In this document: positions 1 through 64,000 of the stretch, one piece after another | Position numbering within the stretch: position 1 is the stretch's first letter | How the letters are laid out: every line of letters begins with the position of its first letter | NCBI RefSeq assembly: GCF_026210795.1 | Contig: NC_089434.1 | Location: forward strand, 806,001 to 870,000 | Reading direction: 5' to 3' | From: Rhizophagus irregularis | Lineage: Eukaryota | DNA length: 64,000 bases | The notes under the pieces: generated by a model | What the model saw: the letters and a program-made list of their open reading frames with translations, nothing else | Databases searched by the model: none | Told to the model about the DNA's origin: nothing | Translations under genes and position numbers: made by a program

Positions 1-165
1 CAACAACTACATTTGCAACTACCAATACAACCCCAACTGAAAGTAGTCAAACTTCACCCTCACAACAAAATTATCCAACTACCAAGACTGAAACTAAACC
101 TTCACTTATAATTTCTACATCACCTTCACAACAAGATTATCCAACTACTCAAACTTCTCAAAAAA

Positions 166-1050
166 TTGTTTCAACACCAACACATTTACCAACAAATTCA
201 ACTTCACGACGAAGGCAATTCCATGTTCGTCATGGCCGTAGATTTATACGTTGCAAATCATCATCTGTTGATATCCGATACTCATTCTGATAGTAATAAA
301 GATATTATCTTTAAAAGCCTTAATTGTAAAATATCTGTTATGATAGCCGAAGCTGAAGCTGCTTTAAATAGTAAGGTTGAAGTTACAGTTGAAATGATAC
401 TTGTCGAGGAAAAAGAACGCGAAGAACAAATTATGAAAGAATTTGGAATTCAAACTCCAATTAGTAGGCGAGCTCGTACAAATTTTAATGTTCACAATTA
501 CAATTACAATAATTACAATAAAATCACAATAATATAAAACTCTCTCCACCGATTTTTTAAACCAAAATTTTTACGAAAGATAAAAACAATTTTTATTATA
601 AAACTATACAAAAATATGTCAAAAGTTACAGTTTTAATGCCAAAGAGAAGATTAACAACTTTATGGAGAAGTTTTTTGACGAGTTTGAAGATGTAGAGGA
701 AAAATACATAACCAAGATGGAATGCCAAAGTTAGACAACTACCTAAAATTCAAAGGAGATGCCTTAGGACCAAACGCTCATAACAAACCAGGAAATATAC
801 CGGTATGACTTTTTACACAAGAGATGAAACATCCAGTAATAACGTACTATACAACAATTTTCCTAATAAAATGGAGTGGCGAGGTCTTCAAGAAAATTAT
901 CACAAATATTCTTCGAGGAAATTTTTCCATGATTTGCGCAGCCAACAAAATAAGATAGAAATGCTAGAACGAATAATATCGGTTAAAGATGATGAAATTA
1001 AAAAATACAAAGAAATGATTATAAATTTGAAAATCGTAAAAGGGAGTTAG
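166..1050 (+). pseudogene. Degenerate ORF remnants, possibly a decayed retroelement gag-like region
   Basis: Broken ORFs at 166-537 and 805-1050. Frameshifted text between them reads FDEFEDV...KLDNYLKFKGDAL, loosely gag-like. No pol or LTR seen. Confidence 0.2.
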
Positions 1051-2893
1051 AAGTTGATGTAACGGTTAAAGAACGAATAAGATTAGAGAAAGAAGAAAAA
1101 ATTATTCAGGGTAAGTTAAAGAGCTAAAGCAGAAGAAGGATCAAGATACGATTTCACCAACTCAAAAAGGTAAAGATGAATCGAGTCAAACAAGGCGTAA
1201 AAGTCAGAAAATTTCGAATACACAAAGTTACCCTAAATTGGGGTGTTGGACATCTCACGTGACTCATTATTATATGATACTAATGATAGATTCTTTTTCA
1301 TGCTGTTTGAATTTATTAAAGGCAGAGGTGTTAGTTACAGATAAAGGAAATATTTAAATTTTTAAGGTTTTTTTTATTAAACGTTCATTCCTTTTTTTTA
1401 TTTCCATGTTCATATATGATTTCGGTGTAAATTTATGTATTTTTTTTTGGTATCCAATTTTCATTTACGTTGAACCCATTAAGCGCATAATATTTATCCC
1501 AAAGTTTCAAATAGTTTATATTTTACAATAATTTTTTCACATAATTTTTTACTTCTGTTAAAATTTTATATCATAAATAGTATTTTTGCCTACTCAGCAA
1601 ATTTAATTAGTATGACAAAGATATAATCATATTTTAATGTATAGATTGATGGGTATATTAAAGTAAGTGTACAATATTGTTGGCCACCTAGCCATTCTGT
1701 TGCTTCTTCAATTGGTTCAAAAATTTTAATAATAATAAAATGTTTACCAAATTATTTATTATTTTGAATTTACTGAATAATTTAATTATTTCTAATATAA
1801 AGGTTAAAATTTCAATGTGAAGCAAGAATATTTTCATTATTATTGAAACTTTTTTTTTGACAAATGGTCTTTGGAAATGGCGCATGGGATCATCGATTAT
1901 TTCCTAATTTATTTTACATCAGGATCATCTTTATTTATTTAGTCAACGGAATTCCTATAATCTTAAAAGTTCCTAAAAATTAAAATGTCAATAACTTTTC
2001 AAACTTGATGCAAGAGGCACCATTTAATATAGAAATTAATACTATTATTGTCCTCATCAAAGTACTTTTGACAAATTACGTGATGATATCCAATAACCTT
2101 TTATTTGTTTTTAATGATTATGGAGTTGATGTGGCTGTGAAGTGAATAATCAGATAAAAGAAATGAATTATACTTTCCTGATCTTAGTTACCATTTGAAC
2201 AATATAGATATATTTATTTTTTTAAAAAAAATAGATTTCCACATTATTAATTCAAAGTGGCACTGTTCGTCCTGATTGTGGCACAATGTAAAAAAAAAAA
2301 AACGTGGAAAAATACTCTCATACATCTCTTTTGCTTCACCCACCCTTGTTAACAATTTATAGATAATTGTGGCTAAAAATAATCATTGATATCTCTTAAA
2401 TTGCAAATTTAACATGGTCGAAATACGTGTTATTATAGAAAAATTTTCTTATATAAACACTTTGGGAAAGAGGAGAAAAAATTTCTTTAAATACATTAAT
2501 ATACAACGAATTAAAAATTATATAACATACACAAAATTAATAATGAATTTCATATACTTATTGCTAAATTTCGTCTTCGCTATTGTTTTAATTTTTTTTT
2601 TTTTTTTTTTTAACGAAGTCGACTTTATTTAGAAATAAGAAAAATTACAAAAAAGGAAAAGATCTACATTATATAACATTTAGTAAAGAACACGATCGAA
2701 CTAATACTATAATATTATTAGGGACTTAAGATTTTATGTTCAAAAGAACTATCTACCATCCTGCTCACCCAAATAGGTTCACTAAACTATCCGCATAACT
2801 ACTACTATTCGTATGGACTTCGGTAATGTTATATAAAAACTCACCACAACTCCTTTAATTACTACTACAACATCAAAGATAATAAAAATAATA

Positions 2894-5800
2894 CTACGAA
2901 ACACTACCGTAATCAACAATATTATAGTAATCTATTGTATTACCCCCAAAATAAATATGACTTTGAAGACTTTGTAGATTAAAGTATTTCTTATTTTTTG
3001 ATTTACGCGTTTTGTCAATAAACTGCTCTTTACCAAAATGTTGTTTTTTAACATTTTTATCAATTCCCAAACCTCTATCAATTTCATTAAGTTTATTACA
3101 CCTCACTTTCCAAAAAATCATAGATTTATCCAAAATTTCATTCCTAAAATTATATGACAAAATTTCAACTTTTGATTTCGTAGATAATAATTGTTTAAAA
3201 AAATTAATTAACGAACAAGGAAAGAAACCTTTAATTAAATCTATGAAAGTTATGTGATCCTCTGATACTTCAAGTTTCCAAATATCATTGAGATTTTTAA
3301 TATGTTCAAGAGTAATATGATTAATAGGATCTAAAATTTTATTAATTTCTAAAAGAAGCCAATTTTGTACTCCTGAAATTAAATCATCCATATCCTCTCG
3401 TCTTTCTTCACAAAACCAGATATGATTGAAATCTTCTTCATCCTCTTCACACATAGGACAAAACCTTTCTTTATATAATGAAAATAAAGTTCTTTTAATT
3501 TGTTCAATGCAAGGAAGTTCTTCAATCATCAACTGAATTTTGCGTCTTCTAATTTTTGATTCTTTGAAATCAGTGTATAATTTTTGTTTTTCTCCCAAAA
3601 AATTATTAAAAAAAATTGACCAATCTATTTCACATTTTCTATACTTATCATTTCTATTTAAATTTAAAAACCTTTCCAAATTTTTCGTATTGGTTGTTAA
3701 TGTAATTAACTTTCTTAAAGATTTTTCTATAACTATGCCATTCCATTTGGGAATCCAAGGAAGATCATAAAAATTATTATAATTTAAATTAATTCCTAAA
3801 TTTTGATCATTATGTGCCAAAGAAACAATATTGTCGACATAATTATTTAAAGAATCATCTGTATGAGCATTAACTTTAAATATATTAACAGATAAATTAT
3901 TTTCTTTAATAATATCCATAATTATTTTCCAAAGAATGTTGTTATTACTAATTTTAAAAATTTGTCTAGTAACTAAAGTAAAATTATAAAATTTAAATTT
4001 TTCAAAATTACTAATAACGCTAGCACTATCTGTATAAACTGTTAAATTACTATTAGAAGGTGCTATTAGCAAAGTAATTAATAAAGCAAAAATTTCTGCA
4101 CGTGTTGATGAAATCCAATTATTATAAGATGATATTAATTCCAAAATTTTTTGCAAGGACAAATTATAAAAAGTTGTTCCAAAAGTAGCTGATACATATT
4201 CTTTGGTAATATCTTTAATTGAACCATCTGTATAGCAAACAAAATCTTTAATGTTTGAATCATATAAAATTTTTCTTGAATCAAATAATTTCTGTTTATC
4301 TAATGATAAATCTATATATTTTTCAATAATATCTAAACTATTTTCATCAAAACGTAATTGATAATTATCATATGAAGAGTAATATAAAGGGTTTCGTTTA
4401 AAAAATTGATCATATCTTATAATATTTTCCATATAATTATGTTGTGCTTCCTTTAGAAGATATGCCTTATATCCCTTCCATTTAATAAGTCTTTTATATC
4501 TCACTTCATATATTTCAGTTTTCATTGATTCTATTATACATTTACCCTCTATTTGACCAATATTATATTCACAACCATTACATACTTTAATAAACAAATT
4601 AATTTCACTTGTGTCTGATATTCTTTTAAAATGTTCAAAAATATATGTAAAGGGCTTTTCTTCAATTATTTTTCCATAAATATTTTCAAAATGAAACATA
4701 TTAAAAGATGTTATAATATTATTAATATGAATATTAATTGGTAAAAATTCATAACCACCCAAATTTGTGACTACATTATTATCTATATATTCCTCTTTAA
4801 CATTATAATTTTTTCCATTAGTTGTAACTAAAGACTGAATTTTTTTATATATATTTGGCGTATTAACTACATTACTATTTCTATTATTACTAAGAGCAAA
4901 TATCTTATTTTTTATATTCCACCATGTCAGAAGAGTTTTGTTATCAGGAGATAAAAATTGGTCCAAAAAGTATAAATTATTCATACGTAAAATTTTTATA
5001 TTTTTCAAAAAACTTTCAGTTCCAACAATTTCCATAATATGACGACCCCTTCCTAATACAGTACTATTTTTCCCAATATTGTGTTTATTAAATTCTATAC
5101 TAAAATTATAACTTTTCATTAATAATAAATTATTAATAATAAAATTATTTCGCAAATGTTGACCCATAAAGATTAAATCTTTATTAGAAAAAGGAAAATT
5201 AATTAAAGGATTGAAAGGTAAAAGTAGTTTATTTTGAATATCTACTAAACGAATCTCCATTATTTTTCCTAGAATTCCTTGATCATTAATTTGAATTATA
5301 AAATTATTAACCTTAGCTTGCAATTGATTATCAAAAATTGAACGAATATTATATAATAAATTAAATTCCATAATTATATTTGGTGCAGTTGAAGCTAACT
5401 TTAATTTATTTTTAAAATTTTTTCTATAAGGAACCATGATTTTTTCACAATCTTTTTCTGATAGTATTATCGTTTGTGTCCTATATTTGATACGTGGTAA
5501 TATTACAGCATTAAAAATATAGGAACTAATTTTATCTGTTATGCATTTGTTCTTCAGCAGGTTATTACTTAAATTTTTAACTTCATCAAAGGCTTGTTGT
5601 TTGATAAAATTGTTATCATTATATATATTGAACCAAACACCCAAGATTCTAAGACTTTCTGTTTTTCCTTTAGGTTTGATTTTGATTTTCTGATTGCCAA
5701 ATTCTAACTCTATTTTTTCATTAAAATTAAAATTCTTTTTCTTAAGTAACAATTCAGATTTTTCTTTATTTATTTGAATATCGTTAAGAGTATAGAAGTC

Positions 5801-8398
5801 ATCAGCCATTTTTAATATTTTTTCTAATTCTTCTTTATTGCCAGCTAACATATTAGTATCATCCATATATGCCATGCTGGTAATGTTTTGTTTTACTTCT
5901 ACCTCTATATTTTCATATAAATTGATTTTCTTTTTTGCTTTTACACGATATCCAAAGTGTTCTTGCTGTATGGCAGTAAGAAGTGGATCATAATATATAC
6001 ACCACAAAAGTGGTGAGATTATTTCCCCTTGATCGATTCCAACCATTACATCATATGGATTACTTAATCCTCCTGCTGTAAATACACTATTTTTCCGTCC
6101 TAAAAATAACTCTTTTGTTAAATTAATAAAAGAACTTGGTATTTTAAGACGTTGCATAGCTTTTTCTAACATAAAAATATTAACACGATCATATGCTTTT
6201 GACATGTCTAATGATAAAATCCACAGTTCCTTATCATTCTCATTAGCATCTTGAATTATTTCATTAATAATCCTTAATGGTTCAAAAGTTGAACTGAAAG
6301 GCAATCCAGCAAATTGTAAACCTTTAAGAATTTTGTTTTTCTGAAGAATTGTTGATAATCTTGCATTCATTATTGATACCATTAATTTCCTAGCCGTTTC
6401 CAACAAAGTTATTGGGTGTGTATTAACTAGTTGACAACCCCATGGCTTTGGTTTCGGTATAGGATAAACATTAGCATATTTCCATTCTAATGGTATCTCT
6501 TGATTATTAAAAATTAAAATAATTAATTTTCTAATAATTTCTTTAAATTCTGGAGATGCGTGTTTCAACATTTCATTACTAATACCCGTAGGTCCAGAAG
6601 CTTTATTATTTGATAATTTATTTAAAGCTTCATTCAATTCATCATTTGTAGGCTCTATCATCAAATCTTTATAAATTTTATCATTAATTTCATCTTGAGG
6701 AAAATAAAATTTTGCCCAATATTCTGATAAAATCTTAGGTTGGTTTGTTGATCCTGCAATATTTTGAAAATGATCATTTACAATATCTTTTATTTTTTCT
6801 TCATCAGTGATTAATTTATCTTCATTATTTTCTTTAATTAGAACTCTGTCTAATACAATGGATTTAATTTCACGTTCCATTACACTATTAATCATACGTT
6901 TTTGATTTTCTAATAAATCTTCACAGCGTTGGTCAATTGCTAGTTTAATTTTTTCTTCTTTGAATTGTAAAAGATCGTGATTATATAGGATTAAATAAAT
7001 TTGATATAAATTTTTTATTTCTTCAAAAATTTCCTTGACACTTTTATCATCCTTAGGAATTTTATTCCAACAATAATCACTTTTTTCTCTTCCAATTTCC
7101 AATAATTTTTTTCTATATGTAATCCAATTTCTGATCACATGATTTCTTTTTCTTGAATCTTTAATTGAACGTCTGAAATTTATTAAAAATTTCATTACTT
7201 TATATGCATTAGATATTTTCATTGGGTTGACTTGACTTTTAGTTAATTTGATTTTTTCTATTGGAATACAATTTTTACTAGCTTGAACAAGACCTTTTTT
7301 GATCTTATCCCATATATGATTAATATTATTTTTATCGTTAAAATTAAATTTTAAAATTTCTGAATTTGAAATGTATTTATTAAGATCATTCTGAAATAAT
7401 TCCCATTGCTCTCCATCCATTTTATCATACTTATAAACTTCTTTAAATCCTTCCTTCCGTTTGATATTAGCAATATTTCCAATCAAATCTTCTGACCATA
7501 TTGAATACACTAACATTCTATGATCAGTATTAATTGTTGTTGTATTAACAATTTTGCATTCTTGTGTTTCTGAAAATAAATTTTCTGTTACCCAAATGTA
7601 ATCTATTCTAGAAGGATTTTGATTTGTATTAAAAGGATAGAAAGTATTTAAGGAATGTTGTGATAAATTATCGAACATGATATAGAAAGGATCATAAAAA
7701 TTTTGTTCATCTTCAATCCATTCAAAAAGTTTATATTCTTTTTTCATTTTACGATTATTATTTTTATCATCCAGATATTTTTCATAATGAAGATTAAAAT
7801 CACCAAGAAGAATAATTTCTGCATTTTGTGCTTTACTTTCTCTAACCAATTCTTTGATTTTATCAAAATAAATTTTAACTTCTTGATTAAAATTGTCTAA
7901 AGTAACTCGTCCAGATTTTCCATAATAATTAATGATTCTCATTTTTTTATTTCCACTAAAAATAAAATCAACATATATAATTCTTCCTTTGAAGCTATTA
8001 TAATTGACTATATGCCGTGCATAATTTTTCTTAATAATAAGACCTACACCATTTCCCCTATAATTAGTTTCCTCATTTGCAAAATAAGTAACATAATTAT
8101 TTCTATAAAAATTAAAAGAATGTTTTGCCATTTTGTTTGATATATTAGTTTCTGATAGACCCAAAATAGTTATATTATATTCACCTAATATATCAATTAA
8201 GAATTGTTTTTTAACATCAGTTATACCTTTAATATTCAATGAAGCTATTTTAATTATATCTGATAAATTGAGTCATTGACGTGTTTTCGGACGATAAATT
8301 TGTTGATTATTTAAATTTGAACGTGATTTTTGATTAACAGGGGAAGGATTATTATAATGTTTTTTCTTAAAAGAATGTGTTTTTTTATTGTTCATCAT
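2894..8398 (-). CDS. LINE ORF2: APE endonuclease, reverse transcriptase, RNase H and C-terminal zinc finger; one premature stop near the N-terminus
   Basis: Endonuclease motifs LGLSET, LLGDFN, SRIDYIW, TDH. RT motifs QGEIISP and AYMDD. RNase H motifs CYTDGS, RAEIFA, VYTDS. Zinc finger CPMC...H..FC. An in-frame ATG at 8398 is separated from the rest of the ORF by TGA at 8275-8273. Confidence 0.93.
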
Positions 8399-8422
8399 TA
8401 AAAATAATATTTAAAGGGGTAT

Positions 8423-10521
8423 TTAATCCTCATGGGATTCATTATTGTCAATAATTTTATCCCCTTGAAAATTATTAACGTCATTATTATTGTCAGAAGT
8501 AAAATATTCCATAATTTTTGAGATATTTTTACTCATAGTTGATAAAGCATCACCGAATCTATTAATTTCGTTATTTTGTTTGTTTAAACTATTTTCTATA
8601 TCTGAAGATCCTGAGGCTTCAAGTTGTTCATTATCAACTCTTGATCTTTTGTTATTCTCATTTTGTAAGGCGATTGTACTTCTATCTTGATTGACTTTAA
8701 TATTTTTTCCTGAACTTGTTGTAGACTTGTTTTCTTTATATTTATAAAATTCAGATTTAATACGATAGTTTTCTTGTTGGATTTTTTTGAAATCATTAGC
8801 TAATTTATTCAAATTCTCATTAAGTTGTTTAATTTGCGTGAAAATTCCTTGATCAAGTGACTTTTCATTAACGTTATTATTTCTATCACGTGAAATATTT
8901 TTATTCCAATATCTATTGATATTTCCATTATTATATTTAGAATAATTATTTGAATTATTACTTTGCTGACGTTTTTCAAACGAATTTTGTTTTGTTACAT
9001 TTGCATAACTGCCTTTTTTAAACTTCTTGTTATTTTCTTGACGAAACTCCTTAAGCTTTTGCTTTCTATTCATTACACGTGGTTTAGCAGATGGTTCAAT
9101 ATCACACTTACTAATTAAATGATCAAAGGAACCACATCTATGGCATGATTTTTCACCTGGAGTTCCCCAATGAAGCGTTCTATTATAAAAAATAATATTT
9201 CTTTCTGCTGCAATACCTATATCTTCATCATTTTCATAATAAACTATTGCATAATTCAATGGTTTATTATTATTTGGATTACGTGGTATAAAAATATACT
9301 TAGGATTGTTAACTTCTAAAGCTTCATGTATATCATAAGCAGTTGAATTCCATGGTAATCCAGTTAATTTAACTGTATACATTGATCTTTTTTCTATTTC
9401 ATCTTCTGACAAAATTTTTGGCACAATAAGTACTTGATGTTTTCCAATCCATTCTGACCATATGCCTTTGTAAAATTTTTGTAGACTTTCTTCTTTTTTA
9501 TATGTAATGAAAGCTTGAATATATAAATTTCTAATTCTGGTATAAAAGCCATTTTCTTCTATTTCACCATATTTGTTAAATACAGCTCTAATTTGATAAT
9601 TAGGAATTTCAATTGGAATATTTATAACTTTAATCGTTCTACAATTTCTATCTTTAATTTCTTCTTCAGTAAAAACTTTTTTAGTTTTTTGATATGGTGT
9701 AAATTTTATTATTTCCTTAACCTTACTATTAGTACTCGACTCTGCATCTTCACCATTTTCATGTGACTGTTCATCATCAATAATATCAATTTCTAGATTA
9801 ATAATTTTATCATAATCATTTTTCATGATTGGTAAAATGATAAATTCGGGTTCTTTCTTATTTAAGATAACTCCCCGGCCAGGGTAACATTAATTCCAGC
9901 TAGTTGTTTTCTCAAATTAAACTTTTTTTGAATAATATTGTTTCCTGGAATAGAATCTTTTTTGATTTTAACTAAAATAGGTTTAGCCTTATTAAAAATT
10001 TCTGAATGATTATCACTAATTATGTCATTAGTATCACCATTTTTCTGATTATCCTTATTAAAAGATTGATTATCTGTTTGATTATCAATTTTTCCATTGT
10101 CGACGATCATTTCATCATTTTTTTCACCATCAATTGGTGCATCTAGATTTTCTGGTGTTACTTGATTATCTGTATTGGATTTTGCTGCGCCACCGCTTTC
10201 AGATGAAGAAGCAAAAGTATCTTGACTAATATCCATATCATCAGTAGTTTTTTCAGTAGATTTATGTTGCCTAAAAGACAAACGAGGTTGTTTTTTCTGT
10301 TGTTTTTGTTCAACTTGTTTTTCTTTATCTTTTCTTTTAGTTTTACGAGAACTTGCAGGTTGCCAATCCTGAATAATAGGATTGATATTGAAGACTGGTT
10401 TATGTATCGAGTCTTGAAGAGTTTGCTGTTGTCCTGGTTTGTTAACTTCTTTATCTTGTTGCTGTCTTGTACTTGACCGAGTGGCGTGAACCCTAGGTTG
10501 CGACCCTGACATCTCGAACAA
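8423..10521 (-). CDS. LINE ORF1 (RRM-like domains, CCHC zinc knuckle, coiled coil), split by a 1-nt frameshift at ~9875
   Basis: RRM-like TIKVINIP..IRAVFNKYG and TVKLTGLP, knuckle CHRCGSFDHLISKC. ORFs 9862-10521 and 8423-9826 join if one base is added at the C run 9873-9876. Confidence 0.85.
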
Positions 10522-10999
10522 GTTAAAACTTAATAAACTTACTCTTAAAATTGAACTTTTTCCTTTAAAAATTCCGCAGTAAAAATGGTCTTGAATACAA
10601 AGAAGAAGAAGTTTTTATACAACTTATATTTCTCGCTATTGTTTTAATTAGCGTAGAAGAGAGGTTGAATTGATCAGATCATTTCCAAATTTATCCATTT
10701 TTCCGCTTAATTTGGATAGTGTTGTAAATGATCGTCAAGAGTTGATATGTTTTTTGATCAATTTTGGAAAAGCTCAGATAAAAATTTGAGTTGCGTTTTA
10801 TAAATAATACTTAATGCATTATGCTTTATGATTAGATCACGAGTACAAGTACGAGTTAGTGTAGACAATTCATAATCATAATCATAATGCATATGCATAT
10901 GCTTATGCTTCTTTGACATCAAAAGAATAAAATTGCGATTTAGGGCTTCCTGTGCCACTTTTGTTGTAAGTTAAGTTGAACCATCAAAAAATAAGACAC

Positions 11000-12200
11000 A
11001 CGGCAAATTTCAATTTTTGATGATCTGCGTACATAAAATTTTTTTTTCTTTTGTTTTTTTTCAAGTTAATTTTAACAAAAATAAATGTATATATTTTTTT
11101 TTTTCGTATAATGATTATTTTTATTAATCAATAAATTAAATATTATTGTTAAAGTTTCAAGAAAAAATTCATACAAAAAATTAAATTTATTTTTTTACTT
11201 TTTTTTAAAAAAAAGAAATTTACTTTTAATAGATATATTTTTTCATTTTTGTTGTACAATAGATGCAATAAATAATTTTTATTAAATTAAACATAAATTT
11301 TTGACTGTAATTTTATTAAAAAAAATTAATAAAAGGTCTTTAATTTTATTTTTTTCGTAAGTAAATTGAAATTTTTAATGATCTACGTAAGAAACTTTCA
11401 CTTCATTTATTAATTTTAGTTTCTATTTAAAAAAAGAAAATTACTTTCAATAAGTATATTTTTTAATTTTTTTTGTATAATAAATATAATAAATTATTTT
11501 TATTAAGAGTGAATTTATTTACCGCACCCTGCGTTACAAAGCATCCTTCCTTTTTTGTAAATTATTTATGTCAATCTTTAGTTTATACGCCGCACCCCCC
11601 CTAAAATGGCAAATGATAAACATAAAAATATATATAAATTTGTAACGCAGGGTGCGGTAAATACATTATTTCTTTTATTAAATTAACAAAATTTTGACAA
11701 TAATTTTAAAAAAATTTAATAGAAGATTTTTAATGTTTTTTTTTTCGTAAATTGAAATTTTTAATGATCTACGTAAAAATGTCACTTGATTTATTAATTT
11801 GGGGGTTTTTTATTTAAAAAGAAAATTATTTTCAATAGATATATTTTTTAATTTTTTTGTACAATAGATATAATAAATTATTTTTATTAAATTAACATAA
11901 AATTTTAAATGATTTTAAAAAAAATTTAAATAAATGATCTTTAAATTTTATTTTTTTCGTAAGTAAATTGAAATGATGATCTACGTAAGAAATTTTTAAA
12001 ATGTCACTTGATTTATCAATTTTGTGGGTTTTTTTTTTAAAAAAAATTACTTTACCGAATAAAGTATTTTTATTTTTTGTTATACAATATACAATAAATT
12101 ATTATTAAATATTTACCATAGAATAACAACTATTTTAAATTAACCAATTAAAATTTAGATTTTTACGGCAATAAATTGAATTTGATGATTTACGTAAACA
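11000..12200. repeat. Degenerate ~200-bp tandem units in the Helitron 5' region
   Basis: AAATTGAA..TGATCTACGTA core recurs at ~11010, 11363, 11750, 11965 and 12174. Confidence 0.7.
11507..11672. mobile_element. MULE-like MITE nested in the Helitron
   Basis: 25-bp perfect inverted repeat TATTTACCGCACCCTGCGTTACAAA at 11516-11540 and 11639-11663. 9-bp TSD TTTTATTAA. G...C ends. Confidence 0.75.
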
Positions 12201-12662
12201 AAAGTTTCAATCTTATTCAATTATTATTTATCTATCAATTTTTTTGTTAATCTTTATGAAAAAACGTATCATACAGTATTATTCAATATTTTTTTATTTT
12301 TTATTTAATAAAAAAAATTATTTTATTTTATTTTATTTTTATTTATATAATAATTAAATGATGAAAAATTTACAAATATTTTTTGTCATTTGAAAATTCA
12401 TTAGCTAATCAACAAAATCCCAAAACAATTACTAATAAATTTATTATATATTTGTCTAATTTAACTTTTAAACAATTAAACAAAATTTTATTATACATAA
12501 ACATTTCACATATTAAAAAAATTCCCAAAAAAATTTCTCATAAAATTTAAATATTTTTACGTACAATAAAATAAAATTTCCCAACTATTTCAATAAAAAA
12601 AAACTTATATAAAGGCTATAAAAAAAAACGTTTGTGTTAATTTTTTTTTATCTATAACAAAA

Positions 12663-13754
12663 ATGCCAGCTCAACTTTCCACAATCTTATATATTTCAAA
12701 TTATAAAGAATCTACTGCACCAAATTTCTTTATTGGTTCTGCAACTGGCATAACAAGATTAAATGAAAATGATTCAATACAAACATTTAACATAACTATT
12801 TTTTATCCAATTGATCCTTCAATACCATGTTATATTCCAAAACTAACAAATGGCCAAGTTCTATCAGTAAATAATTGTAAATTTTCGTTGGGAAATAATA
12901 ATGAAATTGATGTAAATATTTTTTCTTTTTTTTTAATCCACTTTTTATTTATTAAAAAACTAAATATTTAAAATATTTGTTATACATAAAAATAAATAGC
13001 TCATTATAACTGCAGCAAGAATTCTTGATATAAAACCAACTGATTTACCTGTTCATCCTATCTATATTACAGCAGTTGGGTTAGCAGCTGATGTTCCTAT
13101 AATTTCTAACCATGGAGTAAAAATTGATTGTCTTATTAGTGATTATTTATCTAAGGATAAAATTGTTGAAATACCTATTACAATTTTTCATCCCTTGAAT
13201 CCCGTCTTAAAAATCAAACCACAAACATAAGACGTGGATCTAGTCTATTTTTTTCAGGGGAAATAACTTTAGTTGACAATAAATTATATCTTGAATTACA
13301 TAATTTTTCTTTTTTAAAAGGTCAATCTCAAGTACCTTCTAATAAATCAACGTCTTTACCATGGTTAAATACTACAACATCTGAATCCTCAACAACACAA
13401 ACAAACAATGCACACCTTATTCATCAAGAACAGAGAATACCAGAATCAACTAAACGTAATATTCAAAAGCCATTTGAACCAAATAAAGTAATGAAATTAG
13501 CAGATATTGCTACTAATATACTTGATGATCAAAATGAAAATATTGAAAAAACTAATGATCATGATGATGACAGATCATCTGAAAATGATAGTGATGTTAC
13601 TAATGTTACACATGATGACAAAACGGTAATAAAAAATTTTAACTTTATTTAACATATATTTCAAAATTAATTACTAATGATTATACCATTTTCAGCCAAC
13701 TCGAGGAAAAAAAGAGGCAGAAAACCTTCCCATTCAAAATGTAAATCCAAATAA
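12663..13754 (+). CDS. Helitron accessory gene, probable tandem OB-fold ssDNA-binding protein with basic C-terminal tail (3 exons, two 1-nt frameshifts)
   Basis: Exons 12663-12911, 13000-13625 and 13696-13754 with GT-AG introns. Two beta-rich repeats (..FNITIFYP..LTNGQVLSV..; ..IPITIFHP..IRRGSSLFFSGEITL). The tail reads KKRGRKP after frameshift repair. The OB-fold call is inferred. Confidence 0.6.
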
Positions 13755-14374
13755 AAATAATTTAATAATATATTATAACATTTTAAAAAACATTATATTA
13801 CTTTATATTCTATTATTTTTTATTCATCTATTCATAAAGAAATTTACTATTTTTCTATTAACTATAATACTTTTTTTTAATATTTTGTATATCTCTTATT
13901 ATTGTTTTACGTTCAAATAAATAAAATTTCTATTTTATATAATAATTGTTAAATCATCTATTATTTACTATGTGTACGACAATCATTAAATCATTTATTT
14001 TTTATGGTTGACAATCATTAAATCATTTATTATGTAACACTGATTAACAATATACATCTGTTACTTTATACAAATTATAACACTAACCTATTTTAGTTAA
14101 TATATTTGATAAACCAAAATTTGAAAAATATTATCGCGAGATTATTAAAAAAATGTAGTCATAATAAAAGTGATAAATTATAAAACAATCAATTATTATT
14201 AAATTGTATAAAGAATTATCAAAAATACGTAGCAGTATGGAAAAAAATTAGTCAAAATAAAGTAAATAAATAAAATGTTATATATATTTAAATAAATCAC
14301 TTTTTCATAAATTTTCTTTTACGAACAATTTATCATTATTTTACAATAAAAAAATAAAAAACCAACTTTTAATT

Positions 14375-17300
14375 ATGTCTTATCATATTTTTCAACATTA
14401 TATTTTTGATATTAATCTATCATCTCAACCACAATTAAATTATCAAGATAATTCTGAGAATATGCTAAGACAATTACAAAATCAATTACAAGCTCTTCAA
14501 AATGGTAATATATTAAATACTTCATACACTTCAAGATTTTCTACCATTGATAACCAAAGGTACATACCAACCAATCCTTGGATACCAAGTCAAAAGTTTA
14601 ATAAACTATTAAATACATTTGAAACAAATATATTAAATCAATTTATTTGTGCTCCTTGTGCATTTTGTGGACGCCTCATGTATCCTGAAAATGTGAATGG
14701 CTCCCTTATAATGAAAATTTTCCTTATCCCCTTTTACAAGCATATCCTGAAAAACCATTTGATTCACTATTAACATTTCATACTAGACCTCCAAATCGTA
14801 TTGCTGTATGTTTATCTTGTAAAAAACCTTCAACTAGATATGCATTTCCTTTCCTTTACCCTGTTCCTAATGAAATAAAAGCTGTACCTTTAGGCAGAAG
14901 AATGTATTTATCTCCAGTATTTATGCATTGTTCTTTAGGTAGAAATTCTGCAAACAGTGCTATATATTCAGAATATAGAACCTTAACTGGTACAATGAAT
15001 TTTTCAAAAAATACACGTTCTTTAATATTATATTCTGGAATGGTTGGCGCATATCTTGAAGATAACATGGATTTAAATTCAAATAATACTTGGTTAGATA
15101 ACACATTGGTTACAGCAGCAAACTGGTTAAAATTGCATAACCCCTTTTTAAGACCTTATTCACGTCTCTTAGATTTACCTGGCACAGATATGGCAAATCC
15201 TTTCCCTAAAGCATTTCACATACCAAATGATGATTCAGCTCCACCATTTTTACATAATGATATTATAGTCCCAAATACTAATTTTAATAATGAAGTTCAT
15301 AATGAGGACTTTCATTATACACATTTAATGGCAGGTTTTGTAAGAACACCTGAAAATACATTACTTCCTCTATCTGTGAATGATTCAAATTTAGAACCAT
15401 TGTTATTTCCTGACCTTTTTTTTGATGGCAAAGGACATTATCATGATATTATATCTAATAACAATACAGTACGTGAAGAAACATATTCTAAATACATTAA
15501 ACAAAGAGTACTTAATATTGATTCCCGATTCAGACTTCATCATAAATGGTTAGCTTGGTCATACTTACAACTTGAAAAGATTCGAAATCACCAAAATAAC
15601 CAAAGACTATGGAAACAAAAACAAACTGATAGAATACATCACCCACCAACTGCTGCTGAACTTATTCAAAGATCCTCCTATACAAATGGACATATCATTA
15701 ATGAATCTATAACTACAACATTACCTACTTTCATTCGTACTGGTGACACATACTTTCATGAAAAAGAATTACATGTAAATACAATGATATCAGAATATGG
15801 ATTACCATCGCTATTTGTTACTCTTACCATGGCAGAAAGCCATTGGACGCACTTACATAAAATCCTAAGAGTAACAGACAATCATGATACAATCCCAACC
15901 AACAGACCATTGCACACTACATTACATTTTATTCATCGTTTACAACAATTAAAAAAACATGTTTGGAAAAGTCCTGAACATTCAAGATGGGCTGAATTGA
16001 TTCACTTTTTTGAAAGAATTGAATTCCAAAATCGGGGTGCTGCACATATGCATGGTATATATTGGGTTTCAAAAACTATACAACAAATGATTTCTGAAAA
16101 TCTCATAAGATCTGATTTGCCAGATCCAAATACTGAATTTGATTTATATACAAAAGTAAAAAAACATCAAATCCATGTCTGTAGTGCAAAATGTGGAGGT
16201 CAAGCTGCGCCTGGACATACTTGTAAAAAGGGATTTCCCCGCCCTTTCTCTTTGACTACATATTATGATGAAAATACTCACAGGTATATATATAAATGTA
16301 TTAAGCCTGAAGATCAATGGGTTGTTCCATATCATCCTGAAACTTTAATGATATGGGATGCCCATATGAACATTCAGTATGTAAGTTCACGTGGATTAGC
16401 TAGATATTTATCAAAATATATATCTAAATCTGAGCCAACTCACGTTTTTAATATAAAAGAAGGTGATAAATTCAGGGAACATATAATAGCTAGAAGGCTA
16501 GGTTCAATGGAATTAATGTTTCTGATATTAGGTGAAGTGATATGTAATTCTTCATGTGCTGTTGAATATCTCACAACTGATCCACCTACAAGTAGGCAAA
16601 AAGCAATTCGTCCAATTTATTTAATTGATAATAATGATGATCCTTATTGGAAGGATCATATAGAAAAATATTTTAATCGACCATTGGGAGATGAATTTAA
16701 TAATTTAACATATCCAAATTATTTTAAACATTATGAAATAACAAAATCCCGACCAAAGACAACAATACGTCAAATTCACTCAGATTTATTAAATAATTTT
16801 GTTGTTAAAAGAACTACTCCCAGATTAGTTAGATTTCGTTATTTAAAATTACAAGATGGTGAATACTATTTTTATCAAAAATTATTGCTTGAACTTTCTT
16901 GTAGAAGTGAGGAAGAATTACTTAGCACATTTCAAACATATAGAGAACATTGGTTATTTCTCCATCCTGAATTACATGAAACAATTCAAGAAATCACACA
17001 AGAGTATTTACGAACACAACAATTAAAATTAGATGCTCAATTCAGTCAAACATTAGACACATTAGCCCTGTTCATTTCTAGATCGGACCGGATTGATCGC
17101 AAATTTGTACCCCAAAATAATTGGTTACTGATGCGGTCAGCGGTCAGTCAAGCCGATCTACAAAAATTGGTGTTTTTCCCTGATCGATTTTATAATAAAC
17201 ATAATAAACAACAACTACGTGTTTTTGCCCTATAAGCTATTATGGATATATAAACCAATCCGATCAATCAAAATTGTGCTCAATTGTAACTATGATCTGA

Positions 17301-18782
17301 TTGGTTATACATTTTTTCGGTCAATCCGATACGATCTAGAAATGAACAGGGCTATTATTAAATAATTTACAAGATATCATTCCACCTTCAACTTCAGAAC
17401 TAATTAATATACAACTTACTTCTTTACGAATCAATCCACCAATTCTTCCACAATGCTCTACTCTTAATCTTCCTAATGATCAACTACATGTACTTTCTAC
17501 TATTAAAAACATTCTAGGTCCTAAAACACAAAGAAATAAATACCCATACTTTTTTATTACAGGACCTGGTGGAACAGGAAAGTCTTTTATTATTAATTTA
17601 ATTGTTAATGATCTTAAAAATAAAAGATCAAAATACTTATTATTAGCCCCAACTGGTGTGGCGTCACAGAATATTGGAGGTCAGACAATCCATTCAGCAT
17701 TGAGAATTCGTGAAATGCAAAATGGATTTCAAACCTTAGCATTTCATGATTATGAATTTTTCAAAAATTTGCAACAGATTGACACTTTAATCATAGATGA
17801 AATTTCAATGGTATCTGCCGCACTTCTTAGTTTTATTTCAGAAATGTTTTCTGTTATACAACAAACAACAATTGCATTTGGAGGATTAAATGTAATTATA
17901 GTTGGAGATTTGGCACAATTACCTCCAGTAACTGGATTGCCTGTATACAAGTCATCAGAATGGAAAATGTTCTATCCATTATTCTTGAAAGAGCCACAAC
18001 GTCAAGGTCAAGATCCACGATATTTCAATGCATTACAAGAGATTAGAATGGGCAAAATGACTCTAAACACTTGGAATTTCTTATATCAAAAAGCTGCAGA
18101 GTTTGACCAGAAATCACTTCACACAACACTTGATATAACAAATATTGTAGGATACAAAGAAACAGCAAACCGAATTAATAATATGATTTGCAACATGCTT
18201 CCAATTAACCAAAATAAGTTTTTAATTTATTCCGCAGTTGACTTTATTAATGGTGAATCATATAATCCTGATGAATCAAAAAAATTATTTAAAAGCAAAA
18301 CCAATTATCCTAATTATGTACGTTTACAACAAGGAATTCGAGTAATGTACCTCAAAAATGATTTAGCAGAGCATAAAATTTGTAATGGTACAATAGGTAT
18401 AATAACTGATGTTGACTTGGAAAAATTAGAAGTTAGAGTAGCATTTAGTGTAGTAGGTGGTATTGTGGATATAATCATTAAAAGAGATACTGCAACATTT
18501 TTTGTTGATGGTAAACCTTCAAGTAGATGCCAATTTCCCCTACAAAATTCATATGCTCTTACCGTTCACAAAACACAGGGTTTAACCTTATATAAAGTAT
18601 CCTTATTCTTAGATAATCAAATATTCTCAGCAGGTCAAGCATATGTCGCATTAAGTAGGTGTCCAAACTGGTCAAATGTTTATATTGCAACTTTAAATCC
18701 TTCTGCATTTATTACAGATCAATCAATGATTGAAGAATATGAGCGACTAGAACAAATAGCATCAACTCCATTACCTTTGTAA
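14375..18782 (+). CDS. Helitron RepHel (HUH Rep plus PIF1-family helicase), disrupted by a frameshift at ~14690 and a MITE
   Basis: Rep motifs PSLFVTLT, IEFQNRGAAHMHG and YLSKYISK. Helicase motifs GPGGTGKS (17563-17586), LIIDEISM, GDLAQLPPV, HKTQG and YVALSR. N-terminal CxxC pairs. Confidence 0.93.
17065..17352. mobile_element. TA-flanked MITE inserted in RepHel
   Basis: TIR GCCCTGTTCATTTCTAGATCG / CGATCTAGAAATGAACAGGGC with TA on both sides. Removing 17065-17354 fuses the Rep and helicase ORFs in frame. Confidence 0.9.
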
Positions 18783-20371
18783 ATGAATTCAATCATTGTT
18801 TTAATAAAAATTGATAACACCAAATTAAAACTAATATATAATTAATGCCCCATGTTATTTTTGTACCAAAATATATACAAATCCTATCTCTCAAAAATTC
18901 CTCTTTTATAAAGGTTAAAATCGCTAAAAATACATAAAAAATTTTTTTTCTGGGGTGACCGAGTCACCCCCAGACCCCCTTCTTAGCCTTTTTTTTTTTT
19001 TTTTATCATTTTTTATTTTTCACTTTTTATTTTATTTATTTCATTTTTATTTAATTTTCTTTCACTTCACTTTTGATTTTATTATCATTATATCATATTT
19101 CAATTAAACAAATGATAATTGCACATTAAATTATCAGTAGATTATCAGCATTACTGGCAAGGTTGTCCAGGGACGGAGTCCCTGGTGTTAGACGCATTTC
19201 TAGTTGGTAAATAAATCATCATTTATTTTAAAGAAAATTTTCTTTTTGTTAATTATATTAATATTAAGGGTTCCTTTAATGATAATTTAAATTCATTATT
19301 GATGCAGATGCGGCAGTTGCAGTACCGTTTGAACATAAACGTGACGCAGACCCAGTTTGGCGATCTACTTATAAACGTGATGCGGACGTTTGATGATATT
19401 CTTACGTAATTACAGTTTTTCCCGTTATTCATAAGCCCACTTTTGAATTCAAAATGACCAGAATATCATAGAGGAAAGAAACGATAGTCCTACCTTATTT
19501 GTTGTTTATGTAAAATATTATTTAAAAAAAAATTCTCCTATAATTTTTTAAAAATTTCGTTTAATAAAGTAATAATAATAATTTATTAGAATTACAAAAA
19601 ATTTTGTTAAAAAAATTGTGGAAATTATTGAAATTACCTTTGGGTTTATTTCCAAAAACATTCATATTCATTAATATTCTATTTTATTATTTGATTTGTA
19701 GAAATATTGTAGACAGATAAAGTTTTAATTATTAATTCATTAGTTATATATAATAAAAATCAAGTTACTCCTAAATTCTGGTTGTTCTCGACTCTCACGT
19801 ATATTTTTACTTACATACCAATTTTACAAATTTTGATAATATTAAGGCAATAACTCTAATTAATAGTGTGATAATTCAAAATTTCAATTTGATATGTCTA
19901 AGTTATGTTGGCTCTAATCCACAAAGAGATGCGATAAAATATTAGTCTGCAGGGGTAGTTTGGATACGGTAATACATAAATTTCGTGTGACATCAATGTA
20001 AGTTATATATATATTAATAAAACTTATTTTTTAAAAATAAATACAGTATATAAAATTCATTGCAAGAAATAAAATTTTTTACAAAGAAAATGAAATAAAT
20101 AAATGTATTGTTTACTTGGCATCAAATGACAATATTTTTTAAATAGATCAATCATGTATCTATAATAAATAGTTTGAATTGTTGCAACACGAGACGCGTG
20201 ATAATTGTAGCATTCATCGTCCCGTAAGCACAAATACATTTTCCCTATTAAAAAAAATTAAAAAAAGATTAAAAAAAAATTCTCAATTAAATTATTAATT
20301 TTACTGATATATTATATTTATTAGATTAAAACAGATCATGAATTTTATGGAATAACGCTTCATTGGTATCA

Positions 20372-21330
20372 TTAGCAAATCATTGTGGGTTTTTTAAGGA
20401 AGGGTGTATAACGATCATTAGAGGCGAGGTTGATAATATAAACGATGGACCTAAGTAATGTAGGGTCTGTTGATGTGTTTTTAATAAAGCCCGATATACT
20501 TAATAACCCATAGTTTTCTTCCTCTACTCTATATACTTTCCTTTTAAGGAACCACATTTGGTCATATATTGAAAGAACGCCATACCTATAGAATAAAATA
20601 GTCATGTTAAAATCTGTTAAATATAATAAAAGGAGAAATGGGATTTTTTTACCTCAAACTATTGGCACATATATAGCCATATATCTAATTTATAGGGTCA
20701 AATACAGAAATATCTTTTAAATAAACAAATGTCCCTTCTCGTCCTTTCTTCTCCTGATAGTAGAAAGAGACAATATCCTCATTTTGGGGTACTTACAAAA
20801 CCCACTTAGGTTTGCATTTCCAAGCCATGAGTAGTAACATGTTACCATTTACTACAACAAAATCTGGTTGTCTGATCATATCCTTTAAGACACGACCATC
20901 CAAAAAAAGAATGGATTGATCCAATGGTGTTAATGCATCAAATATATTAATATCTGATGCAGTCCAAATGTCCTTTTCGCAAGTGACATTCTAACCCTTA
21001 CTGAACGTTGGTTTTGTATATTTGATGTCCTCCTCTGGTTTCCATGCTCTTACTTCCTGTTCAAACCCCACCCAATTTGCGATCTCATCAGGAAATTGTT
21101 GCTCAGTGGACTTGGTACTTGAATTTGACTTATTACATAACCAGGTTCAGTATAGTTTTGCATATAACAGTCGATAAAGAGATCTCTTCTGAAAGAATTG
21201 AAGATAAAGTAACCTGAATCAAAGAAGATGATGATGATGCCCCTTCTAGTTGAAGGTGAAGAAATCTTTCTTTTTATCCATGGTTAAACATTTTCTTTAT
21301 CTACAGTTTTTTGTTTTATAGTGGAATTCT
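20372..21330 (-). pseudogene. Decayed gene with YGVLS.YDQMWFLKR motif (restriction-endonuclease-fold-like domain seen in Crinkler/kinase-associated fungal proteins)
   Basis: Frameshifted pieces FPDEIANWVGFEQEVRAW, PDFVVV and YGVLSIYDQMWFLKR, with many stops. Confidence 0.45.
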
Positions 21331-22229
21331 ATAGTAATAGTTTAGTTTAGTGAATTATACAACCATTACACAAGAATTTCATAATTTATCCACTCACCTT
21401 TTCACGCCTTTCACGTTCCTCAATTATCTTTTCAAATCATCACCGGAATGGTACAAATCTACCTGTTATATGGGAATAATGTTAGCAGTGCATCATTTTT
21501 TTATTTAGTAATAAAGGCGTATAACTGATTCCTCCTTTGGAATCAGTGGACCTTTATCAACAACAAAGTTTGGGCGCCCAAATTAAGAACACCTGGAGTG
21601 GATACCAGTATCAAACCCCAGTAATTCTCCCGATCAGCGCGGCAGGTAACCAGGAGTTGCCCACACTTGGCAAAATAAAAATAACCACACCTTCTTCTTC
21701 AGATCTTCATAATTCCTTTCTCCATGATCTTCAGCAATCAACCGGGCTCCAATTATCTAATAACGGAGGTGAAGTTATAATTTCATCTTGATAAAAAGCC
21801 AGAAATCCGCAGTATGGTGTTTTTTTTTTGTTCTCTTAAATAAGAAACAAGAACTAGAAAGGTCAAACTAGTTAGGAAATGAAGAATACAAATGAAGGAA
21901 TGTAACAAATTGACACAAGACTTACCATATGATTAATTATTGTATGGTTACATATGACCATAACTTGATTTAATTCTAGACATTTCATTTTCATTAATTA
22001 AAGCTTATAGCATCGGATAAACTATATACTGTATATTATTTATTATTGTTGTTAGTAGGAGGAGTTATTCATTTTGTAATAAACACTGTTATTAAAAGTA
22101 ATATTATAATATCAGAAAAACATTTTATTGATTCATATTAAAAGTAATATTACAATTATTAAAAGTATTTCCTTGTAAAAATTTGTTAAAATAAACTTAT
22201 ATAGACTATTGATAAACTTTTCTGTCGTA

Positions 22230-22329
22230 TATTATTAGATGATTAAACTAAATAATAGTCTAATAGCGGCACGTAGTGGCGTAGTGCCGCATTAGACTAT
22301 TTTATAGTTTAAATCATCCAATAATAATA
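22230..22329. repeat. ~100-bp foldback palindrome with GC-rich centre
   Basis: Arm ATTATTAGATGATT..AATAGTCTAATAGCGGCAC pairs with GTGCCGCATTAGACTATT..AATCATCCAATAAT. Confidence 0.75.
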
Positions 22330-24498
22330 TTATCGGTTTGACGGGACTATGAGATAACCGACCTAAATAAGTTGATTAATTGATTATATATTCATTATTA
22401 AATGAAAATGATTATCATGATGCATCAAATTATCGTATTTTTCATTTGGAAGTGAATAATCATTATACGAGGCCTGAGAGGTGTTTTATAACAACTTGAA
22501 AACAGATACAATAAATTCTTTTTAAACATAAAGAATAAAAAAAAAGGTCTATTATTTAACCATATCTGGAAATTGTACCTAGATCAATAGGCAGAGTAAC
22601 AATACATAGTATAAACATAAGCTTGTACGTTTATTTTCCGTGATACAAAGTTACGGAATAAAAATTCAATAAGCGAAAATAATTTATTTACCCAAACAAG
22701 GTTCTTTATAAAGCATGCATTCATGCGTAACCAAAAAAATCGTTTTTTAAATTAGATTTTCACCGAAAAACTTCCCGAATTTAATAGTCTAAGTTGGTAC
22801 GTCTCGTCTTTCGTATGATTCAAGTGATCGACAAATAAATCTTTGCGATTATAAACAATGACTTCAAACTCTTTCAAATGGAAAACTTTTACACCAATAC
22901 AGTATTACATAATTTGTTGTACAAATATTTAAAAAAAAAGTTCTACGAACGACTGAAAATTTTAAGGTCGTAACATAAATAAATAGGACTATAACTATAT
23001 AACATTCAAAAGAATTCTTCATAAATATTTTCTCATCATAAAAAAAAAATTACGTATCATACATATAAAAATATAAAGAGACATAAAAAAAAAAATCAAA
23101 CATATCAAACATTAATTTATTGAGATTATTTAGATTATTATAGTTTATAGATTATGATTATCAATTAAATCAACATTCTAAAGTTATCGTTATCGTCTTA
23201 TCGAATATGAAACTGCATAATCTTAAAAAAGATTTTAATATTCCGCCATATTCTTTAATCCATCTGAGTATCTGATAAGATTGTAATTAATGATTTTACT
23301 AAATATAATCACTATAATATAATCATTCAATATCTAAACATATAATAATTATAAATAATACAATTATTATTATTTCTTTATTTGATTTTGATGCACCTTA
23401 AGCCACAAATAACAAAATATTATTTGTAATTCAAAAAAATTCCAAATTTTTTATATTAGAAAAATTGTGTACCGAAAAAAACATTTTAAGAATTTACAAA
23501 GAACTTCCATATTTGGATAATTTTTTTTTTCCTCCATTTAGAAAAAATGTACCTTTATTTGGGTTTACCAAATATCTATATCTAAATGTAATTTTCGGTA
23601 CAATGCACAAAAAAAGTTTTTGAAAAAGATTTCGGAAAATTTCCAAAAAGATTTAAAAATTACGGAAATTCCTTTTTTTTTTGCATTGGAACATGTGGCC
23701 GAACATATTTAGATACGTTAATGCGAATTTCTTTAGAAGGACCAGAAAGTTCAAAAGTTCGATTATAACCGTGCATTTACTATCTGGAATAATTACTGGT
23801 ATTAAAAATTATATTTATATTATATAAATGATTACTAAAATAAAGGATTATTGGATTATTGAAAAATGTAATATATTTTTTATATTAATAAAATTTCCGA
23901 TATTGATAAAAAATTTTCACGGATTAATAAAAACCTTTCGTAAAAAACTGTAAAAACCGGCAAATTTTGAATAGATTTTGTGCTCTGGTTTACAGCATAG
24001 TAGTGAAGCAATTCTTTGTAATAAAAGTAAATAAAGTAAAATACGGGTTCGTATTTTCCGTATTGTACCATTATTTAAGATATTTCATGTGATGAGTGAC
24101 AAATGAAAGCCCAATAGAATTAATGACAATATGCACGTGTCACATTGTATCACATGATGATCAAAATAAATATTTGACTTTACAGTATCACTTGATCCTG
24201 ATCTTGTTCATTCCCTGTACCATTTTTGTTTGTTTTTTATTTGTGTAGTATCTATATTTTGATTATCTTATTGGCACATCTTAACGGTGTTGTCCGGTTA
24301 TTTTAGTAATTGCTGCGACTGAGAAATAAATAATAAAAAAAATGAATAATTAAACTAGTCTTGGTAAGTTCGCAACGATTTCTCGTGTTATTTGAAACAT
24401 AAAACAAAGGGCGCCGTTGTAATACCCAGTACAAATTCTATACAAATATAATATTCATGTATATATGTTTATATGTAAATTTCAAAAGTATGTAACGC

Positions 24499-24686
24499 CA
24501 GGTGATGTGCATTGGAAGAATCAACTCCAAACATTCCAATGCCAATAAATTTTCAATGCACATGGAAATATAATTATACATATAATGTGTTGAAAATTAT
24601 TGGAATATTGGAATCTTCCAATTCTTCCAATTCCAAGCCTTACAATTCCATTAAAGAGTCATCGAAGTTTCCAATGCACATCATTG
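24499..24686. mobile_element. Small TIR element (hAT-like MITE)
   Basis: TIR TGATGTGCATTGGAA / TTCCAATGCACATCA with an imperfect ..AACGC flanking duplication. Confidence 0.55.
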
Positions 24687-25323
24687 CTCAACGCGACTTC
24701 ATCTGTTAAAAGTTGGCGTTTATTTAGTTGCACATAATTATTATAAAAGAACGTTCCTTAAACGTTTGCTTTTGGAGGGACGCGTTGCACATTATTATTA
24801 TAAAAGAACGTTCCTTGTGAAGGATGCAGTTGTAATACTCAGTACAAATTCTCTACATCAAATGTATATAATGATACTTCATCTGTTAAATTGCACAAAA
24901 TTATTATAAAAGAAACATAAAAATCCGTCCCCTAAAACTTTCACTTCTCAATATATTTCACCTATTTTTTCATAAAAAAAAAATCGACGATTTCTATTTG
25001 TACACGGGGTGTTCAAACACGGTTTCCAAAAAAGTTACATTTTCTATGCTGATCATTTAATGTTGGGCAGAATTAAATTTAAACAAAAACAAGGAAAAAA
25101 ACAAGAATTTGTTAAATAAATCAAAATTGACATTCAAAATCAACTTTCACGCTTTAAGTATTTAAGTAAACTTGCAGAACACAAAAATACACATACCGCA
25201 TGTTCCTTTTAAATTATATATATTAAAAATTTTTTTTTTTACATAACTTTTTAATATACTCACGTGATACGTGTATGAACACCTAAAAAATTTTCAAAAA
25301 ATATATATATTTATATTTTCATT

Positions 25324-27106
25324 ATGCGAATAGTATTGATTAATACAGAAATTAATAGAGCATTTGCATCAATCAATTATGAAACTCATAAAAATATAGA
25401 CGAACAATATCAATTTATAAAACAGACTGTTCTTGCTAATGAAACTTTTACCGATGATGAAAAAACTGAAGCGATAAGAAGAATAAATAAAACTTACGAT
25501 CACAATAAAATTTTTCATAATATAGGTACAAAAAGAATTTGTGAAATTTGTAATTGTGAATGTTTAGCTACATTATATTGTGAATATTGTATTAGAAATT
25601 ATTTAGAAAAAAAATTTCCAAATTGGACATCTGGAAATAATGATATTGATAATTTAATAAAAAAATGTCAAATGGAAACACGTAGACCAGATGTTGTAAT
25701 TGAATGGATTCCATACAATAATTTACAAGATATTGAATATCTTACAAAAGGTGGATTCTCAGAAATTTATACGGCAATTTGGAACAATGGAAAATATCAA
25801 AAATGGGATTCTGAAGAACAACATTTAAAAAGATTTGGAGGACAAAAAGTGATACTTAAAAGGCTAGAACATGTTGAAAATGCAAATCAACGTTGGTTTA
25901 AAGAGGTTTGTAATTTGAAGTTATTTTAAATTAAGTAAATAATTTATTTTTTTTTATTGGTAATAAATTTTGAAAAAATACTTTATAGGCCGAATCACAT
26001 TTGACTATAAGCAGTAAATCTCCATATATTGTCCAGTGTTATGGTTTAACACGAGATCCATCAAATGGAGATTACATGCTTGTAATGAATAGAATGGATT
26101 TGAATTTAAGAGAATATTTACAGCAAAAAAATAATCAACTTACATGGAAAAAAAGAATTCATTTGGTTTATAACATAATTACCGCACTCAGACAGATTCA
26201 TAAAGAAGATGCAATTCATAGAGATTTACATTCTGGTAATATATTATTGAAACAAGTCAATCAAAGATTATTTATTAGTGATCTTGCATTTTGCGGTCCT
26301 GCAGACAAATCACCAAATGATGTATACGGAAATCTTCCCTATATAGCGCCTGAAGTTATTTCTAATAAAGGATATACTTTTAAATCTGATATTTACAGTA
26401 TTGCAATGCTAATGTGGGAAATTTCATCTGGACAACCACCTTTTAATAATTGTAAACATAATTGTTGTCTTGCAATTAGGATTATTAATGGCGAGAGACC
26501 AATAATAATTTCAAGAACTCCTTTAGAGTACGAAAATTTAATGAAACAATGTTGGGATGATGATCCATTAAAAAGACCTGACATTACAACACTTTGGGAA
26601 AAAATAAATGAAATTTATAAAAAATATCTGAATATGCCAAATGAATTAGAAGAGAATAACAATTTGGAAATAAATAAAACAAATAGTTTAAAAGAAGCAA
26701 AAGAAAGAAGTAGCATATTATTTACAAGTAGCAAAATTCGTAATTGTGAAAATTGTCCTGAACCAAGAAATGTAACAGAAGGTACTATTGCATATTAATC
26801 AATCATTATAAATATTTATAGTAATAAATTATTTTTTTTAATTTTTTATTTAAATCAATTTTTTATTTTAAATTTATTTATATATGACTAATTCATAATT
26901 ATTTTACATAATCTTTTAGCATTTCATAATGCAACAAACAACGTCTTTTCTATTCCTGATAATAGTAAGTGTTTATTAAGTCAAATAAGAATATGGCATC
27001 TTCATCTTCTAATTGTTTTTTTTTTCGCTTTTTTTAGTTAGTGATTTTGGCAAACCAAGTAATCGGGAACCAGGAATATACCAAAAAGTAAGCAACTTTT
27101 TAAAGG
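25324..27106 (+). CDS. Tyrosine-kinase-like (TKL) protein kinase of the expanded Glomeromycotina type; 3' exons uncertain
   Basis: Exons 25324-25905 and 25989-26781 join in frame. Motifs CxxC..CxxC, WTSGN..ID, EWIPY, KGGFSEIY, VILKRL, HRDLHSGNIL, DLA (at the DFG position), YIAPE and SDIYS. Confidence 0.9.
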
Positions 27107-28051
27107 TAATTATTAATTCATTTAAATTGAGTATCGTAGCGACGTAGCGTTGATGATGAATAATTGATTAAATTTGTAATTCGGGCCAAAATTATACAGG
27201 TTATTAGTGACCGCGTGATATTTAGCCAATAAATACAATTCACATAATCAATTAAACGGTAAGATATAATTGATTTTAATAACGGTTCAACAGATAGATG
27301 ATTTAGCTTTACGATAATCTAAATCGTTCAGAAGAACAAGAGATGATCATTGATATATTAAACATTTTTTTTTTTTATATTATATTATTTTGATATACTG
27401 TACATATATAGAGTAGTAAGGATCTTACAAAGTTTCTTATAGTTGTTCATTTCTTATCTAATAAATTATTCGATTTATTTTGGCTACATACACGATTTAT
27501 TTATTGTACAAATTATCATAAACATCTGAAATAATGGTTACTTACGTATTTATGACAATTATCGCATGATTATTCTATATAGAAGATTACGCCGTCAAAA
27601 AATTCTTATATTTCATCATAATCACCTAAGTGGCGTACAAATGAATCGTGAGTAAATTGAAATTGATTATTAAACGTAATTATAAATCAATTTATTTTGG
27701 GCGTATCGCTCGCACATCAACTATATTAAATTAATTTATATTATCGAAATCATCGAAATCATCGGAATATTATATAAACAAAAAGCATAATTTTTATTTA
27801 CAAAAAAAAATTCTATGTTGATAAAATAAATGTTCTAAAATTATTAAAAATTATTTTAATTCTATACAATCTATATTTTTAAGAGGAAAAGTAATTATAA
27901 AAAAATTATTATAAAAATTTTTAGCTCGTAAATTTGTTAAAATGTTTGAATAAAAATTTTTTTCACTTTAAACTTTCTTTTTAAGTTCGTGATTTTGTAA
28001 AATTGTTCGAATAAAATTGTCAAAAAAAAAAAAAAGTTCATCTATTTACTT

Positions 28052-29010
28052 TTAAACTTTATCAGTAGATAAAGTGTGTATACGTTCTATCGGCCAAGTT
28101 TTTAAAGTGAAATAAGAAGATTCTTTTTGTAATATTAATGCTAATGCCAAATACCAAGCACAAAAAGCAGCGATAACTAAATTTTTTTTAAAAAAAAGAA
28201 AAAAAAAATATTTAGAAAATTTCAATCATTTTTTAATTAACAATAAAAACGTAATTAACAATCGGTAAAAGAATTTACCTCCAAAAACACCACCAGCGAC
28301 TTCGAAAGATTTTAATCCGGTAAAGGTTGCGGTTGTAAGTAAAGTATTAATGATAACCAATAAGGATAAAATTGTAATCAGCACGAGATTCGATTTTAAT
28401 GCACATAATAACATGATGAAAGCAACTATTCAAGGAAAAAAAAATAATAATGTTTAGGTTCATGTAATTTCGAAAAATCAAGTTAAACCATGACTTTTAT
28501 AATTATTAAAGCAAGATACTTACAAATTGTCCAACCCACAAGAAAAATACCAAGTGCATTCCTTAACATTTCTGGATTATCTTTATAAGAAGAAAGAATA
28601 CCTGTGGCGTCATAATTAATGAATCCGAAACAGATCCAATAGCCACCAAAAGATGGGAAAATCGTTCCATGAAAAATATCACCTCTCATCATTTCAAAAA
28701 TTCCAGCTAATACTTGAATAAAACCACCATAGAATAAAGCTAAACCAAGAGCGACATTATGATTGACTACTCCTCCGGTTCCAATTAAATACATTGAAAA
28801 AACGAATAAAGTCATCGCGAAAGATGATAAACCTATTGAAAATTATTTTTCAAAAAAAAAAAAAGAGAAAAAATTAGGCTTTTTTTTCAAGAATTTATAT
28901 TTATGAAAGTATCTAATATGATAGTATTTACCTAATGGAGCAGCATTCGCTTGTGCTTTAGGTGGAACTGAAGTAGTTTCGTCAAGAGTTGAATTTGATT
29001 TTGGCATCAT
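28052..29010 (-). CDS. Gpr1/Fun34/YaaH (Ady2/Ato) family acetate/ammonia transporter, 4 exons
   Basis: ANAAPLG|LSSFAMT signature (consensus NPAPLGL), FYGGFIQVLAGIFE, SFGGYW and multiple hydrophobic helices. Start at 29010, stop at 28054-28052. Confidence 0.88.
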
Positions 29011-31252
29011 GAGTTAAAAATTATATAACGGAGTTATAAAAATTATAAAGCTATTAATTTTTATTTTAGATACTGTATATTTATTATTTTCTTTTCTTTT
29101 CTTTCTGAAAATTTTGCCATGTCAGATTTCGATGTTTATATACAAGATTTCACCTGTTTATCATTTCTAAATTATTCATGACATGATAATATTGATCAAT
29201 TTCTTTATTTGGTTACTACAGCCGTTACTATTCTTTATTTGGATGTGGAGCAATCATCTCATTTATTTTTATCCTATCCTATCGATTAAAACGATTTACA
29301 TTGTTAAATCCTTCGATTTTTTTAAATGTTACACCCCCGTTTTATGACGTTTTATGATGATAACAATAATGTCGTAAGAAAAAAGGAAAAAAAATTAATG
29401 AAAAACTTTCGTAATTTGGTTTTATTTTTTTTTAATATATTCTTAATCATTTTGATAAATAAATAATGAATGATGAGAATTTAAAATTACAATATTTTAA
29501 AACATATAAAGTTATTATTTTTTCTCGAAACATCCATTTTTCTGAAACACATTTTCGTAGATTTTAAACAAACAAAAAACTTCATTGTTAATGATCTTCG
29601 TAATGCATAGTTTTTTCCATATTGTTGTTTTTTTTGTTACACTGGTTACACTTGGCGCCTCATACGATTTTCTATTCCTATATTTACCGATCGAAATTCG
29701 ATTTCAGATTGTGACACGTAAATTATGTTATGTTTGCATATCATTCGATAAAATCCGAGATTACTTTTTATAATAAATAATTTTTATATTTAAAGATCGT
29801 AGACAATTACAATTTCTTATTTTAAAAAAATAAACCATTATTATTTTTGAATTAATATATTTTAATTGAATTAATATGTTTTATTTACACTTTAAAATAA
29901 ACATTCTTTTTTCGTAATCGACATCTTATTCATGTAATAAATAATAAATAATAAATATTTGAATTAAGCCCAAGCTACCTAACTATAATTAGTTATATAT
30001 ATCAATTAAGTTATAAATTTTGTCATTATAAACAAAAAAAAATGTATATGTATAAAAATACATTTATATAATTTTATATTAAGTTTTCTAAAGTCACGTG
30101 ATGGCCAATCATTGTCAACGGTTAAGGTGACCGTGCTAAAATGATCTACAAACAAGGTTTCGGATAGTTTCGGAATACTGGACGAAAATTTCTTAAACGT
30201 GAAAAAATAGTTTCATTAGACTCATAATTACTATATATAGGCTGTTCTACGGCTTAAAAATTGTGATAATATAATTATTTTAGTTATTATTTCAAATAAA
30301 ATTAAAAATCTGTACTCTGTAGTATTCCAGAATTTTCTTTTATAAACTCTTGTGGTTTAAACCTCAAAAGTAATTTATTTTTATAAAAAAAAAAATTATT
30401 AACGCTCACAATAATTCATAAAGCCGAATATTTTATTAAATTTTATCCAATGCAATTTTTTTCCGTTTGAACAGACAGACAGTCCAGTGATGGTAAAGAC
30501 CAGGTCATTTGACCTTCGAATGACCTAGTCATTCGTCATTTGAGTCATTTAGCAAAAATTTATGATATCATATCACGTGATATAAATTTATATGAGATTA
30601 CATAGATAATTTTGGCCAGAATTATGATGTAATTTTTAAATGATTAGGTCATTAATCATTTAATGCTGAAATGACCCAAATGACATGTGACCAGTCATTT
30701 GAGTAATAGATACTCCAGTCGATCATTAGGAATACTGCGGTGACCAATAAGAAAATCAATATTGAATGTCTCATAAAAATGTTCGATCACTATTATTCCT
30801 AATTGATTGGACGGTATGGACGATAACGAGTTGATTATTACTTTCGAGTATCATTTTTATTTCTTGAATTAACGAAGAAATAATTTGAACATAATTACAT
30901 AATTAGTTAATTTTTATTAATTAATATTATTATTATCGTTATTATTATTCATTATTATTATTATTATTATATTATTATCATTTTTACTTAGTATATCTGA
31001 TATTAAATTTATAAAATATATATAAAGGTTAATAAATAATCCAATGTAATGACATATTTCAGTTCGAGTAAGTTGTAAAATATCGTAACTACAAAATTTT
31101 ATTGTAACAATGATGATGTCAAAAAAAAAAAAAAAAAAAGATTTTAATATCATTTCTTTCTCCCTTTTTCATAAAACCTTTTTTTTTATTAATAACTAAT
31201 AACTTGTTTTCTAAATATTTCATTTTCGTTAAAAATTCTAAAAAAAAAAAAA

Positions 31253-32031
31253 ATGCCCCAAATAACGAATCCCAAGAAATGGACTACGGATGAACTTCTT
31301 GGAATTCTCTCTTATATCGAAAGTCATCCATTTGATTCCTTGTCAGAGGCATGCAGAAAAGCAATAAAACATCAAAATATTGATAGAACTCATAAGAGCA
31401 CTTATTCAAAAATGACAAGATTAATTTACGCAATAAAGTTATGGTTGAATGATCATATACAAAATGGTGAAGCGATCATTTGGAAAGATGATAGAGTGTA
31501 TAAGCTATTGGAAAAAATTTGCGAGACACGGGAATCTAACAAAAATAATAAAAATCAAGAGCAAGAATTACAACGAGGTGATCAAATTGAAAGCACTATT
31601 GAAACTAATAGTGTGATCGATAAAAGCGAAGAGCAAGACCTCACAGATAATTTCAGTGATTCAACTATGGATGGAGATTATTATACTGATCATCTTGACT
31701 TATACAGGTAATTATCCATTTAACTTAAAATTTTGAGCCTATTAATAAAAACTACTATTTTAAATTTTTTTTTTTTAAAAAAAAAATATAATTTAGGAAA
31801 AATAAAGAACAATTTCCTTCTTTCCACCTTCCATTAAAGATCTTGAGTGATAGAATCTATGAAGCAGAAAAAGAAGCAAGAGAAGTTTATGAAACGACTA
31901 CTGCTGAAAACGAAGATATGAATTATCATCAAATTTGTCAAATAATCAAACAAATTCAAGAGTATCGAGATGAAGTGTGTGGTTTATTTGAGGAATTCGA
32001 AAAAAAGATCAACGAAATGAGATCATTATAA
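31253..32031 (+). CDS. Myb/SANT-like plus coiled-coil family, copy A (divergent, outside the main array)
   Basis: Exons 31253-31707 and 31797-32031 with a phase-2 intron. KKWTTDELLGILSYI..RTHKSTYSKM..IIWKD. Confidence 0.7.
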
Positions 32032-32282
32032 TTAAATGAATTCTTTTTGATAAAAAAATATTTTTTTTTTTTTAATAATTTGTTTTAAATTTTGCTATTT
32101 TTGTAAAAGGCATACTAAAATTTGAATTTATTCAGGTATTTGAATATAGCTTTAAACTTTAAAAGGAAAATATTACAAAGAGATATTATTTTACTTTTTT
32201 GTATTTTGCTTTCACAATTCCAATTTTTTTTTCCTTTGTTATATAACGTATGATCATGAAATAAATAGTCATTAACAAAGTA

Positions 32283-32458
32283 CCCTATGAAAAAAAATTT
32301 TGAAATACATTAAAAATTGCTATTTTAAAGTATTAATTTTTTACACAAAATGTAATGTATTAAATTACATCTAAAATTGCAATTTTAAGTATAATTTAAA
32401 AATTTTAAATATAATTTTAAAGTATGTGCATTTTAAGTATATTTTTTGTTTCATAGGG
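32283..32458. mobile_element. MITE with CCC...GGG ends flanked by TA
   Basis: TACCCTATGAAA at 32281 and TTTCATAGGGTA ending at 32460. Confidence 0.65.
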
Positions 32459-33593
32459 TACTGTACTATTTAATATCGTACCGCGGGTCATAGCACCTTT
32501 CAAATCCTTGTATCACCATGTCTATAGCCCGAATATTTTTTTATGGATAATATCTGGGTAAATTAAAATTCTTTAAATAATAAAATCAATAAAAAAAATG
32601 AAACTTTTGAGGATACTACGCATAAGGTGCTGTGGCCGTGGCCCACAATATACGGTGTTATGTTATTATTATTCATAGAAATTTTACGTCATTACGACAT
32701 TTAATATGTTGCCGATCCAATGTTACTTATTGTACCGTCAGAATCCAATTCTATTTTGCAATCCCGGTACTTTAATGATTAAAATTAACGAATCCGACGA
32801 CAATATTTTTAAGTTCAACAATCAATAACCATTTAATGTCCAATGAGTGTTGGTTTATATAATGATTTACAAGTTTTGGGGCGTAAAAAAATTTCATTGA
32901 TTTCGGATACAGAAATTCATATTGTATTATTCTCTATATACGCGTAAAAAAAATAAAGAAATACGAAAACAAATAATTTATAAATAATTATCCAAGTATG
33001 GTAAATTCTCATTATGTATGGTTACTAAATAATACATATCCGTACTTTTTTACTTATCATGTTTTAAGTATAAAAAAAAAATTTTAAAGAAAAAAGAATT
33101 GATCAAAATTGTCAAATAAAATAAAATAAAAAAAAAATGTAAGAAAGAAATGAAAATGGAAGGAATAAAAAATTTACTTAATAAAGAAGTTTTTAGCCAA
33201 AAAAAGAGTTAAAAATTAATAAATATCGAACGGACTTAATAAGGATCAATTAACCCTATTTAAATGTTTACCCGATTAAAACTAATCTTAATTGTTAATT
33301 GTCAATAATAATTCTTTTATTCGAAACAAAATATCCATAAAGAAAAGTCTTGGCATCTTGGCGTTTCTAGATTAAAAATATGTATCACAAATTTTTGATA
33401 AACATTTTGTTTGTCAGATTAGGAATTAGTGTCACAAAACGACTGATCAAATCATTCTTCGTACAAAGTTTTATGAGCGAAAAGTTTAAAAAATTTAAAT
33501 ATAAATAGAATTTCAATTCAATGACTTGTCGACTCTTCATTAATTTTTTTCATATAGGAAAAAAAATCAAATCGTCACTTTTCAACTGTTAAT

Positions 33594-34706
33594 ATGGCTC
33601 AATACTACAGAATACCATTGAAAAAAAATGAACCATCTTCCAAATATTCATGGGAAGAAAAATTAATAATTCACAAGAACATTGCAAGAAGCAAGTATGG
33701 TAGACTTGTTGAAAAAGAACCGTTAAAAGACGTAGCTACGGAACCAGTAACCGATTATGATAATGATATCGGATATTACGGTCCAGCAATTCTTGGTGGT
33801 CAAAAGTTTCAACTTCTTTTTGATACTGGTAGCGCAGACTTATGGGTCCCCAAAGTATCCTACAACAATGGAACAAAAACCAAACATAGCACATTTGATC
33901 CAGAAAAATCAGATACTTTTAAAACCGACAATAAATCATTTTCAATTACTTATGGTACAGGACATACTTCAGGTGTGGCTGCAACTGATACATTTGAATT
34001 TGCTGGTTTTTCCATCAAAGATCAAGCTTTCGGTCTCGCTGACACCGTTTCTGATGATTTTACGAACGCTCCATTTGACGGAATTCTTGGTATGGCTTTT
34101 GATCAGTTAAGCGAGCTACAAGCCCCAACCCCATTTCAAAATTTAATTAATAACCATAGTGTCTCATCATCTGTGTTTGGCTTCGTACTTGGCCGTGCAG
34201 AGGATGGCACTAACGGCAACAGTGAGCTTACAATTGGTGGAGTTGATCCAAAATTTTCAAATAACATTAAATATAACAAGGTTGTTAACAGACGAGGATT
34301 CTGGCAGATTGCTTTAGGTGGTGCGCAAGTAAACGATAAAACAGTAGATGTAAAAGGAGGTGAAGCTATTATTGACACTGGTACAACTCTTGTTATCATT
34401 CCTCCTGAGGATGCTGATGCTATTCATAATGCAATTCCCGGTGCGAAAAAACAAGGTCAAAATTACTTAATTCCAACCAATTCTAAAGCCGTAGTAGCTT
34501 TTACTTTTGGAGGAGTAACCTATAATATTAATCCTGCAGACATGACCGTTGATGATGTAGGAAATGGTCTAAGTGTTTCGGGCATCCAAGGCGAAAATAT
34601 GCCTGGTATGGAAAATACATGGTTGGTCGGTGATGTGTTCCTTAAGAACGTATTTAATGCTTATGATGTCAATAAATCGGCTGTGGGATTTGCTCCATTG
34701 GAATAG
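33594..34706 (+). CDS. Pepsin-family (A1, rhizopuspepsin-like) aspartic protease, intronless
   Basis: Catalytic FDTGSADLW and IIDTGTT, flap ITYGTG, DGILG, LVGDVFLK and VGFA. Propeptide RIPLKK. Confidence 0.96.
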   Translation: MAQYYRIPLKKNEPSSKYSWEEKLIIHKNIARSKYGRLVEKEPLKDVATEPVTDYDNDIGYYGPAILGGQKFQLLFDTGSADLWVPKVSYNNGTKTKHSTFDPEKSDTFKTDNKSFSITYGTGHTSGVAATDTFEFAGFSIKDQAFGLADTVSDDFTNAPFDGILGMAFDQLSELQAPTPFQNLINNHSVSSSVFGFVLGRAEDGTNGNSELTIGGVDPKFSNNIKYNKVVNRRGFWQIALGGAQVNDKTVDVKGGEAIIDTGTTLVIIPPEDADAIHNAIPGAKKQGQNYLIPTNSKAVVAFTFGGVTYNINPADMTVDDVGNGLSVSGIQGENMPGMENTWLVGDVFLKNVFNAYDVNKSAVGFAPLE

Positions 34707-36336
34707 AAGATTAATTTAGTTAGTTGTTTTATCCGAATATACGTATATTATAAATTTTTTTTTTTCTGTAAATTAAACGAATTATATGTATGAAGTATAA
34801 TTTTTATAAATAAATGGTATTTTAAATTTTAAATAATAAAGCGTACTACTAACCAAAAAAAGTGCGTCAACGATATAAAATATTTTAATAATTACTAGTA
34901 TTCTTCTTTTTTTTTCTTCCAAAGTGAATTACTTAAGAAACGATTAAAAAGTTTTTTCATATCGCCATTTTTTTAAAATGGAGTATCCTAAGAAAATTTC
35001 TAAAATATCATCTCTAGTGATCATCATCGTACCAGCATTAGCAGATATTAGTGGGCAGAGTTTCATGACATTTTTAATTCTGCTCAAAAATTCTACCCTA
35101 ATTTTGGTAAGGTAACAATCACAAGCGGTGATATTTAGCATTACTCATTTTTATGACTCGGTACAAAGATCATCATCGGACGAAAATTATCTAATCCCAA
35201 ATTTATAATATACAGTACGTCATAAGTAGCGACAATATTTCAATCTTACAAATATTTTTTTTTTTTTCGAAGGATTATCTTCTTAATGGGTTTACCACAA
35301 AATCTTGACAACCAAAATCCCAAAGTTTTTTTTTAAATATAATTTTAAAAATGCAATGACGCAGTAACGGGTTAATTTGTTGTAAATTTTATTAATACCA
35401 ATGTAAATTGGTTGCAATTTTATTAATATTAATGCAAATTAACTAACGTTACTATATTATTAATGAAAATTTTTTATCTTAGTTAAAAGGATTATGTACA
35501 GTATATTACTAGATTACTAGCAAACTATTCCTTATCTTATAAAATTAGAAACTATTGCATTAAAAAATTAACTGATCCCAAATTCATCTGATTTAAATCA
35601 TCGGGATTTGCACTTATCGGTCGATACTATGGGTGTCAGGATTTTTTGGTGATCCCGTGCAGAGTGGCATTTTATCTTATACACTCCTGATGATATATAC
35701 TCTACGAGTGGAAGCAAATACCAAATTAATCTCATGAAGACTGCCGTTAAAGAAAACCTAGAATTACTTCGAAGCAACGTGAAAAGGTAATAGGCATTAT
35801 TGTTGGGTTGTTGAAGGATCGTGTTAGTGTAGATAGTTCTCCGGGCTAGAATCAAAAAATTTATCAAAAATAATATGTATCCTGGGCTGCGTCCCGAACC
35901 TTTGTATTTATTTTCGCATGTAATAATAATAAAAATTTCTTGGAAAAAATCCGTTAACAAGTTAACAGGTTGACGAAATAATCTACATATTTTTCCAAGA
36001 CCTCGTGGTCCCGGAAATTTTTAAAAATTTAAAACGTTAGTAGGGTTTACGGCTACATACGCCACAAAATATCATATGATCGTGATTTTTTGGTTAGTTG
36101 ATGAAATGGTTACATGCTTTCTTTTTATAGTAGTTGTTCTTTTGTTATTTTTACTAATAAAATATTTTTTTTTTCAATACATTTGGAATTAAATTATATT
36201 AATAGAAAAATGAAATGGGATAAGGAATGGGGATTGGTTTGCCATCCCATTAATATGGGTAGCATGTATATATGAACAGGCCTCAGTATACCAAGAGAAA
36301 TTGACTAAGTATATTATCTTTATAAAAAAAAATACT

Positions 36337-36800
36337 ATACTCCAAAAGCAGCAAAATAACCAGTTACTCTCGCAGTACCGCTAAATTCGAAACATGATTC
36401 AAATTTTCCATCTTCTACACTATTATAATCATGGAGTATTGTGCTTACATTGTGTAGATTCGAGGTAGTTACAATTTCTTGATTATTCAAATATATAGCA
36501 AATTGGGCTACTTTGTATCAACATCATATGTTGTCACACCGACTGATATATCTATTGCTGCGAATGAAGAAGAACTTGAACAGGGAATTTTACTATTTTG
36601 ATTGTCCCATGTCATGTACGAGCTAGCACACTGTGCTTGTGTGTCATTCTCTGTTAGAAAATAATCAACACAAACTTCGCCGCCATTACATTTGTTATGG
36701 CCATAAATATTATCATGTCTCAACATCAAAGCGCGCTCACCCGGCAACTCAAGAAATGGCTAGAAGGGGTAAAAAGGGAGGAAAAATTAGTGACGTAATT
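36337..36800 (-). pseudogene. Frameshifted remnant of a small Cys-containing, probably secreted protein gene
   Basis: Hydrophobic leader fragment, CNGGEVCVDY..QAQCAS..PC, and downstream KFESCFEFSGTARVTGYFAAF in another frame, with stops between. Confidence 0.4.
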
Positions 36801-37477
36801 GGCAAAGAAGCTCGCCAGTCAAGCAGCATACGAAGCAGCTAGTAGAGAAAGAGAAAATCAAGAGTTTCAACAATTTACTCTTACTCCAAAATACAAACCA
36901 TCAAAACTGCGAGATATAAAATACCGCTAATTATCGCTCAAACCTTGCTTACAGGCTCTTCCAATGTAAAGCTTTATCTGTAGGTATTAATCATCTTTTT
37001 TCTTTTTTTTTCTTTTTTGCTTATTTTAACGTTAAGTAATCTTTAGTAAATAAGTTGAATTTTTTTATTTACTCCTATTTTTCAGATTTAAATCCTATCG
37101 AATTCATTTTCGAATTTTTATAATTTACAAATTTTTCAATAAAGTTTCACCTACGTCGGGCTTCTGATTTTTTAACAGTGCATGTACAATAAATAATGAA
37201 CTTTTATTAAACCCATTCTGCACTTTTGTTATTTTTTTTTACCGCCTACGCGTGACTTTGATAAAGGGCTGCTAACAAATAGTTTTTATCATTTTATAAT
37301 ATCGCATTTCTAAATTCTAATCATTTATCCAATGAAATTTAAATGATGATTAGAACTATATAACGTTAAAAATTTTTATTCATTTAAAAACATATAACAT
37401 AAATAGTCTGGAGATGTAATGCTCATATCGAGCAATTTGACAATTTGAACAGAATTTTTTTTAAACCTCAAACTTCG

Positions 37478-37656
37478 TTATTGTCCGAAGCGTAGCGGAG
37501 GACATTAATGGTTAGACACATTGTAATGCAAGGTATGTCTGTCCGCACGCGTGATTAACCAATAAGATGTATTATTGATTATTATTACATGATCAGATTT
37601 TTCAGCGTGATTTTAAACGAGTGCTTCAGACATTACAACAGATCCCGTTACCTAGT
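37478..37656 (+). mobile_element. Helentron-derived non-autonomous element (HINE/DINE-like)
   Basis: 5' hairpin TGTCCGAAGCGTAGCGGAGGACA, GTCTGTCCG core, 3' subterminal IR CTTCAGACATTAC, short hairpin, then CTAGT. Confidence 0.6.
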
Positions 37657-37890
37657 AATACTGTAAAAAAAAAAATATTATTAATTATTAAATAATATAT
37701 AATGGAAATATTTACAAATTAAAATTTAACCTAGCTTTGAGCAAAGTATGCTTACAAACACATTCTTAAAAATAGTTAAGCTAGTTTATTGTAAACTACT
37801 GGATTTGGAACTTAAGGGTATTACGTATCACGTGAGATTTTATATTTATCGACATGGCAAATTTATATAGCAATAGTAATGCAAATTTCT

Positions 37891-38614
37891 AAGGATTGGT
37901 GTCCCTAGTGTAATGGCCTAAGGCGTCTACACTCCCTATTGATCTGACCAATCAATAGGACGCAGGTTCAGATCATCCAGCCAACGATCCTTGCTATGAA
38001 TATTACTGCGTGCGCAGCCACCAATTGCGTTGAAGATCCCGTACCCTTAGGGGGAGCTGAAATGATGCCAACCGATGGTGAGGTGGTTGATGTGATCATT
38101 GGTAGACTGGTATGGCGAGTCCTAGGACTGGTCACTGACTCGACCGAACGTCTGGAGCTGGTAGGTGGCTACCACTCTGCACAAGCCTGTGAGTCTCATC
38201 TGAGCTGTAAATTCAGGATATTCGGATTGCCATAAGGTTCATATAGCTCTTGTTAAAACATCTTGGTACCCGAAAAAGGCCCTTAGGGGATATAATAGGT
38301 AGGGGCGGGACTACCAACCACTTAGTGGTCAACCAATTTGAAGAGCTGTGAATACTTTGCGGTCGACTCTAACCTGAGGTAGTGTAGACTGGGAGCATAG
38401 ACGACCAATGCATTACCCCCTTAGGGGAGGGTTAGAGGTGTAGATATAGAGTGGTCCCAACTATGTTGGGCCACCCTATATCTCTAGGACAGAATTCATC
38501 ACGCTTCAGGTGGCTTGACGTGTAGTGATAGAATTACATATAGACTCATTTTATGTTGTCCGCGTAATTGAATCTACCGTTTCGCTTTTCTGTTTTCTAA
38601 AAATAAAAAATAAA
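37891..38614 (+). mobile_element. GC-rich SINE-like retroposon with a tRNA-like head
   Basis: 19-bp TSD AATAGTAATGCAAATTTCT at 37872-37890 and 38615-38633. A-rich tail. A-box-like TAGTGTAATGG and B-box-like GGTTCAGATC. No convincing ORF. Confidence 0.75.
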
Positions 38615-38875
38615 AATAGTAATGCAAATTTCTGTACAATATAGATTTCTGTAATATTTAACATAAAAGGGTAAGATTTATATGGTTAGAAGGCAACGCT
38701 CCTGAACTTTATTTGCCAACTTTAAAAGATTTATTTTTTTAAAAAAAGTCTTTAAAATCTTCATATGAAGTTGTGAATATGAATATATGTTTTTGCGAAT
38801 AGGCAAACTTAAATTTTATTGGGTATTAGTATCATGATTAGTTATTTATAATACGTGATATATATAAGATGTAAA

Positions 38876-39096
38876 TAAGGTTGCTTGCCGAAACCTTCTT
38901 AATAACTGCCGAAACCTATACGGAAAATGCCGAAACTATATTAAATCATATTAAAAATCCTGCCGAAACTTTGCCGAAATGCCGAAACCCCCATTTGCCG
39001 AAACTGCCGAAACCTGCCGAAACTATAGTAAACATATAGTAAAATCTTGCCGAAATTTATCGCAGGATTTTGGAGAGGTTTTGGCAAGCAACCTTA
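38876..39096. mobile_element. hAT MITE (TAAGGTTGCTTGCC family), copy 1
   Basis: TIR TAAGGTTGCTTGCC, 8-bp TSD GATGTAAA, internal GCCGAAA repeats. Confidence 0.9.
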
Positions 39097-39439
39097 GATG
39101 TAAACAAAAACAATTTGCCAAATGATATATATAAAAAATCACATGGTACGTAATACCCTTAAACTGAACTGCTTGAGCAAAATAACATCCATAGAATTGT
39201 GAAGCCGTGAGTGATAGCTTTCAGAATACCAAGGAAAATTTTGATCTGTATGTTAGTGCACATTGATGTCCACACGTTATCCTAGCCAGAAAAGCACATA
39301 ATGCAGAGAAAAAATTATTCTCATTTATATTACAAACGTTGTATAAAAAAGCTCAGCCGGTATTGAAGGTCATTAACAGACAGGCTTATAATGTCTCTGC
39401 TTATCATAATGAATAACCAGATTTTTTTCTCAACTTAAT

Positions 39440-39966
39440 TAAAGATGGTCAACGGTCCTACTCAGTTCTACGTGGTCCAGTCTCAACTGGTTCCAGTCTT
39501 CATAGGACTGGACCAACAGTCCTGATTATTTGTGGCGTAGTAGGATCATTTTGGGGACCGAGTGACTGACCTAAGACCGACCAAAAGACCATCAGTCCGT
39601 CTTATAAATTTTTTTTTATTATTACTCTAGTAAATGTTTTTTGTATTAAACAAAAAAAATAATATACTTATACTATATACTAAGAAGGTAGTACCTACTG
39701 ACTATTTTTTTTTATATTTTTAATTTCTTTATTTTAGATTTCTTTATAATCCCATTCCTACTACCTATAAAAAGTGATTAAAAAATAAATAAGTATTAAT
39801 AATATTCCTCAGTCTTTTGAAAACTGCGATCCTAAAAAGACCATCAGTCTTGTTGATCCATCAGATGATCACGAGGACCGCAAAAGACTGTGGTCCTACA
39901 TGGTCTGGTCTTTTTGCATGTAGAATCGGAAAGACCGATGGTCTTTAGGACTGATGACCATCTTTA
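39440..39966. mobile_element. hAT MITE
   Basis: TIR TAAAGATGGTCA, 8-bp TSD AACTTAAT. Confidence 0.88.
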
Positions 39967-40664
39967 AACTTAATACCTACAGGAAGCCACACAGCTGAGC
40001 CACTGATTTATATGTATCATAGTATATCACCTGTTTAATTTATGAGTCGATTCTATTATTTGTATAACTTATTTTATAGTATCTTATGTATAACTAAGTC
40101 TTTTTTCTATGAACATTATTTGGTATCCAGGAAGAATTTTTGGTTTTTATTTGTTATATAAGATTTTGTAAATGGGTGTGATGTAATTTTTTGTTTATTA
40201 CAATCTAGAAACCATAACAAAAATTTTTTAATAATATATAAATAATTACAAAAAAAAAGAAAATAAAATTTCCTTACTTCTTTCATTTGAAATTCTGCTT
40301 GCTTTTTTATTTCTATTCCATTGGCTGTATTTGGCAAAGGTTGTATTCTTTATATAATAATTTTTAAATCTTCCAATTCTTCACATAAAGGTTAATTAGG
40401 ATTAGCATTTAAATTTAATGAATTCTGGTTTTCTTCACATAAATATTGATTGGCAGCAATTGAATTTGTATTACTATATACATCCAAAATTAAGCACCCT
40501 TTTTTTGACCATAATGCTGGCCAGGAATGGCATAATGCAGGCCAAATTTTCATAATTCTGGCCAGAGGTGCTTATTTTTGGGGTGTTTATTTAATATCAG
40601 ATGTATACAGTATGTGATAAAATGCTACTCTTTCTAAATCTAATAATAGATTCCATATTTTTAA

Positions 40665-40972
40665 TAGAGGTACGATTCAAGTTCTAAAAGACCATCCGGA
40701 TTGAATTCAGATGCTCATTAACACATCTGAATTCAATCCAGATCGTCAAACTAATCTTAATTCTGGCCAAAATTGTAATTTTAGGCAGAATTGAAGTTTT
40801 AATAATGAGAATTAGCCCTGCCTAAACTTTTAGTACTGGCCCAAGCTAACTATAGTGCTGGTCAGAATTAAAAATTGGATCAATCCGTCAAAAATAATCA
40901 GATACAAATATTTGATTTCAATTCAGATGAATGGATCAATCTGAATTGACTGGATTACGAATCATAGCACTA
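40665..40972. mobile_element. Old hAT-like MITE
   Basis: Imperfect TIR TAGAGGTACGATTC / GAATCATAGCACTA and near-TSD ATTTTTAA/ATTTTAAG. Confidence 0.55.
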
Positions 40973-40997
40973 ATTTTAAGTCCCCAAGACTTCCAGC

Positions 40998-41314
40998 TAG
41001 AGGTCTACATTCGACTACTGCTATTTCACAACCTGGCGCAGCCTGCAATTGGAAATTAACATAAATTGCCTAACCCAGTTCAGTCCAACTTAATATATCA
41101 AAAGCCTGACCTGAACTGAACCTGAACTTTTATTATATCATTTTGTTGTAAAAACAAAAGAATTGGCCAACTTAATTTTAGCCAGAATTACGAAAATCTG
41201 GATTTAATGAAAATTCATGTGCTGGTCCAGGTGAATTTTGAAGAAAATTTGCCAGCATCCAGATCTAGGCCAGGTTAGGGTTTTCAGGTTCTAGGTCCCA
41301 TTTGCAAACCTCTA
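40998..41314. mobile_element. hAT MITE
   Basis: TAGAGGT...ACCTCTA ends, TSD CTTCCAGC/CTTCCACC. Confidence 0.7.
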
Positions 41315-41920
41315 CTTCCACCTGTTACACAAATATGTTTACACTGGTTTTGACAATTACAATAAGATCCATCATATAGATATATTTTGGATGAATTTGA
41401 TTGATGTTTAACAATACAATATCCATACATAGAATCTATAATATCAATCATATTATTTCTGCAATTCGTGCTTTAAATTCACAAGATTTGATTGCATTAA
41501 ATTTCTATCAAAAAAGAAATAAAAATTAATATAAAAATAGATTATTTAAAAGCAATAAAAAACTTGCTGATTAGTTTAATTGTGAAATCTAATAGTAATA
41601 AAATCAGAGATCCTTTTGTTTTTTTTTTCATGTAAAATTTCCACTTTAATATCTAAGAATTAAATGATTAATTTAATAAATTATATAATTATAAAAATAA
41701 TGAGTTATTACGTTGTTACCCTAGTCACGTGTAAAGTTATATCTTACTACGCCAAAAGATGATGTGGAAAATTAAGATCTACTGTACCCAACTGTGCCAA
41801 GCAGACCTAGCCGCAGCCAACTTAGCCTATTATTTTTATTATATTAATTATATTTAATATAAATGATATAATTATTTTATTTATTATATTTAATTTATTT
41901 ATTATATTTATTATATTAAT

Positions 41921-42219
41921 TAGGAAATAAAATTTGTGCACACCCGTGCATGTGCAATTTTTATATAGTAAATTTGTCAATCATTAATTATCACGTGACT
42001 TTAGTAAAATCCTGATTTTTATAAATATTCATGCCGCAACTCTTACGTACATATTATAGAGTCTTAATAATTTATTTATTATGCGTATTTTTGCCTATTC
42101 TACAACTTTACTTAATGAGCCATGAACTGTGAAGGGTTTAGAATGTCATTTTTGACTTTTATATATAATATATCCATGGGGTGCGCACATGCGCAGGTGC
42201 GCACAAATTTTAAACCCTA
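41921..42219. mobile_element. TIR element in an AT microsatellite
   Basis: TAGG..TAAAATTTGTGCACACCCGTGCATGTGC pairs with GCACATGCGCAGGTGCGCACAAATTTTA..CCTA. TSD unclear. Confidence 0.6.
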
Positions 42220-42626
42220 TTAATTATATTTATTATATTAATTATATTTATTATATTAGTTATATTTATTATATCTATTATATTTATTATATCTTTATAT
42301 ATAGTAACTTTTATATAAATAATGTTGGTATTTTCCTTTGTTATAAGTTTAGCTCCTTTAGTTCTTATTAGTTCGCATTAGTTCTTATTCTTGTAATTAT
42401 AAAGTTCTATAATAAAGTATAACCTTTTACACAATAAATGAATTCTCTACTTTAAGTATGTCTAGTTTGATTGGATTTCAGTCATAGTTAAATGTACTTA
42501 ATCTTCCTGACTGCAAATCATAATTAATCTATTTAACATACCAAATCAATTAACAACATTTATTATTATACTTACAGAAAAAATCTTTCTATTAAATTGT
42601 TTGTTTTGTTAACCATCCAATCCGTC

Positions 42627-42848
42627 TAAGGTTGCTTGCCAAAACCTCTCCAAAATCCTGCAATAAATTTCGGCAAGATTTTACTATATGTTTACTATAG
42701 TTTCGGCAGGATTTTGGCAGTTTCGGCAAATGGGGGTTTCAGCATTTCGGCAAAGTTTCGGCAGGATTTTTAATATGATTTAATATAGTTTCAGCATTTT
42801 CCGTATAGGTTTTGGCAGTTATTAAGAAGGTTTCGGCAAGCAACTTTA
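42627..42848. mobile_element. hAT MITE (TAAGGTTGCTTGCC family), copy 2, inverted relative to 38876-39096
   Basis: Near-identical reverse complement of copy 1. TSD AATCCGTC/AACCCGTC. Confidence 0.9.
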
Positions 42849-43119
42849 AACCCGTCTATCTTTATCTTTATCACATTGCATTAAAAATAATTCTTGTAAA
42901 GATAAAGCTTCTATATCAATTAATTTACTATTATTTTTACTTTTGGACTTTCCAGCACATATATATACTAACTGAACATAACTTCAGGATTTTTAGTGAT
43001 GATCCAGGGACTTTTATGATCAACTGCGGAAGGGCCTTGATCATATAATTAACATACCAGAGTTTTCTGAGTTTTCTTAGTTTTTTTCACCAACAATTTC
43101 TCCACCAGTAGAATACAAC

Positions 43120-43883
43120 TAGTGTTCTAAAAGAGTTAGGTCAAATCTGGGTTATTGATCAACTTGTATTTAAGGATCAGGTTGGATAGGTCACATGATT
43201 TGATGACCTAATGACCTATAACCCATATGAACCTGTTGAGTCAGGTTATACCTTTACTTTGACCTGGCAATAAGGTTGCCTGCCAAAACTAAAAAGGAAA
43301 TTCTGAAAGGTTTCGGCCAATCAAATCAAATGCTGAAATTAGACCGAAACTCGACCTTAATTTTGGCCAAAATTAAAATTCGGCCGAAATTATGACATTA
43401 TGTCACATGACATTACACAAATCCCAAAAAGGGAATTTTGTTTGAAATAAGTTTCACGAGGTTATACAAAGTTCCAAAAAAAGAAATTTTGATGTCGATC
43501 ACTTTTCTGGCCAGAATTACGTCCTAAAAATGGCCAGAATTATACCAATAATTTCGGTCAAATTTCAGACTTTTGGCAATAATTTCGGCATTATAAATTT
43601 CAGCAAATTTATTTTTGATTGCCTAAACTTTTGGCTACAAAAAAGTTTCGGCCTTGGCCTAAATTACCTAATTTTGGCAAGCAACCTTACCTGGCAACCC
43701 AAGTCTTAACTAAAAATTTCAATTTTTTTATATTAAATACAATTTGATGGGTTGAATCCAGATTATCTGAGTCAGAATATAATAATTAGGTCAAGTCGAA
43801 TCTGAGTCATTACTTTTACACTCAGGTTGAGTTTGAATACACCTCAAAACCTGACCTGACTTATTGACCCTTTCAGAACACTA
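43120..43883. mobile_element. hAT MITE hosting a nested MITE
   Basis: TIR TAGTGTTCT.AAAG, perfect TSD AATACAAC. Confidence 0.85.
43271..43689. mobile_element. hAT MITE with TAAGGTTGC TIR but a different body
   Basis: TIR TAAGGTTGC.TGCCAAAA, perfect TSD CCTGGCAA. Confidence 0.9.
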
Positions 43884-45642
43884 AATACAACTATTATTCT
43901 GATATAGTTATATAGTTTGATAAGTATATAGTTTGATAAGTTTAAAGTACTTACAATCATTGACTCTGAATAGTAAAACATAGCTATTATTCTGATATAG
44001 TTATATAGTTTGATAAATATATAGTTTATTTAATAAGTATTAACAGTAAAACAAAGTATTTGTAATTTAACATATATACCCTGCCTTCGTACTTTTTTTT
44101 TCAAATTTTTTCATTCTTCATAAGAAAATTATGGATAGTCAATATAAAAGATATTTCAAAAAGAAATCCAAATATTGGTCTCTAACTGATTTTGACTCCT
44201 AGGTCTTAAATAATATAGAACACTGTCAGAAAAGTCTAATGTATCAGGTGTTTTATAAATATCTTAATAAGGTTTTACAAGATCAAACATCCTCAAAGTG
44301 AAAGTTAAAAGTAACTTATTTCAGAGGAGGAATCATGTATCTTTTCCAATTAAACTTACATTTGGCAGGAAATCACATCTTGGACTGGCTTATCCTGAAT
44401 GAAGGAATTTTTTCCTGGCCATTGCAACTTGCTTTGGATGAAGAAGGTTTCTTCTGGTCATGTCTTTAATTTTCTGACTTATCCTAGGTGAAGGAAGTAT
44501 TCTCCTGGCTGTTACTGACTTGCCCTGGATGAAGAAGTTTTTTTCCATGGATTTCTGGCCAGGCACTTACTGCTTTTATTACTTACTAATTACTATTTAT
44601 GTTACTCATATTTCTTTTTCCTAATTTTTAGGATGATCTGAAAGAAGCTAATAATTTGTGGAGAACGCCCGATGTGTTAAGGCAACTTAGTATATGCAAA
44701 AATAATAGTAATATTAAAGAAGAAGAGCAAGCTTTGGTCTCAAAATGTGAAAACTTGAATTGAGGGAATGAAAAGCCAAAGTTCGCTCTTTAGAACTTCA
44801 AAACATACAATTGGAAAATAAGCTCCAAGAACAATTGGAATGAAATCTCATGCTTTTTTTTCTATAATCTGACATAGCACAATTAAATATTTTTATAATT
44901 TTATATTTTTAAACTTGCTAAAAAAAACAAACTATTATTTGTACTTAGATGCAATTTTTTAAGATCAAATAATAGTCTTTAGCTAATCTATAATCAGTAA
45001 AAGATTAATGATCAAAAAAAATCTTGGGATTGAGATGTTGTTATAAAAAAATCATATATTTTTTTTTCAATTTAGGTAGAGGGCTAGAGGCTGCTTATCA
45101 TTTAGGCCGCTCCAAGCCAATTCTTTGTTTAACATAACATAGGGATCCCAATCTGGGAGGGGACAAAAAATATTACATAAAATACAATACATGGCCAGAA
45201 TTACCATTAATTTTAGCCAAAATTTTGACCAAAAGAGTGAGCAAAAATTTTGGATGATAATTCCGGCCAAGTTGTCTAATTCCGGCCTAAATTACATGTA
45301 TTTTTTTTTACATAAAAAATCCAAAAACGGGGGGTGGTTATGTCAACCCTATAAAAAATTTTTATCCGAATATTTCCATTATTTCTCCGTGTCTTCCGTA
45401 AAAATTCCGTGAAAATGATACATTCACGGATATCCGTGTTAGCGAGATGAAAATTTCCATGATTTAAGGCTATAAATTCCATGAAAATGATACATTCACG
45501 GAAAAAACATGGAAAGATAAAACACGGATCAGATTTTTTTACAGGGCAAACGAAAAATGGATTAGATTTCTTTTATTTAGTTATCTTTATTATATAGTAG
45601 AGGGACGATTTAAACTATTAGAATAATATTTTATATTACAAC

Positions 45643-47197
45643 ATGGCTTCAACAAGTGGTTTACAAAGAAAAAACGCTGGAGCTTTTAATTCATCACACG
45701 AAAATAATATACCAACAACACCAGATTGAAGTTATTCAGAGAGTGGTGTTAGGATTGCAGTTGATCCTAATGACATACTTGATGATGAAGATAAAAAACA
45801 ACCTATTTTAACACTTATGGAAGAAGTTCTCTTGCTAGGTTTAAAAGATAAACAGGTAAAATATTATTATTTCATTTATAATTTTTTTATTCGGTATTTT
45901 TTTTTCTTTCTCCCGACAATAAAAAAAAATGTGAAATTTTAATTCATAATTTGGATAATCTATCGTCGTTGAATAGTAATTATTAATTAGGTGAATAATT
46001 ATTTATCGAAAGAAGGATTAATTATCAACTGACATGGAGAATAGTAGCAGTTTGTTCTTTTAGTTTTTTTAAAATTTTTTTTTAAAAGATCGTTACATTT
46101 TAAAGACAATTTATTAAATATATGGGACGATTTATCATATTATCATTCATTTATTTAACAAAAGACGAATTTTGTAGAATCGGTATGATCGGTATAATTA
46201 ATAAAAAAAATGACAATTTTTTGAGGGAGAGGAAGGGAAGAAAGAATACGATTAGAAATTAGGGATTCGATTATAATTTTTTATTTATATCTTTACAAAT
46301 TATTTTTTTATGTAATATTTCTCTTTTCTATATAAATAATAATCTTGATCAGGGTTACCTCTCATTCTGGAATGACAATATTTTTTATACTTTAAGAGGG
46401 TGTATTCTTATGGAACTTGCGCTTCGTGGTCGAATAGCCATGACTAAAGATTCAAATCGTCGAAAATGTCCACTTTCAGATAGGATCATAGAGGTCCTTG
46501 AGGATAAGTTGACAGGAGAAGTATTATTAGATGAAGCATTAAAATTGATGAAAAATAGTGAACCTATGAGCGTTGGAAATTGGATTGATCTAATGAGTGG
46601 TGAGTTTGAATGTATACCAAAAAAAAGGAGAAATGATTTTTAAGAGAGGAATTATTTATTATTTGTTATTTGTTGAGAATTTAAAAATTTTTTTTCATTT
46701 AAATCCTTTTATTTAATTATTATTATTATTATTTTTCCTATCAATTATTATTTTAGTAGGAGAAACTTGGAATGTAATGAAGATTGGATATCAATTAAAA
46801 CAAGTACGGGAATGTTTAGCAAAAGGATTAGTAGATAAAGGGATTTTAAGAACCGAAAAAAGAAACTTTTTACTTTTTGATATGGCAACTCATCCTGTTA
46901 GTGATTCTTCGACAAAGGAAGAAATTGTTAATAGAGCTATTCACCTTTTGGTAGTTTACGTACTATATCAATGGTATGTGTTGCTTACGCCGCTAATGTA
47001 TTAGAAAATGCTTATTGCAGTTAAATCATGAATTAAGAGAAAAAGCATATACAAAAGTTGATGAATTATTAAGTGAATATTCTACTCATCCTTTTTCTAA
47101 AAAAGTTAAAGCTGATATTCCTGAAGGAAAAGAATTACAGGTTGAAGTAGTGTTCACCGTTTTAAATGTTTTTACAAAGATGGATAGTATTTTGTAG
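45643..47197 (+). pseudogene. VPS74: Golgi phosphoprotein 3 / Vps74 pseudogene (introns retained)
   Basis: [81 protein letters not shown]. In-frame TGA at 45727 and deletion/frameshifts at ~46950-47020. Confidence 0.9.
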
Positions 47198-48669
47198 AAA
47201 AAATGTATCATTAATTTATTTTATTATTATTTGGAAAGGAATAAGGTAAAATTTGTTTTGTAAAAAAAAAAAATCCTCACAAGAGTGCGTAATTCTTTTT
47301 GTTTGTTAAATCATTTTAATTATCATTATTTTCTTTATACGTTGGTTAAATTAGTTTAATTTTCTTTTCTTTTTTTTTATTAAAGAAAAAAAAATTTCTT
47401 AGGGTAGATGTAAAAAATTATGTTCACAATCTTAATATAGAAATTACAATATCATTAAAAAAAAGGGAATAATTTTAATAATTTGTGTTACAAATAGTTT
47501 ACAACTTCTTTAATTGCATCGTAACACTTTGTCATATCCGGAACATAAATATGATCTTATTTGGAACGTATCCCTTAGTAATAATTCTGACTATCGATAA
47601 AGGAATAGAGTGAACTTTCTAAGTATTTTCTTGGGAAGGTTCCTACTGTTTCACTTAATAATTAGCCTGAGCATTTGTATTTTTTTTCTTTAAACAATCT
47701 CGTAAGGCAGTTTAATTCTTTAAACAAAAAAAAAATTCACCCAAAACTCACCATCAATTTGTCTAACAGTATACTTAGTTTTTTTTAAGTCATCTTTTGA
47801 GTGGAAGTGGAAATTTTACAGAAATAATATAGAAAATAACTTTTTTCTGTAAATTTTTTCATCTTCATTCAATAGCTGTTTTTGAGATTAAAAAGAGGAA
47901 ACTCACAGCAAAAGAAAAGAGGCACCAAAAATTATACCTTCAATTCGCTATTATAACACCAAACCAACGAACCGGATACTGGTAATATGGTAGGATTTAT
48001 TGCTAACAGTGTAGCCACGCATCCAGGCGATGATGGCAAATTTTCTATCGTAAGATTCACCGCACTGAAGGATGGGAACTATGTCCTAGACGCGACATTT
48101 ACACATAACAGTTAGTTATTGTGCCTAAAAAAAAAGAGAAAGAAAAGGATGGTTAAAAAAAAGGAAATAAATCAACAACAAAAGAACACCTGAAACTCAC
48201 CTTCATACAACTGTATAAGAAAGATAAAGATTAAAAAAAAAAAGAAATCACGAGTGAAAAAGTAACTCACCAAAATCTACCGTCATTTAGGGGTGCAGAC
48301 ATTTGTTAGTGACGTACCGCCATATTGCGTTGCGTCGTTTGACGACGGCTTGACGTATCAAAATATAAATATTTTTAAAATAAATTCCATTTTCCTTTAT
48401 TGCGCTTACTACTCTTTTAATTAACAGTATATTTTTCTCCTTTGGCTGATCTATTTAAAACATTATTAACTAAATTATATCCATATTATTATCATTTGTT
48501 TCAATGAGTAAGACATTTCTGCTTTCTTATCGTTATGAAAACATACAAGCACATGTGTACAAAGCCTATAATTATAAGTATTTCATGTCAAAAGTTTGGA
48601 GTCTAAGGTACTTCAAATCAAGAGTTTAGTCAAAAGCTTATGTCAAGCCTAAGGTTAAAAGTAAAAAAG

Positions 48670-48966
48670 AAAAAGGGAACGTTAGTAACGTTCCCAAATT
48701 AAAAATAACGAAAAAAGAAACAAACGAATTACCCACCTACCTTGCAATTTCAAAGTCCAGGTTGGGTTCAAGGCCGCTCCTAAAAAGAGGAATTGTTAGT
48801 AACGTTCCAAATCAAAAAAAATAACAAAAAAAAACAAACAAATCACCCACCCATCTTGCAATTTCAAGTCCAGGTTGAAGTTCAAAGGCCATTAAAAAGG
48901 GAACGTTAGTAACGTTCCCAAGCCAACAAAAAAAAAATAATAATAAACAAACGAAATATCTACCTA
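48670..48966. repeat. Three ~110-bp units, each with the palindrome GAACGTTAGTAACGTTC
   Basis: Units start at ~48675, 48788 and 48898. Each is followed by an A tract and ACCCACCTACC-like sequence. Confidence 0.75.
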
Positions 48967-50029
48967 CCAACTACCAAGTCATTAACGAAGTCACATGGCA
49001 ATGTGACGCCATTGACGTTGACACAAAAAAGTTGACGTGACCATATCTGCACTTGGAAGGTTCTTTATGTACAATAAAAGAAAGAAAGAAGCAAGCTTAA
49101 AAAAAAAATAGAAAGGAAACGAAAAACATTTCACGAAACTAACCTATAGGCTTAAAAGTTTACTATAAAACATTTACATAGTCGTCTTGACACAATTCCT
49201 TCATAAATAAACGCTCACTTGCACAGTGACACGCCGGTCCTACTTGGCTCGGAAGCAAACAATTATGCTTCGGAAAAAAAAAATTTTGTAAAAAAAAAAA
49301 AAAAAAAAATTGAGGGGTTTTATATGAAATTTTAAAATTTTCTGTCGCACAGAGCGGAATTTCCTGGAAAAAATTTGAAAATTATATTTGAAATCAGTAG
49401 AACTGTTCTTGGGGACCGGCCCTTCAAAACCGGTTACTAAACCGGTCATGGAACCGGTCCTTAGAACAGTTGAATATAGCTTATCTAGCTGGTATGTTAA
49501 TTACCACCGGTGAGATTTAGCAATTTTCTTCTTTTTCTAATTATAATTTATTTTATTTTTTTTTTATATATATATTTAAATATAAAATGGTTGTTTATTT
49601 TTTTGCGCATAAACAATTTATTATTATTATATTTTAAGTAAAAAATAATTTTCATAAAAATTTTCGTTCCATCAATTGATCTATCGCCATTAAACGCTAT
49701 TTTCGGATTTATTAGACGCAGTAAACGTGATAATATGCATGAATATTCCTTTTAAAGCCCATTGATAGGAATCTATCTCCGACTTACTTCATTATGAAAG
49801 AAAGTATTGTTTAAATCTTATAAAATAAAATTTGATTATTTCTAAATCTAATTACACTATACTTTTTTGTTTTCATTTATGAGTTTCCAATACATTATAC
49901 ACATGTTTCAATTCATTTATATTATTGAATAAACAAATCAATTATAAAATAAATAATCCATCCACAAAAATTTTATGACCATATTTTTTTATTTGTATCG
50001 TCAACAAAAAAAAAAAAAAAAAAAAAAAA

Positions 50030-50773
50030 ATGCCTCGAGCTGATAAATCAATCTTTTGGCCATCTTCGGAACTAATTAAAGTACTTGAGTTTATTAATGA
50101 TAATTTTGATGAGTATTGTAAAAATCGTCGAAAAATTTGTAATGAGGCCGTAAAAGCTACAAACATTTGTCGAAATGGAAAATCGGTTTATAATAAACTT
50201 TTTAATTTAATTAGAAATATGATGATTTCTGAATTTAAAAGTAGTGAGCCAACTAGCAGATCCATCAAAGAGAATAAGGAAATTCGTAGATTAGTATCAG
50301 AACTTTATAATAAAACTAACGCTAAAGAAAAAAATAAAAAAGAAAATCAAAAAATAACAGAAGATCGTAAGAGTGATGATACTAAGATGAATTTAGAGTA
50401 TGTTGACTTTAAATTATTGATTTTTTTTTCATAAAACAAAAAAAGCTATTACTAATATAATATTTACATTTTTTTTGTCTTTAATTTTAGCGATGATAAA
50501 GTAACAATCGGAGCGTTTACTGGTCAAATGGATATGTTCTTTTCGATTGAGAATGTTAATGAATTTTGTGAAGAAAAAATACAAAATGTTAACCATTATG
50601 CGACAATATCGAAAGAGATAGTTGAATCTGGCCTTGAAATTAAACTCGAGGAAATTCTTCAACTTCTGTCTGAATGTGAAAAAACGATGAAGGATCGAGA
50701 TAGTAAGGTTAATAAATTACTTGAAGATTTAGAAAGTGTTGGGATGGACTGGGACCCTGATAATACACCATAA
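50030..50773 (+). CDS. Myb/SANT-like plus coiled-coil family, copy B
   Basis: Exons 50030-50397 and 50491-50773 (phase 2). FWPSSELIKVLEFI..RNGKSVYNKL; exon 2 FSIENVNEFCEEKIQ. Confidence 0.8.
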
Positions 50774-52002
50774 ATTTAACAAAATAAGTTTATAGTATGT
50801 CTCTAATCGATGATTGAATTAAAATTACGTTTAAATTAATAATTAATTAAAAAATTTCCAAGTTAGACTATTTGAACAACGTAAAATAAAGATTTCATTC
50901 TTTACCATCTCTAATTTACGTTGTAGCAAATATCATATGTAAAAGTTTGCGTTTTTAGACGCCAATAATAAAGTGAAGGTATTAACCCATGCAATTCATC
51001 AATCTACGTCACCTCAATTTTCTTTTTTTTCCTACCCTTGTTTTTTCCTTTTTTGATATATAACTTTTTTTGGTCATTCTTTTCTGTAATACGATAATTA
51101 TTTTACTGTAAAAGATGTTAAGGGTTTCTGTTTTACGCAAAAGTTATCTATTTATAACAGGTTTTTTAATGTAAGATGAATGTATTTGTTTAATAATGCG
51201 AGGAGAGAAAGATTTTTTAATTGTGAGATTATTTAAAAAATACGTCAAAAAAAAAATATATATTTATTTTAGTTGCATACTTGCATTCAAAGATGCATGA
51301 AAATCGATTCTTGGCTCCGAACCGATATTATTAATCACCGATTCGATCCTGTACCACTCAACCGAAAACCTTTTCTAATACAATGAAAAATTTCATTCGC
51401 GTGGTACCTTGATCACGTGTAATCATCACGTCCATCTTTTTAAAAATAAAAAAATAAATTAATAAAACTATTAAAGCTCCGGATCTGTTTCAACAAGTAG
51501 TGTCACAAGACTACGTGATTTAACCAATTCTTTTTTAATTATGGCTAGCAACAGCCCGTTGCTTCGCACCAGGATCAATATACTTAGCATGAATAAAAAT
51601 ATTAAATTTATCATTAATTTTAGTGATAAAATTATGACACATCAATAAAAAATGCAAACATTGATGATATGAACCTTAATCATTTCAGCGAAACGAAAAA
51701 TGATCGGCGATCAAATTATTTTGCCGTAATTTTGACGGGGACATGCTAACGTTACACATTTATTCGGGGTATCCAAATTCTTTAAATCCATAAAGTTCTT
51801 ATAAGGCGCAGCAATTGCAGCAATCACACGTAAACTATTCCACTTTCTGAATTTGATTCCTTCCTGTTTAATAATTTTGTAATGTAATAAAATAAATAGT
51901 CGTCCCATTTCATTTTTTTTCATTTTTTTTTAATTTTTTTTTTTAACAAAAGAAGAGAGAAAAAAGAAAAATTATATAATCGGATATTTTTGAAAAAGAT
52001 AA

Positions 52003-52678
52003 ATGCCACCAACAAAAAGGACAAGGGAGATATCTCAAGAATCATATGTGAAGTCCATAGGGCTTATCAGAGTCTTTATGTTTCTTAATAATAACATTAA
52101 TATGTGGAATGAAAATAATTATAATGCATGTGATGAAGCAAAAAAGCGTGCCGATGTTACTTGGGATGCTAAAATAACTTATAATATAGTTAAAACTTGT
52201 ATTGAAGCTATGAATGAATATAATGAAACAGGTAATAAGCCAAACACTTGCGACAGTATTATCTGGGATAATAAAAGACTTAATAGTTTGATAAGAGTGT
52301 TTTGTAATAAAATTGTGAAAGAAGAAAAACAAGGAACTATGAAAGATCGTAAGAATGACGGGGGTATTGAAAATATTTTAAGGTATGATGACTTTAAGTA
52401 TTATTGTTTTTTTTTAAAAAAAAATATTATTAGATAACTGATAAATATTTTTTTTTCCATTCGCTAGTCGACCCTTTTCGATTGCGGAGGCTAAGAATCT
52501 TTACAACGAAAAAATTAAAAATGTCAACTTTTATGCAGATAAAGGTAAAGAAATGATTGAAAATGGTCGTAAAAAACAAGTCGACGATATTACTAAAATT
52601 TGGTCCACACTTACAAAAACGTTTGAGGACGAATATAATAAGATTAATAAAATATTTGAAGAATTGAAAAAACTTTAA
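52003..52678 (+). CDS. Myb/SANT-like plus coiled-coil family, copy C
   Basis: Exons 52003-52382 and 52468-52678 (phase 2), open through to TAA. Confidence 0.8.
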
Positions 52679-52930
52679 TAATCGGCTGGAAGCTACATTA
52701 TAGTTTTGTAAACTTTTAAAAGCATAATGTCTTGAAATTTTATTATCAAAATTAAGTTTGTGATGTTATCTAAAATAGTTTAAATCTTAGACCTGACATT
52801 TAAAGTGTAGTTTAATGGGGAGGGAGCGTTGAGGCACCATTAAGTGCATGATGCAAGGGAATAAAAATTCAACGAACATTTTCAATAATTAGAGTTTTAA
52901 CGATATCTTTATTTTACGTTATATGTAATA

Positions 52931-53016
52931 ATTATTTCACGGAAACTGTGGATATCATTGATTTTCACGGCGCAGCCGTGAAATCATGATATTTCACAAT
53001 GACTTTGTGAAATAAT
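52931..53016. repeat. Foldback palindrome centred on CACGGC-GCA-GCCGTG
   Basis: ATTATTTCAC..GATTTTCACGGC pairs with GCCGTGAAATC..GTGAAATAAT. Confidence 0.75.
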
Positions 53017-54064
53017 TAATTTTTTTTAATAGCTTTTATGTATGACAACCAAAGGTATTAAGCTAGGAAACAGAAATACACCGTCGTACACTTTAATATA
53101 ACGTATGAGTCATCAATTGTATCAAAACATTAGACGATAAATAAACATATATAACTCCATTTGATTTTGTTGCACCAACCGCATTTCTCTGAAATTTAAA
53201 ATTTTTACATAAGCATACAGACTGGATAATTTTCGATCACGTGCTCGATGTATCTTTTTCAAACATGACGTAACTTAAAAGCTGTTTTGACACAATTATT
53301 TATTAATATTTATACGCATAATTAGACGAAATTAACAAGTTATAATATACATTTATCGCTGTTTTTATATTGGGGTGACCAAATTACCGGACAAGGGACG
53401 ATTACAAGACAAAATTTGACGAATGTTCGAATACCTATTCAAAAATTAATAGGGCAATATTAAATAATAAATAAATAATCCTGAATACTTTGTCGATCAT
53501 CACTTTTTCTTTTTTGCTTAATTGGGGATGATTAATTTCTTTTTTTATTATTTATTTTTAGTAAGCGCCATAAGGAGTTACATAATTTAACCAAAATTCT
53601 TTTTAATTAAAAGTCCCCCTTATAAAAACGAAATGAGTTAAATTTGTTTAATATTTGTGCTCATGTGTAATAAAATATCTAAAAAAGCACCATATTGTTT
53701 AATTTTTATTTTTTTGTAATAAGACATAAATTGTATAAAATGGTGCTTTTTTGGACGTCTTTTATACATGAACACAAATTTAACACATTTCATTTTATAG
53801 GGCCCTTTTAATGATTTAAAAGTTTTAATGTCATTTATAAGGCGCAAATAAATGCAGAAATCACGACGCTTTGCATTTCCTAAGGCGTAAACTTAAAAGC
53901 TTTTCCATTTTTGAACTTGATTGCTTCCTGATTTATAACTTGTAACACAAGTGGTCAGAGCATACAATTAAATAAATAGTATAGAAAAATTCAATCTCAC
54001 ATTTTTTAACAGGAAAAAAAAAATTGATTATTTATACTTTTTATCTATATTTTTGAAAAATTAA

Positions 54065-54466
54065 ATGCTACCAATAAGAAATTCAAGTGAAATGTCTCAA
54101 GAAGGTCATGGAAGTGACGGTGACGTTGAAATGGGTTTAAAGTATGTTGATATTAAATCATATTCTTTTTTTTAAAAAAAATAAATGAGTTAAAATAAAA
54201 GATTTAATTTTAGCACTGATCAAGTAACAACTGAAGTATTCACTGGTCGAACAGACAAGACATATTCAATTGAGGAGATTAATAAAATTTGCAACGAAAA
54301 AGCTCAAGAAGCCAAAACTGCTGCGGAAAAGACGATAGAAATGATTGAAGCAGATCGTAAAAAGAAATTAGAAAAAATTAGTCAACTTCGGACCGAACTT
54401 ACTAATACAATTAATGATGCAAATATCAAGATTAATAAAATATACGAAGATTTGAAAAAAATTTAG
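54065..54466 (+). CDS. Family copy D: 109-aa short form lacking the Myb-like domain
   Basis: Exons 54065-54141 (77 nt) and 54214-54466. MLPIRNSSEMSQEGHGSDGDVEMGLN-TDQVTTEVFTGRTDKTYSIEEINKICNEK...LKKI*. Absent from the ORF track. Confidence 0.8.
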
Positions 54467-55009
54467 CGATTGTCAGGAATTTATATTATTATTTTATAGA
54501 CTGAAAGCATAATATTTTGAAATTTATTTTAGTTCATATAGATTTATTTGAGTTAGTAATTAAGTTTAAATAAAAATTAATTTAAATTCTTTATTTCTTT
54601 TCTTTTAATCTCTAAAGTTTAGACCTTTAATAAAATGAAGTTTTTATTTTATGCTGTAATTAAGTGGGAAAAAATTCTTAACCTATTTAATATCTATGAG
54701 CTGGTTCTTTTTCCGTGATTTGCACTATCTCTTTTTATTTAAGATCAACCAAAACTGTGATTCCAATTTTGACAATTTAGTAATAGCCATCTTACCTCAT
54801 CTTGCATCTAAATTTTGATTGGTTCCAAATTCAAAAGTAATCGGTAAATTAAAATTCCTTTATTTCTATTTATTTATTTATTCCACCTCCCATTTCTGAC
54901 AAAAGAAAAAAAGAAAATTTTTTTTTTGAAGTCAGTTACTTTTATTTCTTCCACCTCCCATTTCTAACAAAAAGAAAAAGAAAAAATTTTTTTTTTTTAC
55001 TTCACATTA

Positions 55010-55345
55010 CAGTCGCCACTGGATATAACGAACCTGGATATACCGAAAACTCGTTTTATCGAACCAAATAGTGCGGAACCGATTTTCTTATAATTAATTA
55101 CACTGGATATAACAAAATTATATAGTAAAATGCTACGTGTTTATTGATCAAATGTATTGATACCGAATGATCACGTGAATTAAATTGGTATAGGATAATC
55201 ATTTACGCGGATAATCTTTGAACACAATATAATATGACGTGCAAAACTTTAAATAATTTTTTAATCATGTGACTTGATTTTATTGGTAGAATCTATATAC
55301 CGAACTATAGATTAAAGTATTATATAACGAATTCACCCTATACCG
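55010..55345. mobile_element. Tc1/pogo-like MITE fragment replacing the 5' part of copy E
   Basis: TA-CAGTCG start and repeated GGATATA(A/C)CGAA motifs. Right TIR not found. Confidence 0.45.
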
Positions 55346-55862
55346 GAGAAAATGAAGAAATCTATGAATTGGTAAAACGAATTTAAAAGACTGAAAGAAG
55401 ATAATCAAGAAATTGCAAGAGGCTATAAGAGCAACGGTCACATTGAAAAAATTTTGAGGTATGGTGAATTTAAGTATTGTTTTTTTTTTAACAACGAAAA
55501 TACTATGAGATTTATAATTATTAATTTATATATTTATTTTTTTTTCTTTCAAATTAGTTCTGATCAAATAGGCCCTGCTGACCTGCTCAATCGAGTAGAT
55601 TTTTAATCTTTGTGATAAAAAAATTCAAAAAATTGACAATTCGGCGACAGAATTGATAGAGAAGGTTAAAACTGATTATAAAGAACGAATCAATCAAATT
55701 ACTCAATATCACTCTGAACTTATAAAAAATATTAATGAAACCAGTAAACAGATTAATGAAACTAATAAGATGTGTGAAGAGTTCAGAAAATTTAATTATC
55801 TGTTAGAAACTACCATATATTATCATTTTAAAAGCCGAAGCGTGGTATCTTTCATTATTTAA
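55345..55862 (+). pseudogene. Family copy E, 5'-truncated pseudogene closest to copy G
   Basis: ENEEIYELVKRI*..NQEIARGYKSNGH. Intron nearly identical to that of copy G. Exon 2 has an indel. Confidence 0.75.
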
Positions 55863-56544
55863 TCTATTAAAGTTTAGACCTTTAAAAAGATTCTTTATTT
55901 TAAAATTACGACTGTCATCCAACATAAACGGCCCTTAATTTAGACGAATTTAATATGCTATTCGGCATTATATCGGGCCGATATGTGTTCAAAATCCTAA
56001 ATTATTGGAGCATATACGTAACTACACTTCCATTCTGAATTTCTGATCACATGCATGCAAAGTCTGTCAACTGAGTCACGTGAATTTGCAAAAATAGGAA
56101 ATATTCTTATCGAACATTTAATTCTGGCTGGAGTACAGTTGACCAAAAGTAATTTAGTCAGCTATTTGAGAAATTTCGACAATGGTTAGAATTTTGGATT
56201 TTGGTAACTATATAGTCGCTCTGGATACTGAAAAATTCGTTCATTGATAACGTTACAGATTTGATGATCACTCATTTCACTCAATGAATAAAAGTGCCAT
56301 AAAATGCTCATTTTATATTATAGGGCGCTACGATTGCAGCATATTGCATGTTAGGCGTAAACCTAAATTTTTCCGGTTTTTGAACTTGATTTCTTCCTGT
56401 TTTATAACTTTCATTTATTTCGTAACACAAAGTTATCGAATAAATAGAATTGAAAATCCATTTTACATTTTTAACAAAGAAAAAAAATCGATAATTTTAT
56501 ATACATATATTTATATATATACATACTTTTATATTCGAAAATAA

Positions 56545-56953
56545 ATGCCACCAATAAGTAAGATGTCTCAAGATTCTGCAAGAGGTCGTAGGAATGACGG
56601 TGACGTTGAAATGAATTTAAAGTATTACGATTTAAATCCTTTTTATTTTTTAAAAATGCGTTATTAAAAAAAATTTACAAATTGTTTTTTTTCATTTTAG
56701 CACTGATCAAATAACAACTGAAATACTCACCGGTCGAACAGGAATACTCTGTTCAATTGAGGAAATTGATAATCTTTGTAACGAAAAAGTTCAAAAAGTT
56801 AAACTTATTGCGGATAAATCGATAGAAGCGATTGAAGCTGGTCGTAAAAAACAAACCGATCAAATTTCTCACCTTCGGGCCGAACTAATAAATACGATTA
56901 TAGAAGCAAAAAATAAGATTAATAAAATATGTGAAGAGTTGAAAAAATATTAG
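56545..56953 (+). CDS. Family copy F: 109-aa short form lacking the Myb-like domain
   Basis: Exons 56545-56621 (77 nt) and 56701-56953. MPPISKMSQDSARGRRNDGDVEMNLN-TDQITTEILTGRTGILCSIEEIDNLCNEK...LKKY*. Absent from the ORF track. Confidence 0.8.
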
Positions 56954-57537
56954 TGATTGACCGAGAAACTTATATTATTTTTATAGACCAAAGAAGAATA
57001 AATGTATTATTAGTTTATATAATTTTAACAAAATGAGTGTGTGTATTTATTAAATAAAAATTAAATTCTTCATCCTTTCAAGCCTTTATTTTATGTTTTA
57101 TAAAATTTTATAATCGAAAGTCGTAATTGTACATCGTGACAAATAATGTGATATCCAATTTAAAGTGGGTTAAAACCGGTAAAAAGACAATCATTAAATT
57201 CTGAGTTGATTGTTTTCTATCATACCCATACTTCTATACTTTAAGAAATATACTATCCTTTTTTATTTAAGTTCGTATCATAAGGCGGAGTTTGCAGCCA
57301 ACTTTCGTATAATCACTCAATGAATTAATCATGACACAACATATTTTTCTTGCATTTGATTGATTCCAAATTTAAAGATGTCGATCAGATAAATAGTATT
57401 GAAAACTCCTTAAATTCCTTTCACTTGACAAAAAAGAAAGAAAAAAAAAGTTTAAAATCGATTAATTTTATTCTTCACGATATTTTTAACAAAAAAAAAA
57501 AAAAAAAAATTTCTTAATTTTTTTTTTGAAAAAAAAA

Positions 57538-58252
57538 ATGCTATCATTAATAAATAATATGAATAAGACACCACAAGAAATACGTTGGAAACCCAAAGAT
57601 CTCGCTCGCATCTTATATTACATTAATGATCATTTTGATGAATGGTATAATGATAATTATAACTTTTGTGTCAAAGCAAAAGAAAATACCGGCGTTATTT
57701 GGGACGCTAGATCAATTTATAATATGGTTCATACCCTGTTTAAGGTCACAGAAGATTATCTTAAGGTAGGTACTAAGTCAACAACATGCACCATTATCTG
57801 GGAAAATAGAGAAATCTACGATTTGATGAAACAAATTTACATGAGGACTAATAAAAGAATGAAAGAAAGCAATCAAAGAGTTACAAGAGGCCATAAGAAC
57901 GACGGTCACATTTTAAAGTATGGTGAATTTGTGTATTGTTTCTTTTTAAACAACGAAAATACTATGAGATTTATAATTATTAATTTATATATATATATAT
58001 ATTTTTTTCTTTCAATTTAGTTCTGACCAAATTACAATTGAAGCACTAATGGACAGGCCCTGTTTGATCGAGGAGATTTTTCATCTTTGTGATGAAAAAA
58101 TTCAAAAAGTTGTCAATTCGGCGGCAAAATCGATAGAAAATGCTGAAGCTGAATATAATGAACGAATCAATCAAATTACTCGATATCGGTCTGAACTTAT
58201 AAAAAGGATTAGTGAAACTAATAAGATGTGTGAAGAGTTCAGAAAGTTTTAG
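57538..58252 (+). CDS. Myb/SANT-like plus coiled-coil family, copy G
   Basis: Exons 57538-57917 and 58021-58252 (phase 2). RWKPKDLARILYYI..WDARSIYNMV..IIWEN. Confidence 0.8.
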
Positions 58253-59389
58253 TGTTCTTATATTATAGGCTGAAGCATAGTGTCTTTGAAATTTTAATTT
58301 TCATAATGGATTAGTCCATACAAATTTAACAAAATAAGTTTGGTGTTCCTATAGATATTTCACAAATTTATTTAATTAAAAATTAACTTAAAATTCTTCG
58401 TTCTTTTAATCTTTAAAATTTAGACTTTAATAAAAATATTCTTTTTTTTTTTGTGTTGTAAAAAATGTTTTTTTAACCATGACGCATCGATATAAATCAC
58501 GTGATATTAGCATAATTTGGCCAAAATTTAAACTTTGGCCTAGATTATTTCGAGTTATTTGTATTAAATCGGACCGATAGGTTTTAAATCGGTGGCGTAA
58601 ATTATATAAAATCTTCAATAATTTATATTAACTAGGGAACGGTAACCGTTGGGGAATAACGAAATTATTAACCTTAATTAAACTTAATTAAACACGGGTA
58701 ATTCGAATAAAAAGAATATATATCAAAAAAAAAAATAAAGGATGTTAAACAAAATTATATTATATTACATTTATTTTCGTTACAGTTTGTTTATTTTTCG
58801 AATAAATAGAAAATTGAATATAGTTTTCTGATTATGATTATTAAAAATAAACGGTATATCATAATCATCAAATAAACAATTTTTGTTGTGTAACCGAAAG
58901 AACCAATACGAATGGATGGCCATCGACTCACATTGAGCACGGGACATTCGTGAAACCGACACGAATAGTATATAGTCGAAAATGTACTGTATTTTCAAAT
59001 ATATTATTCATATGGCAGAAATTATTGCCTAACCTGATGGAGTATCTGATAGGCATACCAATGTTACAGCATAACTGATAAGGGTTCATTTTCTAATTCT
59101 TTATTTCCTTTCTTAGTAAAAGAGGAGAAAAAAAATACTTTATATTCCGAGGTGCCAAAATTCAGCCGAATTTCGCACACACCATATCATCAAATGATCT
59201 GCGTAACAGTATTACAAATATCACAGATTTAATGCACACAAAGATGAGACGCCCTGCCCAATAACTATATAATATTTCTTATATTAAAATTTATGATATA
59301 TTATTCTAAAAATTATATATTATTTATTTCTTTATTATCTTTATATTCATTTTTAAATAATCTAGATTTTATGAGTTTTTTTTTTTGAG

Positions 59390-59535
59390 AAAGATAGATT
59401 TTGTAATACATAAAACGATTTACAGCGTATCTTGTGTTACGAAAACTAAGACAAAATTATTTAGACGAAAGATCGAATTTGTAATACATAAACGATTTAC
59501 AATGTGTCTTGTGTTACGGAAAACTAAGACAAAAC
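59390..59535. repeat. Tandem duplication of ~75 bp
   Basis: GAAAGAT..TTTGTAATACATAAA.CGATTTACA..TCTTGTGTTACG.AAAACTAAGACAAAA occurs twice. Confidence 0.8.
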
Positions 59536-60437
59536 TCCGATTCCCTTTCCACGCGTACTTCCCTTTTTTATATACTATTTCTTTGATTCGTATAAGTTAT
59601 CCTTGGTATAAATTATATTGCACTGTATATACTATACAAAATTTAAGTATAACTTACACCCCGGAATATATAAGATATATGCCGATTTCTGTGTTACGCA
59701 GATCAGCTTCGAATAAATGTATAGCAAAAATTCGGCATAAAGCTGACATAATCAAAATGATCGGGCTATTAAATTAACAAAGATATCACGAATTTAAGTT
59801 TTGTGTAACATCATGAAATCTAAAAATTTCCACATTATTAGTAATGCCGCATTAGATGGCATTTAGTATAACTTACACTTTATATAACTTTACACTTTGT
59901 TATACGCATAGAAAAATTAGTATATATAGTATATATAGGCGCGCTGGACGAAGCAGCTAATATCAAAGAGACAGCAATATTGATTTTATCTGTGTATTAC
60001 ATTTATGACTATTTCTATTTGTACACAAGTGTGCGAAACACGGATCACGTGTTTATCATACTCGGTGATCTGCATAAAAGATTTCCTTTTGGGGAAATTT
60101 GTGCAACGAATTTTCAAGTAAAATTGCCTTTTTTGGTTGTGTAACGTTGCCAGATTTCCAAATATGGAAATTCAGTAAATTTTGGCTGGAATTATAAAAT
60201 TTGGCCGAAATTATTGGGCGTGGCATATAATATGTGATAAATAAGGTTTTTCTTACTGAAGAAATTCAAGCCCCTAGAATAAATAGTAAAAATGGAAACT
60301 AAAGGGTGTGACACTGTGACATGGGTGACAAATTAAAGTCACGTGATAAGTATTTCGCACACTAGGTCACTAGTGTATTTTAAGAAATTTTCTACATTTA
60401 TCTGTTATTATTATATATTTCTTATAAACTTTTTTAT

Positions 60438-60602
60438 TAACTCGGAAATGGAAACCGCTGTAAGTCCGGAGCGAAAAAAAAATGAGATTTGCGATTTCAT
60501 TGGATGACGTCACGTGAGGGACAGAAGAGAAACTCACGTGATCTATAATTTTTCATAATGCGTAGACATATATATAGTCCTTCGCTTCGCTCCGGACAAT
60601 AA
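60438..60602 (-). mobile_element. Second HINE/DINE-like element
   Basis: Minus-strand 5' TTATTGTCCGGAGCGAAGCGAAGGAC hairpin, subterminal IR GTCCGGAGCG at 60464, 3' hairpin CGGAAATGGAAACCG. Confidence 0.6.
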
Positions 60603-60928
60603 ACGAAAATCTACACTCTATTCGATAAATTATACTGTTGCTATCACGTGACACCACGCAAACACCACTTGTTTACTGTCTCAAATGATCGCCCAATAAT
60701 TTAGAAAACCATACATTCCAATTTTAACAATTTAGTGGCACCTACATCGCATGTTACATTTTTTAACTATTCTAAATTCCGTAAGGTGGCGAACCACACA
60801 AATTAGATAAATATCCCTACTTTAGATCTTTTTTTTTTTGACAAGAAAACATTTTTTTTACCCACCTAAAATAATATATTTTTTAATCATACTGTATATA
60901 TCAATTTTTCAAATAAATAAAAAAAAAG

Positions 60929-61648
60929 ATGCCTCAAGCTGACAGAATAAAACGCTGGGAAACATCAGAACTAATTAAAATTCTTACATTTCTCAATAAA
61001 AACTTTAACTTATGGTATAAAAACCACCAAGATGCATGTGTGGAGGCCGTAAAAGCCGTTAATATTAACCGAGATGGAAAATCAGTCTATAATAAAGTTC
61101 ATTCTATGATCAAAGCTATGGAGCATTTTCTAAGAACTCGTAGAAAACCAAAGACTTGCTACATTATTCGAGAAAACAGAACTATTCGTGGGTTGGTAAA
61201 AGAAATTTGTTACAAAACTAGAGAAAGAAATGGAAGAGAAAATCAAGATCGTAATAATGACGGTGACATTGAAATGGCTACAAAGTATGATGAATTTTCT
61301 TTCAGTTTTTAAGATAATATTAATTATTAAGCATTAACAACATTATCATTTTATTATTTTACTTATTTTTTTTTCATTTTTAGTAATAATCAACCAACGA
61401 TAACTAGGACATCCCAAAATCGAATTAACGTTCCTCGGATGCCTTTTTCGATTGAGACAATTGACGAGATTTACAACGAACAAATTAAAAGAATTGATCG
61501 TTCGGCGGTAATATCCAAAAACTTGATCGAAGTTAGAAATAGAGAAGTCCGTGATTTATACGAACAAATCTCCAAACGTCGAACAGAACTCATCGAATTA
61601 ATTGAGGAAGCCAATAATAAATTACAAATGTTGAGAGTACTTAGATAA
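60929..61648 (+). CDS. Myb/SANT-like plus coiled-coil family, copy H
   Basis: Exons 60929-61284 and 61384-61648 (phase 2). RWETSELIKILTFL..RDGKSVYNKVHSM; exon 2 PFSIETIDEIYNEQIK. Confidence 0.82.
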
Positions 61649-63575
61649 ATCTTTTGATTTAAATTTTTGATATTCGTATATTTTATATGTACAGTATGTT
61701 TTATATGTAAAAAATATTTTTTTTTTAAAGTTACATTAAACTAAATAAAATTTTATTAATATATGAAAACAATAATAAAAAATTTCACTTCACGTTAATA
61801 CTAAAAAAATTTCTAGTCATGCCTCTATTAAATACACAAATAATTGTGTTTTTTAGAAATATTTGAAGTGAACGCTAGCGGAATACCGTATAGCACTGAC
61901 TAAAGATCCGTACCACTTATTAATATATCTGGGTATAATTACTATAATATGCGAAAAAGTTTTAATTCTGGCAAATTTAGGCCAATTCCGGTCAATTTTA
62001 ATTCAATTTTTTAAATATGGTAAATTGATTTATATCCAGTCACCGCTATACAGTAACGTGTTCTATAATATATCGTTTTATATACAGTATTACATAATTA
62101 TATTTACTCTATTTATATTGTACCATTGGAACCATTGCCGACTATTAGGCGTAGGAACTGCAGATCTAGTGAGTACAAAGTGTTATCTGCATGATTATTT
62201 CCTGAAATTTTAGCAAGGTGGCTGCCGGCTTATCATGAAAATTTTTTTTCTTTTTTTCTTTTTTTTGTTAAAAAAAACAAAGCAAAATTTTAAAATCAAA
62301 TCGCTTATCTTAAAAAGCCCTAACGAAAAAAAGAAAAACAAAAAAGAAAAGGAAAATTTCGGAAACCGATTTTCGATTCTTAAAAAGTTTTCATGAAATT
62401 TGCCGTAACAGTTTCGGAATTCTGTGTACATTGTGATTACTGGGATGATTAGATAATATTATTGCATGGTAACACAACTCTAAAACAGCGATAAATGAGT
62501 TAAAACGTTTATAAAAATGTGACATATTAAATTAATGACTCTATCAATATATGATTATAATTATTTGATATAAACCCTTATTATTGTGGAGCAGCAAATT
62601 TCATGATTTAGAAGCACCAAATGACTCAAACGATAATTATTAAACGACAAAAATTTATCTCGGGAAATCTTTCTTTAAATTCTTTAAATAGATTAAATTT
62701 ACCCTTAAGAGGTAAGTAAGCTGTATTTTTTTTTATTTTCCAAAGTCCGAAAGGTCCGATTACATAACTTTAATAATTCCTTCTCATGTGAATCATATTC
62801 TTGTTTGCATTCTAGTTTTTCATTCAACCTTCTTTATTTGTCGATAAAACAAAGTGAATTTTAAATCGGAATTACCGGATTACTTTGTCTTTATATCCTT
62901 TTTTTTTCTTTGAAAGAAGAATTTCCAACAAAGAAGAAAAAAAAAGGAAACTAAAAAAAGAACAAAACCGTGTCACTATATAAAAGATTTCTGATCTTTT
63001 CTCCAAAAACACCCATCGGCTACTGAATCCAAATTCGTTAATGATAGTTTTCATTATGAGATTTCATTTGGCGTATTTTAATAGCTGATTATATATTTTT
63101 TTATAGTGTACACGAACGTAATATATTATAGGATAATACGGATAACACGTCTGCGATTACGCATCCGGCATTAACAATAAATTTATTACATTATTACGGA
63201 GATACCTTTTTTAATTAAATGATTTAGAAACATCATATGTTGGCACAAAATTTTATAAAGGTATAAACGATAAACATATTATAATTTTTTTTTAATCTTA
63301 ACTCCGATAATCCGGTCTATACAACTTTACTTTTTTAGACATTAGAACAACAATCCTTTACCCCTTTTTTTCATATGTTCACAATAGAAAATTAACAATT
63401 AAAAAATAATAATAATAATGTGTATATATATATATATATATTATTTATTTATTTATAAAAAGAAATAGTCTAATATATTGTCGATAACACGTATTTTTAT
63501 AATATCATTAATTGTAAAAATTCTTCCTTGCGCCCGGTATATGTATAAATAGTAGTATATGTTTGTGCATTGCAA

Positions 63576-63576
<1 letters not shown>

Positions 63577-63624
<48 letters not shown>
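63577..63624. repeat. (AAT)n microsatellite
   Basis: About 16 uninterrupted AAT units. Confidence 0.95.
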
Positions 63625-63627
<3 letters not shown>

Positions 63628-64000
63628 GTAAATAATAAATGAATTTGGCTAGTGAGATGATTTTTTTTTTCCATACAAAATTCTTTTTTTTGTTAATAAA
63701 ACAAAGAAAATTTTTAAAACCGGATTATTGCCCCAACAAAAAAAAAAAAATAAAAAAAAATAATATATCTCGTCAGAACCCTTTATTGTGACAATAACGA
63801 ACATGATCTACCATCACTTCATGTGATATGTAATTTTATGTCGATGATAATCTTAACTATTAATAAAATTAAATCATAATAAAAAATTCATTTTGCATCC
63901 TTTTAAAGAAACTAGATTTAACTATAAAAAGTAAGCATATCAGATTTCATTTTTTCCATTTTTGATTATAAAATTTTTCGACCCTTTTTCTTCACAGATT

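Follow-up and report, generated by a model that had tools for sequence, protein, structure and literature searches.

The analysed window comprises 64,000 nt of Rhizophagus irregularis contig NC_089434.1 (assembly GCF_026210795.1; positions 806,001–870,000, forward strand) and is likely to harbour a two-exon secreted-peptide precursor gene of ~45 codons belonging to the RiSP193/RiSP260 family, whose signal-peptide exon has been broken by a 16.6-kb transposon nest and which is probably long dead. Both flanking pieces of the gene, the three elements and the lesions of those elements can be read directly at the locus (Table 1).

Table 1. Coordinates of the gene pieces and transposable elements, in window positions.
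Feature	Position	Strand	Basis
TATA-like box (putative), upstream of start codon	2450..2455	+	motif match only
Exon 1, 5' part: signal-peptide codons 1–16 and first base of codon 17	2543..2591	+	hydrophobic start, RiSP match
Target-site duplication, left copy, 17 bp: 15 nt of the gene and likely the first 2 nt of the Helitron	2577..2593	+	exact repeat
LINE: RRM ORF1; endonuclease-RT-RNase H ORF2; polyA tail	2594..10632	-	domain matches, T-run
Target-site duplication, right copy	10633..10649	+	exact repeat
Helitron-like element; 3' end observed, 5' end (TT) inferred	10648..19203	+	hairpin/CTAG; paralog register
Accessory intron-containing ORF in the Helitron, frameshift near 13190, no family match	12663..13754	+	exon bounds by eye
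Rep-helicase gene, frameshift near 14688, interrupted by the MITE	14375..18782	+	Rep and PIF1 domains
MITE, 288 bp, long inverted ends, TA duplication, inside the Rep-helicase gene	17065..17352	.	repeat structure
Exon 1, final 3 nt (rest of codon 17, first base of codon 18)	19204..19206	+	register with paralog loose ends; donor used by model P0003
Phase-1 intron, GTAAAT...CAG, 17% GC, similar in several paralogs	19207..19307	+	paralog contigs, P0003 model
Exon 2: dipeptide spacer, FEH, KR, DA-DP, VWRSTY, KR, DA-DV, stop	19308..19393	+	translation, paralog comparison
AATAAA, putative polyadenylation signal	19563..19568	+	motif match only

Coding pieces and database matches

The ATG at 2543 opens a hydrophobic stretch of 16 codons, in agreement with the signal-peptide-like ORF that the sequence-only reading had placed at the left flank. 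Counted by hand without an aligner, 10–11 of these 16 residues are identical, ungapped, to RiSP193, RiSP260 and RiSP480, while three family-conserved positions differ. Exon 2 holds the only two KR[DE][AP] motifs found in six frames of the 64-kb window, and direct reading of both KR-DA-D units confirms that they differ only at third codon positions. The STE13 signature, X-A/X-P after a Kex2 site, is present as DA-DP and DA, and as DA-DA at both sites in a paralog. Exon 2 begins with D-A in register with exon 1 (by hand) and, compared with its closest paralog, has one extra base at 19391. Should cleavage follow residue 19, the first peptide would have its dipeptides out of register by one.

Credible protein matches were confined to two R. 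irregularis models, CAG8668718.1 and CAG8694885.1, both in the KRDAD frame; the other two of the four matches (P0004 from a mollusc and P0006 from a dinoflagellate) were dropped as repeat noise. Word-based searches, which are weak, for an intact annotated form returned a single candidate among proteins of 27–88 aa, the query itself, and none (0/46) among those of 89–2000 aa, where P0005 was missed; an equally weak search for the paralog motif gave no candidate among proteins of 30–218 aa. Pfam yielded no match for P0001, P0003 or P0005, and a metagenome scan for the exon returned 0 matches.

Paralogous sequences and splice structure

Contigs from four of 24 listed public runs were compared over 19110–19505. 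Loose ends preceding the donor, in runs X18 (one contig), X12 (2 + 1 contigs) and X3 (one contig), represent three distinct paralog sequences, all of which read TTA, 4 nt and GTAAAT in register with 2581–2591 joined to 19204–19206. One X18 contig of 329 nt contains the end of exon 1, the intron and a KR-D exon 2; X18 had been guessed to be RNA, but it included the Helitron end as well as a paralog intron that had not been spliced, and was therefore treated as DNA. No contig of the WLSTY paralog turned up in X12, although contigs cannot prove absence. Since signal-peptide codons lie directly ahead of a donor homologous to that at 19207, the gene is likely to comprise two exons with ~45 codons instead of the proposed four exons with 63. 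The proposed intron at 19207–19307 is real, with a homologous donor in paralogs and low GC, and the published family and the paralogs together point to an intron in phase 1 where the signal peptide ends, an arrangement present in the three unnamed paralog sequences. Over the 14 nt preceding the donor, the X18 paralog matches at 10/14 positions under a two-exon structure and at 5/14 under a four-exon structure (by hand).

The X3 paralog (record 19) differs from exon 2 by 13 substitutions, with three silent and six changed codons (by hand); neither KR-DAD unit is lost, and the altered spacer residues still conform to X-A/X-P. Summed contig depth, which is a lead and not a copy number, was 416 over the intron against 30 over the exon in X12, and 133 against 24 in X3.

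Transposable elements at the locus

An exact 17-bp duplication (2577–2593 and 10633–10649) bears out the claim that the target-site duplication of the LINE lies within the signal-peptide ORF, and a T-run at 2592–2611 stands beside this minus-strand element. Its ORF1 is frameshifted near 9885, and the ORF2 frame has an early stop near 8274.

The 3' end of the Helitron had been placed just before the exon, and a GC hairpin with CTAG at 19200–19203 is found there, together with Rep and PIF1 domains within the element; a 3' hairpin followed by CTRR is the mark of canonical Helitrons (HLE1). Other Helitron copies are alike up to and including 19205 and differ beyond it (contigs). The 5' end proposed at 10758 was not supported: paralog register suggests a start at 10648, composition shows no break at 10757, and the element probably begins with the TT at 10648. 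Canonical Helitrons begin with TC in contrast to this TT, although TC candidates exist at 10674, 10679, 10732 and 10758. Pfam gave no match for the open frame 10652–10780, and a metagenome scan for the Helitron 3' end returned 0 matches.

A precedent for a TT...CTAG element in an A|T site is the proto-Helentron of Phytophthora infestans (PMC4067079; PMC11417382), which the element resembles in its inferred 5' TT, its observed 3' CTAG and its A|T site, as well as in a Rep with F-x-R before motif 2 and without an endonuclease. In contrast, x of F-x-R is E here, not w/l/y/k, motif 2 (RGAAHMH) lacks S, and the 3' hairpin is that of canonical Helitrons; also unlike proto-Helentron, no terminal inverted repeat of at least 8 nt was found between the two ends. 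DUF6570 had no match at E up to 1 in the scanned pieces of the Rep ORF, a gene that is frameshifted in that region. If the inferred ends are right, they are unusual, since this combination has been reported only from Phytophthora.

Proposed history of the insertion

Two separate transposon insertions had been proposed; the LINE and the Helitron are indeed present, but a single nest of three elements, including the MITE, better fits the paralog contigs and the published family. In the probable order of events, a Helitron-like element (5' TT...CTAG 3') would have inserted in codon 17, after which the LINE would have entered at the Helitron 5' junction, duplicating 15 nt of the gene and 2 nt of the Helitron. 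The MITE would have entered the Rep-helicase gene at an undated time.

In the intact gene, by analogy with alpha-factor processing in yeast, the signal peptide would direct the precursor to the ER, Kex2 would cut after each KR, Kex1 would remove KR and Ste13 would trim the DA/DP dipeptides, releasing VWRSTY and an N-terminal FEH-containing piece. A literature search found no experimental support for peptide processing or function in Glomeromycotina. With exon 2 now 16.6 kb away from the start codon and signal peptide, this copy is not expected to give a secreted peptide.

The transposons disrupt the gene, as the sequence-only reading held in calling this allele a knockout; no sign of a segregating allele was seen, and both DNA runs and one database model have the Helitron end adjoining the exon. 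For the same reason, candidate empty alleles suggested by shares of 0.97 (X3) and 0.95 (X12) were dropped. The X12 and X3 junction contigs carry only 28 Helitron letters, below the 31-letter bridging threshold, and X3 is possibly the source of the window itself. Neither an empty site or intact allele nor a spliced transcript joining exons 1 and 2 was found in the contigs over 19110–19505 (four public runs for the transcript). Given lesions in all three large transposon genes and no empty allele seen, an old pseudogene is likely; this gene, which carries no annotation, is probably a dead member of an already described family.

Alternative readings of the locus

The sequence-only reading had assembled ~63 aa from four exons, with host sequence (10650–10757) between two separate insertions. 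Its frame arithmetic closes (by hand), and a canonical A|TC stands at 10757|10758; this structure is nonetheless very unlikely, as it inserts 18 residues that are absent at that point in RiSP193, RiSP260, RiSP357 and RiSP618, whereas in paralog contigs the homologous donor follows the IVL codons without interruption. Its first intron (10664–10719) has the donor GTTGAA and 30% GC, against 17% in 19207–19307, and the composition continues unbroken at 10757. The supposed exons at 10650–10663 and 10720–10757 are likely the 5' end of the Helitron. That the motif arose by chance, or that coding lies in the other open frame (GSFND...), is improbable in the extreme: this other frame stays open over 64 codons and acquires no stop in the paralog (by hand), but the close motif pair appeared in 0/300 block shuffles, paralogs retain KR-DAD with silent changes, both database models are in the KRDAD frame and the intron phase, given exon 1, fits that frame alone. 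The claim that the flanks form one Kex2/Ste13-type precursor gene in the KRDAD frame is upheld.

Exon 2 could still be in use if transcription from the Helitron 3' end were spliced into it, giving a non-secreted chimera or non-coding RNA. Exon 2 is free of internal stops, CAG8668718.1 continues in frame from the Helitron end into the exon, and one contig of run X19, guessed to be RNA, starts at 19307, the base at which spliced and unspliced forms meet; this is a weak hint of continued transcription. Such use is nevertheless unlikely: CAG8668718.1 is a partial prediction that shows no start codon, and the X19 contig, besides its guessed origin, has a depth of 2.7 and no loose end naming an upstream exon. 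A product without a signal peptide would not reach Golgi Kex2. The two-exon gene interrupted by the nest remains the preferred reading.

Implications and comparison with known precursor families

The value of the locus lies in pointing to an unannotated subfamily, although the gene itself is probably dead. The 872-protein secretome table (PMC5293756) contains neither the cargo of the gene nor that of three types of paralog. With at least three further paralog cargo types missing from that table, and with two partial models that fuse the exon to other sequence as nearest relatives in protein databases, the R. irregularis precursor family is larger than catalogued. More tentatively, and rather doubtfully, the pseudogene may mark a subfamily of perhaps ten tiny unannotated two-exon genes with a conserved intron, below gene-calling and KEP-pipeline thresholds, that release W/Y-bearing hexapeptides (VWRSTY, TWLSTY) as AM-fungal peptide pheromones or hormones, with transposon knockouts shaping strain repertoires. 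According to one report, it is common in these fungi for transposons to have inserted within or close to genes for secreted proteins (PMC11952901). The family would yield short, synthesizable peptides with which both peptide signalling and the cryptic sex of these fungi could be studied.

The Kex2 and Ste13 signature on which a pheromone candidate had been proposed is present, but it is not new, as Ste13-signature precursors of R. irregularis and the pheromone/hormone idea were published in 2017–2019. Le Marquer et al. 2019 (PMC6339444) described twelve KEPs in R. irregularis, the majority of which carry STE13 signatures and Tyr-rich peptides. The present gene resembles KEPs (PMC6339444; Umemura 2020, PMC7329392) in its putative signal peptide, its KR sites and its X-A/X-P dipeptides; the KEP pipeline, however, accepts only precursors that KR/RR cleavage divides into four or more fragments and that have three or more similar repeats (PMC6339444), so that a gene with two KR sites and three dissimilar fragments would be missed. 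With the Saccharomyces alpha-factor precursors MF(alpha)1/2 it shares the KR-DA processing signature, but neither a long pro-region nor identical repeats.

The closest likeness is to the R. irregularis secreted precursors RiSP193, RiSP260, RiSP357 and RiSP618, with the related RiSP480 and RiSP734, as given in Table S1C of Kamel et al. 2017 (PMC5293756). The gene differs from them in its cargo (VWRSTY, FEH), in having only two KR sites and ~45 aa, and in its interruption by transposons. In RiSP193 and RiSP260 a 19-aa signal peptide ends in A-[DN]-A, here X-D-A, and the family arrangement of this ending followed directly by KR-DA-spaced short peptides is found at the locus (compared by hand). 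Family and gene have in common KR followed by DA-D/EA-E spacers and short aromatic cargo, and the spacer KRDADP of this gene also occurs in RiSP734.

Gene pieces flanking the insertions

The locus is a real but unannotated gene, probably dead, that belongs to an already published family of precursors. The sequence-only reading had proposed a Kex2/Ste13-type peptide precursor of four exons split by two transposons, and its signal-peptide-like start, its exact LINE target duplication, its Helitron and its paired KR-DA-D units were all recovered. Across six frames, the window holds only two KR[DE][AP] motifs, both in the second exon; shuffled sequence held a mean of 0.77 single motifs, with a close pair in 0/300 shuffles. 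The closest protein match to this exon is a Rhizophagus irregularis model with 97% identity.

Features of the interrupted gene and its insertions
Feature	Position	Strand	Details
Exon 1, 5' part	ATG at 2543		16 hydrophobic codons from start
LINE	between 2577-2593 and 10633-10649	minus	17-bp exact duplication; RRM, endonuclease, RT and RNase H domains
LINE ORF2 frame lesion	near 8274		stop
LINE ORF1 lesion	near 9885		frameshift
Helitron-like element (two-exon model)	10648-19203		TT start, CTAG end, site between A and T
Accessory ORF lesion	near 13190		frameshift
Rep lesion	near 14688		frameshift
Helitron coding domains	14689-18779		Rep and PIF1
MITE	between in-frame Rep and helicase codons		288 bp, TA duplication
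Helitron 3' end	19200-19203		hairpin and CTAG
Exon 2	19308-19393		two KR-DA-D units

KRDAD proved to be conserved in a homologue. A paralog from X3, a public DNA run, has 18 differences in 169 bases and is identical to the motif in gene model CAG8694885.1; the 13 substitutions in its exon comprise three silent and six changed codons (hand count), both KR-DAD units are kept and the altered spacer residues remain X-A/X-P. This conservation disfavours the alternative open frame over exon 2, which is disfavoured rather than excluded since the paralog brings no stop into it. In CAG8694885.1, residues 30-66 present the closest paralog's exon 2 joined to a long unrelated protein, a fusion that is probably a gene-model artefact. 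Read onward in the genome, that paralog would likely end in C-I-L-T-stop, a CaaX-like tail that is probably due to chance, since the window copy has D at that place.

Exon structure inferred from paralogs

Contigs of four of 24 public runs were aligned to 19110-19505; what follows draws on 12 of the 13 loose-end rows and on 19 of the 29 pieces obtained. Paralog contigs match the intron (19207-19307) and then continue into different sequence. Upstream of the donor, four rows (one contig in X18, a run treated as DNA; two and one in X12, a DNA run; one in X3) represent three distinct sequences, all with TTA, four nucleotides and GTAAAT at the donor, two of the three encoding I-V-L-A plus one base. 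Past the acceptor, the paralogs read AT-GCA-GCA-CCG and arrive at KR-D in phase 1, and a single 329-nt X18 contig contains the exon-1 end, intron and exon 2. On this evidence the paralogs are two-exon genes with a phase-1 intron where the signal peptide ends. Several contigs are at least 88% similar to intron stretch 19226-19295 at high depth; the contigs suggest that many paralogs with a conserved intron exist.

Because the paralog contigs carry the exon-1 end directly before the donor, the interrupted gene was likely two-exon too, comprising 16 codons, a broken codon 17 (X), D-A and exon 2 (~45 codons). Joining 2581-2591 to 19204-19206 gives the same register as the paralog exon-1 ends and matches the X18 paralog at 10/14 of the last bases before the donor, compared with 5/14 for the upstream exon proposed earlier (hand counts). 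The first intron of that four-exon model also starts at a weak donor, and its GC content is 30%, versus 17% for the supported intron. The model therefore needs correcting to two exons with one nested insertion, whose first 110 bases would, judging from the paralogs, account for the two middle exons.

Order and age of the insertions

A site between T and T, moved one base, gives the same sequence as the A/T site, and the sequence of other copies of the Helitron-like element agrees with this one as far as 19205. All listed Helitron-end contigs from X12, X3 and X18 run past CTAG and TT (19204-19205) before diverging, so the family favours TT targets or the element end takes in a T. The LINE duplication consists of 15 gene bases and two element bases, placing the LINE after the Helitron; the Helitron-like element would thus have entered codon 17 first. 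Lesions in Rep, the accessory ORF and both LINE frames make the nest likely old.

The accessory ORF (12663-13754) contains an intron and has no credible Pfam match; by eye, we take it to resemble an OB-fold single-strand DNA-binding protein. Degenerate AT-rich tandem duplications, with spacings near 221 and 385 bp, occupy 11170-12320 in the Helitron 5' region.

The window as a whole (GC per kb 16-40%) contains introns and eukaryotic transposons, together with ordinary neighbouring ORFs with protein kinase (25279-26795), aspartyl protease (33558-34703) and GPP34 (46263-46640) domains. Related short ORFs without a clear Pfam family cluster at 49979-61309 and 31196-31708, several copies being 67-75% alike in DNA. 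A 224-bp inverted repeat (38876-39098/42625-42848; 97% identity, ~3.5 kb between) is possibly a TIR transposon, and an open frame rich in Thr/Ser/Pro/Gln (1-290), leaving the window at its start, resembles a mucin-type or cell-surface protein.

State of this copy

Besides the decayed nest, the gene itself looks worn: at positions 4, 9 and 17 of exon 1 the residues that the family conserves are replaced, and one extra base at 19391 relative to the closest paralog (one contig) ends the exon 2 frame early. X12 and X3, the latter perhaps the window's own source, each provide a contig identical across 19176-19505, with 28 Helitron letters, slightly below the 31-letter bridging rule; CAG8668718.1, another R. 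irregularis protein match, likewise runs the Helitron end into exon 2. The earlier proposal of a knockout allele stands in part: exon 2 of this copy has no plausible route to the secretory pathway, but no empty allele was found among contigs of the runs aligned to 19110-19505. One contig (depth 2.7) from X19, which may be an RNA run, begins at 19307, exactly where spliced and unspliced forms converge, a weak hint against a fully silent locus.

Predicted processing and comparison with known systems

With the alpha-factor pathway as template (described in PMC6339444), an intact precursor is predicted to pass into the ER, to be cut at KR by Kex2 and Kex1 and to lose its dipeptides to Ste13, which would release VWRSTY from the window gene and TWLSTY from the paralog. 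There is less certainty about the N-terminal peptide, since the signal-peptidase site decides the register of its dipeptides. Such peptides may be pheromones, hormones, components of the cell wall or signals aimed at the plant. In searches of mainly open-access literature, bioRxiv supplements excepted, VWRSTY was absent from the full-text matches listed, which were unrelated by title, and no functional study of such peptides in mycorrhizal fungi was listed. That the locus reveals a hidden subfamily of peptide-signal genes appears improbable.

Among the first 86 of 124 'KRDA' matches in the PMC5293756 supplement, the secreted proteins RiSP193, 260, 357, 480, 618 and 734 share the signal-peptide type of the window gene; RiSP193, RiSP260 and RiSP480 are identical to exon 1 at 11, 10 and 11 of 16 residues (hand count). 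Its table gives positive expression values for several members, and its text describes the short-motif group as mostly expressed in planta. WRSTY, STYKR, PFEY, AAPSFKR and AAPTLKR each had no match in this 872-protein table, the last two being cargo starts in paralog contigs. The motifs also had no match in the PMC7329392 supplement, whose listed rows give accessions without sequences.

PMC6339444 describes for R. irregularis 12 KEPs (repeat proteins that KEX2 processes), most with STE13 signatures, and raises a sexual or hormonal role for them. By requiring four fragments and three repeats, its rule would exclude a gene with two KR sites; as its sequence reads, the window gene would work like a KEP yet fall outside the strict repeat rule.

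PMC11952901 reports an enrichment of transposons within, and close to, genes for candidate effectors and secreted proteins in arbuscular mycorrhizal fungi. According to PMC4067079 and PMC11417382, TT...CTAG ends have been reported from Phytophthora alone. The element at 10648-19203 resembles the Phytophthora proto-Helentron in its inferred 5' TT (which could be a mutated TC), observed 3' CTAG, F-x-R before Rep motif 2 and absence of an endonuclease, but differs in lacking S in motif 2 and DUF6570.

What the first reader, a model, noticed from the sequence alone, without database searches (positions are those of the whole stretch)
31253..61648. Uncharacterised eight-member Myb/SANT-like plus coiled-coil gene family, seven copies in tandem
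Seen: copies A (31253), B, C, D, E, F, G and H (50030-61648) are all on the + strand. They share one phase-2 intron after a (R)..DG..E(M)-like motif and a helical heptad-rich exon 2 (FSIEEI..L.NEK). Long copies have W...EL..IL.(F/Y)I ... A ... R..KS.YNK, matching Myb/SANT/trihelix spacing. The proteins are highly diverged yet mostly open, implying an old array under selection. Inference: a lineage-specific family of dimerising DNA/chromatin-binding regulators, possibly domesticated from the PIF/Harbinger Myb protein.
Basis: partly seen in the sequence, partly recalled or inferred. Interest (0 to 1): 0.75.

Follow-up and report, generated by a model that had tools for sequence, protein, structure and literature searches.

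The report
Sap1-like Myb gene array, mycorrhizal fungus
A root-symbiotic fungus carries an old row of unnamed, mostly transcribed genes whose predicted shape most resembles the fission-yeast DNA-binding protein Sap1; they likely work as paired DNA-binding regulators, and two short copies that lack the predicted DNA-binding part could act as built-in brakes.

Summary
The family is real. There are eight + strand copies: five long (A, B, C, G, H), two short ones lacking the N-terminal domain (D, F) and one broken (E). All seven open copies have one phase-2 GT-AG intron; RNA reads show the junctions of B, C, D, F and H, G is the most deeply covered, and A is nearly silent. Two AlphaFold models give a Myb-type helix-turn-helix plus an extension helix, a disordered linker and one long C-terminal helix. 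The best solved match for both is the S. pombe Sap1 DNA-binding domain (Z 9.5-9.8, TM about 0.6, 14-17% identity), a protein with the same domain order. No Pfam family is reached. All 33 species-labelled relatives (of 102) are Glomeromycotina; the genes also cluster in R. clarus and G. cerebriforme, and short copies occur in two other species. C and G replace conserved recognition-helix residues. Likely role: dimeric DNA or chromatin regulators, with D and F as possible dominant-negative partners. DNA binding and dimerisation are untested, and descent from Sap1 or Harbinger is unproven. A spliced antisense RNA overlaps F.

The parts
31253..32031 (+). Gene A, 229 aa; exons 31253-31707 and 31797-32031; most divergent copy, R48 and K56 intact
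   Evidence: Identical to P0011; orthologues in R. clarus, G. cerebriforme and F. geosporum form a 100* clade; depth 0-2 and no junction row in 4 runs
50030..50773 (+). Gene B, 216 aa; exons 50030-50397 and 50491-50773; R48 and K56 intact
   Evidence: Model; junction in 30, 8 and 0 reads of X21, X22, X24 and in an X2 contig
52003..52678 (+). Gene C, 196 aa; exons 52003-52382 and 52468-52678; W at position 48, I at 56
   Evidence: Identical to P0009; junction in 4, 7 and 0 reads and an X2 contig; residues
54065..54466 (+). Gene D, 109 aa; exons 54065-54141 and 54214-54466; linker plus long helix only, no Myb-type domain
   Evidence: Junction in 31, 28 and 29 reads; 87% to R. diaphanus P0087 and 69% to R. 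clarus P0080, both also short
55010..55347 (.). Sequence standing where the 5' part of E should be; begins TA|CAGT like a Tc1/pogo-type terminal repeat (motif recalled, not tested)
   Evidence: No similarity to the E-like proteins; RNA reads with fixed differences at 55030-55075 point to other copies elsewhere
55348..55796 (+). Pseudogene E: end of exon 1 (to 55458), intron 55459-55557, frameshifted exon 2
   Evidence: 75% DNA identity to G; gaps against G; P0036 has a whole exon 1 and is 86% identical over the remnant
56545..56953 (+). Gene F, 109 aa; exons 56545-56621 and 56701-56953; no Myb-type domain
   Evidence: Junction in 54, 38 and 27 reads and an X2 contig; 63% to R. clarus P0080
56639..56872 (-). 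Two introns (56639-56730 and 56774-56872) of a spliced antisense transcript over F, with a 43-nt exon between them
   Evidence: CT..AC joints in 18/29/91 and 2/2/65 reads of X21/X22/X24; GTGAG...AG on the minus strand; longest ATG frame 41 codons in the stretch tested
57538..58252 (+). Gene G, 203 aa (second ATG at 57559); exons 57538-57917 and 58021-58252; W at 48, M at 56
   Evidence: 97% to P0006 with the same junction; deepest RNA cover, and an X2 contig piece starts at 58021, but the junction row was not among the 15 shown of 66; N-domain model pLDDT 90
60929..61648 (+). Gene H, 206 aa; exons 60929-61284 and 61384-61648; R48 and K56 intact, N-domain charge +13
   Evidence: Junction in 16, 12 and 0 reads and an X2 contig; 76% to R. 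clarus, 53% to G. cerebriforme; model of its 98%-identical variant P0003

Best explanation
This is an old, mostly transcribed tandem gene family of arbuscular mycorrhizal fungi whose long members are predicted to carry a Sap1-like Myb domain and a long helix, likely pair through that helix and likely bind DNA as regulators, while the short copies D and F would act as brakes by pairing with them. Shown: gene structures, splicing, conservation, clustering in related species, and absence of the domain in D and F. Predicted: the four-helix Myb-plus-extension fold, the disordered linker and the 64-residue helix. Inferred by analogy with Sap1: helix 3 (residues 50-70 in H) enters the major groove, the C-terminal helix forms a coiled-coil dimer, and binding needs two domains, so a partner with none (D, F) or with an altered recognition helix (C, G: R48W and loss of K56) would weaken or redirect binding by A-, B- and H-type proteins.
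For: Two template-free models of 36%-identical paralogues give the same helices 12-24, 33-44, 50-70 and 84-107/109 (pLDDT 82 and 90). Sap1 DBD is first in all four fold comparisons: Foldseek prob 0.90-0.99 with the next unrelated chain at 0.30 or less; VIA Z 9.5 and 9.8, rmsd 3.8, 95 residues aligned. 16 of the first 20 rows among 48,161 chains are Myb, SANT or homeodomain DNA-binding domains by title. Sap1 is a Myb HTH plus extension helix plus coiled coil, and its binding depends on the coiled coil (PMC6053445). Polar residues at the start of helix 3 are among the best conserved: R48 51/58, S52 47/58, Y54 51/58, K56 51/58. Language-model neighbours are Myb/SANT-like (0.86-0.88). D and F are spliced in 3 of 3 raw-read runs, have short relatives in two other species, and both frames stay open in only 96 of 20,000 neutral simulations at 23% divergence.
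Against: No Foldseek E-value is below 0.04, and the VIA output warns that Z under about 13 for helical bundles may be only a common arrangement. No Pfam cut-off is reached; Myb-type families appear only weakly (PF04504 2/58, PF13837 2/58, PF00249 E 0.038). Atlas scores are under 0.9, leads only. The N-terminal 105 residues of A, C and G are barely basic (+2, +3, +1). G, the most expressed copy, lacks R48 and K56. dN/dS between paralogues is 0.33-0.77 for N-domain exons (8 of 10 pairs computable) and 0.28-1.60 for exon 2, with 4 of 21 pairs at 1.0 or more. The a/d hydrophobic pattern is modest in B, C, D and F (10-11 of 19-21). A is nearly silent. No clear nuclear localisation signal was established.
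Confidence: 0.6

Rival explanations
1. True distant relatives of S. pombe Sap1 that, like it, mark replication barriers, open chromatin or retrotransposon target sites rather than regulate single genes.
For: Sap1 is the top fold match for both models over about 95 residues, including the extension helix, and has the same domain order (PMC6053445).
Against: 14-17% identity; family profiles do not retrieve Sap1 from PDB sequences at E<=10; NgTRF1 has the same four helices (Z 7.7-8.1), so the fold is not unique to Sap1; here a linker of about 30 disordered residues precedes the long helix; Sap1 is essential, whereas this family turns over and has silent or broken copies.
Confidence: 0.15
2. The founder was the Myb-like gene of a PIF/Harbinger transposon, domesticated and then duplicated in tandem (an origin, compatible with the best explanation).
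For: Atlas neighbours carry PF13837, PF12776 and PF10545, some in Mucoromycota; PIF/Harbinger is ubiquitous in fungi (PMC5751038, passages); such Myb-like proteins diverge fast (PMC9392472, passages).
Against: The profile search of 1.84 billion representatives gave 82 hits, all bearing this family's motifs, and none of the 24 with a species label is named as a transposon protein; no DDE transposase among the window ORFs scanned; no gene-flanking inverted repeats among the 25 longest of 201 pairs.
Confidence: 0.25
3. The domain binds proteins or histones, SANT-style, not DNA; the family would be chromatin-complex or signalling adaptors.
For: CHD1 SANT-SLIDE is third in the wide search (Z 6.8); low positive charge in A, C and G; the module is fused behind kinase-Sel1 proteins in two species.
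Against: Conserved R, S, Y and K at the start of helix 3; H and B domains are basic (+13, +9); the top two matches bind DNA.
Confidence: 0.2
4. D and F are decaying fragments with no regulatory role.
For: dN/dS D-F is 0.68 in exon 2 and above 1 over the 25 codons of exon 1; antisense junction reads outnumber sense ones over F in run X24; neighbour E did decay.
Against: Open frames at about 21-24% divergence; spliced in 3 of 3 raw-read runs; short relatives in R. clarus and R. diaphanus.
Confidence: 0.15

Closest known systems
Schizosaccharomyces pombe Sap1 (PDB 6EXT, 5JDK, 5B7J)
   Same: Four-helix Myb HTH plus extension helix, followed by a long helix or coiled coil (PMC6053445)
   Different: 14-17% identity and no sequence-profile match; a disordered linker; a multi-copy array with short and altered members instead of one essential gene
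Plant telomere-binding NgTRF1 (Myb plus Myb-extension; 2CKX, 2QHB)
   Same: Same four-helix arrangement, Z 7.7-8.1
   Different: 6% identity; the domain there is C-terminal (residues 574-660) in a much larger protein
Trihelix GT-1, Zeste/MADF, GeBP and MSANTD-type Myb/SANT-like proteins
   Same: HTH core (GT-1 Z 5.6-5.8, Zeste 5.3); atlas neighbours; weak PF04504 and PF13837 scores
   Different: No Pfam cut-off reached; the third conserved tryptophan (recalled Myb feature) is V or I here
microProteins such as LITTLE ZIPPER (PMC4807768, passages)
   Same: D and F are under 140 aa, keep only the predicted pairing helix and are related to longer proteins
   Different: Dominant-negative action untested; they sit in the same array as their presumed targets

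Membership tests
Myb/SANT-type HTH superfamily | Three-helix helix-turn-helix core | tested here: met
   Predicted in two models; fold neighbours are mostly Myb, SANT or homeodomain
Myb/SANT-type HTH superfamily | Three regularly spaced tryptophans (recalled feature of classical Myb) | tested here: not met
   W10 50/58 and W29 45/58, but position 57 is V 34, I 18, M 4, L 2
Pfam Myb-type families (PF00249, PF13837, PF12776, PF10545, PF04504) | Score at the curated cut-off | tested here: not met
   Best 17.3 bits against 29.5 (PF04504) and 14.6 against 24.4 (PF00249); 58 members scanned, 25 of 108 weak families shown
Myb/SANT-type HTH superfamily | DNA binding through helix 3 | not testable with these tools
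   Only conservation of R48, S52, Y54 and K56
Sap1 | Myb HTH plus fourth extension helix | tested here: met
   Z 9.5-9.8, 95 residues, model 7-107 on Sap1 29-133
Sap1 | C-terminal coiled coil that dimerises | tested here: inconclusive
   One 64-residue helix at pLDDT above 90; hydrophobic a/d 14 of 19 in H; pairing itself was not modelled
Sap1 | Detectable sequence similarity to Sap1 | tested here: not met
   Profiles A3 and A5 list no Sap1 chain at E<=10; 14-17% identity in structural alignments
Sap1 | Replication-fork barrier or transposon targeting activity | not testable with these tools
   Needs experiment
Harbinger-derived Myb-like genes (MSANTD, NAIF1) | Similarity at E<1e-5 to a Harbinger Myb-like protein (as used in PMC9392472) | tested here: inconclusive
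   None recognised among 82 hits, but that library is unnamed and no transposon library was on hand
Harbinger-derived Myb-like genes (MSANTD, NAIF1) | Fixed position across species, no longer mobile | tested here: met
   Clustered accessions in R. clarus and G. cerebriforme; A and H clades follow the species order
Active PIF/Harbinger element | Linked DDE transposase and terminal inverted repeats | tested here: not met
   No DDE family in the ORFs scanned; no gene-flanking arms among the 25 pairs shown
microProtein (D, F) | Under 140 aa and related to larger proteins | tested here: met
   109 aa; exon 2 is 31-53% identical to those of B, C, G and H
microProtein (D, F) | Single protein-interaction domain | tested here: inconclusive
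   Only the helix exon is kept, but no Pfam domain reaches cut-off
microProtein (D, F) | Dominant-negative action | not testable with these tools
   Needs experiment

The most novel reading that the evidence does not exclude
Mycorrhizal fungi hold an expanded branch of the Sap1 lineage, organised as a self-regulating array: A-, B- and H-type binders, C- and G-type partners with a rewritten recognition helix, D- and F-type domain-less inhibitors and an antisense RNA, all mixing through one coiled coil, with one copy wired to a kinase-Sel1 sensor. It would control chromatin, replication pausing or transposon targeting in a transposon-rich genome.
Probability: 0.15. Interest if true: 0.8.

Novelty: new variant of a known kind. 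Interest (0 to 1): 0.52.

Why it matters
These fungi cannot easily be mutated and many of their genes have no name, so a hidden family of candidate regulators that Pfam misses is a concrete handle. The array offers a natural test set: intact, altered and domain-less copies side by side, expressed differently between libraries (B, C and H junctions absent from run X24 while D and F persist). If the Sap1 link holds, a protein I recall as confined to fission yeasts would gain relatives, and its roles in fork pausing and transposon targeting could be tested in a symbiont. If not, it remains an unannotated lineage-specific Myb-type family with candidate fungal microProteins.

Tried and rejected
No whole genome was held, so the family could not be counted genome-wide and synteny rests on accession order and contig lengths. 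The complex prediction for the G and F helices was not available: no verdict on pairing. The wide VIA search was run only on the G domain model; the full-length model got Foldseek and the second look. Pfam scans gave scattered weak coiled-coil and helical hits (ARM_FBXO47, CILP, KH_PARP14_8, best E 8e-5, all under cut-off), rejected as inconsistent between members. PDB sequence searches gave only generic coiled coils. The metagenome scan gave 1 relative among 235 candidate stretches (L001); it has the intron at H's position but a frameshift in exon 1, so it was not used for dN/dS. NG86 with Jukes-Cantor is unreliable at this AT content and divergence; 2 of 10 N-domain pairs were saturated. The E/G exon-1 and intron rows used a wrong boundary and are not cited. 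The run search listed no indexed holder on record as RNA; raw-read runs were laid instead. Those libraries look unstranded, so strand comes from splice sites only. Contig run X10 laid 1 record on the A region and tells nothing. Both trees are quick trees with many open forks. The scan's earlier notes held nothing. Paper searches found no description of the family: six locus tags, 0 papers; Sap1 with Rhizophagus, 3 papers, unrelated by title and abstract start; nothing specific in the listings. Supplements were not searched, and expression tables there may list these genes.
Full report
Observation. The window is AT-rich eukaryotic DNA. Two of its proteins are identical to database records labelled Rhizophagus irregularis (P0011 = A, P0009 = C). 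Enumerating splice sites gave seven open two-exon models, each with one phase-2 GT-AG intron: A 229 aa, B 216, C 196, D 109, F 109, G 203 and H 206. E keeps only the end of exon 1 and a frameshifted exon 2. A six-frame profile search finds these loci and no other at E<0.1. B-H span 11.6 kb; A lies 18 kb upstream, beyond an aspartic protease and a GPP34 gene.

Expression. In two poly(A) runs and one run labelled RT-PCR (X21, X22, X24; a quarter to a third of each read), junction reads were B 30/8/0, C 4/7/0, D 31/28/29, F 54/38/27 and H 16/12/0. G had the greatest depth (about 80-97 in X21 and X22, 250-340 in X24, against under 0.5 at 59.5-60.3 kb). Its junction row was not among the 15 shown of 66, but an X2 contig piece starts exactly at its acceptor. 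A had depth 0-2 and no junction in X21, X23 and X24, while the protease next door reached 55-200 in X21 and X23. Two minus-strand introns over F show a spliced antisense RNA whose junction reads outnumber the sense ones in X24; it has no ATG frame over 41 codons in the stretch tested. Conditions and strains of these runs are unknown to me.

Range and age. Searches returned 102 distinct proteins, including 82 clusters at 50% identity. 33 of the 102 carry a species label, and all 33 are Glomeromycotina: R. irregularis, R. clarus, R. diaphanus, Glomus cerebriforme, Funneliformis geosporum and Acaulospora morrowiae. Seven R. clarus records share a 1,086,036-bp contig length, six with accessions between GES79983 and GES80004. 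G. cerebriforme members are RIA81382-81390 and RIA89518-89528. In the tree of 45 rows, the A clade runs Funneliformis, Glomus, R. clarus, R. irregularis (100*), and H groups with R. clarus (99*) and then Glomus (94). The array therefore predates the Rhizophagus-Glomus split. Short, domain-less genes are also predicted in R. diaphanus (87% to D) and R. clarus (69% to D); a second R. clarus model joins the short gene to an E/G-like neighbour, the same order as D-E here. Selection is real but loose: dN/dS 0.33-0.77 for N-domain pairs and 0.28-1.60 for exon 2, yet D and F both stay open in only 38-322 of 20,000 neutral simulations at 18-28% divergence.

Structure. No member reaches a Pfam cut-off. 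AlphaFold2 on P0003 (98% identical to H, 23-row alignment) gives helices 12-24, 26-31, 33-44, 50-70, 78-82 and 84-107, disorder at 107-135 and one helix 142-205. The G domain (58 rows) gives the same helices at pLDDT 90, pTM 0.79. Foldseek ranks the four Sap1 DNA-binding-domain entries first for both models (TM 0.58-0.63 for the G domain, E 0.04-0.5). VIA gives Sap1 Z 9.5 and 9.8, NgTRF1 8.1 and 7.7, then CHD1, RAD, TRF1 and GT-1. The tool warns that Z under 13 can be generic for helical bundles. The match stands 2 above the next row, which the Sap1 paper itself names as Sap1's closest fold, and covers the whole domain. I therefore take the Myb-type assignment as well supported and the special tie to Sap1 as a lead. 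PMC6053445 (parts 1-3 of 5 read: abstract to methods) describes Sap1 as a Myb HTH (helix 3 recognising), an extension helix and a coiled coil needed for binding.

Mechanism. The best-conserved polar residues sit at the start of helix 3 (R48, S52, Y54, K56), the register of the recalled Myb motif R-x7-K/R-W. All 7 of 58 domains with W at 48 fall on one side of a branch (support 86, not starred), and 6 of these 7 also lack K56. This group holds C and G, and D and F join them in the full-length tree (89), so one contiguous block, C-G, has altered or lost the presumed DNA-contact surface while keeping the long helix. The simplest working model is a set of coiled-coil dimers in which A, B and H types bind DNA and the C-G block modulates or quenches them. 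D and F meet the size and relatedness criteria of microProteins (PMC4807768, passages). Pairing and binding are inferred, not shown.

Origin. Harbinger domestication is possible: atlas neighbours are Myb/SANT-like clusters at 0.86-0.88 and such elements are widespread in fungi (PMC5751038, passages). No sequence link, transposase or flanking repeat was found, so the criterion used in PMC9392472 (passages) is unmet so far. Descent from Sap1 also lacks sequence support.

A side finding: the whole module ends predicted kinase-Sel1-MACPF-like proteins in R. clarus and R. irregularis that are 59% identical. These are gene models and could join neighbouring genes.

Novelty and verdict. My paper searches found no description (listings only, no supplements); one search returned none and served to find the papers cited. 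This is an undescribed variant of a known kind: a Myb-plus-extension, coiled-coil family confined, as far as labels show, to Glomeromycotina, with built-in truncated members. Interest 0.52.

Noticed in passing
window 2897-10614, minus strand: Apparently intact LINE-like retrotransposon: RRM and zinc-knuckle ORF (8426-9889) and a 1,792-codon endonuclease, reverse transcriptase, RNase H frame.
   Followed up: partly
window 14270-18779, plus strand: Helitron Rep-helicase split over three frames (Helitron_like_N and PIF1 hits).
   Followed up: partly
window 25279-26795, 28486-28842 (minus), 33594-34703, about 45640-47200: Neighbours: tyrosine-kinase-like kinase, GPR1/FUN34 transporter exon, aspartic protease (strongly expressed in X21 and X23, almost absent in X24) and a GPP34 gene.
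   Followed up: partly
window 56639-56872, minus strand: Spliced antisense transcript over gene F with a 43-nt middle exon; its ends are not mapped.
   Followed up: partly
P0067, P0048, P0103, P0074 (not in the window): The full module stands at the C-terminus of kinase-Sel1-MACPF-like gene models in R. clarus and R. irregularis.
   Followed up: partly
window 38880-39100 and 42630-42790: Two copies, in opposite orientation, of a GCCGAAA-rich element; similar short repeats fill 39-45 kb.
   Followed up: no
window 37890-38520: GC-rich island (about 45-50%) in a 25-30% GC window, with a 95-codon frame; possibly a mobile-element fragment.
   Followed up: no
P0011 against P0023 and P0024: A-type proteins labelled R. 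irregularis differ by 15-23%, far more than G or H variants (2-3%): either a second A paralogue or unusually divergent alleles.
   Followed up: no
L001 1372-2095: H-like gene in a soil-type metagenome contig with the same intron position and a frameshift in exon 1.
   Followed up: partly

What the first reader, a model, noticed from the sequence alone, without database searches (positions are those of the whole stretch)
54065..56953. Candidate fungal microProtein system: intact paralogues lacking only the DNA-binding domain
Seen: D and F (109 aa each, unannotated in the ORF track) keep the family N-terminus (MPPISKMSQD versus copy C MPPTKRTREISQE), the NDGDVEM linker, the intron and the full coiled-coil exon, but lack the ~100-aa Myb-like domain in frame. 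The junction coincides with TCAAGA, which occurs near the start in copy C and just before the linker in copies E and H, consistent with a microhomology deletion. Both remain open with identical exon lengths despite many substitutions. Established: microProteins such as Id and LITTLE ZIPPER inhibit transcription factors by heterodimerising without binding DNA. Inference: the array encodes regulators together with their own dominant-negative partners, a circuit I do not know to be described in these fungi.
Basis: partly seen in the sequence, partly recalled or inferred. Interest (0 to 1): 0.85.

Follow-up and report, generated by a model that had tools for sequence, protein, structure and literature searches.

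The report
Conserved DNA-binding-less paralogues in mycorrhizal fungus
A symbiotic root fungus keeps two small, spliced, species-conserved genes that lack the predicted DNA-binding part of their neighbouring sister genes and so likely act as decoys that dampen those regulators, a trick known from plants and animals.

Summary
In a Rhizophagus irregularis tandem array, D (54065-54466) and F (56545-56953) are two-exon, 109-aa genes keeping the family N-terminus, linker, intron and C-terminal helix but lacking the ~100-aa N-domain in frame. Both are spliced in 4 of 4 raw RNA runs (27-59 junction reads each), and no upstream exon or domain remnant was found. Both have short orthologues in R. clarus (70-73% identical). 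Their frames stayed open where neutral simulation expects stops (P about 0.003) while sister copy E decayed; dN/dS (0.71, CI 0.38-1.36) does not exclude 1. The missing domain is predicted Myb/telobox-like, best matching the DNA-binding domain of fission-yeast Sap1 (Z 10.1), a protein that needs its C-terminal coiled coil to bind DNA. So a microProtein-type decoy is the best reading (0.45), but dimerisation, DNA binding and inhibition are all inferred, and the nearest long sisters C and G lack conserved helix-3 basic residues. New here: a four-exon antisense RNA covers F and outnumbers the sense form in one run. Probably one old deletion, then duplication.

The parts
54065..54466 (+). Short gene D, 109 aa: exon 1 54065-54141, intron 54142-54213, exon 2 54214-54466; transcript about 53806-54506
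   Evidence: model; joint 54141>54214 in 31/28/59/29 reads of X21-X24; spliced contig 53806-54466 in X6 and read ends at 54506
56545..56953 (+). Short gene F, 109 aa: exon 1 56545-56621, intron 56622-56700, exon 2 56701-56953
   Evidence: model; joint 56621>56701 in 54/38/45/27 reads
54097..54102 (+). TCAAGA at the deletion junction of D (S-Q-E codons)
56568..56573 (+). TCAAGA at the deletion junction of F
55891..57002 (-). Spliced antisense RNA covering all of F and its promoter; introns 56774-56856 or 56774-56872, 56639-56730, and (inferred) 56408-56526; longest ORF 41 aa
   Evidence: CT..AC joints in 4 of 4 raw runs, X6 contig of 818 nt equal to the length of the three-intron model; strand inferred from splice signals, libraries look unstranded
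55339..55793 (+). Copy E, decayed remnant of a G-type long gene: most of the N-domain gone, non-triplet indels and an in-frame stop in the helix frame; weakly transcribed and spliced
   Evidence: X6 contig 55076-55786
52003..52678 (+). Long copy C, 196 aa (intron 52383-52467); shares N-terminus and a promoter block with D and F
   Evidence: 51-nt upstream block 80% alike to D and F; intron not among the joints shown
50030..50773 (+). Long copy B, 216 aa (intron 50398-50490)
   Evidence: joint in 30/8/21/0 reads
57538..58252 (+). Long copy G, 203 aa (intron 57918-58020); model: four-helix Myb-like domain, loose linker, one long helix
   Evidence: (identical to P0014); deepest RNA cover of the array, intron not among the joints shown
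60929..61648 (+). Long copy H, 206 aa (intron 61285-61383); keeps the family's helix-3 basic residues; N-domain 87% identical to R. clarus
31253..32031 (+). Distant long copy A, 229 aa (intron 31708-31796, predicted)

Best explanation
D and F are spliced, conserved genes that encode only the linker and long C-terminal helix of a family whose long members carry a predicted Myb/Sap1-type DNA-binding domain, and they likely pair through that helix with the long members to make dimers that would bind DNA poorly. Shown: gene structure, splicing, absence of the domain, short orthologues in R. clarus, open frames beyond neutral expectation. Predicted: Myb-with-extension fold of the N-domain and one 60-residue C-terminal helix. 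Inferred: the long forms dimerise through the helix and need the dimer to bind DNA, as Sap1 does; D and F are translated, enter such dimers and titrate them; the antisense RNA over F tunes the dose. History (inferred): an in-frame deletion in a C-like gene, possibly at a repeated CAAGA word, then duplication into D and F before the R. clarus split.
For: Splicing in 4 of 4 raw runs, 3 samples, 2 studies; D and F junction counts at or above those of B in all four. No upstream joint among those shown and near-zero depth at 53022-53665; no N-domain remnant. D-type short proteins in R. diaphanus and R. clarus and F-type in R. clarus, all with the fused SQE-to-linker start; tails 70% and 73% identical to R. 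clarus, against 63-68% for H and G. 0 frame-shifting indels in 330 coding nt against 9 in 364 aligned non-coding nt; both frames free of stops in 4 of 1500 neutral simulations; E vs G shows 3 non-triplet indels at lower divergence. G model pLDDT 87; best of 48,161 chains is the Sap1 DNA-binding domain, Z 10.1, rmsd 3.7, 95 of 105 residues, then NgTRF Z 7.7, CHD1 SANT 6.8, RAD MYB 6.1, GT-1 6.0; the H domain alone gives the same top Foldseek hits. Sap1 has a long C-terminal coiled coil, and its DNA-binding domain alone does not bind its sites (PMC6053445, parts 1-2 read).
Against: dN/dS of exon 2 between D and F is 0.71 (bootstrap 0.38-1.36) and omega = 1 reproduces the observed protein identity in 14% of 150 simulations; the whole family runs at 0.4-1.7, so the helix surface is not tightly conserved. 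Hydrophobic a/d occupancy is only 0.37-0.56. C and G, the long copies most like D and F, have W and I/M in place of the family's R48 and K56 in helix 3, so they may themselves bind DNA weakly. No Pfam Myb match in 45 members; Foldseek E-values are only 0.095-0.14 and Z 10.1 is under the tool's caution level for all-helical folds. No evidence of translation was available. In one run (X24) and one contig set (X6) the antisense form of F dominates.
Confidence: 0.45

Rival explanations
1. D and F are functional stand-alone helix proteins that kept the family's contact with an outside partner (a chromatin complex or a Harbinger-type transposase partner, by analogy with domesticated Myb/SANT proteins, recalled) and act as adaptors or heterotypic competitors, not by pairing with their long sisters.
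For: Open frames are conserved across species while the amino acids drift; language-model look-alikes are Myb_DNA-bind_3/4 and MADF clusters, scores 0.82-0.89, leads only; weak heptad pattern.
Against: Closest solved fold and the domain order match Sap1, a homodimer through its coiled coil; no transposase-sized ORF lies in 44-64 kb; the short genes stay inside the array in R. irregularis and, by accession order, in R. clarus.
Confidence: 0.3
2. D and F do pair with the long forms but as positive or specificity-changing subunits (one DNA-binding head per dimer, changed oligomer state), not as inhibitors.
For: Same anatomy as the best reading; Sap1 uses more than one oligomer mode on DNA (PMC6053445); microProteins can reroute as well as block (PMC6003976 passages).
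Against: In Sap1 a lone DNA-binding domain does not bind its sites, which favours loss of binding in a one-headed dimer.
Confidence: 0.13
3. D and F are transcribed left-overs of a fast birth-and-death array with no protein function; any role lies in the RNA (antisense pairing) or nowhere.
For: dN/dS not significantly below 1; neighbour E is a transcribed pseudogene; abundant antisense RNA over F.
Against: Stop-free probability about 0.003 and indel-free probability 0.0003-0.011 under neutrality; both genes open in R. clarus at 27-30% protein divergence; all full-length strain records seen are open.
Confidence: 0.12

Closest known systems
Trans-microProteins: LITTLE ZIPPER (ZPR) versus HD-ZIPIII, Id versus bHLH
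   Same: Separate gene under 140 aa, derived from a larger relative by duplication and domain loss, keeping the presumed dimerisation helix and lacking the DNA-binding domain (definition from passages of PMC5381583 and PMC6003976).
   Different: Fungal; retained part is a ~60-residue helix with a weak heptad pattern; targets are only ~200 aa and lie in the same tandem array; interaction and inhibition are untested.
Schizosaccharomyces pombe Sap1
   Same: Four-helix Myb domain with C-terminal extension (best structural match) followed by a long C-terminal helix; similar size.
   Different: 12-16% identity, no sequence-level match; Sap1 is described as one essential protein, here a fast-evolving multigene array with truncated members; binding sites and fork-barrier activity unknown.
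Telobox proteins (NgTRF1, TRF1), trihelix GT-1, MADF / Myb_DNA-bind_3/4 (Harbinger-related, recalled) proteins
   Same: Myb/SANT-class helical domain (Z 5.8-7.7; look-alike clusters); N-terminal DNA-binding domain plus C-terminal helix is also the recalled layout of trihelix and Harbinger Myb proteins.
   Different: No Pfam match at threshold; no transposase-sized ORF beside the array.

Membership tests
trans-microProtein | Own transcription unit, small (under 140 aa) | tested here: met
   109 aa, own spliced transcripts
trans-microProtein | Related to a larger multi-domain protein and lacking its functional domain | tested here: met
   37-53% identity of exon 2 to C and G, same intron, N-domain absent
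trans-microProtein | Maintained by selection | tested here: met
   frame-level constraint and orthologues in R. clarus and R. diaphanus; residue-level omega inconclusive
trans-microProtein | Retained part is a protein-protein interaction domain | tested here: inconclusive
   predicted single 60-residue helix in G, matches only generic coiled coils; a/d hydrophobicity 0.37-0.56
trans-microProtein | Physically binds the larger relative and changes its activity | not testable with these tools
   needs two-hybrid, co-IP and EMSA
trans-microProtein | Protein is made | not testable with these tools
   no proteomic or ribosome-profiling data in reach
Myb/telobox (Sap1-like) DNA-binding domain, long copies | Three-helix HTH core plus fourth extension helix | tested here: met
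   two AlphaFold2 models, pLDDT 87 and 88; top matches Sap1 and NgTRF; predicted, not solved
Myb/telobox (Sap1-like) DNA-binding domain, long copies | Sequence match to a curated Myb family | tested here: not met
   0 of 45 members reach a Pfam Myb family at E 0.1 among the 25 families shown
Myb/telobox (Sap1-like) DNA-binding domain, long copies | Basic residues on the recognition helix | tested here: inconclusive
   R48 in 31 of 39 rows and K56 in 33 of 39; kept in A, B, H, replaced in C and G
Myb/telobox (Sap1-like) DNA-binding domain, long copies | Sequence-specific DNA binding | not testable with these tools
   needs DAP-seq, SELEX or EMSA
PIF/Harbinger transposon Myb gene | Adjacent DDE transposase gene and terminal inverted repeats | tested here: inconclusive
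   no ORF over 160 aa in 44-64 kb, but spliced genes could be missed; inverted repeats not searched

The most novel reading that the evidence does not exclude
Arbuscular mycorrhizal fungi carry an undescribed, expanded family of Sap1-like DNA-binding dimers, and the array encodes its own two-layer brake: the first fungal homotypic microProteins (D, F) that poison the dimers, with F switched off in some conditions by a spliced antisense RNA.
Probability: 0.2. Interest if true: 0.85.

Novelty: new variant of a known kind. Interest (0 to 1): 0.6.

Why it matters
MicroProteins are established in plants and animals; the passages searched in two papers on them never mention fungi or yeast. A conserved, expressed pair in the model mycorrhizal fungus gives a directly testable fungal case, and it names a fold for a Glomeraceae protein family that has no Pfam label. 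If the long forms act like Sap1 (replication-fork barrier, transposon targeting), the array would be an entry to genome regulation in a multinucleate, repeat-rich symbiont.

Tried and rejected
Complex prediction of the C tail with the D tail: no answer, score 0.00 in two runs, alignments not used, controls not folded; neither support nor evidence against. Whole genome not held. Two metagenome scans for related loci found nothing, so no orthologous DNA was seen and R. clarus / R. diaphanus evidence rests on deposited protein models. The run search listed no holder on record as RNA; expression rests on raw reads laid afterwards. Pfam and PDB sequence searches gave only generic coiled-coil hits. 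A second wide structural search with the H domain did not get through the queue. Earlier-findings look-ups were empty. Literature: the four gene ids in 0 papers; searches for fungal microProteins, Myb arrays in Rhizophagus and Sap1 with AM fungi listed nothing on this family (listings only); a recalled report of dominant-negative Sap1 fragments could not be found and is not used; the supplement of PMC10234402 could not be read and may bear on expression. No divergence time for R. clarus was found. Dropped from the 50 hits before alignment A1: P0036, P0048, P0065 (unrelated repeats), P0051, P0055, P0068 (long fused models), P0022, P0059 (aberrant ends), P0002 (short form). Rejected: an upstream exon restoring the domain; E as a third microProtein (longest ATG ORF 30 aa); a coding role for the antisense RNA (41 aa at most).

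Full report
Setting. The window is AT-rich and its array proteins are identical to public Rhizophagus irregularis records: D = P0009, F = P0069, G = P0014. Downstream of a GPP34/Vps74 gene lie seven same-strand copies, B to H, at 50.0-61.6 kb; a distant copy A lies at 31.3 kb. All intact copies have one phase-2 intron at the same place: exon 1 carries the N-domain and a linker, exon 2 the C-terminal helix.

The observation. D (54065-54466) and F (56545-56953) each have exons of 77 and 253 nt and encode 109 aa. Exon 1 runs from the family N-terminus through SQE/SQD straight into the linker. A profile of the N-domain finds A, B, C, G and H (73-135 bits) and a scrap in E, and nothing else between 52320 and 57574. 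TCAAGA stands at the junction of D and F, at the start of C and before the linker of E and H, and at two unrelated places. No long copy in the window has it at both ends; one unnamed relative has SQE and NQE at both ends at protein level (P0007). Microhomology is therefore plausible, not shown. Equal exon-1 length probably hides two offsetting 3-codon indels.

Expression. Raw reads of four runs (at most 3 samples, 2 studies; about a quarter of each run read) show the D intron in 31, 28, 59 and 29 reads and the F intron in 54, 38, 45 and 27 reads; B's intron shows in 30, 8, 21 and 0. The introns of C, G and H were not among the 15 joints shown (78 more not shown), though their exons are covered. 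In a narrower lay, depth over 53022-53665 is near zero, a contig of run X6 holds D as 53806-54141 plus 54214-54466, and no joint shown reaches D or F from upstream (10 rows not shown); the DNA-like run X15 lacks the spliced joints. Mates fall evenly on both strands, so strand is read from splice signals.

Antisense RNA. Joints with CT..AC ends at 56639-56730 (18, 29, 15, 91 reads) and 56774-56872 (2, 2, 3, 65 reads) cross F. On the minus strand they are canonical GT..AG introns; adding a third inferred intron at 56408-56526 gives 818 nt, the exact length of the X6 contig spanning 55891-57002. Its longest ORF is 41 aa. Antisense-spliced reads outnumber sense-spliced ones 91 to 27 in X24 and are fewer in the other three runs, which hints at condition-dependent control of F.

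Conservation. A profile of the short forms returned 8 proteins among 2217 candidates: D-type in R. irregularis, R. diaphanus (106 aa) and R. clarus (103 aa), F-type in R. irregularis (two clusters) and R. clarus (102 aa), and two exon-2-only gene calls from unnamed contigs whose N-termini are unknown. The R. clarus models start at the second Met and show the same fused junction. Tails are 70% (D) and 73% (F) identical to R. clarus, against 63% for H and 68% for G. In a 20-row tree the seven rows labelled short (one of them an exon-2-only call) form one side of a branch at 67/89, not starred: one origin is neither shown nor rejected. D and F share a 51-nt upstream block with C (80%, E 3e-9 and 5e-7), so a C-like gene is the likely parent. 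D-E and F-G are alike as pairs (72% and 75% DNA identity), which suggests duplication of a short-long cassette. One R. clarus model (P0013, 274 aa) joins the short gene to the next long one; this is probably an annotation join but was not checked on DNA.

Selection. Exon 2 of D versus F: dS 0.36, dN 0.26, ratio 0.71, bootstrap 0.38-1.36; pairs among all copies range 0.41-1.66. Simulations with omega 1 reach the observed protein identity in 14% of 150 runs, with omega 0.3 in 97%, so residue-level constraint is weak or moderate. Frame-level constraint is clear: both frames survive in 4 of 1500 neutral runs at the observed divergence; non-coding D-F alignments hold 11 indels in 364 nt, 9 of them non-triplet, the coding 330 nt none (P 0.0003, or 0.011 using the E-G rate). 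Homopolymer tracts may inflate the non-coding rate. E, less diverged from G than D from F, has three non-triplet indels and a stop and serves as an internal control.

What the lost domain is. A search of 1.84 billion representatives gave 50 hits; those with names among the 20 looked up are from Rhizophagus species and Glomus cerebriforme. No member of 45 matches a Pfam Myb family. AlphaFold2 gives G a confident model (pLDDT 87): helices at 19-117, a loose linker, one helix at 143-202. Foldseek's top four rows are the S. pombe Sap1 DNA-binding domain (E 0.095, probability 0.99, TM 0.60). Against 48,161 chains Sap1 is first (Z 10.1, rmsd 3.7, 95 aligned) and the other N-domain rows shown are NgTRF, CHD1 SANT-SLIDE, RAD MYB, GT-1, Chd1 and TRF1 (Z 5.8-7.7). 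The H domain folded alone (pLDDT 88) again finds Sap1 and NgTRF first. Language-model look-alikes are Myb/SANT and MADF clusters at 0.82-0.89, leads only. [quoted passage not shown] Against a simple picture, C and G have lost the family's R48 and K56 in helix 3, which A, B and H keep, and the heptad pattern of the tails is modest.

How it most likely works. If the long forms bind DNA as helix-linked dimers like Sap1, then a gene encoding only linker and helix yields one-headed dimers that bind poorly: the Id / LITTLE ZIPPER logic (passages of PMC6003976 and PMC5381583). Gene structure, expression and conservation are shown; the fold is predicted; dimerisation, DNA binding, translation and inhibition are inferred. 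I give this 0.45, an outside-partner adaptor 0.30, a positive or rerouting subunit 0.13, and no protein function 0.12.

Novelty. The gene ids appear in no held paper, and listings for fungal microProteins, Rhizophagus Myb arrays and Sap1 in AM fungi showed nothing on this family; subscription journals and one unreadable supplement are outside these searches. The kind is known; the fungal setting, the Sap1-like target family and the antisense layer are not described in what I could search. Verdict: real feature, well-supported candidate, mechanism open; interest 0.6.

Noticed in passing
window 55891-57002 (-): Four-exon non-coding antisense RNA over F with two alternative donors; its share against sense F varies from about 1:3 to 3:1 between runs.
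   Followed up: partly
window 55076-55793: Pseudogene E is still transcribed and spliced at the family intron (X6 contig).
   Followed up: partly
P0013 (R. clarus, 274 aa): Model joining the short D-type gene to the next G/E-type long gene; annotation join or real read-through not resolved.
   Followed up: no
P0023, P0025, P0029, P0031, P0034, P0056: Family members whose C-terminal helix carries an internal repeat of the 'SIE..N..C.EK' segment.
   Followed up: no
P0068, P0051: Very long models ending in a full family member; P0068 has kinase, Sel1 and MACPF-like domains in front; probably annotation joins.
   Followed up: no
window 2894-10614 (-): Non-LTR retrotransposon with open endonuclease-RT-RNase H frame (1792 aa) and an RRM-bearing ORF1.
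   Followed up: partly
window 14689-18782 (+): Helitron with Rep-like and PIF1 helicase frames.
   Followed up: partly
window 25279-26798, 28483-28842, 33558-34706, 45644-47198: Tyrosine-kinase-like gene, GPR1/FUN34/YaaH transporter, aspartyl protease and GPP34/Vps74 gene.
   Followed up: no
window 53606-53812: An imperfect inverted repeat of about 190 nt (71%) just upstream of D's transcript start, with very high depth in the DNA-like run, so probably a MITE-like repeat.
   Followed up: no
window 48670-48968: Direct repeats of 70-180 nt, about 80% alike, upstream of copy B.
   Followed up: no
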